Shown here piece after piece: positions 1 through 54,572 of a stretch of DNA of 54,572 nt. The notes below the pieces were generated by a model. The model saw nothing but the letters and a program-made list of their open reading frames with translations, had not been told where the DNA came from and made no database searches. The DNA comes from a virus (Duplodnaviria > Caudoviricetes). Numbering within the stretch: the first letter of the stretch is position 1; every line of letters begins with the position of its first letter. The stretch is from positions 1 to 54,572 of IMG/VR virus record IMGVR_UViG_3300005662_000054; one strand, written 5' to 3'. The translations under genes and the position numbers were made by a program.

Positions 1-606
1 AGAATTTTTTCTGATATGAGTCAATCTTTAGGAAAGATTCCCGTAAACGTTACAGAATTAGACATAGATATAGGTGCTTTTGCCTGCCATAAATTTGGAG
101 GTATGAATGGGCTTGGTTTTATATATCTTAAAGATTCTAGCTGGTGGACTCCTTTTGGGACTGGCTCACGCTATTACACTGATCGAACGGGTACTCCAGA
201 CGCTTGTATGGTTGCGGCTTCTGCCTTCGCTTTAGAAAAAGCATTAACTTCATTTAAAGAACGTTTTCAACGCTGTCAAGAATTTCAATCTACTATCGAA
301 CCTGAATTAAAATCTTTAGGTTACTATGTAGTAGCAGAAGATACTTGTCGCTCGCCTAATACTACCTTTATACATAAAAAAGGCGCTATTAATGATTTAT
401 TAAAATTAAATAACAGTAATATTTATTGTGGATTAGGATCTGCTTGCGGATCTCATGCTACAGGCGTTAGCAAATCTTTAAAGAATTTCGTATATCCACT
501 AGAATACAAAACATCTTCTCCTCATGATTTTATTAGAATGTCACAATGGGGAGAATATGGAAAAAAAGAAGCTAAAAAAGTTATTGATGTTTTAAGGAAA
601 ACTTGA
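1..606 (+). CDS. iscS: Cysteine desulfurase (IscS/NifS/DndA-like, class V PLP enzyme), 5'-truncated by the window edge
   Basis: Frame is open from base 1 (RIFSDMSQSLGKIPV). Shows the D-x-x-Q-x-x-GK motif, PLP-lysine motif ACHKFGG, RTGTPD (R-x-GT-x-N-like) and catalytic loop GSACGS. Confidence 0.85.
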   Translation, partial: RIFSDMSQSLGKIPVNVTELDIDIGAFACHKFGGMNGLGFIYLKDSSWWTPFGTGSRYYTDRTGTPDACMVAASAFALEKALTSFKERFQRCQEFQSTIEPELKSLGYYVVAEDTCRSPNTTFIHKKGAINDLLKLNNSNIYCGLGSACGSHATGVSKSLKNFVYPLEYKTSSPHDFIRMSQWGEYGKKEAKKVIDVLRKT

Positions 607-926
607 AACATGTTAAAGGATTACCAAAGATAAAATGCGAAATATCCGAATGCAATGTTACAGATTCAGCCGCTCTACATTACCATCATATAATAGAGCA
701 AAATGAATTACAAACAGATAATAGTATTTGGAATTTGTGCGTAATTTGTGCTGTTCATCATAATTTAGTTCATGCTGGAAAATTAAAAATTATAGGACCA
801 TATCCATCGACGCATAATAATGGAAGAATTCTAATTTATGAAATAGATGGAAAATCTAATGTTCCAGGAATAAATAAACCATATTACCAACCAAAGCCAA
901 AAGGGCTTAGAATAAGGAAAAAATGA
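603..926 (+). CDS. HNH endonuclease family protein
   Basis: CEISEC...LHYHHII...NSIWNLCVICAVHHNLVH. The TTG start overlaps the upstream stop (TTGA). Confidence 0.75.
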   Translation: MKHVKGLPKIKCEISECNVTDSAALHYHHIIEQNELQTDNSIWNLCVICAVHHNLVHAGKLKIIGPYPSTHNNGRILIYEIDGKSNVPGINKPYYQPKPKGLRIRKK

Positions 927-1207
927 AAGACACTAGTAAACCAGTACCAGAAAGAGAAATGAGAGTTAGAGTCATGAAGATGGCAAAGCTTTTGGGGTGC
1001 TCTTCGGAAGTTGAAACAATTTTTAAAAAATACGATTCATTACTAAAAAATTGTGTAGACCCCACTGAAAGATACCAAATAGGCTTGGCAGGCGTAAGTG
1101 AATTACATACACTAATGGGTATGAGAGGCGCACTCATTGTTAATGGTCAGATTATCATACCTCAAGCAGAAAATTTTGATCCAAATAAATACCGAATTTC
1201 CGGCTGA
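923..1207 (+). CDS. Hypothetical protein (94 aa)
   Basis: ATGA overlap with the HNH stop and AAGGA upstream; no recognised motif. Confidence 0.7.
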   Translation: MKDTSKPVPEREMRVRVMKMAKLLGCSSEVETIFKKYDSLLKNCVDPTERYQIGLAGVSELHTLMGMRGALIVNGQIIIPQAENFDPNKYRISG

Positions 1208-1217
1208 TCTAATTAAA

Positions 1218-1237
1218 AAGTGAAAATTATTTCACTT
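1218..1237. promoter_or_regulatory. Inverted repeat AAGTGAAA-atta-TTTCACTT (possible operator or weak terminator)
   Basis: Perfect 8-bp arms in the intergenic gap upstream of the cold-shock gene. Confidence 0.35.
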
Positions 1238-1295
1238 AAATGTAAAAAATTAAGCACATATATCTATAATTTCATATTTTATTAGGAATATGAAT

Positions 1296-1523
1296 ATGGA
1301 AAAACAATTTAATGGAAAAGTTATTTGGTTTAACCCTAAGAATGGCTATGGCTTCATTGAATGGTCAGATGACGGAGTAAAGCAAAAAGACATGTTTGTT
1401 CATTTTTCTGATATTGTTTGCGAGGGATTTAAAACCTTGTCAAAAGATCAGGAGGTTACTTTTAAATTAGGTAAGAATCACAGTGGCAATCCAAAAGCCA
1501 TTGAAGTCACTATTGTTAAATGA
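1296..1523 (+). CDS. cspA: Cold-shock domain protein (CspA family)
   Basis: GKVIWFNPKNGYGFI (RNP1) and DMFVHFSDI (RNP2), followed by GFKTL...V.F. AGGA at 1284-1287 spaces better to ATG 1296 than to ATG 1290. Confidence 0.92.
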   Translation: MEKQFNGKVIWFNPKNGYGFIEWSDDGVKQKDMFVHFSDIVCEGFKTLSKDQEVTFKLGKNHSGNPKAIEVTIVK

Positions 1524-1915
1524 AATTTTTAATTCACAATCGTTCTAAGACGGCAGTCTCAATTGGAGACTTGAGAATTACCATTCCACCTGGGGGAACA
1601 ATCAATTTATTAAATAATAAATTGGGAATTACATTGGATCAGATTGAAAAATCTTATTCAACAGGTTCGATATTTAAAAAGAAAAATAAATTAGTAAAAG
1701 TAGAAGACGTTCCCCCTGGTAATTTTATTAACATAACAGTTTCTAAACTACCAGGAATGACCGATAATCCCATAGGGATATTTTCCAAAAATACTTCTGT
1801 ATATAGTGAAGTGTTTGGAGAAGATGTAAACGTTTCTGATGATGAATTTATTAAACAAATGATTGAGGAAGAGCAGATGCTCTGGAATCCTCATGAAAAG
1901 AAAAAACAAAAATAG
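1520..1915 (+). CDS. Hypothetical protein (131 aa)
   Basis: ATGA overlap with the csp stop; no confident motif. Confidence 0.7.
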   Translation: MKFLIHNRSKTAVSIGDLRITIPPGGTINLLNNKLGITLDQIEKSYSTGSIFKKKNKLVKVEDVPPGNFINITVSKLPGMTDNPIGIFSKNTSVYSEVFGEDVNVSDDEFIKQMIEEEQMLWNPHEKKKQK

Positions 1916-1922
1916 CAAAAAC

Positions 1923-1937
1923 TAATATTTTCGCATA
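1923..1937 (+). promoter_or_regulatory. Candidate phage late promoter YAAT-N7-YATA (TAAT ATTTTCG CATA)
   Basis: The same spacing recurs upstream of many structural genes; ATG lies 5 nt downstream with no SD. Confidence 0.5.
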
Positions 1938-1942
1938 TTAGT

Positions 1943-2848
1943 ATGGCTACATTAAAACCCCGTTCGCAAATAATTCATCCTACTGAAGGGGTAAGTTTAA
2001 GGGCACAATTCTATGATCTTGCTGGAGATCCAGTTGATCTAGTATCTGTTCCTCAAGTATCTATTATTCAGCCCAGTGGTAACGTAGTAATTGGACCTAC
2101 TTCAATGGGTGTTTACCGTGTAGACACTGGATTGTATGGATTTGATTATACAACACAATTACAAGTTAATCAGGGTGTTTGGGTAGATCTTTGGAGAGGA
2201 CAGATACCTTCAGGTCAAACTGTAGTTAAAGAATTTAATTTTACTGTATTTTATACTCAAACCCCATTAACAAATAGTGATGGATATTGGGCATTGGGAG
2301 ATGATGTACCATTTAATTACTCTCAAACTGCCATATTAAATATTAATAAATTGTTAAAAGGATTAAAAGCTAGATTAAAGTCCAGTGGTAAATCAGCTGG
2401 AGTAGACCAGTTTAACAATCCAATTTATGTTGATTGTGATATTTATAGCACAGATCAATTAGTGACATTCTTGGCTCAAGCATTAAGTATGTTTAATGAA
2501 ATTCCTCATTTTACAGCATTTGAATTTCATCATACGGAAATTGTAACAATATTTTATAATGTATTAGTTCAGGGAGCGACACTATTAGCTTTGTCTAGCC
2601 AGGCTTTGATTGAAAGAGGAAGAGAATATAGCTTGAGCGATAACGGCGTTAGCTTGACCCCTCCAACAGTTAGCGAACTGCTTAATACGCAATGGAGTAC
2701 AGAATTGAGCAATCATATGGAAAGGGTCAAGATGATAAAAGTTTCGATGAAACCGTCTCCGCAAGCGCTTGGCACATTGACAGGAAGCGTTGCCCGCGCT
2801 CCTCAATTCGCTCGTCTCCGTTGGCTCAGAGCCCGTCAAATCTACTGA
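1943..2848 (+). CDS. Putative neck / head-tail adaptor protein with N-terminal Ig-like beta-sandwich
   Basis: Beta-rich N-terminal domain (LRAQFYD..G.PVD...VSIIQPSG...TGLYGFDYT...GVWVDLW), helical C-terminal half, first gene of the structural block; contains one DGY. Confidence 0.5.
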   Translation: MATLKPRSQIIHPTEGVSLRAQFYDLAGDPVDLVSVPQVSIIQPSGNVVIGPTSMGVYRVDTGLYGFDYTTQLQVNQGVWVDLWRGQIPSGQTVVKEFNFTVFYTQTPLTNSDGYWALGDDVPFNYSQTAILNINKLLKGLKARLKSSGKSAGVDQFNNPIYVDCDIYSTDQLVTFLAQALSMFNEIPHFTAFEFHHTEIVTIFYNVLVQGATLLALSSQALIERGREYSLSDNGVSLTPPTVSELLNTQWSTELSNHMERVKMIKVSMKPSPQALGTLTGSVARAPQFARLRWLRARQIY

Positions 2849-2861
2849 TACAAGGAAAGAA

Positions 2862-2993
2862 ATGCGATATCAAGTCTATGCGCATATTAATAAGACTACA
2901 GGAAAAGTTTATATAGGAATAACTAGCAAAGACATGATGAAAAGATGGTACCGTCATGTAATAGAATCCGGCAAAAACAATCCTAAAAATTAA
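2862..2993 (+). pseudogene. Truncated GIY-YIG homing endonuclease remnant (43 aa)
   Basis: MRYQVYAHINKTTGKVYIGITSKDMMKRWYRH carries the GIY-YIG N-terminal motifs and the conserved Arg, then stops before the catalytic Glu region; AAGGA upstream. Confidence 0.75.
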
Positions 2994-3062
2994 TATTACT
3001 TTAATTGTATAATTAAAAAGTATAAAAAGACACTAAGTTAAAACAATTATTTCAGGCTCCAT

Positions 3063-3863
3063 ATGAGTGTAAAAGAAGACTTAAAATTACTTAATAAAAT
3101 TAAACAAAAAATTAAATCTAGCGATACTGTTAAAGAGATTTTTAAAAAAGAAAAAAAATCTTTAGATTTAATTGACCACATGCCAATGTGCTTTGCGCCT
3201 TTAGAAGTTTCCGCTCGCACTCAACATGGCATCATTTATTTTAATAATAAATTAAGAAAGCAACCAGATCAAATTGATCATTACATGGTTCACGAAATTA
3301 CTCACGTCCTTCAACAATGTTTTGCAGATGGTCCAACACAAGGTTCTACCAATAAAACATATTTAGATAACCCTTATGAACAAGAAGGTTTTCAAAATCA
3401 GACTAAATTTATTACCGAAGAGGATGGAGAAGAAGCAGCAGATCAATACATAGAAAGAGTCTTAGAGCATCATGACGTTCCGGAAAGCGAAAAAGAAGAT
3501 AAAAAAGACGCTTTGCTTTCAACTTCTTCTATTGAGAACAGATTAGAAATTTACAAATTAGCTGCAAAATCAAAACAATTATCATTATTTCCTGAACCAA
3601 AACGAGTTATTGAACAAGAGCCAGCAAACTATCCAAAGTCCTATGTAGAAGGGGCTGGGCAAATAGTAAGAGAGTTGGAATTACTAGAGCAAAAAGATCC
3701 TGAAGCCTTAAAAAGACAAAGAATAAGTCAAGAAAAAGATATGGAGGAAAGAGCAAAGGCTTACAGCGGTCTTAAGCGACCAATCCCCATTGATCCTGAA
3801 AGTAGAGCCAGAATTGATAAATTAATGGAAGAACTAGAAAAGCTTAAAAATAAAAGAAGCTGA
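3063..3863 (+). CDS. Zincin-type (HExxH) metallopeptidase-like protein, DUF4157-like, with QLSLF motif
   Basis: YMVHEITHVLQQ (HExxH at 3291-3305), downstream NPYEQEG as candidate third ligand, QLSLF at 3576-3590, charged helical C-terminus. Confidence 0.65.
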   Translation: MSVKEDLKLLNKIKQKIKSSDTVKEIFKKEKKSLDLIDHMPMCFAPLEVSARTQHGIIYFNNKLRKQPDQIDHYMVHEITHVLQQCFADGPTQGSTNKTYLDNPYEQEGFQNQTKFITEEDGEEAADQYIERVLEHHDVPESEKEDKKDALLSTSSIENRLEIYKLAAKSKQLSLFPEPKRVIEQEPANYPKSYVEGAGQIVRELELLEQKDPEALKRQRISQEKDMEERAKAYSGLKRPIPIDPESRARIDKLMEELEKLKNKRS

Positions 3864-3898
3864 TAGTAAAACATAAGATTAATTTGGCATAAATATGT

Positions 3899-5503
3899 AT
3901 GGCATGTGAACCTCCTGTACCTACATATTTACCTGTAACCATTACTGGTCTGCAAAAAGTTTCTTGCAGTTCAGATGGTCAGTCTATTATTTTAAATTGG
4001 ACTAGGGCTTATCCAAACCCATATAATTATCAATTAGGTTACAACATATATTACTCAACTGTTAAAGAAGACGTATTTAGCGAAGGTCCAAAATATTTAG
4101 TCATAGATAATAAAACATCTATAGAATTATTAGATTTTACTCCTGGAGATAGCTATTATTTTGCTGTTCGGGCAACTCAATTCGATCCTGCGGTAGTTTC
4201 TTTATCTGGATTGCCTGATTTAGGAGTGGCTAAAATATATCCCGAATCTTTATTACTGTCACCTATGACAGAAACTGATACTTCTATGTTTGTAGAAGAT
4301 ATTAATTTATTTCCAAATTATGGAATTGTCCAGGTAGGTGTAGAACTAATTAGTTACACTAATAGAGATATTCCAAGCAGTGCTCTTACAGGTTTAAACA
4401 GAGGAATTTTAAAAACTACAGCTCGTGCTCATGATGTAGATGGATACGATGGGTATGATCAATGGGATCCATTTGTTAAATTTTTTAAAGGATTTGAAGA
4501 GAAAAATACAAAATCTTTTATGGAAACAATAAATTATGCTTATCCTAACTATCCATATAGTCAGACTGATGGTTACAAATATAGCAAAGATATTGTTTAT
4601 TCTAATTTAGATAATACTGAAATAAATGAATCTGATTTTCCAAAGTATGATTTAGTGGGATGGAGAAGAACCAATCCAAAAGATTATTTAACTGGAAAAT
4701 GTGTAGGAACTTATTTTGGTGGAGAAATTTATTGTGCAGATGGTTACGATGGAGTTGGAAGACAGCTCAGAGGAATATCTGTAACTGATGAAAACAATCG
4801 CAGAGAAGAGTTGCTATTAGAGCAAACTGGAAGAGAAGCTGTTCTTTTAAGAAGATATCATACAGGAATTCGTTGTAAATGTTTTATAGCGGAAGTGGAG
4901 CAGCCTGATGATAGGTGCCCTTCATGTTTTGGAACAGGATTTACAGTAGGATATCATCAATTTTTTAATCCAAGAAGAAGCGATGGAAGAATTTTAGTTA
5001 GAATAGATCCTACAGATGAAGATATTGCACAACAAGATGCTGGTCTAGAAAATACATTAACACCTAATGGTTGGACATTAGTTTATCCAATTATTAAAGA
5101 CAGAGATGTAATTATTCTTTATGATACTTATGAAAAAACTTTAGAAGATGCCAGATATGAAATATTATCTGTAAATAGAAATGTTTTATTTTATGGAATA
5201 AGTGGTGCTCAAAAATTTAGAGCACAAAGAATTCGCAAAACAGATTCTGTTTATAAAATTAAAGTATTTTCTGATAGCTCTATGATGCCATCTAAGTTAA
5301 CAACTAGTATTAACATGGGAGGGCAATTCTTGCCTCATTCTCATGAAGTAGTTGTTAGTGAAAAAATATTAAATATTTCTCAAATTAATCAATTGACTAG
5401 TTTGGGAGGATCGAATCCTACTCAACAGCATACGCATCAGGTAGTTAATGGAATTATTCAGCCTGCGGCTGATGGTCACGTTCACACAATTTTCTTACCT
5501 TAA
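3899..5503 (+). CDS. Putative neck/head-closure structural protein with FN3-like N-terminus, Cys4 zinc site and C-terminal HxH repeats
   Basis: FN3-like IILNWT...GYNIYYS...YYFAVRA; RCKC...CPSCFGTGF; HSH/HTH/HVH near the C-terminus; four DGY. Confidence 0.55.
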   Translation: MACEPPVPTYLPVTITGLQKVSCSSDGQSIILNWTRAYPNPYNYQLGYNIYYSTVKEDVFSEGPKYLVIDNKTSIELLDFTPGDSYYFAVRATQFDPAVVSLSGLPDLGVAKIYPESLLLSPMTETDTSMFVEDINLFPNYGIVQVGVELISYTNRDIPSSALTGLNRGILKTTARAHDVDGYDGYDQWDPFVKFFKGFEEKNTKSFMETINYAYPNYPYSQTDGYKYSKDIVYSNLDNTEINESDFPKYDLVGWRRTNPKDYLTGKCVGTYFGGEIYCADGYDGVGRQLRGISVTDENNRREELLLEQTGREAVLLRRYHTGIRCKCFIAEVEQPDDRCPSCFGTGFTVGYHQFFNPRRSDGRILVRIDPTDEDIAQQDAGLENTLTPNGWTLVYPIIKDRDVIILYDTYEKTLEDARYEILSVNRNVLFYGISGAQKFRAQRIRKTDSVYKIKVFSDSSMMPSKLTTSINMGGQFLPHSHEVVVSEKILNISQINQLTSLGGSNPTQQHTHQVVNGIIQPAADGHVHTIFLP

Positions 5504-5513
5504 AAAATCGTCA

Positions 5514-5630
5514 TTGATCTTACTTCGTAAGATCAAGATCAGATCTTAATAGATCTAGATCTTATAATATATATTATATATAGATCTTATATAACGCGCA
5601 CACGCACGTATTACGCGCGTATAATATAGA
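5514..5630. other. GATC/AGATCT-rich palindromic non-coding element (origin-like or cruciform)
   Basis: 7 GATC in 5516-5586, a 10-bp hairpin at 5514-5536, palindromes at 5551-5562, 5563-5578 and 5613-5620, and an alternating purine-pyrimidine run at 5594-5611. Confidence 0.55.
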
Positions 5631-5818
5631 AAAAATATTTTTTTAGTTTGTGGTAATGATTTAGAACGGACTAGAGTTGCTTGGTAGGTGCTAGCATGAC
5701 GGATAAATATAATCCAGGTAAATAAAACTTAGCTTTATAATTGATTTACTGTGAAGTGAGCTGTCTAGGGTCAAGTTCAAATCTAAAAGACTAAATAAAC
5801 TTATTCTAGCAATTAGGG

Positions 5819-5833
5819 CAATCTTTTGGCATA
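5819..5833 (+). promoter_or_regulatory. Candidate late promoter (CAAT CTTTTGG CATA)
   Basis: Matches YAAT-N7-YATA; ATG 5 nt downstream. Confidence 0.5.
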
Positions 5834-5838
5834 AAGGC

Positions 5839-8800
5839 ATGACAAAATTCGTAGGATCAAGCAGAGTAAGAGAAGGTGGTCGTCCTGTAACTCACTATCA
5901 GGATTTTATTTCCCATGTAGGCGGGGCTGACTGGCGACATGAAGCTGATCAAATTGATATGAATCCGCCAGTTCCAACTTTAGTTGGAACAACTGTTCAA
6001 GCTGCTTTTGAAAATTTATACACTTTCGTTTTATCAACAGGTACCGGATATGTATCTATTGGCTATCAATTACCAAGTTCTGATGGTTATATTCAAGGAA
6101 CTTACAGTGTAGGATCTACTGCCACCCCTACGTTTGAAGATGCTATGACTGCAGCTTTTGCAGATTCACGTTTACAAAATGGCGGTACAATCTTTATATT
6201 ACCTGGATATTATAGAGTTTCTTCTACAATAGAGGTTCCTGCTGGGATTTCTTTGATGGGAGATCCTTCCGGAACTTATATAGTTGGTCAAACCTCTGGT
6301 GGTAGTCCAGTATTTAAATTTAATGCTTCTAATTCAATATTTAGTATTAATGGAGACTCTGGTAGCGGAGACCAAGAAGTACTAAGGGGAACAGGGGTTA
6401 AGCAATCTACGGTTGAAAAATTAATAATAACTGATAATTCCGATGGTTATGTTAATAGCGGAGACTCTACATTAAGCGGCACTTTAAATTCTTTGGTTTT
6501 TTTACAAAGGGGTGCTAATGTATTATTTACAAAAACTTCATTTATTGGCAGATTAAATGACGGAGCAGTTTTAAATAGATTAAAAACTTCTTCTGCAATT
6601 TATTGTTCATCAACTGGCGGTTCTAAAGGAACTGCTTTAAGAGTTGAGGGTTGTTATTTTGATGGAGTTAAGCAAGCTGTAAATTTCAAATCTAATCTTG
6701 GTAATCAAGATTATGTTTCAATTAAAAATTCAAAAATTAGATTCTATGGAGCAGAAGGTGCTTCATATGATAGCGTTACAGGCTATGATTCTGTTTTAAA
6801 TACTTCTTTGGCAAATATTGAATTTGAAAATAATTATATTGCAGGAGCTGGGGGGTACGCAAAAACTTTAGTTTATGTAGATTCTACATCGGTAACATCT
6901 ACGAATTGTACTTTAAAAATTGTAAATAACTCTGGATATTCGGTAAATAACTTGACCGAGCTATGTGATTATAATAATTCTAGTTCTATTCATTCAGTAA
7001 TGTCTGGAAATACCTGGTCGCCTGGGAGATATGGGAATAATTCTTGGACAGTAGTGATTGGCGAGCAAGAGGGTGATATTATTGGAACCGGGGCATTAGA
7101 TTTATTATTATCTACGTATGTTGCTGCAAATGCTTTAAATCCAACAACCGTTATATTGAATCCTGGAACTTATACGCTCAGTGTTGCTAGTGGCAGTTTT
7201 TATGGTATAAAATTAAAAGGAAATCCAATAGGCAAATATTATCCTATTGTTGTTTCTAATCTTTCTGCTGGAACAACAAATCATTTAGGAAATAGGTACG
7301 TTGTTTTTGGAAATCAAATAGAGAATATTTATTTTAAATATTCTTCAAATATAAATTCTATTCATGCAAGTTCTGCTAGAGGGCTAGCTACTGAAGATGC
7401 TGCTGAGAGCATAACGGTAAATAATTGTCAATTTATAAATACAAATTTATATATAGATGTATCTTCATCTGATACGGCAACTAATTTAACTGGTTCCCAA
7501 GAAGGTACTCCAACGAGTATACAAGTCACAGTTTCCAATTGTAGATTTTATCATACTACTGGTGGGAAAAATTGGGGCTTATATTTACCAAACATAAATA
7601 ATGTTAAGTTAAATAAATGTTATTTTCATGGTTCTAGTTATGCTTTAATTTATGGTCCTTCAGTTTTATCAACTGGGACAAAATATTCTCATTTTGATAT
7701 GGAAAGTTGTATATTTGATCTTTCCGCAGAAACAATAGATAGCGATCCAACATATGGATCTCCATATTATTTAGATATTCAAAGCGAAAATACCACTTTT
7801 AATATGAGCAAATGTTCGTTCATATCTTCTGATTTTGGAGATTCAGCAAATGCAGTATTTAGCGGCGTAGCAACGGCAAATAGATTTATTAATATTAGTG
7901 TAAAAAATGCAAATATTAATGAGTGCTATTTTAATACCCCTAATTATACATATACATCTCCGGGAAATTATCCAATGGCAGGATTATATTTGCAATGGGA
8001 TGAGAATTTAAATGTATCAAATAGTACATTTAAATGTGGAGGTGTTCCATTAAAAGTTATTAGGAATTCTTCCGGAACCCAAAACTCTTGCAATATAACA
8101 AATAATTATTTTCAAAATTTTGCCTCCGGAGTAACTCAAACTTTATTAGATTTAGAATGTGATTTTGGATTAACTTATGCTCCTGTAATTAATTTAAAAT
8201 CTAATTATTTTAATAATAAAACGACCGCTTCTAGTAGATATGTCCAACATACGGATGTAACTAGTACTGCATATGATACGGGTGCAGTTGTTCAAATCTA
8301 TGCTAGGGGGGCATTAGTTAATGCTTCTGATAATTCTTTTTACGGAGCGATTCACGAGCCTACGAGCAATCCATTCACATTCTTGTCTGCAATGTATTTT
8401 AATACATGTAATTCAGATTCTGGAGCTACAACTCACTTAAACCATGTTAATTTATTAGGAAATAATATTAATGTAATTGGTGCAACGGCAGTGCCTTCTG
8501 GAGGAACGTTGACTGTAAGTTCTTCTGCTCATGTTCAATCTACTTATATGAATATAAAAGATAATTATTTAAATTATAACAATGTTGGTGGGGTGCCAAC
8601 TGGTAATCTATCTAATCTTTTCTTACAAGCTTATAATATAAATTCAGCAGGAGATGCACTTGTATCGGGGAACACTTTTGACAGAATAAGTATGACCGGA
8701 TCTTTAACCGACGTTACTGAATTTATTTATGTATACACTGGCGGGTACCGAGGCAAGATAATTAATAATAATTTCAATGATTCAACGGTAGACGGATCTA

Positions 8801-9375
8801 GTACTGCTTTAATTACTGATAATAGTACTGGCGCCAATCAATGGACATATACAAATAATAAAAATCAAATTCAAACGATTAGAGTTCTGGGCGGATATGG
8901 TCAATTAGGTATTAAGAGTACTGGATCTACTTATTATAGCGTGGCTGGTCTTGTTAATGGTGTCACTACATTTGATTCAGATTTAGTATTTAGAAATTCT
9001 CAATCAGGAATCAATGTTGTTTTAAATTACAGAGATAATAGTGACGATCTTACTGCGTTATGGACAATTCCTCTTAAGACGGTTGTTCCTGAGGGGGCTT
9101 CTATCATTGAAATCAATGTTGATGTTGATGTTAGTCCAAGCCCCAATACAACATCTATTGCAACTTTAGCTTTAATAAACAGTGGTTCTTCACTCACTGA
9201 TTCAATTAATCCATTAACTACAAGTGGCGGAACTTTAACTGTAACGGCTGGGTATAATGATTTTGTTGTTCAAGGCTCAGATCCTTCTTATATTGAAGTT
9301 TCTTTGCGAATTGAAGATTCCTTTAGTAATATTGCTGGGTACATTAATTATATTGAAATTAAATACGTATTTTAA
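5839..9375 (+). CDS. Tailspike / tail fibre with right-handed beta-helix (pectin-lyase-like) domains
   Basis: GGTIFILPGYYRVSSTIEVPAGISLMG beta-helix cap, a second cap TVILNPGTY, Asn/Cys ladder repeats (V.NC.F) and an N-terminal H.A..I...TVQAA motif. Confidence 0.75.
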   Translation: MTKFVGSSRVREGGRPVTHYQDFISHVGGADWRHEADQIDMNPPVPTLVGTTVQAAFENLYTFVLSTGTGYVSIGYQLPSSDGYIQGTYSVGSTATPTFEDAMTAAFADSRLQNGGTIFILPGYYRVSSTIEVPAGISLMGDPSGTYIVGQTSGGSPVFKFNASNSIFSINGDSGSGDQEVLRGTGVKQSTVEKLIITDNSDGYVNSGDSTLSGTLNSLVFLQRGANVLFTKTSFIGRLNDGAVLNRLKTSSAIYCSSTGGSKGTALRVEGCYFDGVKQAVNFKSNLGNQDYVSIKNSKIRFYGAEGASYDSVTGYDSVLNTSLANIEFENNYIAGAGGYAKTLVYVDSTSVTSTNCTLKIVNNSGYSVNNLTELCDYNNSSSIHSVMSGNTWSPGRYGNNSWTVVIGEQEGDIIGTGALDLLLSTYVAANALNPTTVILNPGTYTLSVASGSFYGIKLKGNPIGKYYPIVVSNLSAGTTNHLGNRYVVFGNQIENIYFKYSSNINSIHASSARGLATEDAAESITVNNCQFINTNLYIDVSSSDTATNLTGSQEGTPTSIQVTVSNCRFYHTTGGKNWGLYLPNINNVKLNKCYFHGSSYALIYGPSVLSTGTKYSHFDMESCIFDLSAETIDSDPTYGSPYYLDIQSENTTFNMSKCSFISSDFGDSANAVFSGVATANRFINISVKNANINECYFNTPNYTYTSPGNYPMAGLYLQWDENLNVSNSTFKCGGVPLKVIRNSSGTQNSCNITNNYFQNFASGVTQTLLDLECDFGLTYAPVINLKSNYFNNKTTASSRYVQHTDVTSTAYDTGAVVQIYARGALVNASDNSFYGAIHEPTSNPFTFLSAMYFNTCNSDSGATTHLNHVNLLGNNINVIGATAVPSGGTLTVSSSAHVQSTYMNIKDNYLNYNNVGGVPTGNLSNLFLQAYNINSAGDALVSGNTFDRISMTGSLTDVTEFIYVYTGGYRGKIINNNFNDSTVDGSSTALITDNSTGANQWTYTNNKNQIQTIRVLGGYGQLGIKSTGSTYYSVAGLVNGVTTFDSDLVFRNSQSGINVVLNYRDNSDDLTALWTIPLKTVVPEGASIIEINVDVDVSPSPNTTSIATLALINSGSSLTDSINPLTTSGGTLTVTAGYNDFVVQGSDPSYIEVSLRIEDSFSNIAGYINYIEIKYVF

Positions 9376-9426
9376 TGCTAAAATGGCATAATTTCATATA
9401 TTTAAAGTACTAATACGAGGTAACTT

Positions 9427-9876
9427 ATGGATGAATTTATTTCTTCTTTAACTAGTTTATTTGGTCCGGCTTTTTTAGTTCTTTGTGTTGTAATTTATAT
9501 TCTTGTTGAACTTCAGAGAAAAATATTAAAATTGTTTTTTTCTAAACGCTTGCCTGTAATGTTAAAAGATGGTACCTGGCAGAATAAACTTTGGAGAGAA
9601 ATTTTATCTCCATCTGCGGCTCCTGGAACTGGTATGATATTTACATGGCTAGTAACTTCGTATCCTTATCCAGAGATATTTACCACATCAACTCCCAATA
9701 GGATTGCTTGGGGTATATTTAGTGGATTTTTCAGTGAATATGTTTATAGAATGGCAAAACAATTATTCAGTGGATACATTGAAGGAATAGCTGCTAAATA
9801 TTCTAAAAAAAATAATAAGAATAATAAAGACAATGAATCTGTTTCTTTAAATCCTCCAAGTAGCTCTGAGCAGTAA
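9427..9876 (+). CDS. Small membrane protein, holin-like
   Basis: 2-3 hydrophobic segments (FLVLCVVIYILV; GTGMIFTWLV; IAWGIFSGFFS), a basic polar C-terminal tail, and a GAGGT SD. Confidence 0.5.
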   Translation: MDEFISSLTSLFGPAFLVLCVVIYILVELQRKILKLFFSKRLPVMLKDGTWQNKLWREILSPSAAPGTGMIFTWLVTSYPYPEIFTTSTPNRIAWGIFSGFFSEYVYRMAKQLFSGYIEGIAAKYSKKNNKNNKDNESVSLNPPSSSEQ

Positions 9877-9884
9877 ATAATATC

Positions 9885-9899
9885 TAATATTTAGATATA
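9885..9899 (+). promoter_or_regulatory. Candidate late promoter (TAAT ATTTAGA TATA)
   Basis: Matches YAAT-N7-YATA; followed by an AGGA SD before ATG 9934. Confidence 0.45.
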
Positions 9900-9933
9900 G
9901 AAATACTAAATATTAAATAAGTTTAGGAAATAA

Positions 9934-12900
9934 ATGAGCGTTTATCCATTTGATTTAGATGATGATACTACACTTCCCCGTGTAGATGATAATATTACAG
10001 AAACAGGTCAGGAAGCAATTAATGCTTTGCGTGATGCTGTTTTTAACGTTCAAGAAGCTTTAGGCGTAGAACCTCAGGGCTCAGTAACTACTGTAGCCAA
10101 TAGATTAGATGCCGCATTAAATGCTGACGGCACAATCAAAGCAAGTGCGCTGGCTTCAATAGGTCTTGTCACTCTTCCAATTACTAATAATCAAGTTGGA
10201 TCAAATGCAGGGATAGAAGAGAGCAAATTGTCTCTTGTTCATTCTACTACTGATTTATATACTTTAATTTCAGCAAATTCTGCTTTATTAAATTCTTTAA
10301 ATTCATTTGTTAATGCCACTATTTATCCTGATTTAAATTTACACATTTCTGGGTCTACATACTTATCGGATGGGTCTTCTTCTGCTCGTCACGTTCTTAG
10401 TCATATTGATTTGAATGCGGTTCCATCCGATTTGAGAGATCCATTTTTTACATGGTCTGGATTAAAAGATAAAGATGGAAATTTAAGACCTGCTGCTAAT
10501 GCCGCTCAAGGATTATTATCAATAAATGATGCATTGGTGGATCATGAAACTCTTGCATCTGCTCATTTAGCTAGTGCAATAGATGTTAATACTGATAATT
10601 TTATTGAAATTCCTTTGACAGCAACTACTGTTCAATCTGCTCTTGATTATCTTGACAGTGCAGAAGTATTAAACATGGGCAAGCACAGAGCCACTCAGCA
10701 CGCCAATGCAATTTCTAAAATTGCAAGATCTGAATCTTTATTGATGGATGGATATGGAGATGCAGTCGTTCCTCCAACTTCATGTCATACATATTTAGCT
10801 TATCCTTTAGATTCTTTTCCTGTAGATGATTTATTTTCTGGCGATGATGTAATTAGATTTTATCCATCCAACTCAAATTATGAGTTTGACGCTGCATTTT
10901 CTCAAGTTAAGCAAGGCGATATAATTAGAATAAATTATTCTAATGGCTTAGAAGCAGTTCATATTGTTGAATCCACTAGATTTATTCCTGGATCTGAATG
11001 GTTTGTTAGAATTAACGGTGTTAATCTATGCACCTCTACAGACGGATATGCGGCAGCCAGAATTGATAGACCTTTATACGATGTAAATACTGCTGGCATA
11101 TTTGCCACAGCCTCTGCTAATGCAAGGAATTCTTTAGGACCAACCGCAACTTCTACATTACCAAGTTTGGTTGTTGCAGATCCTAGAGGAGCAATGGCTC
11201 TTGGGTTAAATTTTGATCCTGGACAATTAAATTCTACACATTATAATTTATACTTACAGTTATATCCAACAGGAAATCCTGCAGATAAAGTAATTAATTT
11301 ACCAGCAATTGATGTAACTGGAAATGCTGGAGCCACGCCTGGGGCATATACAATTAATTCTGTAATTTCTGCCACGAATGATAAATTAAGACAATTTGGG
11401 TATAATTATAGATTTATTGCTTTTGAATATAATGGCGAATTTGGAATAATGCTTGCGGATTCTATTAATAACGCATCATTTTCAATTATAAGTGGAACAA
11501 ATTCTGGAGGAACATTATCCGGATTGCCATACACAAATAATGTTATTGGTGGTGGAACTTCTGTTCCTGATTCTTTTGATGCGCTGGGTCTAGGAGTTGT
11601 TGGAGCTAATTTGGCATCTCCAGCTTATATGGCTTCTTGGACAAGTTCTTTAGAAGCTATATTGCCAACAAAAGTTATTAGACCATTAAAGAAGAGATAT
11701 GCTATTGTTAATGGTTTGAAAGTTGATAAATTTGAATCAATGTATCTAACCACTGATGGGTACTGGGACGGATATGTTTCTTCCAGAAATCAGTTTGGTA
11801 CTACCGTAGAAACCACATATACAGTTTTAACAAATCTTTCTCCTTCTGGTATTAAGCCAGGAAAGACCATTGTTGTACAACCGGCTGTTGATTATACGGA
11901 TTCTTTATATAACGATGTTGACTATGGTAGATTTATTATTAAATCCGTTAATTTTGTTGGAGCATGTGGCACATCTCCGTCTTTGACTCAAATTACTGTA
12001 TTAAATTCTATTCATGCTTATGGTTCTGCTGTTACAAGTTCAGGAGATTCTCCTCTTCCTGTAAAATTATATTTTTCTTATGATTCAGTTGGATTTAATA
12101 GTCAAAATTTAATTGATCCTGCAATATATCCAACTGATTACAAGAGATTATATGAAGTTTATTTAACTGAAACTGGAAGAACTTTCTCACATGAACGTGC
12201 TAGAATGCCTATACAGGCAGGTTCGGGCGATTTGGTTAATACCTCTAATGTTCATATTATTGATGTTTCTCCAAAGTTAAGAGGCTATACTGATGGAGTA
12301 TTAGGTCAATTTAATAAATTTGTTAGACTTTATATATTAAATTATGACTCTGTGACTGGAGAATATGATGGATATTTGGGTCAAAGGTCTTCATCAACTC
12401 CTAACATTTTTAAAACTGGTCAAATCGTTACTGGTAAAAAAAATGTCGTTACAAGATTCTATGATGAAACAAATATTGATTATATAGATTTCATATTTGT
12501 TGATACTGCTAGCCCTGGAACTTCAATCGGACCCGTTCCTGGATATGTAGACATAGAATTATTTGGCGGATTAAAAACTGATGATGAATTGTTTTTACTG
12601 GCTACTTGTGAAGTAAATTGGGACCCTGTTTCCGGAGAAAATATTATTCAATATGTTTCTGACGGAAGACAGTTTGGTTCTGTAGATGAAACTGATTTTA
12701 CAGAATTAGCAAAAGAATATATTTCTGCTGCTGATAAATACCTCCATGATAGCGGTGTAATTAGAGGTCTAGCCTATGAATCATTTGCCTCAAATGGGGA
12801 GTTAAAATTTAAAGGCGGTCTTGCAATTGTTAATGGCAAAGTAGTGCCAGCCAATAACCAGTCAGTGACTATTCCGCAAATCCGCCCAAGCAGTACTCCT

Positions 12901-15153
12901 TTGGGCACTTCTGTTGATTGGGCAATTTGTTTAGATGAAAATGGAAATTTAATACCTTATCCATTAACTTCTAGTAAGCAAATATACTATGCAACGTCTA
13001 ACGGTATTAATAACTATCAAATTGTTTCATTGACTTTTAATGAAATAATAAATGAAAGAAAAGACTTGTGCTTAATTGCAATTGCTACAGTAACCATTGC
13101 TTCAATTACAATTAATAACGTGTCTGATGCAAGAAAATTTATATCAGGTTTAGATTCTGCTGCTCCGTTAGTTTGGTCAAGCAATAATGAATATTTGGGA
13201 AATTTTTATTCATCAGAATCTTTAAAAATTTGGTTAAATAATTCTAGTTATAATAATAATTTAATAAAATTAAAAGGTGAATTTAATATTACTTCAAACT
13301 TAGATTTGACTGGTCTTTCTAGAACTACTACTTTTGATGGTTCCGAATCAAAAATCACTTTAAATTTATCAAATTCTTATCAGGGAATTAAAGTAGGGAG
13401 CAATGTTCATTTACAAAATTTGCATATAAGATATATTACTTCTGGATTTTCTATAACGTCCCCACCTTCAGCTCCTCCATATACGCTTTTAATAAATGGA
13501 GCTGGAGCAATATATTCTAATTCTTCAAATGTTTCTAATGTAAGAATTAAAAATTGTTATTTTGAATCTTATGGAGCAATTGCTCATCCACCTTTTATTA
13601 ATTTTGAATTTAACAGGGAAGATGTTTTAGAAGATATTATTATAGAAAATAATACTTTTGATGCGGTTAATACTTCAAGCGATTTAGCTGAATATCAAGC
13701 AGCTATTGCATTTGTTCAAATTGAAACATCAAATACTAATCCTTCAATATTAAAAAATATTTTTATTAAAAATAATTATAGTAAAAAATATCATGGGATT
13801 TATGTAACTAGAAATAGTACGGCTTCTCCAGGATTTAAATTAAATTGCATAATTGAAGGTAATACTGTTGGAAATATCAGTTATTTATTTGGATCTGATG
13901 GATCTGATGGTTTAGATGTAAATTATGGGCTGGTTATTAAAAATAATTTTGTAAAATATATTACAACTTCTATCGGAAGCGTCCCAACAATTAATTCTTT
14001 TTATAATCAGGCTATTGGAAATGTTTTAATTGAAGGAAATGTTTGTAATTGGCTCAGATGTCAACATTATGAGAATTCTAATATTAAATCATCATTGGTT
14101 ATTAAAAATAATAATTTTTACGCAGATGATCCTTCTTATTTGAGCAAATGGGTTGCAACGCCATCTCTTGTAAATGTCGCAATTCATGTATCCAATACAG
14201 TTTCTTCTTATTATTCTGATCATTCTCCTTTTATAATAGAAGGAAATACTATTTCAAGAGGATATAAGTCTGGCACTCCATATGGATATGCTAATTCTAT
14301 AAAAGTTCAAGGTAGAGGAGAAATATTAAATAACAATTTAAGCGGTGTTGGATCTGATTGTATAATGTGGTGCCAAGCACCAACAAATCTTTCAGACACG
14401 GCTTATTATACAATTACGGGTAATAATTTTCAAAGAAATAGCGGCGTAATTATTGGCTATATTAGAATAGACTCCGAAAGTACTTCTGGAGAAATAAAAA
14501 ATAATACATTTGATTCGTCTACCGTTGATAACTCTAATGAAAATATTATCCCTTATTTTACAGGGGGAACTTTAACAGGAGACAGTCAAGACTTGGGTAA
14601 CTGGAGCATTTATTCTAATAAGAATCAAAGGGCTACGTATTATGTTCCAGTGTCTGCTGGTGGAATTAGCTGCGCAATGAGTACTACTTATACAGTAGGT
14701 GGCATATTTGCAAATACAACAGGAACTGTTTTTAATTCTAAAGTTGAATCACTTTTAAATTCTCAAATTTTGCAATTGAAGTATGAAGATACTGGTGACA
14801 CTGCAGTTGTAAAATGGGATGTTCCATTAGTTACTGTATTGCCTTTGGGCTCTTCTATATATAAGGCAGAACTATATTGGGAATCTATAAGCGGGGGCAT
14901 AAACCCTTCGACAGCAAGAACGATAAACCTATCATACCAAGGGTTGAATTCAGCTGTTACTGCAAGCTCGACCGACCCTTGGGACGGTAGCGTTCAAATG
15001 TTAGATTTAAATATTACTACAGCTAATGGTTTAATAAAACACAAAAATACATCTACAAATCAATCATATTCTATTCTGTCTGCGCGAATAACTGTAAACA
15101 GCAGCAGTTCTAATACGTCTAAATTTTATATAAAAGTTTATTTTCAATACTAA
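9934..15153 (+). CDS. Large tail fibre/tailspike protein (1739 aa) with C-terminal beta-helix; paralog of 5839-9375
   Basis: N-terminal helical attachment region (INALRDAVFNVQEALG), H.A..I...TVQSALD motif, I.I.NN.F beta-helix repeats, C-terminus alignable to the 5839 protein; five DGY. Confidence 0.72.
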   Translation: MSVYPFDLDDDTTLPRVDDNITETGQEAINALRDAVFNVQEALGVEPQGSVTTVANRLDAALNADGTIKASALASIGLVTLPITNNQVGSNAGIEESKLSLVHSTTDLYTLISANSALLNSLNSFVNATIYPDLNLHISGSTYLSDGSSSARHVLSHIDLNAVPSDLRDPFFTWSGLKDKDGNLRPAANAAQGLLSINDALVDHETLASAHLASAIDVNTDNFIEIPLTATTVQSALDYLDSAEVLNMGKHRATQHANAISKIARSESLLMDGYGDAVVPPTSCHTYLAYPLDSFPVDDLFSGDDVIRFYPSNSNYEFDAAFSQVKQGDIIRINYSNGLEAVHIVESTRFIPGSEWFVRINGVNLCTSTDGYAAARIDRPLYDVNTAGIFATASANARNSLGPTATSTLPSLVVADPRGAMALGLNFDPGQLNSTHYNLYLQLYPTGNPADKVINLPAIDVTGNAGATPGAYTINSVISATNDKLRQFGYNYRFIAFEYNGEFGIMLADSINNASFSIISGTNSGGTLSGLPYTNNVIGGGTSVPDSFDALGLGVVGANLASPAYMASWTSSLEAILPTKVIRPLKKRYAIVNGLKVDKFESMYLTTDGYWDGYVSSRNQFGTTVETTYTVLTNLSPSGIKPGKTIVVQPAVDYTDSLYNDVDYGRFIIKSVNFVGACGTSPSLTQITVLNSIHAYGSAVTSSGDSPLPVKLYFSYDSVGFNSQNLIDPAIYPTDYKRLYEVYLTETGRTFSHERARMPIQAGSGDLVNTSNVHIIDVSPKLRGYTDGVLGQFNKFVRLYILNYDSVTGEYDGYLGQRSSSTPNIFKTGQIVTGKKNVVTRFYDETNIDYIDFIFVDTASPGTSIGPVPGYVDIELFGGLKTDDELFLLATCEVNWDPVSGENIIQYVSDGRQFGSVDETDFTELAKEYISAADKYLHDSGVIRGLAYESFASNGELKFKGGLAIVNGKVVPANNQSVTIPQIRPSSTPLGTSVDWAICLDENGNLIPYPLTSSKQIYYATSNGINNYQIVSLTFNEIINERKDLCLIAIATVTIASITINNVSDARKFISGLDSAAPLVWSSNNEYLGNFYSSESLKIWLNNSSYNNNLIKLKGEFNITSNLDLTGLSRTTTFDGSESKITLNLSNSYQGIKVGSNVHLQNLHIRYITSGFSITSPPSAPPYTLLINGAGAIYSNSSNVSNVRIKNCYFESYGAIAHPPFINFEFNREDVLEDIIIENNTFDAVNTSSDLAEYQAAIAFVQIETSNTNPSILKNIFIKNNYSKKYHGIYVTRNSTASPGFKLNCIIEGNTVGNISYLFGSDGSDGLDVNYGLVIKNNFVKYITTSIGSVPTINSFYNQAIGNVLIEGNVCNWLRCQHYENSNIKSSLVIKNNNFYADDPSYLSKWVATPSLVNVAIHVSNTVSSYYSDHSPFIIEGNTISRGYKSGTPYGYANSIKVQGRGEILNNNLSGVGSDCIMWCQAPTNLSDTAYYTITGNNFQRNSGVIIGYIRIDSESTSGEIKNNTFDSSTVDNSNENIIPYFTGGTLTGDSQDLGNWSIYSNKNQRATYYVPVSAGGISCAMSTTYTVGGIFANTTGTVFNSKVESLLNSQILQLKYEDTGDTAVVKWDVPLVTVLPLGSSIYKAELYWESISGGINPSTARTINLSYQGLNSAVTASSTDPWDGSVQMLDLNITTANGLIKHKNTSTNQSYSILSARITVNSSSSNTSKFYIKVYFQY

Positions 15154-15169
15154 TTTAAATAAAATACAT

Positions 15170-15184
15170 CAATAATATTTTATA
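15170..15184 (+). promoter_or_regulatory. Candidate late promoter (CAAT AATATTT TATA)
   Basis: Matches YAAT-N7-YATA; ATG 8 nt downstream with no SD. Confidence 0.45.
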
Positions 15185-15192
15185 TTTTATAG

Positions 15193-15984
15193 ATGGGCGT
15201 AGGATTTTTAACCAAATCAGATTTATATCTTTTACATAATTATGTTCAGCATACTGGACATGCTTATGTAAAAGAATTTATCATTGATTCGTTAAGAGAA
15301 TTTTTTAGTCAAGATTCTTATTATCGTTATGTCAGAGATGCTTGGGGATTTCCTCTTACTCCATCCCAAGAAAATTTAGCAGCAGATGCAGGAATTAATG
15401 ATTCTACAACTACTCGCCTCTTTATTGGAGAATTTACCAGGCAACACGCTCAATTTTTCCCAGCCATTTTAGTTAGATCTGGAGGGTATCGCTCTGTTCC
15501 AATTTCCATGTCTAGAAATAAGTTTAATGTAAAATATGATTCTATCAAATACTTTGATGGATATGGAAACGAAACTATTGTTAATACTCCTATTGCTTTA
15601 ACTCAAAATGGAGCATGGGAAGGTCAGATTACACTAGATGTAATGGCTCGCTCTCTTAGAGCTAGAAATGAAATAGCAGATCTATGCATGTTGTTTTTTG
15701 TTGATTATTATTTTGAAGAATTTCAAAAAGCTGGAATTGTAATAAAATCAGCTTCAGTATCAGCTGATTCAGAATCAGATGATAGAAATGATAAATTGTA
15801 TAAAACTACAATCTCTTTAGATGTAAGAACTGAATGGGAAAGAAATATTCCTATTCAAAATACGGTTGATGCTATTAATATTTGTGCAGATATTGGAGAC
15901 ATAAATTCTTCTGTTCCTGTGTACGCTCCAAATATTGTAATAGAAACTACACTTGAACTGACAGAACAACTATTAAACATGTAA
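15193..15984 (+). CDS. Putative tail completion / tail terminator protein
   Basis: Directly upstream of the sheath. The pattern FPAILV...ITLDVMARS...RNEIAD...YKTTISLDVRTEW resembles tail-terminator folds. Confidence 0.55.
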   Translation: MGVGFLTKSDLYLLHNYVQHTGHAYVKEFIIDSLREFFSQDSYYRYVRDAWGFPLTPSQENLAADAGINDSTTTRLFIGEFTRQHAQFFPAILVRSGGYRSVPISMSRNKFNVKYDSIKYFDGYGNETIVNTPIALTQNGAWEGQITLDVMARSLRARNEIADLCMLFFVDYYFEEFQKAGIVIKSASVSADSESDDRNDKLYKTTISLDVRTEWERNIPIQNTVDAINICADIGDINSSVPVYAPNIVIETTLELTEQLLNM

Positions 15985-16010
15985 ATAATAAGATATAAAA
16001 ATAAATAAAG

Positions 16011-16025
16011 CAATATTTTAATATA
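16011..16025 (+). promoter_or_regulatory. Candidate late promoter for sheath (CAAT ATTTTAA TATA)
   Basis: Matches YAAT-N7-YATA; AAGGA SD before ATG 16058. Confidence 0.5.
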
Positions 16026-16057
16026 TGTTATAGAAAATTTTATTTAAAGGATTTTAG

Positions 16058-18487
16058 ATGCCTAATTTTCCCGGTTCACAAAACGCTAGTCCTGGAGTTT
16101 ATACAGACGTAGTTACCGTATCACGAGGAGCCAACGTTCCTGGTGGAGTGAGAACTGCTGTATTAATGGGTGAAGGTCTTAAAACAGAACGTCTTGTTGC
16201 TTCTGCTGTCGGCGGCGGTTCAGACGGTTTTAACCCCACGTATTCTGGTACAAATGGTGCTGATGGTCGCCACTTCTTACTTAGCGGTGCCCCATTAATT
16301 TCAAATCGTCTTACTCTTTATAAAAACGGAGTTCCTTTAACTGGACTTGAGCAAGCCTTTAGCTCAACAAGCGGCTCATTTAGCTCATTGTATGACTATC
16401 GTGTCAATATTACTAACGGCAGAATTGAATTACAATCTGCAATGCTCGTTGATCAGGGCGGCTCATTCTATACTTCATCTACTCTAAATCAGGGTAATGG
16501 ATCTATTAACAATTTAACATTGGAAGATCCTAATGCTCCAACTGAAACTTGGACAATTCGTTGCACCTCAGTTCGTAGAGATGGATACGGAAACCCAATC
16601 GATGGTTATGCAAAATTTATTGCTCAAGGCTCCGTTTCAGGAATCTTAAGAGATGGATATGGCAATAACATTGTTTGGACTTCTGATAACTCTTTAGTCT
16701 CAAATGGCATCTTAAGCTTCTCTGTTAGCGAAGGCTTAACAGCTTTCAGTGAAGGCGACAAATTCACTGTTAAAGTCAGAGGCGGCGCACTCTCAAGAGG
16801 AGATACCTTAACATCAACTTATATCTCTCAACTTGATATTAACGATCCTCAATTCTTTACAGACCCAAATACTTTTGCTGCTAAGCACGGAAACCCAAGC
16901 CTAGATAATTATTTAGCAATTGGTGCTCAATTAGCTTTTGCAAACAATCCTCCAGGTATCTGGGCTTGTCAATGCGCTCCCTCAGTTCCAAGAAGAGTAT
17001 CTTACTCATTAGAATCATCTGCTTCCGGTGGATCAACTCTTGATGACTTGAAGTTCTCTTTACCATTAGGCATTCTACCTGATGTAGACTCAAATATTAA
17101 TTTCTTCGTTACAGATCCTGCTACAGAAACTGAATCTCAAATTCTTCCAAACAAAGTTGATTTCTATGATGCTGCATACACAGCATCTCCTTCTTCTTTC
17201 TGTTTCGGTGCTCCAGTATATTCTTACACTGTAATTCTTGAAGATGCAGTTACCAAAGAAGCAGATGATGGTGAAATTACTTTAGGCGGAGAACTTTCCA
17301 GCGCATTCGTAGCTTTTGATTCAAACGATGTTGGTAAAACAGTTAAAATTTTAAGCCCCGATGTCAATGCTGGAAGTTATGTTGTTGTTTCTGTTGCCGA
17401 TGGCGTAGCAACTCTTTCAGGTTCTTTCTCAGCTAGTACAGGAATGGAATTCCAAGTCATCGATAACACTGCTCAAACAGCAGCAATTCTTTTAAGCGAC
17501 GACCTTGCCCTTAGCGCAGGTCAAAGCTTAAGAGTTACGGTTGTTGATACTAAAGATGCTGACTTCTTTGACGCTGGATGGATAGCTGCACTAGATGCAC
17601 TTGAAAGAATCGAAGTTAGCATGGTGGTTCCACTTCCAACGCAAACAATCTCTGCAATTATGCAAAATGCAAAGAGTCATTGCGAAACAATGTCAAACAT
17701 CAAAAACAAGAAAGAAAGACTCTTGTTTACCGGTGCAATTAAAGGTTTAACACCAGATAATTTAACTGGAACAGAAGATGCTGCAGTTGAAGACATTGGA
17801 ATTCTTGAAGGAATTCAGGGCGATGATGTTTCTGAAATTCTTGCTGGAAACATAGAAGACTTAACAAATTATAGCGTTTCTGATGCATTCGGAAACTCTT
17901 TCCGTGTAGTTTATTTCTACCCAGACGAAATTGTTGTTCAAGTTGGTGCAGATAATCAGTTATTGCCCGGATACTTTGTAGCTGCTGCCGCAGCAGGTTA
18001 TTTAAGCGGAGTACCCGCAATTCAAATACCTCTAACTAGAAAAACTCTTGGAGGTTTCACAATCCTTAGAAATAAACTATTAAGACCAATTGTTCTAGAA
18101 GGCTTGTTAGCTGCTGGCGTATCAGTTGTTCAACCCGTTGCTGGTGGAGGAAAAGTAGTTTGGGGTCGAACAACTACGACTTCTGGTTTCCCAGAAGAAG
18201 AGGAAATTTCAATCATTTTCTGCAGAGATCGTGTAGCTCAATCTTTGCGTGCAGGACTTGAGGCATTTATCGGAGTAGCTGAAGATGCTTCATTACAAGG
18301 TTCTTTAATTGCAAGAGTATACTCTGTTCTTAAAGGATTACAGAGCCAGAAAGTTATTACTAACTTCAAGGATGTTAAAGTTACCCAAAATGAAACTGAT
18401 GCACGTCAATGGGATGTTAGCTGCCGTGTAAGACCTGCTTACCCTGTAAACTGGATTTACGTTCGCATTGAAGTAGGTGATACATGA
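16058..18487 (+). CDS. Contractile tail sheath protein
   Basis: N-terminal SPGVYT and C-terminal sheath signatures (PGYFVAAAAAG, LLAAGVSVV...VVWGRTT, RDRV...FIG, VRPAYPVNWIYV); three DGY in the N-terminal insertion. Confidence 0.92.
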   Translation: MPNFPGSQNASPGVYTDVVTVSRGANVPGGVRTAVLMGEGLKTERLVASAVGGGSDGFNPTYSGTNGADGRHFLLSGAPLISNRLTLYKNGVPLTGLEQAFSSTSGSFSSLYDYRVNITNGRIELQSAMLVDQGGSFYTSSTLNQGNGSINNLTLEDPNAPTETWTIRCTSVRRDGYGNPIDGYAKFIAQGSVSGILRDGYGNNIVWTSDNSLVSNGILSFSVSEGLTAFSEGDKFTVKVRGGALSRGDTLTSTYISQLDINDPQFFTDPNTFAAKHGNPSLDNYLAIGAQLAFANNPPGIWACQCAPSVPRRVSYSLESSASGGSTLDDLKFSLPLGILPDVDSNINFFVTDPATETESQILPNKVDFYDAAYTASPSSFCFGAPVYSYTVILEDAVTKEADDGEITLGGELSSAFVAFDSNDVGKTVKILSPDVNAGSYVVVSVADGVATLSGSFSASTGMEFQVIDNTAQTAAILLSDDLALSAGQSLRVTVVDTKDADFFDAGWIAALDALERIEVSMVVPLPTQTISAIMQNAKSHCETMSNIKNKKERLLFTGAIKGLTPDNLTGTEDAAVEDIGILEGIQGDDVSEILAGNIEDLTNYSVSDAFGNSFRVVYFYPDEIVVQVGADNQLLPGYFVAAAAAGYLSGVPAIQIPLTRKTLGGFTILRNKLLRPIVLEGLLAAGVSVVQPVAGGGKVVWGRTTTTSGFPEEEEISIIFCRDRVAQSLRAGLEAFIGVAEDASLQGSLIARVYSVLKGLQSQKVITNFKDVKVTQNETDARQWDVSCRVRPAYPVNWIYVRIEVGDT

Positions 18488-18493
18488 TATTAT

Positions 18494-18508
18494 CAATAAA
18501 ATTTCATA
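18494..18508 (+). promoter_or_regulatory. Candidate late promoter for tube (CAAT AAAATTT CATA)
   Basis: Matches YAAT-N7-YATA; GGAG SD before ATG 18527. Confidence 0.5.
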
Positions 18509-18526
18509 CAAATATTGGAGTAAATA

Positions 18527-19144
18527 ATGGCTGATACTCGTTGGACTGGGACGCAAGTTAATGATGCATTTGGTAATAATGCTACCAAAACGCATCTTTC
18601 TACAAACATTATTATTAAAGTCGATGGCAATGCTATCGGAGCAGTAAAATCTTTATCAATTACAGAATCTAGAAACATTGCTAGAATCGCTGAAGTAGGC
18701 ACTGATGGTTTTATTGACTCAGCTCCTCAGAGATCTACTGAAATTAGCGTGCGCTGCAGCCGTACAAGATTTGCTCGCAAAAGAATCGCAGAAGCTTTTG
18801 GTAGAGGGTTTATTCACGTTAGCTCTCAAAGAATTCCTTTCAACATTGAAATTCATGATATTTTCAGTGATACAAATATCAGCAATGCCATTATTACTAC
18901 TATTGAAAATTGCTGGATAAGCAATATGAGCTACAATTATCAGTCAGACGATTTCGTTATATCTGAAGATATGGACGTTGTAGCAGAACGTATTTATAGC
19001 ACTTTAAACGGTGGCTATGTAGTCAACCCGAGCCCAACGGTTTCTGTCAATCAATTCGAGGCTCAAGCAGATTCTGGTCAATATATCGGCGCTCTCAATG
19101 CTTCAGGTCTCTTAAACGCATTCTTAGACGATCCAAGACTTTGA
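18527..19144 (+). CDS. Tail tube protein
   Basis: Follows the sheath; IIIKVDG..IGAVKSLSITE...PFNIEIHD...TIENCWISNMSYNY tube-fold pattern. Confidence 0.85.
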   Translation: MADTRWTGTQVNDAFGNNATKTHLSTNIIIKVDGNAIGAVKSLSITESRNIARIAEVGTDGFIDSAPQRSTEISVRCSRTRFARKRIAEAFGRGFIHVSSQRIPFNIEIHDIFSDTNISNAIITTIENCWISNMSYNYQSDDFVISEDMDVVAERIYSTLNGGYVVNPSPTVSVNQFEAQADSGQYIGALNASGLLNAFLDDPRL

Positions 19145-19163
19145 TATTTAAATTAAATATGAA

Positions 19164-19203
19164 AAATAACCTTGGAATATTTTTCCAGGGTTATTTGTTT
19201 TTT
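19164..19203 (+). terminator. Rho-independent terminator after the sheath-tube genes
   Basis: AAATAACCTTGGAA-tattt-TTCCAGGGTTATTT stem (one G.U pair) followed by a T-run. Confidence 0.75.
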
Positions 19204-19232
19204 AAGTTATAGGTAATTTTAAGGAGAAAGAT

Positions 19233-19916
19233 ATGGCAGATATTAATAGTCCACTTGGAAGAAGACAGTTAGCAATGCAGGGTCAAGGTAGAAGAGCTGT
19301 TTATACAGTTCCAGATGCCACGGGAATGTCGGCAGAATCAACTCAATTTGATGATATGGATGCCCCTCCTGGTCCTTCAATGGTTTCAGAAGAAGAAATG
19401 GTGCATTTGCAGAGACAAAGACAACAGCAAATGATGCAACAAAATTTTCCATCAGGGGAAGTATCCAGGGAAAATTTACAAAAAATGAGACAAGAATCTA
19501 AGCAGGCAAAACAAGAGCTTGGCGGAAAGGCTAGGAATAGAATTGAATTGTTGCTTGGATTAAAACGTAAAACTAAAGAAGTTGAAATTGAAGGAGTCAA
19601 ATTTACTTTAAAGACTCTTAAGCATTCTGAATATCAAGAAGTTTTTGCAAACCTTTCTAAGTTTGGCGAAGCAAATAATTTTGTTATTTCTTTAGAAATG
19701 CAAATTCAAAGTTTGGTACGTGCGGTTACACACATTGATAATGTGCCTATAGAAAACGTATTAAATGCAGAATCTATGGATGATTTAATTGCCTATTTTA
19801 GAGAGTTTGATAATGAATTAATTGAGCAATTATACACAGAATTTAAAAGCATTAAAGAAGCTAATGAAGTTAAGCCGGAAGAGGAGAAAGAGGTTAACGA
19901 AGATTTAAAAAAATAG
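19233..19916 (+). CDS. Tail assembly chaperone (lambda gpG analogue)
   Basis: Lies between tube and tape measure, has an AAGGAG SD and the pattern KEVEIEGVKFTLKTL...LIEQLYTEF, and ends in slippery T TTA AAA AAA TAG. Confidence 0.8.
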   Translation: MADINSPLGRRQLAMQGQGRRAVYTVPDATGMSAESTQFDDMDAPPGPSMVSEEEMVHLQRQRQQQMMQQNFPSGEVSRENLQKMRQESKQAKQELGGKARNRIELLLGLKRKTKEVEIEGVKFTLKTLKHSEYQEVFANLSKFGEANNFVISLEMQIQSLVRAVTHIDNVPIENVLNAESMDDLIAYFREFDNELIEQLYTEFKSIKEANEVKPEEEKEVNEDLKK

Positions 19917-20284
19917 TTCGCTATACAGACCATAAATTTTATTTTTTCTTATTTAAGCAGCTTGGCAAAGAGGCTTTGCCAGGCGGCTCCTTTTACGACA
20001 ATGTAAATCCTTGGACTTATTTATGGCTGTATTATTCTTTTATTCAGGAAGAAGAGGATAAAGTTAAATTTGCTCGTTCTATGTCTATTTTTCAAGGCAG
20101 TTTTTCTAATTTTGAAATGGCTAAATCTTTGGTTAAAGCTGAAAATCCAACCGCAGAGATGGAAGATGAAGAATTTGAAGCACTTTCTGAGAATATTTTG
20201 ACAGAAAATAAGAAAAAGGAAGAGGGCTTAAGAAAGCGTCAAAGAAAAATATTATCTAAAAAAAGAGAAAATGAGAGATTATAA
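19913..20284 (+). CDS. C-terminal extension of the chaperone reached by -1 frameshift (gpGT analogue, fusion about 350 aa)
   Basis: The -1 frame is open from 19898 to stop 20282-20284 (IVRYTDHKFYFFLFKQLGKEALPGGSFYDNVNPWTYLW...); the ORF track found only a TTG start. Confidence 0.8.
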   Translation: MVRYTDHKFYFFLFKQLGKEALPGGSFYDNVNPWTYLWLYYSFIQEEEDKVKFARSMSIFQGSFSNFEMAKSLVKAENPTAEMEDEEFEALSENILTENKKKEEGLRKRQRKILSKKRENERL

Positions 20285-22449
20285 TGGCTGACGAGACAAT
20301 TGATCCAAAAAATATAGCCGAATATCAAAAAGCGCTGGATGAACTTATCAAGAAAGCTTCTTCTTTATCTACTGACGAGCTTAATAAAAAAATGCAGGTG
20401 CTTCAAGAATCTGCTAAAAAATTTGGAGAAGTGGGAAAAAAAGCATTTGAAGCATTTCAAAAACAAATAGCAGAAACTGCAAAAGCAATTCAAAGCTTAG
20501 ATCCTTCTGAAATTTTTAAAGGCTTAAGTAAATCTTTAGAAATATCACAAGAAGAAGTTGAAAAATTTGCAAAAGGAGTGGGTTCTGCTCTTATAACTTA
20601 TAAGAAGTTACAAGTCCTTCCAAAAATTGATTTTGCCTCTGGTCTTGGATCTTCATCTGCTGGTTTAAATGACTTAAGTGTTGCGGCTGAAAATTTTACC
20701 ACTACACTTAAAAATGTTCTTCCAGAGTCAGAAGCGCTTAACAAATCTCTTGATGCTATCAAAAGCTTTGCCGCTGCAGAGCAGAGAGTTAATAAAATGT
20801 CTCAAGCCTTATTGGCAGCAGCAGCCTCTTCTGGAAATTTATCAGAATACCTTGATCAGGTATCTGATGCTTCTGGTCGAATAGATTTTAGCAAAGTAGA
20901 ATCTAAGCTAGTAACTTTAAATGAATTAAATTATAAAGTAGCTACATCTACTGGTATGAATGCCGCAAGTGTTAGAAACCTTGCCAATCTATTTCAATCT
21001 ACAATGCCTCGTGCATTGGATGAGAGCAACGCTGTCAATGTTACTCATTTAGGTGTTGTTGGAAACACCAAATCAACTTATAACATGCTAGAAGCTTCTA
21101 TGAGAGTTTCTATGGGGACAATGCAAGAAGCAAGTACTGTTCAAGAATATGTAAATAGTAGTTTTCATAAATTTAATCTTACTGGTCAAGAAGCTTTGGA
21201 AAATTTTGCAGCAATTGCTACAAATGCCGATAAGTTAAATCTTCCTTTTAATAATTTAAAAAGTTATATAGATAATACTTCTGGTAGTTTCATGTATTTT
21301 AAAGATAATACTCAGGCGCTTATTAACGTCATGGGTCGTTTAGCCCCTGCATTTAAAGCTGCCAAACTATCTCCAGAAGCCATTACTGATTTGACCAGGA
21401 CAATGGTTAATAATATCAATGGAATGGCTTTGGCTCAAAGATCTTTCTTGTCTATGCAATCAGGTGGAGCTGGTGGTCTTAGAGGCGGTTATGAAATTGA
21501 ATTATTAAAAGCTCAAGGCAAATTTGATGAAATTCAAAAAAAGACAGAACAAGCATTAAAGAAACAATTTGGTGGAAGAGTTGTTACTCTTGAAGAGGCT
21601 TCAAGAGATGAAGGGGCAGCAAGACAATTAGCTAAACAAGTGCAATTGGTAACTTCTGGTCCTACTAAAGTTGTTGAGTCAGAAGCTCAAGCATATAAAT
21701 TATTTGAGGCTATGCGAACCGGAGTCACTGGGACTGCAGAAAAAGGTCAAGAGTCTTTGAGTAAGGTTATGGATAATAGCTATAAGGTCCAAGAGACTCA
21801 AACTTCAGTTTTAGTAGATATTAATAATGAAATAGAGCGTGTGGCTGTCAATACAGATATTATGGCAAAAAGGCTTAGCGGGGATGTATCTGGAGCTGTA
21901 AGAGCCATGTATGGTGCAGGAAAAACAAAACTAGCAGAAAAATTTCCTGGCGGGTTTGATTCAAGAGAATTAAGTAGATCAGCAAGCAGTAAAGAGGCTG
22001 CTAGAATGACTGTATATACTGATCGAAGCTCTACAGCTGCGCAGCAACTTACTTTAGAGCAAAAATCATTGTTTGAGCCAACTGTGGTTGATAAAATGCT
22101 TTCTGGATTTGGCGCAGAGGTAAGTAAATTTATGGGCGGTTTATTTGGTAAAGAGGAAAAGACTTTACCAAAGCCTGAAATAGAAAGCGTTGAAATTCCT
22201 GAATTAGAACCTTTTCCCATGCTTTCTCCTGAGCAACGAATGAACAGGGAAATTATTTCTCTTAAAGCTCCTGCAGTTCCAGGTGCAGCTGCGGCTAATG
22301 AGCCCGTCTCTTCAAGCCATCAAGTTACGATTAATTTACAAACAGATAGTAAGCAGATTGAAACTATTGCTTTAAATATTATGAACGGTCAAATGTCTAT
22401 TGAAAGACAAAATTCTACATTAGGCGCTGCAATTGTTCCAAATCCATAA
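20284..22449 (+). CDS. Tape measure protein
   Basis: 721 aa, Ala/Ser/Lys/Glu-rich helical sequence directly after the chaperone pair. Confidence 0.8.
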   Translation: MADETIDPKNIAEYQKALDELIKKASSLSTDELNKKMQVLQESAKKFGEVGKKAFEAFQKQIAETAKAIQSLDPSEIFKGLSKSLEISQEEVEKFAKGVGSALITYKKLQVLPKIDFASGLGSSSAGLNDLSVAAENFTTTLKNVLPESEALNKSLDAIKSFAAAEQRVNKMSQALLAAAASSGNLSEYLDQVSDASGRIDFSKVESKLVTLNELNYKVATSTGMNAASVRNLANLFQSTMPRALDESNAVNVTHLGVVGNTKSTYNMLEASMRVSMGTMQEASTVQEYVNSSFHKFNLTGQEALENFAAIATNADKLNLPFNNLKSYIDNTSGSFMYFKDNTQALINVMGRLAPAFKAAKLSPEAITDLTRTMVNNINGMALAQRSFLSMQSGGAGGLRGGYEIELLKAQGKFDEIQKKTEQALKKQFGGRVVTLEEASRDEGAARQLAKQVQLVTSGPTKVVESEAQAYKLFEAMRTGVTGTAEKGQESLSKVMDNSYKVQETQTSVLVDINNEIERVAVNTDIMAKRLSGDVSGAVRAMYGAGKTKLAEKFPGGFDSRELSRSASSKEAARMTVYTDRSSTAAQQLTLEQKSLFEPTVVDKMLSGFGAEVSKFMGGLFGKEEKTLPKPEIESVEIPELEPFPMLSPEQRMNREIISLKAPAVPGAAAANEPVSSSHQVTINLQTDSKQIETIALNIMNGQMSIERQNSTLGAAIVPNP

Positions 22450-22457
22450 TAATAATA

Positions 22458-22472
22458 TAATTATTTAACATA
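22458..22472 (+). promoter_or_regulatory. Candidate late promoter (TAAT TATTTAA CATA)
   Basis: Matches YAAT-N7-YATA; ATG 5 nt downstream with no SD. Confidence 0.5.
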
Positions 22473-22477
22473 ATATT

Positions 22478-23320
22478 ATGGGAAAATTTTCAGATGTTAC
22501 TGATGGTTTAAAGGACGCCAGAGGAGCTGTCAGTGATGCTTTTTCTGATGTTTCTGGCGCTTTAAATGGTGTTTTAGATTTTTTTGGAGGAACTTCGAGC
22601 CCATCTACTTTAGGATATGGTACTCGTCAATCTAAACTAGGAAATAATAGACAAGCATTTTCTACCAGGAATATTATTCACTGGGTAGTTCCTGAGGGTC
22701 CAGTTATTCAAATGTACGTTAATCCTGAAAGCATTCGATATTCTTATCAAAAAGACATATCATCTGTAAGAACTAAAGGCGGATATTTGCTTCAATATTT
22801 CGGTCCTCAATTGCCTAGATTGCAAATTGATGGAACTACTGGGTCTTCTGGAATAGAAGGCATTAATGTGCTTTATGATTTGTATCGATATGAGCAATTG
22901 GCTTTCGATCCATATGCTTTATATATGGCTGCGGAAAGTTATAGAAATGCAACTACTAGTAATATTTTAAGCTCTGATCCTGGAACCGTTGGTTCTGGAA
23001 TTGTTTCTGCTTTTTCAGGTCAAGCATCTTCTCCAACAGCAAATGTTCAACCTCCATCTTTAGCTGATATAGCATTTAGAATAGAAATGTTTTATGCAGG
23101 CGAAGTTTATAGAGGTTATTTTACAAATTTTTCAGTAACTGAAAGGTCTGATAATATTGGTCTTTTTAATTACGGTATGGAATTTATAGTAACTCAGAAG
23201 CGTGGATTTAGACAAAACTTCTTTGCCTGGCATCGTTCTGCAAATGATGGTCCAAGCAGCAGTAATCCTGATAATGGCGTTCCTTATAGTTATAGTTCGC
23301 TATTAGCATATCCAAGGTAA
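22478..23320 (+). CDS. Baseplate tube-initiator / tube-like protein
   Basis: Follows the tape measure; MYVNPESIRY...TKGGY...LQIDGTTG...YRGYFTNFSVTE...FNYGMEFIV. Confidence 0.65.
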   Translation: MGKFSDVTDGLKDARGAVSDAFSDVSGALNGVLDFFGGTSSPSTLGYGTRQSKLGNNRQAFSTRNIIHWVVPEGPVIQMYVNPESIRYSYQKDISSVRTKGGYLLQYFGPQLPRLQIDGTTGSSGIEGINVLYDLYRYEQLAFDPYALYMAAESYRNATTSNILSSDPGTVGSGIVSAFSGQASSPTANVQPPSLADIAFRIEMFYAGEVYRGYFTNFSVTERSDNIGLFNYGMEFIVTQKRGFRQNFFAWHRSANDGPSSSNPDNGVPYSYSSLLAYPR

Positions 23321-23321
23321 T

Positions 23322-26300
23322 ATGACAGACGTAGGCAAGGCAATATTAGGCGGAATCAATGGAGCTTTAGGATTAAATGAGAATGAACCTCGAAATCCTG
23401 ATAATCCATATTCTTATGAAGCTTTAAAAGGCTTTGAATCTAAAATTAATCAAGCTGAAGAAAGAGTTTATCTTCAAGGCGGATATTCTCGTGCTTTAAG
23501 ACCACAGGCACTGGAAGTTCTTTTACAAGAGCCCGATGTTACTATCGTAGTTAAAAAAAGACAATTTTCTTCTTTAGTTGAAAATTATCAATATGATCTT
23601 TTAAACACTCAAGAAAAAGTTTATCTTAGAGCAGTTAAAAGATTATTTTATAATAAATGTAGAGCAATTGCAGCCTATGAAAGGCTAACAAAGCTAGAAA
23701 GAATAGCAACTAAAACTGGAGGAATTTTTAATAATTATTTATTTCCAGCTATATTTTCTTCGGTTGAAATATTAAATAATACCTTTCCGGGTTTAATTAA
23801 TGGTAGTGATCTGAAAAATTTAGACACTTTAAAGAAAGTAAAAAATTTCTCAGATCCTAATTTGTATACCACTTGGCTAAACCCAAAAGAAATTCCTTAT
23901 TTAGCAGACGTTGGAGAAGGCGTAGGTACGTTTGAATTAACATTAGCCTCTAGTATTTCTACTACGGTAGCAACTGAAATAGCTAGGGGAAGCGCCAGTT
24001 TAAACTTTGAAAATCCTTTAGAGTTAATGATTATTAGCCAGCAAGACATTGAGCAGGCAATTTCCGATGTTGTAGGATTTACAAACCATCAGTTTTTTAC
24101 TATGACCGAAGGGTCTCTTAATGAGACGATTAATATTTTAAGAAGTCAGCTTAGTCAAATACGAGCGGCTAGAGGAGCTACTCAAATTATATTTGATATT
24201 AATCCCAATTCTATTAGTTATAAAAAAGTTAGAGCTTTCATTGATGAAGAAAGAGAAATTAATTTTTCTTATGACCCTGGTTTTTTTGGAACCGGCATCA
24301 CTACTAGTGGTACTGTAGGTGCTGTAGAAATTGATGCATCGGCTAGAGAGGGAAAAAATGGTCTTCAAGGCTCAAGTGATTCGGAATTTAACTTTACAGG
24401 GGAAAGATCTGAAGAGGTTATATTTAAAGACATTATTACAAATATTTATTCTTTATTAGATAATCAATTAATTAAAAGAAATGAAATTAAAAATTTTAAT
24501 GCTCAAAACTCTGAAGTGCGTAAAAGAATGCGGCTTGAATTTGAAGATAGAGCCATTATTCAACAACAGGATGTTGTTCATATTTTTATAGGTTCTAAAA
24601 CTAATTTAGATCCTAAAGTATCTGAAGGTTTTAATTTTTCTTATTCTAAAGACAATATTATCAATAATATTGATAAAGGTTTTTCAGGCTTAACCCAGTC
24701 TCTTAGAGACTATGCTGCTGTATTTTCAGGGCAAGATTCAGGAGAGACATTTATCGAAGCAGAAAAAAATGCTATAGCAGGACCAGAATTTCCTTTATGG
24801 CTTTGGCTTTCTATGAGGAATGATTTTACTAGACAGGCTGCAGGGACTCATGTTTTTGCAGGTGTGGTAAATTCCGTTGGTCAGAATTATAGCTCAGGCA
24901 AATATACTTTAAATGTTTCCTGCGGAGATTTTACTGAATATTTGCAAAAGAGCCAAATAAACATCAAGCCATCTTTAGATGTTGTAGATGCTTCTCTTTA
25001 TGATCCATTAACTCCTTTTAAAACAGATTTTGATCCTGCAACTGGGCTATTAGGAGAAATGCCAGAATTATTAGATGATAACATTGCTTTATTAGAAACT
25101 GGCTCTGCTAAAATTAAAGCTGGTAGAAATCGGGGAAACACAGCTAGCATAGATAAATACAGTGTTAGAGATCCTGAAATTTTAACTCCAGAATCTCCTA
25201 CTGCTCAATTAAGAAATCAATTTTTTGATTCTGATGGTTTCGTATATCGTTGGAAGCAAGGAATTGGAACATTAGTATTATCAGGTTCTTCAAATTCATT
25301 TGGCACGGGTTCTCTTAGAAAAGAGACTTCTTCTATTATTACATCTAGCCCTTTCTCTGGACAAGATGTAATGAATACATTGTCTTTGTTAGTTACTGGT
25401 CAACCATATAATTTTTCTACGTTTTTAAAAGCAGCATCTAAATCTGGATTTTTAGAAACTGAAAAATATTTAGGTTTTAATTCTTCTGATAATTATCTTA
25501 GAGGTCTAATTAAAGATCTAAACAAGTCCAATGCTATCTGGGGCAACTTCGTGCCCTTCAAAAGAATAGCATTATCTAATGAGGCGTATAAAACTTTATT
25601 AAGAGGTGAGTTAGATGTAACTAGAGCAAATCAAGAATTAACTGATTTAATTCGTCGAAGAGCAGAAAAATATGATGGATTATCTTCTGTATATAAGGGA
25701 TTCAGCCCTTTTTATTTTGGCAATGGAGCAAATAACACTCCTACTGTTTCTCCAAATATCTTATCTTCTGTAGGAAATGATGTAAGTACTACAGTCTTCT
25801 CAGAAATTTATGATTTAAATTTTGAAATTAATCAAAAAATAGAAGAATTTTCAAAAACATTTAGCGAGGTTAATGGAAGCATTAAAGTTTTTGGTGATGA
25901 TATTAGCGTCGATGGTTCTGTTGAAAATTATGGTTTTTCAGCAGAGGAACAATTAAGACAACAAGAAGAATTTAGAAAGAAATTATTTCATTTAACTCAA
26001 AGAAGATTATGGAAAGTTAAAGCCAATGAAGATCAAAATTATTTTATTGTAGATGATTCTTACGATAAAAATTATGATATTCAAGCATTTGAAGACAGTT
26101 TAGGCAATTTAGATTTATTCAAAAGCACTTATCAAAGCGTTTCTGAATTAGTTCAAAATGCAGCTACAATTTTAGGTTTAGAAATTTTTGCAGACTCTCA
26201 AGGTCACATTAACGCCAGACCCCCTGCTTATAATAGAATGCCCAGCTCTGTATTTTTTAAATTATTAGAAGAGAGAAGCCAAAAAGGAATTAAATTATTT

Positions 26301-28289
26301 CCTGATTATTTAGAAAGTTTATTTTTAAATCAAATCAGAGGCTTAACAGATCAAATAGAAATATTAGAAGATCAAATTAGAATAAGAGCCTATTTATTAA
26401 GTGGTAATTCAGATGATACTGTAGCAGCACAGCTTTTGGCGGGAAATTCTGCTGTTGGCGGAGGAACTTTTAGTTTCTTGACTATTGATGGAAATTTTCA
26501 AGGCAGCGATAGTATAAAAAATTTATTGCAATTAAACAACCCGGATGATATCGAAACTATTAATAGACAAGCTTTAACTGAATTGTCTTCTTTGGTTGCA
26601 AAACCTAATAAGACAAAAATAAATTTTGATATTGTTCAAAGAAGAAACGTTTTAGAAACGATTACTTCAAACTATGGCGTTGAAGTAGCTGTCAATGCCG
26701 TTGCTCAAAGATTAAAAGCTAAAGGATTTATAGATCCTTTAATAAATGACTTAGGCAACTATACCGGCAGAATATCCTCTCAGGCTAATGCTGTAGAGTT
26801 AATTTCTCAAGTCGCCTCTATGGTTTCTGAGAGACAGTCAATTATTAAACTTTTAAGCAATGCAATTAAAAATTTAGAAGAAGGCACTGCTTTAAATTCA
26901 GACCCTGATGCGGCTCGCGTTCCTTTATTTTCAACTTTTAATAAAAATTTAAATAATGGTAAAATACCTGAAATTTTATTACATATGGTCGAAGATGAGA
27001 ACGTTCATGATTTAGGTCCTAATTCTGGATCTAGATATATTATTAGAGATGTTGATTTGATCAGCTTTGAAATTTCAGAAAATCCTCCTCCCTATACTGC
27101 GGTGGAAGTTACAGGCTCTATTGCTAATAGTTTGGTCAATGCTCCTGGAGGGTTAGAAGTAGGAAGTAATGGAAACTTAATGTCAACTGCTTTTGCTGCA
27201 GATTATGATATGTGGAGGCTTTATGGATTTAAAAGATCTCAACCAGTATCTGCTGCGTACTTAAGCGATCCTGTGGCTCAATGTGCTCCATTTGCTGTGT
27301 TCTTATTAAATCAAGCTAGAAAAAATGTTTTAAATGCCAGAGTAACAGTTCGTGGAAATGAATATATTCAAGCTGGAGAAGTATATTATTTAGAATGCAG
27401 AGATTTATTAATGTATGCTGCAAGCGTCAGTCATCAATTTGATTTTTCTGGAAATTTTACCACTACATTAACATGTACATATGTTAGAAAGCCAGGGGAA
27501 TTTATTCCTACCATGTTAGATATTATCGGTAAGAGTTTATATACTAGAAGAAGCCAAGCTAATTTAGCAAGAAACGTTAGAAATAACAATCCATCTACGG
27601 ATATTTCAATTGCAGCTTTGAAATTTGAGCCCAAGACAGCTGTAGCAGAAGATGCAGAAAGTGAAGAATCTGGTTCTGCAACAATTTTTGGATCTGCTTT
27701 TGGAGAGTATAATAGAAAAGCAGTGGCGTCAATTTTATTGGCATCTTCTGGAATGTTGACTCCATCAAAATATGGAGATGTAATAAAAGTACAAATTAGA
27801 TGTTATTACAATAGCAATAAGGGTTATGATTCTGTAAATTCTAAACTAAATAAATTTGCACAAGATATTAAAAGCGCACTATCAAATCCAGAAACTTTTT
27901 TCCCAGGACCGAATGGTCAATATCAGGCTCCAGATACTGCAGCACCAACTTTAAATCCTGATGATGTTATAGTACTTCCAGTAGATTTGGGCATACAGGA
28001 GGGGGATGAAGTATTGTCACCTTCAAATAAAGCTTGGAACATTGCTAGAACTATGGTGATGAATTCAAAATCTGAAAAATTCTTAAAAGAAATTAGTGCT
28101 TCTGATTATTCTACAAAGTTAAATTATTATTTATTTAATAATGTTATAGATGTCTGGGTATCTGCTACGCCAAATACCGATACTGGAGAAGAAACTAGTA
28201 ATTCTAAACAAATTCCAAACACTGAAGCTTATAATTTAGAACGTCAAAAATTTATTGATGCTCAAAATAAAGCTTTAGGTTTCAAGTGA
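23322..28289 (+). CDS. Baseplate hub protein (T4 gp27 / P2 gpD-like) with large insertions
   Basis: VFAGVVNSV...YTLNVSCGD; EIFADSQGHINARPP; ARVTVRGNEYIQAGEVYY...SVSHQF...FTTTLT. Confidence 0.72.
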   Translation: MTDVGKAILGGINGALGLNENEPRNPDNPYSYEALKGFESKINQAEERVYLQGGYSRALRPQALEVLLQEPDVTIVVKKRQFSSLVENYQYDLLNTQEKVYLRAVKRLFYNKCRAIAAYERLTKLERIATKTGGIFNNYLFPAIFSSVEILNNTFPGLINGSDLKNLDTLKKVKNFSDPNLYTTWLNPKEIPYLADVGEGVGTFELTLASSISTTVATEIARGSASLNFENPLELMIISQQDIEQAISDVVGFTNHQFFTMTEGSLNETINILRSQLSQIRAARGATQIIFDINPNSISYKKVRAFIDEEREINFSYDPGFFGTGITTSGTVGAVEIDASAREGKNGLQGSSDSEFNFTGERSEEVIFKDIITNIYSLLDNQLIKRNEIKNFNAQNSEVRKRMRLEFEDRAIIQQQDVVHIFIGSKTNLDPKVSEGFNFSYSKDNIINNIDKGFSGLTQSLRDYAAVFSGQDSGETFIEAEKNAIAGPEFPLWLWLSMRNDFTRQAAGTHVFAGVVNSVGQNYSSGKYTLNVSCGDFTEYLQKSQINIKPSLDVVDASLYDPLTPFKTDFDPATGLLGEMPELLDDNIALLETGSAKIKAGRNRGNTASIDKYSVRDPEILTPESPTAQLRNQFFDSDGFVYRWKQGIGTLVLSGSSNSFGTGSLRKETSSIITSSPFSGQDVMNTLSLLVTGQPYNFSTFLKAASKSGFLETEKYLGFNSSDNYLRGLIKDLNKSNAIWGNFVPFKRIALSNEAYKTLLRGELDVTRANQELTDLIRRRAEKYDGLSSVYKGFSPFYFGNGANNTPTVSPNILSSVGNDVSTTVFSEIYDLNFEINQKIEEFSKTFSEVNGSIKVFGDDISVDGSVENYGFSAEEQLRQQEEFRKKLFHLTQRRLWKVKANEDQNYFIVDDSYDKNYDIQAFEDSLGNLDLFKSTYQSVSELVQNAATILGLEIFADSQGHINARPPAYNRMPSSVFFKLLEERSQKGIKLFPDYLESLFLNQIRGLTDQIEILEDQIRIRAYLLSGNSDDTVAAQLLAGNSAVGGGTFSFLTIDGNFQGSDSIKNLLQLNNPDDIETINRQALTELSSLVAKPNKTKINFDIVQRRNVLETITSNYGVEVAVNAVAQRLKAKGFIDPLINDLGNYTGRISSQANAVELISQVASMVSERQSIIKLLSNAIKNLEEGTALNSDPDAARVPLFSTFNKNLNNGKIPEILLHMVEDENVHDLGPNSGSRYIIRDVDLISFEISENPPPYTAVEVTGSIANSLVNAPGGLEVGSNGNLMSTAFAADYDMWRLYGFKRSQPVSAAYLSDPVAQCAPFAVFLLNQARKNVLNARVTVRGNEYIQAGEVYYLECRDLLMYAASVSHQFDFSGNFTTTLTCTYVRKPGEFIPTMLDIIGKSLYTRRSQANLARNVRNNNPSTDISIAALKFEPKTAVAEDAESEESGSATIFGSAFGEYNRKAVASILLASSGMLTPSKYGDVIKVQIRCYYNSNKGYDSVNSKLNKFAQDIKSALSNPETFFPGPNGQYQAPDTAAPTLNPDDVIVLPVDLGIQEGDEVLSPSNKAWNIARTMVMNSKSEKFLKEISASDYSTKLNYYLFNNVIDVWVSATPNTDTGEETSNSKQIPNTEAYNLERQKFIDAQNKALGFK

Positions 28290-28305
28290 CAGTTAAGGTT
28301 TAAGT

Positions 28306-30342
28306 ATGGCTGGTATTAAAGACGAAGAAATTTATATTGCTTCTATTATAGATTATAGTAGAAATGGTACAATGCGAGTAGCAACTCCTATTGGACCCAT
28401 AGATGTAGCTATTCCAAGCTCTTGGATTGGTCCAGGAGGAGAATTTGCTGGCGGTTATCCTAAGCCAGGAGCATCGGTTAAAATTGTCAAAAGCAGAGAC
28501 CGATGGCACTGTTTAGGGTATGATATTACAAGCAGAGATTTGTTTGTAAATAACTCTGTAAATTTTACCTCTTCGTTAAGTTCAAATAATTTAAGAGATT
28601 TTCAGCCAGATCGATATTTAATCAAAGCAAAAAACGGTACTCGTCTTTATGTTGATCCAAACGGAATTAGTGCTGGAACTGCTAATTATAGTTTTGATAT
28701 AAATAATTCTCTTGTTAGAAATAATTTTAAACAAGAAATTTCTTTTACAGATTCTTATAGAAAAATTTCAGGATCAATAAAAAGAGATTTAGGATTTAAT
28801 TCGGATAGAAGTCTTTTAAATTCAACTTTAAATTCTATAGATTATGAAAATTCTTTGGTCCCTATAGGGATGGACCCAAGCTCTACTGTTAATAGAGAAA
28901 ATACTTCTTCAGATCCTCGCAATCCTACGCTGGCAGAATCTAGAGAAATTTTTTATGAATTTGCTTATGATTATAATGTAAAATCTTATCAGCAAGAACT
29001 AAGCAGTTATCAAATAGGAATAAATGCTGATAATGAAAATGAAGTTTTAGATATAACTGATTCAAAATCAGACAATAGAGCAATTCCTCTTTCTTTAACT
29101 TTAGAAAAGCCAAATAATTTAATTGAAAGTATTAAAGGAACTGTTGTAGATTCTTTTGGCAATATCTTAGACATTAACAGATCAATTCTTCCTATTGGAA
29201 AATTAGATGAAGTTTCTTTAAAAAGAAATAGTGATAAGACTGTTGCTTATAAAAATATTTTGAGAGAATTAAGAAAAAGTATTGCATTTCATTTTGAAAT
29301 AAATGCTCGAAAAGATATTGGAGATGGTCTTGAGCCTCCTTCCTCATTGGCAAATGAGGAAGACTCTTCATCTAATTATTACAGGGATCGTTCTAAATTT
29401 TTTATTGATATTGATAAAGAAGGTCAGTTTAAAATTAATATTCCTGCTTCTTCAGAGACTGGCAATATTCCTCTTCTAACAAGATATGAAAACTATACTA
29501 ATTTCGCTTCAAAGGAAGATCCTGACATATTAGCAGATCAATTTATCAAACCTGAAGATTCTAAAGATATTTATTTGGATAGTTTTGCTGGATATGCTAG
29601 CATTAATTTATCTGGAACAAAAGACGAGTTAGATGGATATCAGTCTCCAATTGATAGATTTACGGATAAGCCTATTAAATATGGAACTGCATTTCATGAT
29701 ATTACAAAGACTTGTTATGAATTTTCAAAGAATGCTTCCTATCTTATTGCGAACCCTCCTGAAGAGCTTATTTTTTTTGACAAAGGCAGTAGATTAAATG
29801 AAACTTGGAAGCCTTTGGATTATATTGTATCTGATAAGATTATTGTAACCGGTAAAGATGCTAATGGCGGCGGTCGCAGTGGAATGATTAATTTGGATGG
29901 ATTTGTATCAGTAAATGTTGGTGCTAATACCGTAGATAGACAATCTTTATGGATTGATACCGCAGGTGGAATTATTCAAAATGTAGGAAGGGATAAAAAC
30001 GGAATAAGTCATGCAGCGTCTTTTGATGGCAAGGTGTATTGGCAAATTGGGGGACCGGGCATTGGTAATACGTTTGATACTAGATTTGCTACTGAAAATG
30101 ATACCTATATGAATGGCGAGTTAGACATAAGAGTTAAAGTTGGGGGTCATTTAGCAATATTTAGAATCGCAGAAGATGGAATTTGGATTGTGTCACCGGG
30201 AACAATTAATCTTGAAAGCGATCAACATATATATTTAAAAGCAAAAGGTGATATTCAATTAGAAGCAGAGAATATTGTAATGTATGGCGGAACAGAAAAA
30301 AGAATAATGTCTAGATTTCCTAAAAATATTCAATTTACTTAA
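28306..30342 (+). CDS. Putative baseplate central spike (gpV/gp5-like)
   Basis: Follows the hub; N-terminal OB-like region (GGYPKPGASVKI) and C-terminal beta-strand repeats (GTINLESDQHIYLKAKGDIQLEAENIVM). Confidence 0.6.
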   Translation: MAGIKDEEIYIASIIDYSRNGTMRVATPIGPIDVAIPSSWIGPGGEFAGGYPKPGASVKIVKSRDRWHCLGYDITSRDLFVNNSVNFTSSLSSNNLRDFQPDRYLIKAKNGTRLYVDPNGISAGTANYSFDINNSLVRNNFKQEISFTDSYRKISGSIKRDLGFNSDRSLLNSTLNSIDYENSLVPIGMDPSSTVNRENTSSDPRNPTLAESREIFYEFAYDYNVKSYQQELSSYQIGINADNENEVLDITDSKSDNRAIPLSLTLEKPNNLIESIKGTVVDSFGNILDINRSILPIGKLDEVSLKRNSDKTVAYKNILRELRKSIAFHFEINARKDIGDGLEPPSSLANEEDSSSNYYRDRSKFFIDIDKEGQFKINIPASSETGNIPLLTRYENYTNFASKEDPDILADQFIKPEDSKDIYLDSFAGYASINLSGTKDELDGYQSPIDRFTDKPIKYGTAFHDITKTCYEFSKNASYLIANPPEELIFFDKGSRLNETWKPLDYIVSDKIIVTGKDANGGGRSGMINLDGFVSVNVGANTVDRQSLWIDTAGGIIQNVGRDKNGISHAASFDGKVYWQIGGPGIGNTFDTRFATENDTYMNGELDIRVKVGGHLAIFRIAEDGIWIVSPGTINLESDQHIYLKAKGDIQLEAENIVMYGGTEKRIMSRFPKNIQFT

Positions 30343-30362
30343 TTTAAGTTATAGGTTGGTAG

Positions 30363-32510
30363 ATGCCTTGTAATCCAAATGATAATCAAATAAATGTTGA
30401 AGTTCCTCCGCCGCCAACGGTTCCGGGGTTTGGAATTCCATTTTCTCCAATTCAAATTCCATTGCCAGAGTTTGATCTTCCAACTAGTTTAGTTGAAGAC
30501 TTTGCAGCTATAATTAAACAGGTAAGTGCTTTATTTCCTAGTGGAGAATTTTTTTCAATTCCAGACGTGGATATGAAAGATATTTTTGGGGCTTTATCTA
30601 GGGTCTTATCTCAAATTGCTCCATATTTAAGTCTTTATAATTTTTTTCTAGCATTATTGAATATGATAAAATGTATTATAGATATTCTTTGTGCTATTCC
30701 AGATCCTTTTGCTGTTGCTAATAAATTAATAGTTTTATTTACAGAATGCTTGCCCCCATTTTTAAATTTATTTCCGTTCCTCGCTTTAATAGCAATGATT
30801 ATAGCTTTATTGCTATTAATTTTAGCTCTTATTGAATATATTATTAATACAATTTTAGCTATTATTGAAGCCATTTTGCGTAACATTGAAATATTTGTTG
30901 ATGCTGCAAAGTATGGTAATGCCGAGTCTATTATAGCAGCTGCAAATAAAATAGCTAGTGTATTATGTTTTTTGCAAAATATTTTAGCAATATTATTAGC
31001 TTTAGCAGCTATCATTAATGTTATTAAGTCAATTGCTCAATTTGCAGGAGTAACTTTCTGTTCCGATGAAGATGAAGATGGATGCTGTCCAATTGCTATT
31101 TGCCCTCCATTTATTAAAAATACTCCAGACGGCATTCCAGTTTCTAGCGGTCAATTAGTTTATTTAAAACAAATTGGATTAGACCCTGAAAAAGCATTTA
31201 AATTAGACCCAAATAATCCTGACGATGCAAAAACGATAGAAACTTTTAATACACTTGGTCTCTTAAGTCCTATTAGAAAAGAACGTTGGCAAATTTATGA
31301 TAAATCTTTTGCTGATGCTCAGTATTTAATTTCTAACATTTATACTCCAACAGTTCCTTTTGGTGGAGATTTTTGGTCTGAAGCCGTAGTGGCAAATAAA
31401 AAAACATCTCCTAAGCGAGCCCAATATACAGTAGATTTAACTTTTACAGTTAATCCTTCTCAGTTTGACAATACGTCTACTGATGTTAAAGGAACTAGAA
31501 AATTTAAAGCAAAAGATTGTGTAGCGGTCGAAAAACCTTATCAATTTACATATAAATATAATTCATCAGAAAATGTAGATGATTTTATTACAAGAGATTT
31601 GAATAAGGGGGTAGCTGGAGTCTTAAGCGTTGCCGGTGGTAAAGTTTTTGAAATTGCTACTGATGGCACTGAAACTGAATATATGATTGGGGATTCTCAA
31701 GCTACTTTAGATAATTTTGTTTATAAAACAACAGTTAATTCTCTAGAGCTGCCATCATCAGATGATGCAATTATTATAGATAATATAGAATTTGTATGGA
31801 AGCCAAACGCCCCTGCTTTGGCAGGATATACTGTTACAACTTTTGGCTGCATCCCAGATGTAGCAATTGAGAAAAATATTTTAAATTCAGTAATTTTAGC
31901 AGAGGGTATTCAGCCAGTTGCAGACAAGTTACCACCTTTGCCAGATGTAACTGATACATACAACTGTGTAGTAACTGCACTAGATAAATTTAGAAAAAAC
32001 ATTTCTGTTAGTGGTGCTGCTGATTTTCAAGCAGAATCAATAGCATGCTTAAATACTTTAAAAACAAATACTATTAGTACTATTACTGCAGCGGTAATAG
32101 CGGCGGCAAGTCCATATAAAACTGAATTTACACTAGACACTGATTTGCAATTTACTAGTGCTGGAATTTTAGTTACTGTCTTTATAAGAGACGGAGCAGG
32201 AACGCTATTAACTTCTAAATTGCCAGAAGCATGTTCTAAAGATATTGCGGCAAATCTATCAGCAGACGTTTCTCTAGGAAATATCACTGATTTTTCTTAT
32301 GATGGAGTATCTGCATTTACTGCCAATTTATTCTCTGAAATTCCGGGAGATGGTACTATCGCAATAATTTTTAATGGAAAAGTATTATCAAAATACAATA
32401 TTGCAGTAGGTGGCGGTCAATCTTCAATTGAAGAAAACATCAAAACATATACCTTCGTTGCAGCAGTTCAAGAATCCCCAGTTCGTCGTGATGAGACTGA
32501 TGTGGAGTAA
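30363..32510 (+). CDS. Baseplate-region protein with long hydrophobic helical segment and C-terminal Ig-like domain
   Basis: Pro-rich N-terminus, about 140 aa of strongly hydrophobic sequence (FLALIAMIIALLLLILALIEYII), CCPIAICPP, and a C-terminal Big_1-like pattern VTVFIRDGAG...G..FTANL.S...G.GTI. Confidence 0.55.
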   Translation: MPCNPNDNQINVEVPPPPTVPGFGIPFSPIQIPLPEFDLPTSLVEDFAAIIKQVSALFPSGEFFSIPDVDMKDIFGALSRVLSQIAPYLSLYNFFLALLNMIKCIIDILCAIPDPFAVANKLIVLFTECLPPFLNLFPFLALIAMIIALLLLILALIEYIINTILAIIEAILRNIEIFVDAAKYGNAESIIAAANKIASVLCFLQNILAILLALAAIINVIKSIAQFAGVTFCSDEDEDGCCPIAICPPFIKNTPDGIPVSSGQLVYLKQIGLDPEKAFKLDPNNPDDAKTIETFNTLGLLSPIRKERWQIYDKSFADAQYLISNIYTPTVPFGGDFWSEAVVANKKTSPKRAQYTVDLTFTVNPSQFDNTSTDVKGTRKFKAKDCVAVEKPYQFTYKYNSSENVDDFITRDLNKGVAGVLSVAGGKVFEIATDGTETEYMIGDSQATLDNFVYKTTVNSLELPSSDDAIIIDNIEFVWKPNAPALAGYTVTTFGCIPDVAIEKNILNSVILAEGIQPVADKLPPLPDVTDTYNCVVTALDKFRKNISVSGAADFQAESIACLNTLKTNTISTITAAVIAAASPYKTEFTLDTDLQFTSAGILVTVFIRDGAGTLLTSKLPEACSKDIAANLSADVSLGNITDFSYDGVSAFTANLFSEIPGDGTIAIIFNGKVLSKYNIAVGGGQSSIEENIKTYTFVAAVQESPVRRDETDVE

Positions 32511-32513
32511 TTT

Positions 32514-34199
32514 ATGGCTAAAGCAAAACCTCAAACAAATTCATTTGACGATCTTGGCAATACAGAAGAAGATATTGATGTTCTATATAATACTTATATA
32601 AGACCGGTTGATAGCCTTCGATCTAGGGCTAGACCAATTTTATCAGTTGATGCTTCTAAGTCTGCAATTGCTTCCAGCGCCTCTTTTAGTAAAACGGAAA
32701 GCCCTAACGAGCCATTAGAGAGCAGAGTTCATGCATTTTATCGAATGCTTGGAATGCCTGTCGCTAGTAAGCAAGCTGGATTTTATAGTCCCGGATATAA
32801 TCCTTTAGGTGCAAATTCGGCAGATCTTAGGGCGAAAATTAATAAAGCCATTTATGATGAGAAAACAGCTCAAGAATTTATTTATTATAGAGAGGGTTTA
32901 TTAGAAGATGCTCAAAGAATCTTTACATCCCAAGATAGTTTGGCAGTAATTTTTTATTCTATTTTATATAGATATTCTTTCCCATTTGCCAATTTAGATC
33001 CTGCGGTAAAGCATTTAGACAGAGATAAGCAACAAATTACTTTAGAAGACAGAGAAGCTTTTGCTAGAAAGTTTTCTAGTAACAATCCTGACTATTCAAG
33101 CGAAATTGATTTTTTGTCAATAAATTTTTCCACTGTATTTCATGCAATTAAACCATTTGTAGTAGATCCGGCTATTGCTGAAACGGTTACTCCAATAGAT
33201 AATATTGTTTGTGTTCCTTTTCTTAATTCTGAAAAAGAAACTAAAATATTAAAAAATAAAACTTTGCTTAGACCTGGTATTGAATTAATTATTAGACAAA
33301 GACTAGAAGATTCTTTTTTAAGCGCTGAACAATTAGCAGGACTGGAAAATATTCTAAAAGGCGATAATTCTAATAAGGCAACGACTTTGATTGATTATAA
33401 TGCCCTTGCCACTGCTGTAACATCCTTAGTGGAAGGATCTAAATTACCAAATAATTTTAAAGAGTCCTTGTCTACGGTAAAAAATATTGAATATAATACT
33501 ACTTTAAAATTGGTAAAATCAGTCAAGTTCTTGGTCAAAAAATTTATAGAATCACAGCAAATTTTAGATGATGCAAGATCTAAAATTAATTGGCTTCCTC
33601 TTCCTAATCCTAATTTTGCCGGACCTATTGCTGGGGGAAAGCTTTATACTACGTATTATAAAAATGGTAATATTTTAAATGATAGTAAAATTCAACAATT
33701 ACAAATAAAAAAATTAAACGCAGAAAATGATAGTAAACAATTTTCTAAATTAGGAGGTTTTGCATCTCCATTCATTCAAAATACTTTTTCAGAAAAAGTT
33801 CAAAAATATCAAAAAGTAATTGAAGAATTGGTCCATTCAAGAGATCAGGTTACAGAGCAGGCTTTTCTCGCTTTAAAAAATATAGAAATTATTAAAGGTG
33901 AAACGTCGGGAATGGGTCTAGTTGATATGTTGGCAGTCTATGTTGGTCTATGGTCAATAGATATGAAGTATTTGCTTTATTTAATAGATGATGAAAGTGT
34001 TGAAAGATTAATTAGATTTAATGATAAATATAAAGGATCTTCTGTTGTTCAGAGCAGATCGAAACAAGCAGCTACCTCTGAAAATGTATTAGAAGCATTG
34101 ACTGTATTAGAAGAAAAAGTTTATAACGTATTAAAATACGCAGATTTTTTTCTTGAAGAATCTAAGAATCCAACACAATACACTAATTCTTCAATATAA
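32514..34199 (+). CDS. Hypothetical protein in the baseplate module (561 aa, largely helical)
   Basis: Long ORF with a GGAG SD; no recognised motif. Confidence 0.7.
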   Translation: MAKAKPQTNSFDDLGNTEEDIDVLYNTYIRPVDSLRSRARPILSVDASKSAIASSASFSKTESPNEPLESRVHAFYRMLGMPVASKQAGFYSPGYNPLGANSADLRAKINKAIYDEKTAQEFIYYREGLLEDAQRIFTSQDSLAVIFYSILYRYSFPFANLDPAVKHLDRDKQQITLEDREAFARKFSSNNPDYSSEIDFLSINFSTVFHAIKPFVVDPAIAETVTPIDNIVCVPFLNSEKETKILKNKTLLRPGIELIIRQRLEDSFLSAEQLAGLENILKGDNSNKATTLIDYNALATAVTSLVEGSKLPNNFKESLSTVKNIEYNTTLKLVKSVKFLVKKFIESQQILDDARSKINWLPLPNPNFAGPIAGGKLYTTYYKNGNILNDSKIQQLQIKKLNAENDSKQFSKLGGFASPFIQNTFSEKVQKYQKVIEELVHSRDQVTEQAFLALKNIEIIKGETSGMGLVDMLAVYVGLWSIDMKYLLYLIDDESVERLIRFNDKYKGSSVVQSRSKQAATSENVLEALTVLEEKVYNVLKYADFFLEESKNPTQYTNSSI

Positions 34200-34203
34200 G
34201 AAT

Positions 34204-34641
34204 ATGAGCTTTGATTTGAAAATTCAAGACGGAGATCTATCTATAGGTACAGATGGAGATCTTAAGTTAGTTGAAAAAAAAGATAAATTAGTTCAAGATT
34301 TATTAAAAATTTCAACAACTACCAAAGGATCTAAGCAAAAATATCCATTTTATGGCTCTTTAATATCTAATTCGTTGATTGGTAGCGTTCTTCCAGAAGA
34401 TTTTACAAATACCTATGCTTCTTCTCAATTAAGAGAGTCTGTGCAATCTTTGGTGGAAATGCAAGCAATTCAGGAGAAATATCAATACTTATCACCGGAA
34501 GAATCTATTGGAGCAATTAGAGAAGTTTCAATTCAAAAATTTACATCCGACCCAAGATATTTTTTAATTTATATTTCTGTTTTAAATAAAGCCTTTACAA
34601 AGGTAGAAGCCCAATTTGAGTTTAGCACTACTGGTTTGTAG
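34204..34641 (+). CDS. Baseplate wedge protein, gp25/gpW-like
   Basis: MSFDLKIQDGDL...LVQDLLKI..T.KGS...YPFYGS.I; immediately upstream of baseplate J. Start moved from TTG 34153 to ATG 34204. Confidence 0.8.
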   Translation: MSFDLKIQDGDLSIGTDGDLKLVEKKDKLVQDLLKISTTTKGSKQKYPFYGSLISNSLIGSVLPEDFTNTYASSQLRESVQSLVEMQAIQEKYQYLSPEESIGAIREVSIQKFTSDPRYFLIYISVLNKAFTKVEAQFEFSTTGL

Positions 34642-34720
34642 TGATATATTTTTGCATATCTTTGCATAATGCGCTATAAAAATAGCATTTTGGTGCTATA
34701 TTATTTTAAGGTGGAAATAA

Positions 34721-37700
34721 ATGTCTAAAATTCGTACTTCCAGTGAAATTATAAGAAGTTATCTGGAGTTTTATAGAACTGCCCAGCCTCTTTTAGATAC
34801 TAAACCAGGCACAGTTGCTAGAGATTTATTGATTGACGGTCCATCAGATCAACTATCCAAGCTTTATGATGAATTAAATAAAGTATCTAGCCTTCAATCT
34901 TTAAGACAATCTTTTGGAAGTGATTTAGATAATTGGGCTCAAAATATTGGAGCTACTAGAAACAGAGGCGCTAGGGCAACAGTGCCAGCGTTATTATTAT
35001 TCGATAGCGTTGAAGCAGATATTGCTATTACAAAAGGCGATTTGCTTTTTGCTAAAAATGGAACTTCTTTTGCTATAATTAACAGCGTTTCTATTAATTC
35101 TCTTCAAGAAAATCAATATAAAGCAACAGTTGCAAGATATAAGTCAGATTTAGATTTTTTGGGAATTACCCAGCCATATGCAATTGAATTGGTCGTAGAA
35201 GCAACTGCATTTGGAGATCAAGGAAACATTTCTAAATACGGCATGATCAGAACAAATATATCTGGAATAACTAGTGTAACTAACGTGTTCCCTGCTAGCG
35301 GCGGACGACCTGCCGAAACTGACAGCGTATTCAAAAATAGAATTTTGTCTATTTTTAGCGGTGCCAATACTGGAACTTCTCTTGGATATTCTAGCACGGT
35401 CAGAACGGACCCTTCAGTTTTAGATGTTTTAGTAATTTCTCCAGGCGATGATTTGATGACCAGAGATGGAACTCAAGTAAATGTTGCAGAAGATGGGACG
35501 AGAACTATTATTTCAGAAGGAACAGGCGGCAAAGTAGATATTATCACCTACGGTATTAGACTACAAGAAAATGTTGACTCTTTTATTTATAGAGATAAAA
35601 GCAATACTGGAAATCCTACTAATTCTTTAAATGATTTTGTATTAGGTCAAATTTCTGGGGATGAAAATAAAACTGTTACTAGAAAAAGAATTGACAATTT
35701 AGCTTCTGGCATTTTGCCTTCTCAGCCAATTAATAACATTGTTTCTGTTGTAGGGTCTTCTAGCGGACCTAGCTTTAAAGAAAAAACCACTGATATCTTT
35801 GGAAGAGTATCTGGAAATTATGAATTAATTAGAGACACTGGTGGATACGCTAACTCTCCCTGGGGATTTGATAGACTACACTGGATTTCTAATAAAATTT
35901 TAGATTTACCAGAGGATAAAACAAAAAATAATTTTAATAATCAAGATCAATTATTTTATACAGACTCTACTGAAATTAAAAAAATTACTCAAAATATTGT
36001 TGTAACTAATGAAAATAGTAAAGTAGTATCTTCTGATAGAAGTTTAATACAATTATTGCACTATCCAGCAACTCTAGTCACTAGAGTATTTAACGTTTCT
36101 ACTGGAGAAAGATACTTAATTGCCAGCCAAAATCCTGATGGCACTGGCACAGTTAACACTACTGGAAGAATTAAAATTTCAGGCAAGTCTTTGCCTTCGA
36201 CTACCGATATTCTTCAAGTTGATTATACTTGGATTTTTGAATACGATCCATATTGGGATTTTGATAATAAGTCTTATTCTTTTAATGCTAGAGATGTTTC
36301 TGATAGCATTGATTGGGGATATTCTAATTTGGTTCGTAGAGAAAGAGGGGTCTTAACTTCTTCGGGACCATATTTATCTTTAAATGTGACTCATTCAATT
36401 TCTTCCGTTGTTAATGTTAATGTATTTACAGAAGAAACAACAAATGTCGTTCTTAATTCTGGAAAGTTATCGGTAATTGTTTCTAATGTTATTTCAAACA
36501 TCGTGTCTATTAAAAGAGTTTCTGATGGAGCAGAGCTGTGGAATACTCAAGATGCAGATGGATCTATTAGTTCTTTAGTAGCTTATCTTCCAAATGATAC
36601 AGTGGGCAAGTTTAATGACACTGTTACTGTAGTATATAATTCTTCAGATATTTATTCAGATACAGGGTCTTTTAATAACAATCAAATTACTATAATTCCT
36701 AGCGTCTTGGCTACGGCTGGCTCCATTGTAGAATGTACTTATATTGCAAACATTTCTTCGATTCTACCAAGCACCTTATTGTCTTCTTTACCAGCCATAA
36801 GAAGTGAAAATTATTTTAATACAAATATTTCAAGCTTGGTTGGAAACCAACCATTTTCTAATTTATTTTCTTTGGGAACTATTGTTCAAAACTTACGTCA
36901 AGCCCCAAGCAATTTATCATTTAATATTACTGGAACCATTGTTCCTGGCGTATTTACTGTAGCGGGTCAGTCAATTTCTTACGCAGCAGACATTTTATTT
37001 ACTGCAAGCAATGATGGACTCACTCATGATTTGTCTCCAGCAATAAGATCTTTCTTAAAATTAACCTCTAAAGACAGCATTCCATCTTCTTTAAAAGTTG
37101 CCAGACTAGTTAAATTTGAAAAGGTAATTACAGATTCTAGTTCTAATGTCTTGTCGGTCAGCCAAGAATATGACGTTCTAGGCACATCCCTAAAAGACAA
37201 TTCTTTGGTAAAATCAGAGGCAATTCAAGATTTGTCTTTAAGTAACTTCCAAGTAAAGTTACCAAGTACAATTGACAATTTAAACAACAATATTGTTATT
37301 GGTGACAAGATTCGAGTAAGATTTTATTTACTTAATAGTTCCGATTCTGAAAATGTATACTTTACTAAAGCAGGTACTCAGTATACTCAAAAGAAATTTG
37401 TTTATGTAGATACTATTGCCATCTCTAGCGGATTCAATAGTAGCGCTTCTTCGGCTGCAACATTAACTATTACAAACATGAATCAGCCAATTGCTAAGTC
37501 TAGATACAAATCATATTACGATTATATTGCTCCTAAAGTTAATGAAAGAATCACTATCACATCAAATTATAATAAATTAATAGGCGATGCAACGTTGTTA
37601 GTTGAAAGTACGAGACCAATCACTGCAGACGTATTGGTCAAAGCGGCAGAGCCAGTTTTAGTAGACGTTACTATGTACGTAGTAGTAACAGAGGAATTTA

Positions 37701-37951
37701 AAAACTCATCTACAGTTGTGAAGCAAAACGTTCAAGACTCTCTTACTTCTGCATTAAATACCAATTTGTTAAATCAAATTGTTGATGCTTCAGATCTGAT
37801 TAATTCTGCATATACAGTAGCTGGAGTTGATCGTGCTAGAGTCATTTATTTCAATAAGACAGGTGTAAATGGTTCTGTTCTAAGCGTTCAAGCACTGAAA
37901 AATCAATACATTGTAGCAAATACAGTTTCTGTAGTTATAGAAGAGCGATAA
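34721..37951 (+). CDS. Baseplate J / gp6-like wedge protein with large central insertion
   Basis: D.KPGTVARDLL, LDNWAQN.G..R, VEATAFGDQGNI, GGRPAETDSVFKNRI, GGKVDI, and C-terminal ASDLIN....VAGVDR. Confidence 0.85.
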   Translation: MSKIRTSSEIIRSYLEFYRTAQPLLDTKPGTVARDLLIDGPSDQLSKLYDELNKVSSLQSLRQSFGSDLDNWAQNIGATRNRGARATVPALLLFDSVEADIAITKGDLLFAKNGTSFAIINSVSINSLQENQYKATVARYKSDLDFLGITQPYAIELVVEATAFGDQGNISKYGMIRTNISGITSVTNVFPASGGRPAETDSVFKNRILSIFSGANTGTSLGYSSTVRTDPSVLDVLVISPGDDLMTRDGTQVNVAEDGTRTIISEGTGGKVDIITYGIRLQENVDSFIYRDKSNTGNPTNSLNDFVLGQISGDENKTVTRKRIDNLASGILPSQPINNIVSVVGSSSGPSFKEKTTDIFGRVSGNYELIRDTGGYANSPWGFDRLHWISNKILDLPEDKTKNNFNNQDQLFYTDSTEIKKITQNIVVTNENSKVVSSDRSLIQLLHYPATLVTRVFNVSTGERYLIASQNPDGTGTVNTTGRIKISGKSLPSTTDILQVDYTWIFEYDPYWDFDNKSYSFNARDVSDSIDWGYSNLVRRERGVLTSSGPYLSLNVTHSISSVVNVNVFTEETTNVVLNSGKLSVIVSNVISNIVSIKRVSDGAELWNTQDADGSISSLVAYLPNDTVGKFNDTVTVVYNSSDIYSDTGSFNNNQITIIPSVLATAGSIVECTYIANISSILPSTLLSSLPAIRSENYFNTNISSLVGNQPFSNLFSLGTIVQNLRQAPSNLSFNITGTIVPGVFTVAGQSISYAADILFTASNDGLTHDLSPAIRSFLKLTSKDSIPSSLKVARLVKFEKVITDSSSNVLSVSQEYDVLGTSLKDNSLVKSEAIQDLSLSNFQVKLPSTIDNLNNNIVIGDKIRVRFYLLNSSDSENVYFTKAGTQYTQKKFVYVDTIAISSGFNSSASSAATLTITNMNQPIAKSRYKSYYDYIAPKVNERITITSNYNKLIGDATLLVESTRPITADVLVKAAEPVLVDVTMYVVVTEEFKNSSTVVKQNVQDSLTSALNTNLLNQIVDASDLINSAYTVAGVDRARVIYFNKTGVNGSVLSVQALKNQYIVANTVSVVIEER

Positions 37952-37953
37952 TC

Positions 37954-40900
37954 ATGGCAGTTTTAAAAGCGTTAGAAGTTAAAGTAATTAATAGTACAAA
38001 AATTCAAGCTAAATTTAGCTTAAATTTAGATTTATTAATTAATACTTCAAACGTTTCTATTGTTTCTAATTTACAAAATATTCCCAATCCAGAAGTATTA
38101 AAAGTTAATGTTGTTAATGATCGCTTAGATATACTTACCAGACCTTTATTTCCATATGTACAATATTATATAATTTTTAAGTCTTCTTCTACTTCTGATT
38201 TTAAATCCATTAATGGCGTATTTCTCATTGATGATGAAAGGCTTAATAAGTTTTTAATTTTAGGTCCAGAAGATTCAAGCAATACATTAAGAGATTATTT
38301 AATTGATCAGCTTAAAGATGATCCTTATAATTTAGATTATGGCACAATTTCTAGAGACATAGTAAATGCCAATGCTAATTTTTTAGCTCGTGGGCTCTAT
38401 GATATTAAACAATTAAGAAACGATAACTATTTAAGTAGAACAATTTTTGATGAATTAAAGACTCGTGGACCAGGACCAACTGATAGGCTTTCTGAGGAAG
38501 GTACCTATGAAATAATTAAAGTTTCTAAAAATTTAAATAATAAATTATTTTCTGATACTATTTCTTATACTGAATTTCCTTATTTTCCAATAACTCTTCA
38601 AAAAGTTAAAATTAATTCTGAAAAATTAATACCAGGTACAATCAAATCAACTTTTGAAGGCTTGAAATTAAATTTGTCTCGTAATTTGGTTACTTCTGTA
38701 TCTTCTATTACTATTAAATATTTTAATGGAAATATATATAATTATAATATTCCAGCTTTAGGCTATCAGATTAAAGATAATAGATACGATCCTGAGTTTG
38801 CATCTTCTTATATGGAACTTGAAACTAATCAAATATTATTATCTTCTAAAGTTTTAGAAGATGATAATTTTAAAGTTCCCGTGGCAAATGATTATATATT
38901 AGTGTCATATGAGTTTAAAGATTTAGGAAAGATTGTTTCTGAAGATACTTTAGAAGTTTATAAAATTTCTGAAATAATTAGAGAAGTTGTCCCTCCTATT
39001 TTTACAGTGTTTTCATTGCCTCACTATCCAATAGTTGATGAGCAGGGGAATGTTCCCAGCTTATCTGGTGTAGAGTTTTTGGACCCGCAATCTAATCCTC
39101 CCTTTTCTGCGGCTCATCCTGCATTTATTAAAGAGTTAGTATTTAAACTTGATGGCTTGCCAAAAGCAAAGGGAGAATATTGTGTAGATTATAACACCGG
39201 TACCGTTTATGTGTATGGTGCAGAAACTAATGATGGAACTGGAGACTTTCCTCCCGTAGCCTCTTATTTGTATAAAAATTCATATGTTAAAGATTTAGAT
39301 TATATTTATGACAGCGACACTTATGAATTAGTGCGGTCTCCTTTAAGATACCTTGAAGGAGATGAAGGTATTGTTAAATTTTCTTATGAAAAAACTTTAG
39401 TTCCTGACATCGACTTTATACCGCAAGTACATAAAGAGCAACTAGAAGAAAGAGTTGAGAATAGATTTACTTCTACATCTTCTTTTACTGTAAAAAATTC
39501 TCCTATTACTAATGTTTTTAGAATTTATAATGAAACTACTGGTGAGATTTATAATATAGATCGTTATTCTTTTAATTCTGTATATTTTACCTCTACTAAT
39601 TCTCCTAGAGTTCTAAAAACAACTAGAGAGAGAGTTAATTTTTCAAATATAGATAATGAGCAACTTATAGTTAATGAAGAATTAACTAATTTGGCTAGTG
39701 TTAGAATATTTAAAATAAATTTACAAAATAATAGAATAGTTTCCGCTTCCGAGGATTCAACTGGTTCAGCCTTTAATAGCTCTACAAATTTTAGTCGCAC
39801 GGATATTTTTGAAAAAGAATTATATTATGATTATATTTCTTTAGATGAGTTTAATAATATTAATAAATTATCTATTGGTCAATATTTAATTAATTATAAT
39901 GATGGTATCGTTTATGTTGCCGTAGATTCAAATAGTCCATATGATGTTGGAACTATTTCTTATAAGAAATCATTTATCTCTACGCAAAATAAGCATATTT
40001 TAACCGTTGGAAAGCTATATTATAGCACATCTCCAAATATAGTGTATAAAGATGTGCAATATAGCAGCTTTACAGATAGCGAAATACTACCTCAAACTTT
40101 CGAAGTTTCTGATGAAAGATTTTTAAATAATAATGACTTATTTCCTTATGTAGTGTCCTCTAACACTATTACCGTTACAGATGATATTAGTTTTGTAAGA
40201 GGGGTATATGATCTTTATGATTTAAATAATAATGTTAATTATATTAATTTTGGAGAAAATGCAACTTATTCCAATAATATAATTACTTTAATTCCTATTA
40301 CTCAAGTTTCTGATTCTTTAGTTGCCTCTGGATTAGTAGTTTCTGTTCCATATGTGTCTCCTGGCGCAGAAATACATGAAGTCACATCAATAATTAGAAA
40401 ATCTGATAATTTAGAATTATTTGATGGATTGGCTACTGTTTCCGGATACAACATTACGTTATCGGGTGTTAATTCTCCCGTTGTAGGAGATGAAGTTATT
40501 GTATTCTATTCTCTTAAAATGAATGGTTCTGCAACTCCAATTGTAGATTATGCAAGAGGAGAGTATTATGTTGATTACGAATATGTTGCCGATGAAGTTA
40601 TCGTAAGTTATGAATACGGTGATAATTGCTTAGATTTTTCACAGTCTGGCTCCTTAAATCAAGGAGAACAATATTATGTAACTTATAAAGTTGGAGCCCT
40701 TAGAGATTCTCTATTGAAGAATTTCGGATCTTTAGTTAATATTCCAATATTAAATGATTTTGATGTCTCTCTTGATAGAGAAAGATATCGTGATGCTTTA
40801 AGAGGCGCTTTACAATCTTTTACTAAAGGTCCAACACTGCCTTCAATGAAATCTTTGGTAGAGTTTATAACTCATATTAAACCAGAGATTATTGAAGCAG

Positions 40901-43900
40901 CCTTTGAAAATTGGAATTTAAATACTGGTCACTTATATTCAAATCAAATTAATACTACTGGTGATTTATTATTGGTCACTGGAAAATTTGATAATGGTGT
41001 TTTAATAGAAAATTCTAATGAATCTATTACAATGCCAGTAACTAGCAATTTAAAATTAGAAGAAGGCACTTTGGAACTGTGGACTATCCCAAAGTGGAAT
41101 GGACTAGACAATGATGCAGCTTTAACTTTTCAAGTTTTAAAAGATGGATATGTTTTGCCTAGTAGTTCAATTTATATTGGATCAACTGGAAAGCATCCAA
41201 CATTTGACTTAAATAATAAATTTTTAGTATCTAAAAGCGAAGAAACTACAGGTTTGCCAGTAGCCATTTATACAAATACTGGTGCTTTTATTTTCTATGA
41301 CGATATTGAATCTCAATGGAAATTCTTAGTCAGAGAAAAAGTTGCAGACGGATATGTTTTCTCAGGCACTATTGAAACCAGTGGAAACTTTTATCACGTA
41401 GATTTTATTGATGGTCTTGGCGAAATTAATGATAAATTAAAAACAAAAAATAAAACAATTCAATTTGTTTTTAACATTGACGCTCAAGATGAGCTTTATC
41501 CTGATGGATATAAAGACGGATATTCTGTTGATGGATATTTGGATGGTTATTTAGACGGATACTATCCTTTGGATGGATATTCCCCAGGATATTCATTTGA
41601 TGGAATTAGATTCATGTCAGATGAAGAACATTATTTATTTGACTTTGGTAAAGAAGAATTTAAAAATAGATTCTCCTTATTTAAGGATGGTTCTGGTTAT
41701 CTTACATTTAGAGTCTTTGATAATGGCGCTTATGATAGAATTAATAAATATTCTTTAAGTGCAGATATTTCCAACTGGAAATCAGGAGAGGCTCATCATG
41801 TAGCCGTTTCTTGGAAGCTAGGAACTAAAGATAAATCAGATGAAATGCACTTATTTATTGATGGTATAGAAGTTCCAAATATTATAAAATATGGCGGAAG
41901 ACCAGTTTCTAATTTAACAGATAGATTTAGAACAGTTGTTCCAGAGTACGTGCTAGGAACAATTACTAAAAAAATAATTGAAGGCAATGATTTAGTTACA
42001 AACGGTACAAATTTAGTGTACTCAAATACAATTGATTTTGCCTCTCAAGGAATTGTTCCTGGAGACATATTAGAAATCAATGAGTTGGGTCTTGGTTCTT
42101 ATACTATTGCAGCCGTATCTTCCAACTATTTAACTTTGTCTTCTATAGTTCCAAGCACTTTAACAGATGCAAAGTTCTCTGTTAATCCATATTCTGTAGT
42201 TGTCTCTTCTGAAATTGATTTATATAAAAACTTTACCGTTTCTTTACTTAGAAGCGGAGAAGAGATTGAGCTTCCAGGACTAAGAGCTGATTTTCCAGGA
42301 TACGAAATTAGCAAGAACTTTTTAAATCAAAATATTTTAACTATTTTAGGTGATGCGGAAATTGGAGACCAAATATTTATTAGAACTTTAGGTTTGAATT
42401 TCCGAAGAGCCAGAGAAAGAGTTTATGTCTGGGGCAATAATTCTCATATTTTGAAAACTCAAATTCCTTCTCCTATTAATTTAGATGAAGTTAAAGTTTT
42501 CCCAGTAATTCTACCTAGTGTTGCAATTGGACCATCTAATTCTACTTATTCTTTGGGCTTGTTTAATTTTACTACAACCGATGTCAGCCAAACCTCTTCA
42601 TCTACTGAAGGTAGGAGCTTAGCTGTTAAAGTACTTTCTGGAAACGTAGATTTTAGCACTCCAGTTACTGTAACCATTTATGGTAATACTGACTCTACTC
42701 CAGATGAAACTTTAACATTTAATGCAGCAGGAACTCAGTATACCGCTAAAAAATTTCAAACTATCACTTCCATTGATGCAGCGGTCAAGCCTTTTAATTC
42801 ATCTAAAAACTCTGCAGTAATTGAAATTAAAGAGCGATACACCATTACTTATCCTGAAGGCAACTCTATATTCCCAGTTATTAGATACTCTTATAAAACT
42901 CAAACTGGAAATACTTTATTTGGTACAATAGGCACGACTACGGTTTCAGATACCAATGGCTACTTTATAGGATCTAACATTGGTCAATCATTAATAATTA
43001 ATTCTCCTCCTTCTGTTGCAGGATCTTATCAAATTATAGCTCGAAACTCTGATACCAGCATAGAAATAAGTCCTGCTTTACCAGCTACTTTCTCTAATGG
43101 CTCTTACGATATTTTCAATACAAATATTGGAAGATCAGGTTTTGCCAATGGATTCTTTACTTTTGAAACGGCAGGTCAGGTAAATGTTCCTTATGTTTTA
43201 AAACAAGGATTCTACGACTTTGATTATTCCGTTAATTTAGAAGTTGCGTTTGATCCTTTAACTGAAGAACTAATTCACATTGGGTCAAGCATTTTAAAAC
43301 AAAATCAAGCATCTGCAATTATTGATGAACTTAGAATTTTATCTAAAATGTTAACTGATGTTAGAGTTGGAGAAACTTTAGCACAAGGAACGGAAAGTAT
43401 TACCGTAGATGCTGCAAAAATTAGACCGTTTAGAAAAAACAGTGACACTTTGGCATTGTTGCATTTTGATGAAGTGCCATTTGTTAACGACTCTGATTAT
43501 TGGGTAACTGCTGACAAAGCCTATATTCAAACAGATAATGGCGTAAATAGTAATTTTGGCAAAGCTTTAGTTATCAAAGACAGACCTTTAGCATATGATA
43601 ATTTAGGATATTTATTTACTAACCTTGAAGGTACCATTGAATTTTGGGTATCTCCTATGTTTGATACTGCTAACGATCCTAATTATAGATTTTATTTTGA
43701 CGCAGCAGCTTTAATAACCGAAGAGCTAGTTTCTATTTCCAAAGGAACGATAAAATTAAATAATAGAGCTTCTTCAATTCAATCAATTTACGTTGAAGGT
43801 GATAAAAAGAATTATGCCTCAGGTGCAGTGATTCAATCAGACTTTAAAACAGTCAGATTAAATACGGCTCTGCCTTATCAAAAAACACCTATAAAAGTTA

Positions 43901-44625
43901 CTTATGTCCAAGTTGGAACTTCTGGTGATAGAATCTCAATTTATAAAGATCCTGAAGGTTATATTAATTTAAATGTTAGAGCATCTGGAAACGATTATCA
44001 GGTAAGACAACCTGTATTGTGGGCTCGAAATTCTTGGCATAGAATAAAAGCTACATATAAATTTAACCAGCCCAACAATCAAGATGAAATACGCTTGTTT
44101 GTAGATGGGGAGGAAAGAGGCACAGTTAGATTTGGTTCTGGATTATTATTTGGTGCTGGAATTGTTTTCGGTCAAGGATTTGCTGGAGTTGATAATTCTA
44201 AATTAACTGCAGATATGAATTTCTTAGATGTTATAACAAAATTCTATATTGGCTCTGATATTAGCTCTGTTAATTTGGCAAAAGCAAGAATAGACAATTT
44301 CAAAATTTCTAATGCTATTCAGCCTTTCTATACTGTTGCTGGACAGGAAAAGGACATTAATTATAACTCTAATATTGAGACTGTTTTGCCAGTGGTAGAA
44401 GATTTATACACTACTTTTATGTTGAATTTTGATAAAATATATTCTAGAAATCAAGAATGGGCTTTATTAAGAGATAAATATTTTGGAATCTATAATTTTA
44501 CAATTAAAATAATAGACTCATTTGATATAGTTTCTGAGAGTGATAAGGTAAAACAAATATTAGAAACTTTAATTGATATTTTAAAACCTGCTCAATCTAA
44601 AGTTACTCTGGAATATTTGGCTTAA
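37954..44625 (+). CDS. Giant baseplate wedge (gpI/gp7-like) protein with two LamG/ConA-like domains (2223 aa)
   Basis: ERYRDAL....SFTKGPT..SM and terminal ILKPAQSKV (KPAH-like); LamG motifs EGTLELW/HHVAVSW/LFIDG/IDELRI and EGTIEFW/WHRI/LFVDG/IDNFKIS; eight DGY. Confidence 0.65.
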   Translation: MAVLKALEVKVINSTKIQAKFSLNLDLLINTSNVSIVSNLQNIPNPEVLKVNVVNDRLDILTRPLFPYVQYYIIFKSSSTSDFKSINGVFLIDDERLNKFLILGPEDSSNTLRDYLIDQLKDDPYNLDYGTISRDIVNANANFLARGLYDIKQLRNDNYLSRTIFDELKTRGPGPTDRLSEEGTYEIIKVSKNLNNKLFSDTISYTEFPYFPITLQKVKINSEKLIPGTIKSTFEGLKLNLSRNLVTSVSSITIKYFNGNIYNYNIPALGYQIKDNRYDPEFASSYMELETNQILLSSKVLEDDNFKVPVANDYILVSYEFKDLGKIVSEDTLEVYKISEIIREVVPPIFTVFSLPHYPIVDEQGNVPSLSGVEFLDPQSNPPFSAAHPAFIKELVFKLDGLPKAKGEYCVDYNTGTVYVYGAETNDGTGDFPPVASYLYKNSYVKDLDYIYDSDTYELVRSPLRYLEGDEGIVKFSYEKTLVPDIDFIPQVHKEQLEERVENRFTSTSSFTVKNSPITNVFRIYNETTGEIYNIDRYSFNSVYFTSTNSPRVLKTTRERVNFSNIDNEQLIVNEELTNLASVRIFKINLQNNRIVSASEDSTGSAFNSSTNFSRTDIFEKELYYDYISLDEFNNINKLSIGQYLINYNDGIVYVAVDSNSPYDVGTISYKKSFISTQNKHILTVGKLYYSTSPNIVYKDVQYSSFTDSEILPQTFEVSDERFLNNNDLFPYVVSSNTITVTDDISFVRGVYDLYDLNNNVNYINFGENATYSNNIITLIPITQVSDSLVASGLVVSVPYVSPGAEIHEVTSIIRKSDNLELFDGLATVSGYNITLSGVNSPVVGDEVIVFYSLKMNGSATPIVDYARGEYYVDYEYVADEVIVSYEYGDNCLDFSQSGSLNQGEQYYVTYKVGALRDSLLKNFGSLVNIPILNDFDVSLDRERYRDALRGALQSFTKGPTLPSMKSLVEFITHIKPEIIEAAFENWNLNTGHLYSNQINTTGDLLLVTGKFDNGVLIENSNESITMPVTSNLKLEEGTLELWTIPKWNGLDNDAALTFQVLKDGYVLPSSSIYIGSTGKHPTFDLNNKFLVSKSEETTGLPVAIYTNTGAFIFYDDIESQWKFLVREKVADGYVFSGTIETSGNFYHVDFIDGLGEINDKLKTKNKTIQFVFNIDAQDELYPDGYKDGYSVDGYLDGYLDGYYPLDGYSPGYSFDGIRFMSDEEHYLFDFGKEEFKNRFSLFKDGSGYLTFRVFDNGAYDRINKYSLSADISNWKSGEAHHVAVSWKLGTKDKSDEMHLFIDGIEVPNIIKYGGRPVSNLTDRFRTVVPEYVLGTITKKIIEGNDLVTNGTNLVYSNTIDFASQGIVPGDILEINELGLGSYTIAAVSSNYLTLSSIVPSTLTDAKFSVNPYSVVVSSEIDLYKNFTVSLLRSGEEIELPGLRADFPGYEISKNFLNQNILTILGDAEIGDQIFIRTLGLNFRRARERVYVWGNNSHILKTQIPSPINLDEVKVFPVILPSVAIGPSNSTYSLGLFNFTTTDVSQTSSSTEGRSLAVKVLSGNVDFSTPVTVTIYGNTDSTPDETLTFNAAGTQYTAKKFQTITSIDAAVKPFNSSKNSAVIEIKERYTITYPEGNSIFPVIRYSYKTQTGNTLFGTIGTTTVSDTNGYFIGSNIGQSLIINSPPSVAGSYQIIARNSDTSIEISPALPATFSNGSYDIFNTNIGRSGFANGFFTFETAGQVNVPYVLKQGFYDFDYSVNLEVAFDPLTEELIHIGSSILKQNQASAIIDELRILSKMLTDVRVGETLAQGTESITVDAAKIRPFRKNSDTLALLHFDEVPFVNDSDYWVTADKAYIQTDNGVNSNFGKALVIKDRPLAYDNLGYLFTNLEGTIEFWVSPMFDTANDPNYRFYFDAAALITEELVSISKGTIKLNNRASSIQSIYVEGDKKNYASGAVIQSDFKTVRLNTALPYQKTPIKVTYVQVGTSGDRISIYKDPEGYINLNVRASGNDYQVRQPVLWARNSWHRIKATYKFNQPNNQDEIRLFVDGEERGTVRFGSGLLFGAGIVFGQGFAGVDNSKLTADMNFLDVITKFYIGSDISSVNLAKARIDNFKISNAIQPFYTVAGQEKDINYNSNIETVLPVVEDLYTTFMLNFDKIYSRNQEWALLRDKYFGIYNFTIKIIDSFDIVSESDKVKQILETLIDILKPAQSKVTLEYLA
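41503..41592 (+). repeat. In-frame tandem DGY peptide repeat
   Basis: Encodes DGYKDGYSVDGYLDGYLDGYYPLDGYSPGY; codons vary (gat/gac, gga/ggt, tat/tac). Confidence 0.9.
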
Positions 44626-44647
44626 ACTACTTTTACGACATAAAAAC

Positions 44648-47569
44648 ATGACTAAAAGAATAGAAGTTTCCGCTTTGCAAAATTTATTTAGAGACGCCCA
44701 ACGTGTATCTAAAGAAGATTTAGACACAGAGCAAAACTATAATAACAAAATACAATCTTCTATAATTAACAATCATTTTGGTTCTGGAGTTTTATTGGAA
44801 AATCCAGTTCCAGTAATTCTTTTTGATTCTGATGTTTTAACTTCTGTTCAAGCCAGCTTATTAAGTACTGGTAATTTTGATGGAACTGGACTTTCCCCTC
44901 ATCTACAGCCATCCGATATCAATCTCGGAAATCAATTAGAAGTTGAAATTACTGATTCTTCTGCAGTTGGAAGATTCTCTGCAAAAGTAGCTATAATTGG
45001 ATTATCTTTTGATGATACTTTGCAAATTGATCGCTTTTATTTTTATAAAAATGAAACTCAAGTAACTGCAAATCACTACAAAAGAATTTTAGCAATTTTA
45101 ACCAATGATTTCAAAGGCAATAATAATTGCTCTAGAAATTTAGGTGGTAGATTAGTTGTTAGAGAAGCTAGATCTTTCCAAGTATCTCGTGATCCAATAA
45201 TGATATCTCAAGATGTAGAGCCTGATTTATTTTGGAGAGATTTTAAAATCGCAAATCCCACTTCTACTCTCCAAGCTGTATTGCAAACTGCAATAGGACC
45301 AGAGTACAATGTTGACTCTTTAAATATTAATACTACTGGAAGACCTAATAGAGTTTTAAATACCAACGATGTTTCTTCTCATGTTGGTCAAAAATTTATT
45401 GCTAAAACAGACAATGTTCAAAAAATTACATTATTAATGGGTGCTTCTGGAGACGAATCTGTTCTAGAAGAAAATAAATATGACTGGTCCGGTTCTTTGG
45501 TTGTTAGCGTTTATGCTCTTCAAACAACGGTCTCATGTCCAACGGATATTATTCCTGCTTTGGCAATTGACTTTGAACCTCAGTCAGAGCCATTAGTTCA
45601 ATTTGCTTTCGACCAAATTGATTTAAGAGAAATTGGTTATGTTTTAACAGATACATTGCAACCTGTTGATATTGTATTTTCTTCTTCTAAAATTGGCATT
45701 CCAAATGGTTTAAAATTAGGTAATTATTATGCCTTTACCGTTAAAAGAACAGGTGATGCATCTGTTGGTTCTATTTTATTTGGCTCTGGAAATGATAGAA
45801 CAGAAGATTCAAAATTAACTTTATATAGTGGTTCTGGATGGGTTGATGTTTCAGAAGAAGACTTGTGGTATCAAGTTTGGACGGATGCCGTTAAAATTTC
45901 AGACGGTCAAGGATATGACGCTGGGCAAGGAATAGTTATTCCTAAAACTACTGTTGACACCTTATCGGGCGCTACAATAGACAATAAAGAAAAATACTAT
46001 TCTTTCAATGACACTGGTTTTAATATTTTAAATATTGGTGTTATTCAAGCTGTAACAGAAGCTAGTGTAATAGAGCAAGATGAGCGCACTGGTAATGATA
46101 CTTTTTCCAGAAAGCAATTTGTTCCTAGTCTAAGTTTAGTATCCGAAACTGAGTTACAAACTTTACAAAATACTTCGGATCCATTAATTGTAGCTGTGGC
46201 TAAAGATCTTAATCCTAAAAAGAATCCTTTATTATCAAAATCTCAAAATTTTATAGGTCTAGCTAAAGGAAATACTTTTTGTATTATTAATCCTGACCCA
46301 GATTTAATTACTAACAATTTAGTTGGTTCTACTTTAATTCCAAATAGCTTATCAAGTAATAAATATAAAGTTGTTAAAACCAATTTGTGTACAGATGGTT
46401 ATGGCGATGTAAACGGTGATGGAGTTATAGACGACAGCGATATAACTTTAATTTCCACTTTAATTGGAGAAAGTCTTTATTTTTCATCTACTCAGCAAAA
46501 AATTGTTGATGGTTACATTAACACTTTAGATTTGTTAAGAGCCGATTTGGACGGAGACGGTTACATTACATCTAATGATGCCGATCTTCTTTCATTGTAT
46601 GTAAATAAAAATATAAATTCTTTTCCAGTAGGAACTTCATTTACTCATATTTGCTTAGAGGTTCAGCCTTTAATTGGTCGTTATGATGGTTACTTTGACT
46701 GTGGTGACGGTTATATTAGAGTAGACGGCTCTTCTTTGAATTTGGTGCCTGCCTCGTCTTTAACTCCTTCTGAGTTAATATATGACGGATATTATATTCC
46801 ATCTACTTTGGAGCTGGACCCTGCATTTACTACAGTTCCATTTAATGGTGTTACATATCAAGTTGTGCCTAAGCCATTTTGGCAAGACTGGTTTATTAGC
46901 TTATCATCAGAGGCGAGACTTGTCCCAGCTGCATTTACTTATATGGAAAATCTTGAAAGTTTTTCATGTAATCCAGTTGCAGAAACTGTATGCGAAGAAA
47001 GATTTGCAGAAGCGCCAACAATAGAAATTGGTAGAAATGATTTCTTTATTCCAAATAATCTATTAATTGGTCGTGGTCAAATATTAAATCCAGATGGAAG
47101 TCATTTTAAACAAGACGTTGAAGTTGCAACTATTGAATTGAGATTGCCACAAATTCCATTAAATGAATCAAGTATTAATATTTATGAAAAATTTGTTGTA
47201 GATGTGGGCGGTGGCAAGACTGCAGCAGGATTCCCTGCAATGAAATATTCTGATTGTTCTTTTGTTAAAATAGAAGATATTGTTTTAAACAGAGTGAAAT
47301 TCAATGTTGCAGTTCAATCTTTTTATAAGAATCTAGATGGCTATGATGCTGATTTGGATGGCTACGTGGTAATTGAAGATCCTACTATTGGAGCCTACAT
47401 TGATCATGCGACTGGAATTTTGACTTTAAATGCTCAAGATTTAGCAGAAGACAATGTGTACTTATCCTTGGTTACAAAGCTCACTATTACAGTGTATTTA
47501 AAGAAGGCAGGCTGGAATAATCAGCATTTAGTAATTACTTCTGATGTTCTTCAAGGTCTACTTTCTTGA
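44648..47569 (+). CDS. Putative virion structural protein with a type I dockerin-like (paired EF-hand) domain
   Basis: GDVNGDGVIDDSDITLI...RADLDGDGYITSNDADLLSLYV...INSFP at about 46400-46627; N-terminal Q.VSKEDL..EQ.Y resembles fibre-attachment starts; eight DGY. Confidence 0.65.
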   Translation: MTKRIEVSALQNLFRDAQRVSKEDLDTEQNYNNKIQSSIINNHFGSGVLLENPVPVILFDSDVLTSVQASLLSTGNFDGTGLSPHLQPSDINLGNQLEVEITDSSAVGRFSAKVAIIGLSFDDTLQIDRFYFYKNETQVTANHYKRILAILTNDFKGNNNCSRNLGGRLVVREARSFQVSRDPIMISQDVEPDLFWRDFKIANPTSTLQAVLQTAIGPEYNVDSLNINTTGRPNRVLNTNDVSSHVGQKFIAKTDNVQKITLLMGASGDESVLEENKYDWSGSLVVSVYALQTTVSCPTDIIPALAIDFEPQSEPLVQFAFDQIDLREIGYVLTDTLQPVDIVFSSSKIGIPNGLKLGNYYAFTVKRTGDASVGSILFGSGNDRTEDSKLTLYSGSGWVDVSEEDLWYQVWTDAVKISDGQGYDAGQGIVIPKTTVDTLSGATIDNKEKYYSFNDTGFNILNIGVIQAVTEASVIEQDERTGNDTFSRKQFVPSLSLVSETELQTLQNTSDPLIVAVAKDLNPKKNPLLSKSQNFIGLAKGNTFCIINPDPDLITNNLVGSTLIPNSLSSNKYKVVKTNLCTDGYGDVNGDGVIDDSDITLISTLIGESLYFSSTQQKIVDGYINTLDLLRADLDGDGYITSNDADLLSLYVNKNINSFPVGTSFTHICLEVQPLIGRYDGYFDCGDGYIRVDGSSLNLVPASSLTPSELIYDGYYIPSTLELDPAFTTVPFNGVTYQVVPKPFWQDWFISLSSEARLVPAAFTYMENLESFSCNPVAETVCEERFAEAPTIEIGRNDFFIPNNLLIGRGQILNPDGSHFKQDVEVATIELRLPQIPLNESSINIYEKFVVDVGGGKTAAGFPAMKYSDCSFVKIEDIVLNRVKFNVAVQSFYKNLDGYDADLDGYVVIEDPTIGAYIDHATGILTLNAQDLAEDNVYLSLVTKLTITVYLKKAGWNNQHLVITSDVLQGLLS

Positions 47570-47590
47570 TTGCCTGTTATAGAATGACTC

Positions 47591-48685
47591 ATGCGAGTCA
47601 AGGTACAAGGATTTTTATTTGGCAAGTCTCATAGCTGGGCTTATGTTAATCAAAATTTAGGAAGATCTCTTCTTAATCAGGGTCACGAAGTAGAATTTAT
47701 TTCTACAGATGGAAATAAACCTGAACATACCCCTGAAGATTTAAAGCCATTTATAAAATTAAGACCATCTGGTGAATATGATATGCAAGTATCATATACT
47801 GCCATGATTAATTTTCAAAATTATTTATCTTATGGTTCTAAAAATCGTTTTGGAATATGGTGTTATGAATTTCCAATTATTCCAAAAGAATTTATTAAAT
47901 ATTATAAATTTGTAGATAAAATTTTAGCCCCAAGCCAGTTTGCTAAAGATATTTTTGTTAATAATAAAATTCCAGAAGAATGTGTTTCGGTAGTTCCACA
48001 TGGAATTAATTTAGAGCATTTTGCTTATAAGCAAAAATATCCTTTAAAAACTAAAAAGAAATTAAAATTTTTAATTCCATTGGGACAGCCTCATATTAGA
48101 AAGGCTATCCCTGAAACAATAGAAGCTTTTTATAAGGCTTTTACTAACAAAGATGATGTGTGCTTAGTCGCAAAAGTTCCATCAGCTTCTTTGGATAAAA
48201 AAGCTCCTTTTGAAGTTGATGTAAAGAAAATAATTCATCAATTAAATCAAAAATACAAAAATCATCCAGAAATTGAGCTAATTACTACTTATGTTCCTAA
48301 TATGGTTTCTTTATTCAATGCTTGTGATGTTGTATACTCTTTAACTCATGCTGAATGTTTTTTCATGCCAGCTTTGGAAGGTTTTGCTGCTGATAAATTA
48401 GTTATTGTGCCTCGCCATGGGGGTCAGTTAGATTTTTGCAATGATGACAATAGTATTTTAATTTCTGGAAAAGAAGTGAGGGCTCCAATGGATGCTCAGT
48501 ATTGGAGCGCATCTGTGTATAATTCTTATTTTGAAGCAGACCAAGAACACGCAGTAGAATCATTGAGAAAAGTATATCAGTCATATGATTCTATTTTAGA
48601 ATCTAAAAACGAATCCATGCAAAATACTGTTAATCAATATACTTGGGACAATGCGTTAAATTTAATTTTGAAAGAAGTAAAATGA
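47591..48685 (+). CDS. Glycosyltransferase, GT4-like (GT-B fold)
   Basis: APSQFAKD...VVPHGI...RKAI...AFYKAF...ECFFMPALEGFA (E-x7-E motif). Confidence 0.85.
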   Translation: MRVKVQGFLFGKSHSWAYVNQNLGRSLLNQGHEVEFISTDGNKPEHTPEDLKPFIKLRPSGEYDMQVSYTAMINFQNYLSYGSKNRFGIWCYEFPIIPKEFIKYYKFVDKILAPSQFAKDIFVNNKIPEECVSVVPHGINLEHFAYKQKYPLKTKKKLKFLIPLGQPHIRKAIPETIEAFYKAFTNKDDVCLVAKVPSASLDKKAPFEVDVKKIIHQLNQKYKNHPEIELITTYVPNMVSLFNACDVVYSLTHAECFFMPALEGFAADKLVIVPRHGGQLDFCNDDNSILISGKEVRAPMDAQYWSASVYNSYFEADQEHAVESLRKVYQSYDSILESKNESMQNTVNQYTWDNALNLILKEVK

Positions 48686-49368
48686 ATTTAATTAGCGTTA
48701 TTATACCAGTGTATAACCAAGTGCATTTTACAAGAAAATGCATCGAAGATTTATCTCATTTACCTGAGCAGTGCCAAATTATCGTCGTAGATAATAATAG
48801 TATAGATGGTACTAGTGATTTTTTTAAATCATTAAATAAAAAAAATATTAAATATATTAAATTAGATAAAAATTTAGGTTTTGGAGCCGCCAATAATATT
48901 GGCGTAAATCATTCGGAAAGCGACAATTTATTATTTCTAAATAATGACGTAGCAGTTCTAAAAGATAAGTCTACATGGATCGATTCTTTAATTGAAAAAT
49001 GTCAGGATAGATTAATTTCTTCTCAGTCTGGATTATTAAATAGTAATTTTAATTTTGTTCGTGAAGCATCTGCTCCTCATCTTTTGCAAGACCCATTTGA
49101 ATATTTAAGTGGCTGGTCAATTATGGGATCGAGAAAATTATTTGATCAAATAGCGAAAGAAGAAGGGGTTATTTGGTCTAAAAAATATTTTGCTTATTTT
49201 GAAGACGCTCATTTAAGTTGGAAGGCGAATGAATTAAAAATTCCAATGGAAGTAGTGAAGACTCCATTGCATCATTTTGGAAGAATTACATCGAGTAAAA
49301 TGGGTCTATCTAACTTATATCAAGAATCTTATAAGATATTTTCTTCTTATTGGAAGGGAAAGAAATGA
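48682..49368 (+). CDS. Glycosyltransferase family 2
   Basis: ISVIIPVYNQ...IIVVDNNSIDGT...NLGFGAANNIG...LFLNNDV...YFED; ATGA overlap at 48682. Confidence 0.9.
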   Translation: MNLISVIIPVYNQVHFTRKCIEDLSHLPEQCQIIVVDNNSIDGTSDFFKSLNKKNIKYIKLDKNLGFGAANNIGVNHSESDNLLFLNNDVAVLKDKSTWIDSLIEKCQDRLISSQSGLLNSNFNFVREASAPHLLQDPFEYLSGWSIMGSRKLFDQIAKEEGVIWSKKYFAYFEDAHLSWKANELKIPMEVVKTPLHHFGRITSSKMGLSNLYQESYKIFSSYWKGKK

Positions 49369-50174
49369 AATTACACATTCTAACATTAACTTGGAATGGC
49401 TCTTTTCTTTTAAAGAGACTGGCTCCAGGACTTCTTAGTAATTTAAAAAATCTTGATATTGATGCCCATTGGTATGTTAGAAGCAATGGATGCAAAGATG
49501 ATTCAGTTTCTTATTTAGAATCTTTGGGCAATAAAGTTTCTATCTTAAAAAAAGACCATAACAGAGACAATTTTTCTCAAGGTGTTAATTCTTTAGCTGT
49601 TATGGCTAAAAACAGTATAGGAAATGAAGATTTATTTTTACTTTTGAACAATGATATCTTTTTTAAAGATTCAAATGCTTTAAAAGTAATTATAGATACT
49701 TATATTAAGTACAAGCCTGGAGTTGTTGGAGCAAAATTAAATTATACTAATTCTAATAAGTTACAACATGCTGGTGTAATATTTTCTTCAAAGTATGGTA
49801 ACATGCCTTGGCATTATAAAGCAAATGAAGAAGAAGACTCTGATTCTTGTAAAAATAGAGAGTTTCAGGCGGTAACGGGTGCGTGTCTTCTTACCCCTTG
49901 TAATTTATTTTTTGAAATGAATATGCTTGATGAAAAATTTAATTGGGCTTTTGAGGATATTGCATATACTTTAAAAGTTGGCAAAACAGGCAAAAAAATA
50001 ATTTATTGTGGCGGAGTAAATATAGATCATGGAGAATCAGTTTCTTTAAAAAAGAATCCTGTAAATAAATTAATGATGGGACCTAATGTTAAACATTTTA
50101 AAGAAAATTATGATTCTTTATATAAATTAGATCATGATTTATATTTAAAAAATAAGGATTATAAGTTAATATGA
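49365..50174 (+). CDS. Glycosyltransferase family 2
   Basis: ILTLTWN...NFSQGVN...LLLNNDI...VVGAKL...LQHAGV...AVTGACLL...FEDI; ATGA overlap at 49365. Confidence 0.88.
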   Translation: MKLHILTLTWNGSFLLKRLAPGLLSNLKNLDIDAHWYVRSNGCKDDSVSYLESLGNKVSILKKDHNRDNFSQGVNSLAVMAKNSIGNEDLFLLLNNDIFFKDSNALKVIIDTYIKYKPGVVGAKLNYTNSNKLQHAGVIFSSKYGNMPWHYKANEEEDSDSCKNREFQAVTGACLLTPCNLFFEMNMLDEKFNWAFEDIAYTLKVGKTGKKIIYCGGVNIDHGESVSLKKNPVNKLMMGPNVKHFKENYDSLYKLDHDLYLKNKDYKLI

Positions 50175-51148
50175 AGTCTTTATGTTTGCCATATTGCCCT
50201 GGAATACCTTGGGACATTAACGATCAAGATATGATCGTTAAAAAGTTAAAGGGAGAGTTTCGTTCTCTTACTACAAAAAATATTAATGTGGTTTGTCATG
50301 GCGGATTGTTGGAATCATTCTTTTCTACTTTTTGTATAGAATATTTTAAATTAAAATACCCCGAAAAAAATATATTTTGGCATGGCAGAGAAGAATTTAA
50401 AGAAATTATAAAATTACAAGGAGCTGCTAATTATTCTTCTGAAATTACAAAAGAAATTTCGGGATCCTATCCGATTCATTTCTTTAAAGATAAAGAAAAT
50501 AATGCATATTTTAATTTATTAGATAATTATTTTGAATATCACACCTATCTAGGTAAAAAAATTAAAAAAAATAAAAATAATTTTATTGATATTTTTAACA
50601 AAAATTTTATGTTGGATAAATTATTAAATTATCCATTTGTTCTTAGAAACCAAGATAGAGATATAGAGTTTGAGGCTTGGTGTAAATTAAATAAGTATGT
50701 AATAAATAAGCCTTATATTTTAATTTTGCCTGATAGACTTACTCATTCTTTGCACAAATTAGATTTTATTAATTTTTCTATGATGGAGCTAAGGGCGCTG
50801 TCCTCTGTTTTAGCACTGCAGGGCATTCAAACTATCATTATGTCAGATGATCCTTCAAAATATTACGGTAATTTTAAATTTATAAAATATTCTTTTACTA
50901 GATTTTTATCTTTAGCAAGAAATGCTAAAATTGTATTGTCTAGACAGCCTGATTATTCAATAATATCATTATTATTATTTAAAAATAATACTTATTCTTA
51001 CTTTTTAAGACATATGCCAAAAATTAAATTAAAACCTACTATGAGAAGAGTAAAAGGCGCAGTGGATCCTGATTGGAGGCACATAAAGCGTCAAGATGCA
51101 TTACCTTCTATCATTGAACAAATAACCAGGAAGATTTATGAACGCTAA
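50171..51148 (+). CDS. Divergent GT9 (heptosyltransferase)-like protein
   Basis: INVVCHGGLLESFFST...FKLKYPEKNIFW resembles the GT9 N-terminus (GGLGD..); KPYILILP; embedded in the GT cluster. Confidence 0.45.
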   Translation: MKSLCLPYCPGIPWDINDQDMIVKKLKGEFRSLTTKNINVVCHGGLLESFFSTFCIEYFKLKYPEKNIFWHGREEFKEIIKLQGAANYSSEITKEISGSYPIHFFKDKENNAYFNLLDNYFEYHTYLGKKIKKNKNNFIDIFNKNFMLDKLLNYPFVLRNQDRDIEFEAWCKLNKYVINKPYILILPDRLTHSLHKLDFINFSMMELRALSSVLALQGIQTIIMSDDPSKYYGNFKFIKYSFTRFLSLARNAKIVLSRQPDYSIISLLLFKNNTYSYFLRHMPKIKLKPTMRRVKGAVDPDWRHIKRQDALPSIIEQITRKIYER

Positions 51149-51917
51149 ATTATTAATGGTAACTTATAATAGATTAAATTTAACAAAAGAGACTTTAAAT
51201 AATATTTTTGAAGTTACTAAAACGCCTTTTGAATTAATTATTGTAGATAATGCTTCTCAAGATGGCACTGTTGAATATTTAAAAGAGCTTTTATCTAACA
51301 AATCTAAAGATAGTTATTATTTAGGAGCTAAGTTATTATGCAATTCTGAAAATTTAGGAATTGCTATTGGAAGAAATCAAACACTAGGTCTTGCAGGTGA
51401 CGCTTCTTGGTACGCCACATTAGATAATGATGTTTTGTTACCAGATAACTGGTTACAAAAGTGTATTAATATTATGACTCTTGAACCTCGCTATGGAATG
51501 CTTGGAGTAAATTTTGAAAACGTTAAATATCCCTTGTTAGAAGTTGGATCGTATAATGTTCAGCATAAACAACAGGGAAATTTAGGAACTGCTTGTATGG
51601 TTTTCTCCAAAAAAGTTCATAAAATGATTGGATTTTTTAATGATTTTGATTATGGCAAATATGGACTAGAAGATAGCGACTATGGATTCAGGGCAAGAGT
51701 TGCTGGATTTAAGCTAGGATATTTAGAAGATACCGGAACTCATTTAGGAGAAGATGGGGCAGATAAAAGTTCATACAGGCAGTTTAAAACAGAGGAGCAC
51801 AATAAATTTGTGCAAAAGTTTTATAACAATTGTAAATTGTATTACAGTAATCAAAAACCAATATATGTTCCATTAAATAAAGAAAAATATAAATTTAATA
51901 ATATAATATCATTTTAA
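51138..51917 (+). CDS. Glycosyltransferase family 2
   Basis: LLMVTYNRL...LIIVDNASQDGT...NLGIAIGRN...LDNDV...YGLEDSDY..R...AG. Confidence 0.9.
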   Translation: MNAKLLMVTYNRLNLTKETLNNIFEVTKTPFELIIVDNASQDGTVEYLKELLSNKSKDSYYLGAKLLCNSENLGIAIGRNQTLGLAGDASWYATLDNDVLLPDNWLQKCINIMTLEPRYGMLGVNFENVKYPLLEVGSYNVQHKQQGNLGTACMVFSKKVHKMIGFFNDFDYGKYGLEDSDYGFRARVAGFKLGYLEDTGTHLGEDGADKSSYRQFKTEEHNKFVQKFYNNCKLYYSNQKPIYVPLNKEKYKFNNIISF

Positions 51918-51920
51918 ATT

Positions 51921-54572
51921 ATGCAAGAATATTTTTTTGATAAATTAAAATCAATATGTTCATCAAGTATTGGTTGTAAATATGATGGAACTTATGTTTT
52001 AGAGCCAAAATTTGGTAAGATATCTTTTTTGATTGAAGAAGATTTTTCTTATATAGAGATACATCTAAAAAGATTGTCTGGAAATGGAAAAATAAAAATT
52101 AATGAAGAAGAACATATTGTTTTATCTAAAAATTTGCAAATAAAAGTATTACTGTGTAAAGATAAAAAAATTTATATTACAAGACCTGAAGATTCTATTG
52201 GCGAGGTGGCAATTTTAGGCATAGAAATAGATTCTGATTATGAGGAATATATGGCAAGAAATTGGAAGTCAATAGTAAGAAAATTTTCTAATTATAAAGG
52301 GCTATCTTTAGTTAAAAACGATTTATTAGCAAAGGAGGGCTCATTTATTGAGCCCAGTGCTATTATTTCCGATCTGACTACGGATCCTCCTAATGCATAT
52401 TCTATTAAAGAAAACAGAATAGTTTTTAATTATAATTGTAAAATTTTAGATATTGATGTTAGCTCTGAAGTAAAAGTTGAAAAAACAGAACTTTTTGTTA
52501 GTAGAGAGCCAGCAACTCCAATTAGAAATCCCGAGATTATAAAAGATGATATAATTAATGTTAATAATTATATTAATTTTAATCAAAATGTAAAAAGAGA
52601 TAGCATGGTAGATTTTAAGCCTTTAGTTAATATTGTTTACGATTCTGATAAGTTTAATGGTTTTGTTAAAAATAACTTTAAAGAACAAAACAGAAATATT
52701 AAATTTATTGCCAGTAATGGTAAAAATTATTTATCTATTAAACCTGGAGCTACGTTCTCAATTCCCATTTCTTCTATTGAGCCAAATAAAAAATATACCA
52801 TTATTTTTAATGGTAAAAAATTTGGTGGAAATGGAAAATTTAAAGCTTCTATTTCTAATTCTAAATCACCAGATCAATATGCTTCCCTTGTTTTTTCAAT
52901 AAACCTTGAAGACAAAAATATAAATATCTCTTCAGGTGAAGAGCCAGATTTTGGAACTTCTTACAAATTAAATATTGGTGTTTTTGAAGATGGTAATAGT
53001 GAAATTCTAGTTTCTAGAATTATTTTAGTAGAAGCATTGGACCATGTTAAAATGGATACAGTTTCTGATGTGGAAAATCTTAATTCACGTCAAGAAGTTA
53101 AATATTCTTTACCGGCACATACCTTATCTGCCAATCTTAAAGGCAAAAATAAATTTGTTATTGTTATTCCTAGTTATAAAAATCAAGAATGGGCAGAGAA
53201 AAACATTTTATCAGCTTTAGATCAAAATTATCCAGATTTCAGAGTTCTTTTTACTGACGATTGCTCTCCTGATAACACTTTTGATGTTGTGAAAAAAGCT
53301 GTAGAAAATCATCCAAATAAAAATAAAGCTGTTATTGTAAGAAACGAAGTCCGCAAAGGGGCTTTAGAAAATCTCTATAATATGATTCATTCTTGTGATG
53401 ATGATGAAATTGTATTAACATTGGACGGTGATGACTGGCTAGCAAGTCCAGAAGTATTAAATACTTTGAACATTCATTATTCTGGTGATGTGTGGATGAC
53501 TTATGGTCAATATCAAAATTATCCCGATGGTGGAAGAGGAATAGCTCAACAAATACCAGACCATGTTATTAAAAGTAAAAACTATAGAAGTTTTTCTTGG
53601 TGTTCGTCTCACTTAAGAACTTTTTACGCTTGGCTATTTAAACAAATTAAAAAAGAAGACTTCTTCTATGAAGGTAAATTTATGGCTATGACATGGGACA
53701 TGGCAATGATGTTTCCTATGTTAGAAATGTCTGGTCATCGCTCTAAATTTATTAGCGAGTATTTATACATATATAATTTAGTAAATCCAATTAACGATCA
53801 TAAAGTTAATCAAAAATTACAGCAAAAGTTAGATCGTTTAATTAGAACCATGCCCAAGTATCCAGTTTTAAATAAAGAGCCCGCTCATGTTTTAGAAAAT
53901 AGGGCTAAAAATAAAAAGAAGATAGGTTTATTAGTAATTGCAACTGGTAAATACGATCAATTTATTCCGCAATTAATTCAATCAGCTGATAAATATTATT
54001 TTCATGATTCAAAATTTGAAGTAACATATTTTATTTTTACAGATAAAGAGATTTCTTTAAATACTTCAAGAAATTATAAGTTAATTAACATAGAACATCG
54101 TGGTTTTCCATATGCTAGCATGGATAGATTTAAGCATTTTACAAATAATTCAGAAGAACTATCTAAAATGGATTATTTATATTATGTAGATGTTGACTGT
54201 AAGTTTGTAGATTATGTTTCTACTGAAACTTTGGGCGATCTGGTAGGGGTTCGTCATTGCGGTTATTTCAATGGCGGAGGTACATTTGAAGAAAATAAAA
54301 ATTCCGTATTTTATGAAGACCCTAAAAAATATAAATATTATTTTGGAGGCGGGTTTAGCGGAGGGGCGGCAGCTTCTTATTTAAATCTTTCTAAATGGTG
54401 TTATGAAATGATAGAAAGAGACTTATCAAATAATATAGTGCCGACTTGGCACGATGAAACTGCTTTAAATAGGTACTTTTTAGATCACGAACCTGAAATT
54501 GCATTAACCCCTAGTTATCACTATCCAGAGAACTATTCAAATTATGTTGCAAAATGGAGACCGTATAAATTT
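51921..54572 (+). CDS. Multidomain glycosyltransferase: unknown N-terminal region + GT2 + GT6 (ABO/alpha-1,3-Gal(NAc)T-like); 3'-truncated and absent from the ORF track
   Basis: Hand translation is open from ATG 51921 to the window end (884 codons). GT2 starts at 53151 (FVIVIPSYKN...TDDCSPD...LDGDDW). GT6 starts at about 53919 (KIGLLVIATGKY...YFIFTD...YYVDVD...YYFGGGFSGG...WHDETALNRYF...LTPSY). Confidence 0.88.
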   Translation, partial: MQEYFFDKLKSICSSSIGCKYDGTYVLEPKFGKISFLIEEDFSYIEIHLKRLSGNGKIKINEEEHIVLSKNLQIKVLLCKDKKIYITRPEDSIGEVAILGIEIDSDYEEYMARNWKSIVRKFSNYKGLSLVKNDLLAKEGSFIEPSAIISDLTTDPPNAYSIKENRIVFNYNCKILDIDVSSEVKVEKTELFVSREPATPIRNPEIIKDDIINVNNYINFNQNVKRDSMVDFKPLVNIVYDSDKFNGFVKNNFKEQNRNIKFIASNGKNYLSIKPGATFSIPISSIEPNKKYTIIFNGKKFGGNGKFKASISNSKSPDQYASLVFSINLEDKNINISSGEEPDFGTSYKLNIGVFEDGNSEILVSRIILVEALDHVKMDTVSDVENLNSRQEVKYSLPAHTLSANLKGKNKFVIVIPSYKNQEWAEKNILSALDQNYPDFRVLFTDDCSPDNTFDVVKKAVENHPNKNKAVIVRNEVRKGALENLYNMIHSCDDDEIVLTLDGDDWLASPEVLNTLNIHYSGDVWMTYGQYQNYPDGGRGIAQQIPDHVIKSKNYRSFSWCSSHLRTFYAWLFKQIKKEDFFYEGKFMAMTWDMAMMFPMLEMSGHRSKFISEYLYIYNLVNPINDHKVNQKLQQKLDRLIRTMPKYPVLNKEPAHVLENRAKNKKKIGLLVIATGKYDQFIPQLIQSADKYYFHDSKFEVTYFIFTDKEISLNTSRNYKLINIEHRGFPYASMDRFKHFTNNSEELSKMDYLYYVDVDCKFVDYVSTETLGDLVGVRHCGYFNGGGTFEENKNSVFYEDPKKYKYYFGGGFSGGAAASYLNLSKWCYEMIERDLSNNIVPTWHDETALNRYFLDHEPEIALTPSYHYPENYSNYVAKWRPYKF

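Follow-up and report, generated by a model that had tools for sequence, protein, structure and literature searches.

What does the tripeptide Asp-Gly-Tyr (DGY) do on the virion proteins of this phage? The window, by which we mean the whole stretch of 54,572 nucleotides analyzed here, carries a run of virion genes with a cluster of glycosyltransferase genes directly behind it, and the first-pass annotation had proposed that DGY may be an acceptor sequon for these transferases or a docking site for a decoration protein. The part of that proposal that held up is that DGY appears to be a selected tag on outer virion proteins, as indicated by its enrichment and its confinement to the virion module, whereas the link to the transferases has stayed conjectural.

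DGY counts in the window

The motif occurs in frame 33 times in the window, compared with 3.29 occurrences expected from composition (the earlier rough estimate was about 4). Within-protein shuffles (n = 2000) yielded a mean of 3.33 copies (sd 1.81) and a maximum of 11, which argues against chance, and the first-order expectation (DG x GY / G) is 7.6-9.3. Among all tripeptides of the window, DGY is over-represented most (Poisson p = 5e-22); the runner-up, SLV, reaches 2.6e-6. Tyr follows 33 of the 108 DG dipeptides, and Asp precedes 33 of the 83 GY dipeptides. DGF is present at its expected level, with 4 copies, matching the earlier figure. Permuted orders are rare (GDY 0, DYG 4, YGD 4, GYD 8, YDG 8), and so are substituted versions (NGY 1, EGY 1, DGW 0, DAY 0). 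The enrichment thus persists against both shuffles and DG-x controls, and it is stronger than the first-pass annotation had stated. That annotation had also placed the 33 copies in nine ORFs, some of them in doubled forms, and none elsewhere: each per-ORF count was reproduced exactly, the doubled forms are present, and the other 22 of the 31 plus-strand ORFs contain no DGY.

The corresponding DNA pattern, GAYGGNTAY, has 33 copies on the plus strand, every one in the coding frame, with none in the two non-coding frames of that strand and a single copy on the minus strand. Because the pattern is limited to the coding frame, the DGY signal lies at the protein level; codon usage within DGY is close to background, which likewise argues against a signal in the DNA itself.

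Proteins with and without DGY

All nine carriers are encoded on the plus strand. The first (positions 1943..2848, 301 aa) is a head-tail-connector-like virion protein by weak similarity (PHROG connector match, E = 2e-4); its one DGY, at residue 113, is kept in the relative G001. A fibre-like protein of 534 aa (3899..5503) has four copies (residues 181, 184, 224, and 281); it has an fn3 domain at its N terminus, a CxC...CxxC block, and, towards the C terminus, three HxH motifs, which are of metal type and invariant in the family. When 80 members of this family are aligned, the four sites read DGY in 75, 54, 78, and 78 sequences, and a fifth site, at residue 26, does so in 65 of 80, the window having DGQ there; these five sites are nearly invariant across about 50% identity. 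Two proteins of no known family follow. The one at 5839..9375 (1178 aa) has two DGY (residues 82 and 202), both kept in G001, whose ortholog is 30% identical overall, and the one at 9934..15153 (1739 aa) has five (residues 272, 370, 608, 612, and 812). Full-length members of the latter's ortholog family (n = 36) hold 2-9 DGY apiece, distributed over 45 distinct columns, just 5 of which are common to at least 25% of members. Directly 5' of the sheath gene, a 263-aa protein (15193..15984) has one copy at residue 122, in a column that reads DGY in 35 of 42 orthologs. The tail sheath itself (16058..18487, 809 aa, Pfam Phage_sheath_1C) carries three, at residues 175, 182, and 199, distant from its conserved C-terminal domain (residues 718-806); these columns contain DGY in 26 of 37 aligned sheaths, and 15 distinct DGY columns were found in the 52 sheaths compared.

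The remaining carriers lie further downstream. The 678-aa protein that the first-pass annotation called a spike (28306..30342) has no family match, and its single DGY (residue 443) is not kept in G001. A baseplate or fibre protein of 2223 aa with a Laminin_G_3 domain (37954..44625) has eight copies, all within residues 1064-1207, including a tandem array at 41503..41580 with 6 copies per 26 residues (1184-1209). At the position of this array, relatives have 7 copies (G005), 4 (G017), or 2 (G001), and DGY in the 31 orthologs falls mostly at residues about 1000-1700, with nearly none in residues 1-700. The distal fibre protein (44648..47569, 973 aa) also has eight, all within residues 583-904; its dockerin type I domain spans residues 585-653. 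Its 64 orthologs have a median of 5 DGY per protein (range, 0-12), and residues 1-500 show at most 0.1 DGY per 100-aa bin.

Several virion proteins lack the motif. Six plus-strand ORFs between the sheath gene and ORF 28306 (18527..28289) serve as a DGY-free contrast set: the ORF that follows the sheath gene, two small ORFs, an ORF of 721 aa, ORF 22478, and a 1655-aa ORF. The first of these is the putative tube, assigned from its position alone, and no DGY was found in the 47 sequences of its family. The families of the two small ORFs (35-37 sequences), the family of the 721-aa ORF 20284 (45 sequences), and that of the tube-initiator-like ORF 22478 (37 sequences; Pfam match at E = 1e-3) also have none, and the family of the 1655-aa ORF 23322 has one copy in 42 sequences. 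The sheath-initiator (gp25-like) and baseplate J proteins (34153..37951, plus strand) have no DGY in the window; their orthologs have one copy in G001 and two in G035. The major capsid protein of G001 has none, and neither do the six ORFs at 47591-54572. DGY is restricted to outer proteins of the virion and, within fibres, to their distal halves.

Distribution and turnover in related phages

Around the sheath genes of 56 relatives we counted 373 DGY, compared with 48.7 expected, and 55 of the 56 loci were enriched. Within 10 kb upstream of the GT4 glycosyltransferase gene, where the fibre genes lie, 80 loci contain 873 DGY versus 52.8 expected, and enrichment is at least 3-fold in 69 of the 71 GT4-anchored loci longer than 2000 aa. 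Locus L056 has no DGY in 5970 aa. Overall, the over-representation on outer tail and fibre proteins, in the window and in relatives, is ten- to sixteen-fold. In G003 (110 copies versus 13.7 expected) and in G035 (32 versus 4.6), no other tripeptide is as over-represented as DGY; in G035, the last two fibres are DGY-poor and the other virion proteins are DGY-rich. In the complete 458-kb genome of G001, the virion module at 240-380 kb has 72 copies versus about 9.3 expected, and the remainder of the genome, about 100,000 aa of non-virion protein, has 11 versus about 13.1. This module excess and the bin counts of the fibres, which place DGY in the virion module and, in fibres, in the distal parts, favour the earlier idea of an exposure-linked tag. 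Downstream of GT4 there are 25 DGY versus 35.8 expected; there is no clear avoidance of the motif in non-virion proteins. Unrelated phages are near baseline (T4-like phages 1.5x in 21 loci, phiKZ 1-2.2x, LE2-3 1.3x). DGY enrichment is a property of a large clade of uncultivated huge myophages, with genomes that reach 472 kb.

Comparison of the window with G001 shows that 23 of the 33 window DGY are common to both, at 30-62% protein identity, and that each side has 10 private sites. New sites frequently fall in gappy insertion columns, and arrays of 2-7 tandem copies vary in copy number at one position among orthologs. Orthologs share many sites, and raw counts from relatives are not independent, as an explanation by a few inherited ancestral sites would have it. 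However, when distinct alignment columns are counted instead, DGY, with 76, still ranks first of 4101 tripeptides, at 1.87 sites per expected occurrence (tripeptide median, 0.60; 99th percentile, 1.09). The excess also persists in relatives at a GC content of 28-56%, which argues against composition. Together with the shuffles and the coding-frame pattern, these two results refute chance, composition, DNA-level signal, and inheritance as the source of the excess, and we give this group of explanations a negligible probability. Judging from the alignments, DGY sites are under purifying selection together with turnover and have been gained repeatedly.

Residue requirement and structural context

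In alignment cells where Asp and Gly are kept and Tyr is lost, Phe is found in 3% of 64 cells, compared with 43% at 320 control Tyr columns. Because Phe so rarely replaces this Tyr, the hydroxyl group appears to matter. Many sites alternate with DGV, DGE, or DGQ among orthologs. The usual alternative turn, NGY, stands at 0.84x in the families. Across the 76 distinct sites there is neither a flank consensus nor an enrichment of Asp at -2 or -4, and the loop-likeness of the flanks by composition is 0.44, compared with 0.45 around other Tyr residues. Two known Tyr- or Asp-containing elements were considered and rejected. The DxDxDG or EF-hand-like calcium loop of dockerin and FG-GAP repeats, raised earlier as a possible explanation, fits only 2-3 sites in the dockerin of ORF 44648 and is not matched at most DGY sites. 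The tyrosine corner of Greek-key domains has Gly two residues before Tyr, typically as L-x-P-G-x-Y; it was ruled out, as the Gly of DGY immediately precedes Tyr and no Pro/Leu pattern lies upstream.

A more general structural role has some support. DGY might be a lineage-specific structural element with neither reader nor ligand, in which an Asp-Gly turn and a hydrogen bond from the Tyr hydroxyl stabilize beta-rich outer domains for extracellular survival. The near-invariance of several sites in the 3899 family would agree with this, as would a family site located at the A-B turn of the fn3 domain, the mild excess of 1.3-2.2x in unrelated phages, and the conservation of the DG turn while the third residue varies. 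The D-x-x-G-x-P hairpin is common in Ig-like and prealbumin-like domains, and the pattern D-x-x-G-x-P-[IV] fits sheath residues 175-190 and 199-206 as well as ORF 15193. The other DGY sites do not fit it, and the sheath has no Pfam match of Ig type. The replacement of Tyr by Val, Glu, or Gln in many orthologs implies a fold that does not need Tyr, a turn-forming role is hard to reconcile with the lack of NGY enrichment, and arrays varying from 2 to 7 copies, like new sites in gappy columns, fit a fold poorly. Nor do the non-virion proteins of G001 show any excess, and the same goes for the families of the putative tube, the tube initiator, and the inner tail proteins. We regard a purely structural role as unlikely.

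A non-enzymatic microsite is possible, though it too is rather improbable. Here, an exposed Asp carboxylate and the Tyr hydroxyl or ring, flanking Gly, would bind an extracellular sugar or a hard metal ion, with avidity arising from many copies; the sugar could belong to host capsule, slime, or biofilm, and the whole particle would adhere weakly and multivalently. Such a role would account for the presence of DGY only on virion proteins and distal fibre parts, the failure of Phe to stand in for Tyr, the variable copy number of arrays, and the maintenance of density while sites turn over. Some carriers also have lectin-type (Laminin_G_3), fn3, or dockerin domains, and the 3899 family has its invariant metal-type HxH motifs. 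On the other hand, binding sites normally need more than three contiguous residues, and no flank consensus extends this one; the missing acidic enrichment at -2/-4 is not that of a DxDxDG-type calcium site. A microsite would also leave the constant GT4-led neighboring island unexplained, although it does not require an explanation of it.

Taken together, these observations suggest that selection maintains DGY as a short linear motif, complete in itself, on parts of the virion that probably face outward: the insertion region of the sheath, the proteins of neck and fibres, and the baseplate fibres in their distal halves. The pattern points to, but does not prove, a novel type of site at which virions are tagged or glycosylated.

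The glycosyltransferase island as candidate reader

The cluster noted earlier at 47591-54572 is confirmed by Pfam as GT4, GT2, GT2, and GT2+GT6. The candidate writer, a GT4-type (GT-B) glycosyltransferase (47591..48685, plus strand; Pfam Glyco_transf_4 and Glycos_transf_1), scores only as a generic group-1 transferase. The variable part of the sugar island lies downstream of it (48643..54572, plus strand) and contains a GT2 starting at 48643, a second GT2 at 51138, and, at 51921, a GT2+GT6 protein of at least 884 aa that is open at the window end and has an N-domain of no known family, all identified by Pfam on the plus strand. Also in the island are an ORF of 274 aa that weakly resembles GalU and a 325-aa ORF of no known family. 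In G001, it additionally encodes GDP-mannose 4,6-dehydratase, epimerases, a formyltransferase, a methyltransferase, and a KDO8P-synthase-like enzyme.

In all five genomes compared (G001, G003, G004, G005, and G017), the gene immediately behind the 44648 homolog is GT4, conserved at 35-80% identity, and a fibre homolog lies upstream in 77 of 80 GT4-anchored viral loci. Homologs of the variable part are absent in G003 and partly absent in G017. Except for G017, which retains the GT4 gene, every record covering the region has GT2 matches 30-45 kb downstream of its sheath. No relative was found with DGY and without the GT4 gene, or the reverse. As no such relative was found, the co-occurrence of the two is uninformative; it may reflect synteny within one clade, and the sugar island could have a different function, such as modifying the host envelope or DNA.

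Our best reading is that DGY is a Tyr-directed modification sequon read by a phage-made enzyme that modifies the motif; we hold it tentatively and give it appreciable, though less than even, weight. As a sequon would, the short motif occurs on nine ORFs that are unrelated to each other. The most probable case would be O-glycosylation of the Tyr hydroxyl begun by the conserved GT4, after which the GT2/GT6 transferases of the variable part, together with sugar-nucleotide enzymes, would lengthen the glycan, leaving a glycan coat over the particle. Three points of this reading are inferred: the solvent exposure of the sites, the action of GT4 on protein, and the role of Tyr as acceptor. The full version, a first Tyr-directed glycosylation sequon in which a conserved soluble GT4 would start the glycan, in the cytoplasm, on the Tyr of exposed Asp-Gly-Tyr turns and strain-variable transferases would extend it into a sugar coat on sheath and fibres, is somewhat more doubtful than the sequon reading as such. 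A factor outside the island might read DGY instead, either a decoration or assembly protein that docks there or an enzyme for another modification (sulfation, phosphorylation, nucleotidylation, or cross-linking). The evidence for a bare motif that depends on Tyr and is linked to exposure fits such a reader equally, and the virion module has many conserved proteins of no known family as well as a NifS-like enzyme; however, no candidate enzyme or partner was identified, no kinase or sulfotransferase came to light, and we consider this quite unlikely. If the glycosylation reading is true, the sheath and fibres of huge phages would bear a sugar coat that varies, and the density of DGY would flag those dark-matter proteins that face the particle exterior.

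Comparison with known systems

A search of the literature on DGY together with phage or with glycosylation returned nothing relevant. Known bacterial glycosylation sequons include N-X-S/T, the Campylobacter D/E-X-N-X-S/T, and the Bacteroidetes D-(S/T)-(A/I/L/V/M/T); their acceptors are Asn, Ser, or Thr, and transfer takes place outside the cytoplasm from lipid-linked donors. DGY shares with them the form of a linear motif of 3-5 residues in which an acidic residue stands two positions ahead of the acceptor and which is not restricted to one carrier. It differs in its putative Tyr acceptor, in cytoplasmic assembly, and in a candidate enzyme that is a soluble GT4; we know of no GT4 enzyme that glycosylates Tyr. 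The S-layer proteins of Paenibacillus and Thermoanaerobacter are Tyr-O-glycosylated, with a membrane oligosaccharyltransferase transferring the glycan en bloc. They are proof that a bacterial glycan can sit on a Tyr hydroxyl, and to our knowledge no DGY sequon has been described for them. Giant viruses decorate their particles by means of large islands of transferases and sugar-nucleotide enzymes; these, however, are eukaryotic viruses with other acceptor sites. The glycan machinery that giant viruses encode is the subject of a review (PMC9614988).

Virion glycosylation by phage enzymes has a precedent in mycobacteriophages, where phage-encoded transferases are described as glycosylating the C-termini of capsid and tail-tube subunits (Freeman et al. 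2023, cited in PMC12619734). As far as that account goes, the likeness consists of phage-encoded glycosyltransferases (GT4, GT2, and GT6 here) and a proposed coat on exposed subunits. The carriers differ: here the G001 capsid and the putative tube (47 sequences) have no DGY, which is found on sheath and fibres, and the modification is putative. We know of no tripeptide sequon or Tyr acceptor in mycobacteriophage glycosylation. Among uncultivated phages, the "Moraphages" are a large aquatic lineage with genomes of 200-307 kb and four core glycosyltransferase groups, and their authors name virion glycosylation as one possible role (PMC12619734). The abstract and some passages of that paper mention no motif. 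On the description given there, the "Moraphages" resemble the present phages in being huge and uncultivated and in having a core genome that includes glycosyltransferases, and they differ in genome size, 200-307 kb compared with up to 472 kb among the relatives studied here.

DGY is strongly over-represented in the window

The first-pass annotation had counted the Asp-Gly-Tyr tripeptide (DGY) by hand in each ORF and had estimated that composition alone would give about 4. Translation of 31 plus-strand ORFs, named here by their start positions, reproduced every one of its per-ORF counts, with a total of 33 against a computed expectation of 3.29; its figure of about 4 for DGF was also correct (4). 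Across 2,000 within-protein shuffles the mean was 3.33 and the maximum 11. No other tripeptide of the window comes near DGY in over-representation (p = 5e-22; SLV, the second, 2.6e-6). An effect of composition or of the constituent dipeptides is ruled out, because DG and GY that are not part of DGY occur close to their expected counts, and the first-order (Markov) expectation derived from DG and GY counts is 7.6-9.3. The identity and the order of all three residues matter: GDY and DGW do not occur in the window, NGY and EGY occur once each, DYG, YGD and DGF four times each, and GYD and YDG eight times each.

The corresponding nucleotide pattern, GAYGGNTAY, is found 33 times on the plus strand, in the coding frame every time, and once on the minus strand, and codons within DGY match background usage; thus, the signal lies at the amino-acid level. 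A DNA-level cause, such as a methylation site or another site, is ruled out by the restriction to the coding frame and by the variety of codons. Of the 33 tyrosine codons within DGY, 10 are TAC (30%, against 14% at other tyrosines), a small shift.

DGY is concentrated in a subset of virion proteins

Genes of the window, all on the plus strand, were assigned using Pfam, which identified a tail sheath (16058) and baseplate J (34721) and gave weak matches to a tube-initiator-like protein (22478) and a sheath initiator (34153). The majority of DGY carriers have no family match. The domains that were recognized are Laminin_G_3 within ORF 37954 and dockerin type I within ORF 44648 (44648-47569, residues 585-653), both ORFs encoding large distal baseplate or fibre proteins, and fn3 within ORF 3899. 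PDB sequence searches with the carriers matched fn3 and dockerin only, and the search with the sheath gave no match. The dockerin domain has two EF-hand-like loops.

Ortholog families were built from 56 sheath loci. Those of the putative tube (18527, assigned by position; 47 sequences), 20284 (45) and 22478 (37) are free of DGY, and that of 23322 has a single DGY in 42 sequences. The families that bear DGY are those of the sheath (122 occurrences, 52 sequences), of 9934 (140 occurrences, 36 sequences) and of 15193, where 35 of 42 sequences share a single DGY column. The 64 orthologs of ORF 44648 have DGY at residues 500-973 and no more than 0.1 per 100-residue bin ahead of that stretch, and the 31 orthologs of ORF 37954 have it at approximately residues 1000-1700. 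Given how contractile tails are usually built, the DGY-bearing locations would face outward. The major capsid protein of the complete relative G001 (PHROG major head protein, E = 1e-78) has no DGY, and small proteins encoded near its gene do carry it.

Several other features of this module deserve mention. Positions 1-606 encode the C-terminal end of an Aminotran_5 protein, a cysteine desulfurase of NifS/IscS type; the gene occupies the same place inside the virion module in G001 and three further relatives (G004, G005 and G017). Conservation of ORF 3063-3863 is limited to its first ~160 residues, and this N-terminal module also heads proteins of 884 (G004) and 1,104 (G017) residues, as though fibres could be swapped on a common anchor. 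The ORF 3899 product (3899-5503) contains, at residues ~320-534, a CxC...CxxC block that is invariant in its family (C326, C328, C340 and C343) and three invariant HxH pairs (H480/H482, H511/H513 and H527/H529), which resemble the metal-binding HxH repeats of trimeric phage needle and fibre tips.

Enrichment extends across the clade

The sheath protein search identified 56 viral contigs, some in records of 240-460 kb. The 10-kb flanks of the sheath genes, taken on both sides, contain 373 DGY where 48.7 are expected, and 55 of the 56 loci, with GC contents from 28% to 56%, are enriched. In G001 (458,729 bp), DGY outranks every other tripeptide of the genome (83 against 22.3 expected), and the excess falls wholly within the virion module (240-380 kb; 72 against ~9.3); the remainder of the genome has 11 against ~13.1. 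Counts in other relatives are similarly elevated: 110 against 13.7 in G003 (GC 56%), 56 against 13.5 in G005, 63 against 15.5 in G004, and 32 against 4.6 in G035. Homologs number more than 705 for one carrier, and the clade comprises at least 130 viral contigs, which come from freshwater, soil and sediment. Other tripeptides are also strongly over-represented in the whole records of G004 (GPA, HRE and EWW; L117-L133) and G005 (GGG and PQG; L101-L116), which suggests repeat or collagen-like proteins.

The single relative without any DGY is a 19.5-kb contig (L056; 5,970 residues) in which DG dipeptides are few. It encodes homologs of 9934, 15193 and the sheath and ends short of the sugar-island region; a search for longer relatives matched only the contig itself.

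DGY is not a general trait of phage structural proteins. T4-like sheath neighbourhoods (n = 21) have 32 against 21.6 expected (1.5-fold), a phiKZ-like locus 1 against 1, phiKZ at 20-70 kb is 2.2-fold enriched, and Eggerthella phage LE2-3 1.3-fold. T4 long fibres have no DGY; T4 at 75-125 kb reaches 3.6-fold, with 3 of 10 sites in Seg homing-endonuclease paralogs.

Sites turn over while density is kept

DGY is also present in the G001 orthologs (30-62% identity) at 23 of the 33 window sites, often as conserved islands amid poorly conserved flanks; 10 sites are private to the window and 10 to G001. In order to remove shared ancestry, we counted distinct alignment columns rather than occurrences. 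By this measure DGY, with 76 columns, ranks first of 4,101 tripeptides, at 1.87 columns per expected occurrence (median, 0.60; 99th percentile, 1.09). Full-length members of the 9934 family have 2-9 DGY each, spread over 45 columns. Together, these counts exclude ancestral inheritance of a few sites as the sole cause: DGY density is kept while positions shift. Such a shift is seen in G035, where the last two fibres have only 2 DGY in 3,679 residues, the 9934-like protein has 8 and the 3899-like protein 7. Its loci L195 and L196 had been candidates for a DGY-poor lineage with the neighbouring glycosyltransferase, a candidacy dismissed by the sevenfold enrichment of the whole record.

The ORF 3899 family (80 members) has five sites with DGY in 54-78 sequences each, and sporadic DGY in 14 more columns. 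Several of the former are as invariant as structural residues, and some DGY sites fit a hairpin or lie in the dockerin domain; both observations count against an enzyme-read acceptor site. A lineage-specific stabilising turn, which such conserved sites would suit, is an alternative that we consider rather unlikely. DGY flanks are neither more hydrophilic nor more loop-like than those of other tyrosines.

DGY is a bare, tyrosine-specific tripeptide

The 76 distinct sites show no consensus at any flanking position and no enrichment of Asp at -2 or -4. DGY is therefore a bare tripeptide and neither a loop of the DxDxDG kind nor part of a domain common to its carriers. A calcium loop is thereby excluded for most sites, and so is a mobile domain carrying DGY, since the flanks lack similarity. 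Where Asp and Gly are kept and Tyr is lost, Val, Glu or Gln stands in its place, and Phe hardly ever does: it accounts for 3% of 64 such cells, against 43% at 320 other tyrosine columns of the same alignments. The 64 cells count sequences, not events, and two columns dominate them. DGY occurs in tandem arrays as well, with copy numbers that vary among orthologs: the array at residue 1184 of ORF 37954 has 6 copies in the window, 7 in G005, 4 in G017 and 2 in G001, and a stretch of 22 residues in the G003 homolog of ORF 3899 contains five DGY. The motif might also serve as a non-enzymatic binding microsite, which we regard as possible but doubtful.

A conserved glycosyltransferase adjoins the last fibre gene

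The glycosyltransferase cluster proposed earlier at 47591-54572 is borne out by Pfam, with a GT4-type transferase (47591), two GT2 transferases (48643 and 51138) and a GT2+GT6 transferase (51921). Of this cluster, only the GT4-type gene is kept in each of the five relatives examined (35-80% identity), where it always directly follows the ORF 44648 homolog; GT2 and other island genes are variable, or missing in G003 and G017. A search with the GT4 alignment yielded 80 viral loci, in 77 of which a fibre homolog precedes the GT4 gene. DGY number 873 against 52.8 expected in the 10 kb upstream of GT4, and 25 against 35.8 in the 10 kb downstream. A constant first transferase followed by variable ones would be the pattern expected for constant initiation with a variable glycan.

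In G001, the island (317-345 kb, L073-L074) also encodes a further transferase, formyltransferase, methyltransferase, DHDPS-like and KDO8P-synthase-like enzymes, GDP-mannose 4,6-dehydratase and two epimerases. It is followed by a TubZ-like tubulin and then helicases.

Interpretation and comparison with known systems

These analyses exclude chance, composition, a cause at the DNA level and simple inheritance as explanations, and they establish DGY as a selected, tyrosine-specific, context-free motif of the outer virion, as placed by tail architecture. An enzyme-read acceptor site best fits bare tripeptides that recur on unrelated carriers, their tandem arrays, positions that shift at a steady density and a transferase as the constant neighbour, and we tentatively favour putative tyrosine glycosylation by the adjoining island. 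On the other hand, GT4 is generic by every annotation. Every record covering the region 30-45 kb downstream of the sheath has GT2 matches there except G017, which retains the GT4 gene; none of 34 records proved to be a relative lacking glycosyltransferases that could serve as a natural control. Non-virion proteins show no clear avoidance of DGY. All three points count against the favoured reading. A further alternative, that DGY is read by something else or receives another modification, seems improbable to us.

Whatever the mechanism, one tripeptide is the strongest sequence signal of genomes of 300-460 kb and yet appears limited to the outside of the particle. Its density is a practical marker of virion proteins and domains that are probably surface-exposed, useful among the many unannotated genes of a very widespread, uncultivated clade whose host may belong to the Bacteroidota. 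If DGY is a modification site, it would be a new sequon with a new acceptor chemistry for viral glycosylation, and would explain why large sugar islands are kept beside fibre genes.

A full-text literature search found no paper on a DGY motif in phage, and nothing relevant on DGY with tyrosine and glycosylation. Virion glycosylation itself has reportedly been described in mycobacteriophages by Freeman et al. In another set of large aquatic phages, the "moraphages" (2025; PMC12619734), the authors describe four core glycosyltransferase groups and raise virion glycosylation as a possibility.

Follow-up and report, generated by a model that had tools for sequence, protein, structure and literature searches.

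In the serine-rich-repeat adhesins of Gram-positive bacteria, glycosylation of repeat arrays that is initiated by cytoplasmic glycosyltransferases is well established (PMC6973325, in the passages drawn on here). As described in those passages, a priming pair is joined by variable extender enzymes, and the sugars are added in the cytoplasm, ahead of export or assembly. The phage locus described here resembles these adhesins and their GtfA/GtfB enzymes in two respects, a surface protein with a low-complexity array of hydroxyl-bearing residues that varies in length, and glycosyltransferases encoded at the same locus, although in the phage this is co-location only and the parallel is a proposed one. 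The adhesins, so far as the same passages go, have Ser/Thr acceptors and hundreds of repeats, whereas the phage array has candidate Tyr acceptors in 2–7 copies of a strict tripeptide, Asp-Gly-Tyr (DGY). Covalent glycans on capsid proteins, together with phage-encoded glycosyltransferases, are described for the mycobacteriophages Che8 and Rita (cluster F1; Freeman et al. 2023, as cited in PMC11256854). Phage-encoded glycosyltransferases are thus shared with the present locus, with glycans seen on virion proteins there and genes only here. Che8 and Rita are ~60-kb Mycobacterium siphoviruses with capsid targets, by comparison with a huge myovirus with tail, baseplate and fibre candidates in the present case; and the relevant passages of PMC11256854 mention neither a tripeptide sequon nor a tyrosine linkage.

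The LG/LNS domains of agrin, laminin and neurexin share a jelly roll with the phage domain that carries the array, and in both the sandwich is decorated by loops of variable length; the inserts in LG/LNS rim loops, however, arise from alternative splicing and have no tripeptide repeats, and sequence similarity to the phage domain is marginal. The DxDxDG loops of EF-hands and dockerins likewise place Asp-Gly before a hydrophobic or aromatic residue, and DGY-bearing loops of this type do occur in the protein encoded next to the array protein. The array units differ from them in having no Asp/Asn at -2/-4, no acidic residue at +6/+7 and a spacing that varies from 0 to 5 residues, and a DxDxDG calcium loop was rejected for the array on sequence (0/6 units with D/N at -2 and -4). 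Other short motifs of this kind are the three-residue sequons N-x-S/T and, in Bacteroidota O-glycosylation, D-S/T-A/I/L/V/M/T. These are, like DGY, short and strict, and are gained and lost on the exposed loops of many proteins; they differ in having Asn or Ser/Thr acceptors and enzymes that act outside the cytoplasm. We know of no enzyme for DGY.

The stretch of DNA analysed, here called the window, is 54,572 nucleotides long (IMG/VR record IMGVR_UViG_3300005662_000054) and is a fragment of a huge, uncultured myovirus. Its clade consists of large, uncultured, environmental phages of 300–460 kb, differing in base composition and habitat. The features on which the analysis centres are as follows.

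34721..37951, + strand: baseplate J/gp6-like wedge protein without DGY
37954..44625, + strand: gene of a 2223-residue protein, predicted from gene order to lie at the baseplate periphery
40966..41988, + strand: first LamG-like domain of that protein (residues 1005–1345) with a beta insertion of ~150 residues; AlphaFold2 mean pLDDT 75.5
41143..41151, + strand: single DGY at residue 1064, within a different loop of the first LamG-like domain; DGY in 32/62 homologues
41347..41355, + strand: single DGY at residue 1132, in a beta-hairpin turn of the domain; DGY in 28/62 homologues
41503..41592, + strand: DGY array of six Asp-Gly-Tyr units and a terminal Pro-Gly-Tyr, residues 1184–1213
41530..41561, + strand: DNA-level tandem repeat with the 12-nt unit GATGGATATTTG, 2.7 copies, 80% matches (Tandem Repeats Finder score 43)
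43903..44181, + strand: second LamG domain, matching Laminin_G_3 (E 2.1e-10; 41.4 bits against a cut-off of 27.6)

The gene of the 2223-residue protein lies directly 3' of the baseplate-J gene, in the position of P2 gpI or T4 gp7, and from gene order alone we infer it to encode a large protein of the baseplate rim; the protein had no match in PHROGs. It contains 8 DGY by comparison with 0.57 expected from composition, 6 of them packed in 26 residues. Read in the frame of ORF 37954-44625 (+), positions 41503-41592 translate as DGYKDGYSVDGYLDGYLDGYYPLDGYSPGY, with exact DGY starting at residues 1184, 1188, 1193, 1197, 1201 and 1207 and PGY at the end. The spacers are, in order, K, SV, L, L, YPL and, before PGY, SP (1–3 residues), and the unit codons run GATGGATAT, GACGGATAT, GATGGATAT, GATGGTTAT, GACGGATAC, GATGGATAT. 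Translation and codons therefore agree with the first-pass annotation, which had described six copies of DGY with spacers of one to three residues and synonymous codon variation.

The same annotation proposed that the peptide rather than the DNA unit is conserved, and this was borne out. All four Gly, both Asp and both Tyr codons are in use in the units, in proportions like those of these residues in the rest of the domain. The pattern GAYGGNTAY occurs in the window 33 times in frame (33/33), never in another frame and a single time on the opposite strand; a DNA-level motif such as a binding or restriction site was rejected, as the pattern is confined to the reading frame save for that one occurrence. 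Among 40 pairs of homologous loops with the same layout, unit codons were synonymously different in 110/264 cases and spacer codons non-synonymously different in 81/142; the zero non-synonymous change in the units of such pairs is by construction, and it is the invariance of the first unit among homologues (see below) that provides an independent measure. The only part of the array that is still a tandem repeat at the DNA level is 41530-41561 (period 12), which is the trace of an in-frame duplication of a DGY-Leu unit. The array has been built by duplication but is probably no longer a hypermutable tract: the repeat reaches 2.7 copies at 80% only, and the remaining units differ at synonymous sites.

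In the AlphaFold2 model of the first LamG-like domain the insertion (about model residues 60–208) interrupts the jelly roll, and the array forms the last loop of the insertion, leading back into the jelly roll. The array had been placed inside the first LamG domain; it does lie between EGTLELW (1036–1042) and HHVAVSW (1280–1286), but it closes the beta-rich insertion of ~150 residues and is not directly in the canonical LamG. Its loop has pLDDT <50 (model residues 183–204) in the six-copy model and likewise in a model of a two-copy homologue, so that the proposal of an exposed loop probably stands, and a flexible one is predicted. A collagen-like Gly-X-Y or other regular repeat fold was rejected, as the spacing is uneven (1, 2, 1, 1, 3 in the window) and, among homologues, can be none at all, and as pLDDT is low in both models.

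Superposition with VIA-align gave best matches to agrin G2 (Z 9.2, rmsd 2.7, 108 aligned), laminin alpha1 LG4-5 (Z 8.1) and neurexin LNS (Z 8.1), although a Z near 8 can mean a common arrangement and ~110–125 residues of the model range 1–310 align, the partial alignment being due to the insertion. The 50 matches listed are, by entry title, mostly LG/LNS, pentraxin, CBM40 and neurotoxin-binding-domain folds, and by this method the first domain is predicted to be a LamG/concanavalin-A-like jelly roll. One of the entries, 1pz7, bears the title 'Modulation of agrin function by alternative splicing and Ca2+ binding'. Sequence-based searches contributed less: the first domain itself had no Pfam match at E≤0.1, while Laminin_G_3 (PF13385) was matched by 10/48 homologous domains at that threshold (best E 2.3e-05), and the first and second LamG domains of the protein are weakly similar to each other (E 1.1e-4). 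Foldseek against the PDB returned nothing for the first domain at E≤1e-3, the fold having been identified by VIA-align; a sequence search of solved structures gave no meaningful match to the array peptide (best E 1.6) or the domain profile (best E 0.39); and tblastn of residues 950–1549 against 50,697 deposited phage genome records found no match.

Among 62 aligned homologues with 47–86% identity, the first unit (D1184-G1185-Y1186) is invariant (62/62) and the last array unit is retained in 56. Neither absence of the array nor random drift of its Asp, Gly and Tyr residues, the outcomes against which the first-pass annotation had set its reading, describes the homologues: the array is kept, and 142 distinct homologous loops contain 455 DGY, 0 DGF, 2 NGY and 1 EGY. 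A non-terminal DG is followed by a residue other than Tyr in 10 cases only, and the absence of DGF points to the Tyr hydroxyl. Copy number, which the annotation had asked to be compared, varies from 0 to 7 across these loops, and spacer length from 0 to 9 residues, with length 0 in 25/323 intervals (e.g. DGYDGYDGY); Ser, Pro and Thr are abundant in the spacers, with Lys+Arg accounting for 10/778 spacer residues. In a quick maximum-likelihood tree of 48 rows, sister rows differ in DGY copy number, and one clade (15/48 rows) has 0–1 units at the array loop, so that the array is dispensable in that clade. In other lineages, four further loops of the LamG-like domain carry arrays of 3–6 units, and the position of the array within the domain is therefore not fixed. 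The earlier claim that no other single feature shows selection on DGY as clearly as the array is a fair one, strengthened by these four other array loops.

Over 46 loci DGY occurs 769 times by comparison with 66 expected (172 from dipeptide counts), with counts over orthologues being non-independent events. Observed/expected ratios for its near neighbours in the same loci are 1.08x for DGF, 0.37x for DGW, 0.66x for NGY and 0.46x for EGY, and Asp is not among the residues enriched at -2. Throughout the clade, the excess reaches ~10–12x in a subset of the virion proteins, probably outer ones. In the window, DGY is carried by the sheath (but not in the conserved C-terminal part), an fn3-containing protein, a 1739-residue protein, the 2223-residue protein and the protein encoded next to it, and is lacking from the tube-like, gp25-like, baseplate-J and other proteins. 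T4 structural proteins have 5 DGY by comparison with 2.0 expected (2.5x), and this mild excess suggests that part of the DGY excess may be structural. No report of a DGY motif in phages was found in the literature, nor was anything relevant on Asp-Gly-Tyr, DGY repeats or the tripeptide, as judged by titles and the openings of abstracts.

Downstream of the array protein the window continues with a second DGY-rich gene and several glycosyltransferase genes.

44648..47569, + strand: 973-residue protein rich in DGY (8 copies), with a calcium-loop module of the dockerin type; next gene after that of the 2223-residue protein
47591..48685, + strand: GT4-type glycosyltransferase, candidate motif reader, directly after the gene of the DGY-rich protein
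48643..49368, + strand: GT2-type glycosyltransferase, candidate motif reader, after the GT4 gene
51138..51917, + strand: GT2 glycosyltransferase, by family match
51921..54572, + strand: GT2+GT6 fusion, by family match, running off the end of the window

Homologues of the 973-residue protein contain 3–10 DGY in 12/12 loci; in the window, two of its DGY lie inside DxDxDG loops and are the only ones of the 33 in that context. The GT4 and GT2 genes begin 2.9 kb downstream of the gene of the 2223-residue protein, and at least one glycosyltransferase is encoded downstream in 9/9 relatives examined (GT4-type in 8/9, GT2 in 7/9). The GT4 of the window matches only Glyco_transf_4 and Glycos_transf_1; DUF1975, the hallmark of GtfA/GtfB, was not found in it, and, unlike in the serine-rich-repeat systems, no accessory Sec system is present. 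A search of the PDB and NCBIfam for the acceptor of these glycosyltransferases gave generic matches only, all scoring far short of the curated cut-offs. DNA-glycosylating phage enzymes are described in the part of 10.1101/2023.12.21.572611 drawn on here, and the present glycosyltransferases could act on DNA or on host envelope sugars instead. A Fapy-DNA-glycosylase gene lies among the glycosyltransferases in 3/9 loci.

That a strict tripeptide has been multiplied in exposed loops and also lies dispersed over some, probably outer, proteins implies that something reads DGY, and we are confident that the array is an exposed, selected cluster of this motif. The units arise by short in-frame duplications and are afterwards maintained by selection on the peptide. 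The array is thus a multivalent cluster of one short surface motif, which the clade as a whole places on some, probably outward-facing, virion proteins. The unit is identical in phages that differ widely in base composition and habitat, which makes a partner shared by the whole clade more probable than a receptor specific to the host. For the identity of this partner we favour glycosylation, in which cytoplasmic phage GT4 and GT2 enzymes would add a sugar to the DGY tyrosine hydroxyl during assembly; the result would be a glycan tuft on the baseplate rim, following the logic of the serine-rich-repeat adhesins with Tyr as the acceptor. That the array tyrosines are putative acceptors for the phage's own glycosyltransferases is, by this analogy, a guess, the likeliest of those considered but more probably wrong than right. 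Its general form, that DGY is a virus-encoded tyrosine O-glycosylation sequon on flexible loops, read by a cytoplasmic phage glycosyltransferase, with units multiplied at any free baseplate LamG loop into a glycan brush, is put forward tentatively and may well be wrong. The points counted in its favour are circumstantial, namely the GT4 and GT2 genes after the DGY-rich gene and the presence of glycosyltransferases downstream in all nine relatives. No report of phage tyrosine glycosylation was found in the literature; and we know of no report of virion glycosylation for T4 structural proteins, so that the DGY excess in T4 was counted against glycosylation.

Alternatively, the array could itself be a binding loop, with Asp and Tyr binding Ca2+, Mg2+, Fe3+ or common features of envelope polysaccharides and many weak units providing avidity as the baseplate lands. 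The predicted fold belongs to the LG/LNS/pentraxin/CBM40 group, members of which bind glycans, often through Ca2+ on the loop rim, and calcium-bound and sugar-bound entries are among the VIA-align matches listed; the array loop is strongly acidic and avoids Lys/Arg; the next protein has true DxDxDG calcium loops containing DGY; and a generic ligand would also account for one unit in very diverse phages. We nevertheless consider direct binding unlikely. The DxDxDG context is found in none of the six array units and 2/33 window DGY, and calcium loops normally swap Asp, Asn and Glu, whereas NGY and EGY both fall short of expectation. Ca2+ is not usually bound by Tyr, and sugar-stacking sites usually accept Phe or Trp, yet DGF is at expectation and DGW below it; moreover, three residues within a disordered loop are poorly suited to form a site in advance of binding. 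A phage-encoded reader, which would account for an identical unit across the clade, could also be a structural one, with DGY acting as a short linear motif for a fibre, whisker or decoration protein and the array as a multivalent attachment or stowing point. The occurrence of DGY on several different virion proteins of the window and its absence from others would suit such docking, as would arrays arising at whichever loop is available; but no candidate reader domain was identified, and fixed docking sites are normally conserved in position whereas DGY sites and their number turn over quickly, which makes this explanation improbable.

There may also be no specific reader at all, the array being a slippage-prone, tolerated low-complexity loop in which Asp-Gly turns and Tyr strand starts suit beta-rich tail proteins. 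This would be in keeping with the part of the array that is still a 12-nt tandem repeat, with the DGY at residue 1132, which in the model occupies a hairpin turn leading into a strand, with the mild enrichment in T4 and with the clade that does without the array. Against it, the array has randomised synonymous sites and changing spacers around exact Asp, Gly and Tyr, and its first unit is invariant. Asn-Gly is the best type I' turn former, yet before Tyr it is under-represented; DGF is not enriched; and the excess in the clade is 10–12x by comparison with 2.5x in T4. We regard the absence of a reader as improbable.

If a glycosyltransferase is the reader, DGY would be a sequon for the glycosylation of protein tyrosines that can be put to the test, and by it huge phages would sugar-coat their tails; such coated tails would matter for adsorption, for stability and for how hosts or grazers recognise the phage. 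It would be, to our knowledge, the first defined tyrosine glycosylation sequon, and would extend virion glycosylation to a large environmental clade of huge phages. If DGY instead binds cations or glycans itself, it would represent a minimal adhesive module. The array is the handiest test substrate, offering six sites in a 30-residue peptide or a 341-residue domain.

A scan of IMG/VR for (DGYx)3 returned mostly unrelated small proteins of Gly/Asp/Tyr low complexity, which makes this pattern alone non-specific. Within the LamG-like domain, the single sites of the window are themselves expanded in other lineages: the residue-1132 site to three units in L063, six in L097, five in P0137 and six in P0202, and the residue-1064 site to three in P0148 and, in P0140, to two units plus one DAY.

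One long ORF (37954–44625, + strand, 2223 residues) contains the array in frame, and translation of positions 41503–41592 gives DGYKDGYSVDGYLDGYLDGYYPLDGYSPGY, the same peptide as that read in the first-pass annotation. Exact Asp-Gly-Tyr (DGY) units occur at residues 1184, 1188, 1193, 1197, 1201 and 1207, separated by spacers of 1–3 residues and written in four synonymous spellings of the nine-base unit; at the DNA level a tandem repeat is present only at 41530–41561 (12-nt unit, 2.7 copies, 80% matches). The protein as a whole contains 8 DGY versus 0.57 expected from its composition, with six of them within 26 residues.

All large ORFs of the window are on the + strand. The array-bearing gene follows a baseplate gene and precedes that of a DGY-rich 973-residue protein, directly after which come glycosyltransferase genes of the GT4 and GT2 types:

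16058–18487, + strand, tail sheath
18527–19144, + strand, possible tube (weak match to phrog_985, a virion structural protein family; position after the sheath gene)
34153–34641, + strand, gp25-like baseplate protein
34721–37951, + strand, baseplate J/gp6-like protein
37954–44625, + strand, array-bearing 2223-residue protein
44648–47569, + strand, 973-residue protein with a dockerin-type module
47591–54572, + strand, glycosyltransferase gene block (GT4, GT2, GT2, GT2+GT6)

As IMG/VR estimates the record to be 10% complete and contigs carrying homologues of the 2223-residue protein reach 459 kb, the window is a fragment of a huge phage. Gene order suggests that the 2223-residue protein may correspond to the peripheral wedge protein that simpler myoviruses encode after gp6/J. 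The protein gave no family match backing a wedge role, and tblastn with residues 950–1549 detected no relative in 50,697 records of deposited phage genomes. Upstream of the structural genes, positions 1–926 hold part of a NifS/IscS-like cysteine desulfurase gene, truncated at the start of the window, and then a small HNH-endonuclease-like ORF (603–926).

A word-seeded search retrieved 439 relatives of the 2223-residue protein, the best 120 of which are nearly all about 2220 residues long, and a full HMM search gave 472 cluster representatives at E ≤ 1e-3 (94 of these at E ≤ 1e-30). Among 62 aligned full-length proteins (47–86% identity) D1184, G1185 and Y1186 are invariant and the last array unit is retained in 56; the middle units are rarer, being present at residue 1188 in 43, at residue 1201 in 42 and at the other columns in no more than seven. 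The 41 residues preceding the conserved strand were compared in 166 sequences, giving 142 distinct loops; copy numbers of 0, 1, 2, 3, 4, 5, 6 and 7 were found in 10, 6, 35, 22, 42, 18, 8 and 1 of these respectively. The alignment of homologues proposed in the first-pass annotation thus shows an array that is retained while varying in copy number, and whose residues are nearly exact: the loops hold 455 DGY units but no DG followed by Phe, two NGY and one EGY. Spacers range from 0 to 9 residues (mainly 1 or 3) and are rich in Ser, Pro, Thr and Val, with Lys and Arg accounting for 10 of 778 spacer residues. With the loops removed, the first domain gave a quick maximum-likelihood tree of two clades (SH-aLRT support 100), one of 15 rows with 0–1 units at the window's loop and one of 33 rows with 2–7, where sisters are often one unit apart. 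One locus (L035:13016–14056) is alone among the aligned sequences in having a 26-residue insertion (starting PVEVPTGL...) in the LamG strand region just past the array (alignment columns ~260–286).

It had been proposed that the peptide rather than the DNA unit is conserved, and this was borne out. Across loci the array units use all four Gly, both Asp and both Tyr codons in proportions close to those of the same residues elsewhere in the domain. When loci of identical unit layout were compared in 40 pairs, synonymous differences were seen at 110 of 264 unit codons and non-synonymous ones at 81 of 142 spacer codons; zero non-synonymous change in the units is by construction here, the independent evidence being the invariant alignment columns. 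Further, the DNA word GAYGGNTAY occurs in the window 33 times in the ORF frame, never in the other frames and once on the other strand. Taken together, codon usage like that of the rest of the domain, the invariant columns and the restriction of the DNA word to the reading frame indicate selection on the peptide.

DGY is also the most over-represented tripeptide in the ORFs of the window (33 observed versus 3.3 expected). All are in nine proteins, which include the 2223- and 973-residue proteins, two others of very large size, one that contains fn3, and the sheath, where the motif lies outside the conserved C-terminal part. No DGY occurs in the glycosyltransferases, in the tube-like, gp25-like or J-like protein, or in several of the other large proteins.

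Observed/expected ratios of tripeptides in + strand ORFs of the window and 45 related loci (46 sources, no duplicates); orthologous sites are included and are not independent
DGY, 11.6 (769 versus 66; 172 from dipeptide counts)
DGT, 2.45
DGS, 1.61
DGF, 1.08
NGY, 0.66
EGY, 0.46
DGW, 0.37

All relatives examined, whose G+C contents run from 28 to 48%, show the DGY excess, and the best 150 cluster representatives contain 513 DGY versus 52 expected; in 22 structural proteins of phage T4, used as a control, there are 5 versus 2.0 expected. Cys is enriched around DGY in the 46 sources (6.3-fold at −2 and 4.8-fold at +5), and the sequences suggest a C-x-D-G-Y-x-x-C subclass in other virion proteins, e.g. 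at residues 583 and 687 of the 973-residue protein. The latter has a dockerin-type I module (residues 585–653, Pfam E 9.4e-08), matched as Dockerin_1 in five of nine relatives examined, and its DGY at residues 637 and 904 lie within two canonical DxDxDG calcium loops; in locus L118 the C-terminal DGY pair of its relative is expanded to a four-unit array.

Scanning IMG/VR for DNA encoding (DGYx)3 gave, beside an unrelated class of proteins that made up most of the hits, members of the family of the 2223-residue protein with the array at other positions. In alignments the arrays fall in five separate loops of the first LamG-like domain; the domain thus retains repeated copies of the unit and not a fixed position for them in the fold.

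Array positions in the first LamG-like domain (L, IMG/VR loci; P, cluster representatives; number of units)
Loop near residue 1064: P0148, 3; P0140, 2 and one DAY
Loop before the conserved Arg-Trp: P0131, 3; P0207, 5
Hairpin of residue 1132: L063, 3; L097, 6; P0137, 5; P0202, 6
Loop after the FYDV strand: P0139, 3 (aligned); P0145 and P0150, 3 each (placed by flanking sequence only)
The window's loop: window, 6; P0140, 4; P0147, 4

More distant LamG proteins (L061, L101, L115, L125, L129, P0177 and P0191) carry 3–7 units just before the equivalent strand, as placed by flanks only. Two distant representatives, P0170 (~residue 2113) and P0173 (~residue 1374), have Asp-Ala-Tyr as middle units (DGYLDAYDAYDAYDGY), indicating that a small non-Gly residue is accepted mid-position in some lineages.

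Pfam finds only the second LamG domain of the 2223-residue protein (residues 1984–2076). The domain around the array, described in the first-pass annotation as a first LamG domain, nevertheless proved real by structural search of an AlphaFold2 model (residues 1005–1345, from 48 homologues, mean pLDDT 75.5). Scoring best in the all-against-representatives search were agrin G2 (Z 9.2), laminin LG4-5 and neurexin LNS (both 8.1), then serum amyloid P (7.9), with only ~110–125 residues of the model aligning; the other matches listed are, going by their titles, mostly jelly rolls of the same kind. Laminin_G_3 is weakly matched by 10 of 48 homologous first domains, and the region after the array is similar to the second LamG. 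A beta-rich stretch of some 150 residues (model residues ~60–208) is inserted into the jelly roll, and the array is predicted to form the loop from the last strand of this insertion (IQFVFNID) to the strand re-entering the sandwich (FDGIRFMSD). pLDDT is below 50 across the array (model residues 183–204); in a relative with two units at the same loop it is below 50 at the first unit and the residues preceding it, and a ten-residue block with most of the loop averages 52.

The array is a flexible, probably exposed loop of variable length, made of a tripeptide that multiplies via short duplications and is under purifying selection: a surface array of a short motif and possibly a modification site. 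The same unit is found in phages that presumably have very different hosts; this speaks against a receptor-specific paratope, and we infer that DGY has a partner common to the clade. Tyr is never replaced by Phe in the loops, a sign that the hydroxyl group may be what counts. Our best guess, a possible reading rather than a probable one, is that glycosyltransferases encoded by the phage itself would use the array tyrosines as acceptors. In the window the GT4 and GT2 genes come right after that of the DGY-rich 973-residue protein, and each of nine relatives examined has one or more glycosyltransferase genes downstream (GT4-type in eight, GT2 in seven). Cytoplasmic sugar priming and extension on repeat arrays is described as established for serine-rich-repeat adhesins (PMC6973325), and mycobacteriophages with glycosyltransferase genes are reported to have glycans on virion proteins, as cited in PMC11256854. 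Against this, the enzymes of the window match generic models only and could act on DNA, as phage glycosyltransferases do in 10.1101/2023.12.21.572611, or on host sugars; the DUF1975 domain was not found in the window; literature searches returned no report of tyrosine glycosylation in phages; and a formamidopyrimidine-DNA-glycosylase gene lies among the glycosyltransferase genes in three of nine loci. In the clade without an array at the window's loop, such a gene sits between the glycosyltransferase genes (L042:23080–23910, L044:25504–26412 and L048:23791–24612) and a GDP-mannose-4,6-dehydratase-like gene comes after them, a hint that at least some of the block may be devoted to the chemistry of DNA or sugar nucleotides and not to modifying proteins.

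Direct binding of cations or glycans by the array would suit the fold family and the acidity of the loop, but is unlikely given the strictness of both D and Y and the lack of a DxDxDG context in all six units. It is still less probable that DGY is a docking motif for another virion protein, since no candidate reader domain was identified and its sites come and go. Least probable is that the array is a slippage-prone loop that is tolerated and biased towards turn-forming residues: synonymous sites are randomised beneath an exact peptide, NGY is under-represented and the DGY excess is four- to five-fold above that of T4.

Literature searches found no paper on a DGY motif of this kind. What is new is the copy-number spectrum of the window's loop and how it is distributed on the tree, together with the use of five alternative loops, the check that the DNA word keeps to the reading frame, the comparison with T4 and the reasoning from a unit that is universal.

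The last gene of the block (51921–54572, running off the window end) encodes ~400 residues without a match, a GT2 domain (residues ~410–560) and a fused family-6 glycosyltransferase domain (residues ~656–874, Pfam E 9.7e-36); locus L005 has the same fusion in 896 residues.

The unrelated class from the (DGYx)3 scan consists of small low-complexity proteins (~60–350 residues), largely Gly/Asp/Tyr repeats such as GDGYGDGYGYG, encoded on many contigs of ~10–60 kb, mostly at 45–75% G+C (L062, L064, L066, L067, L069, L071–L079, L081–L094 and other loci). They are a phenomenon different from the baseplate arrays; some have a short conserved C-terminal tail.
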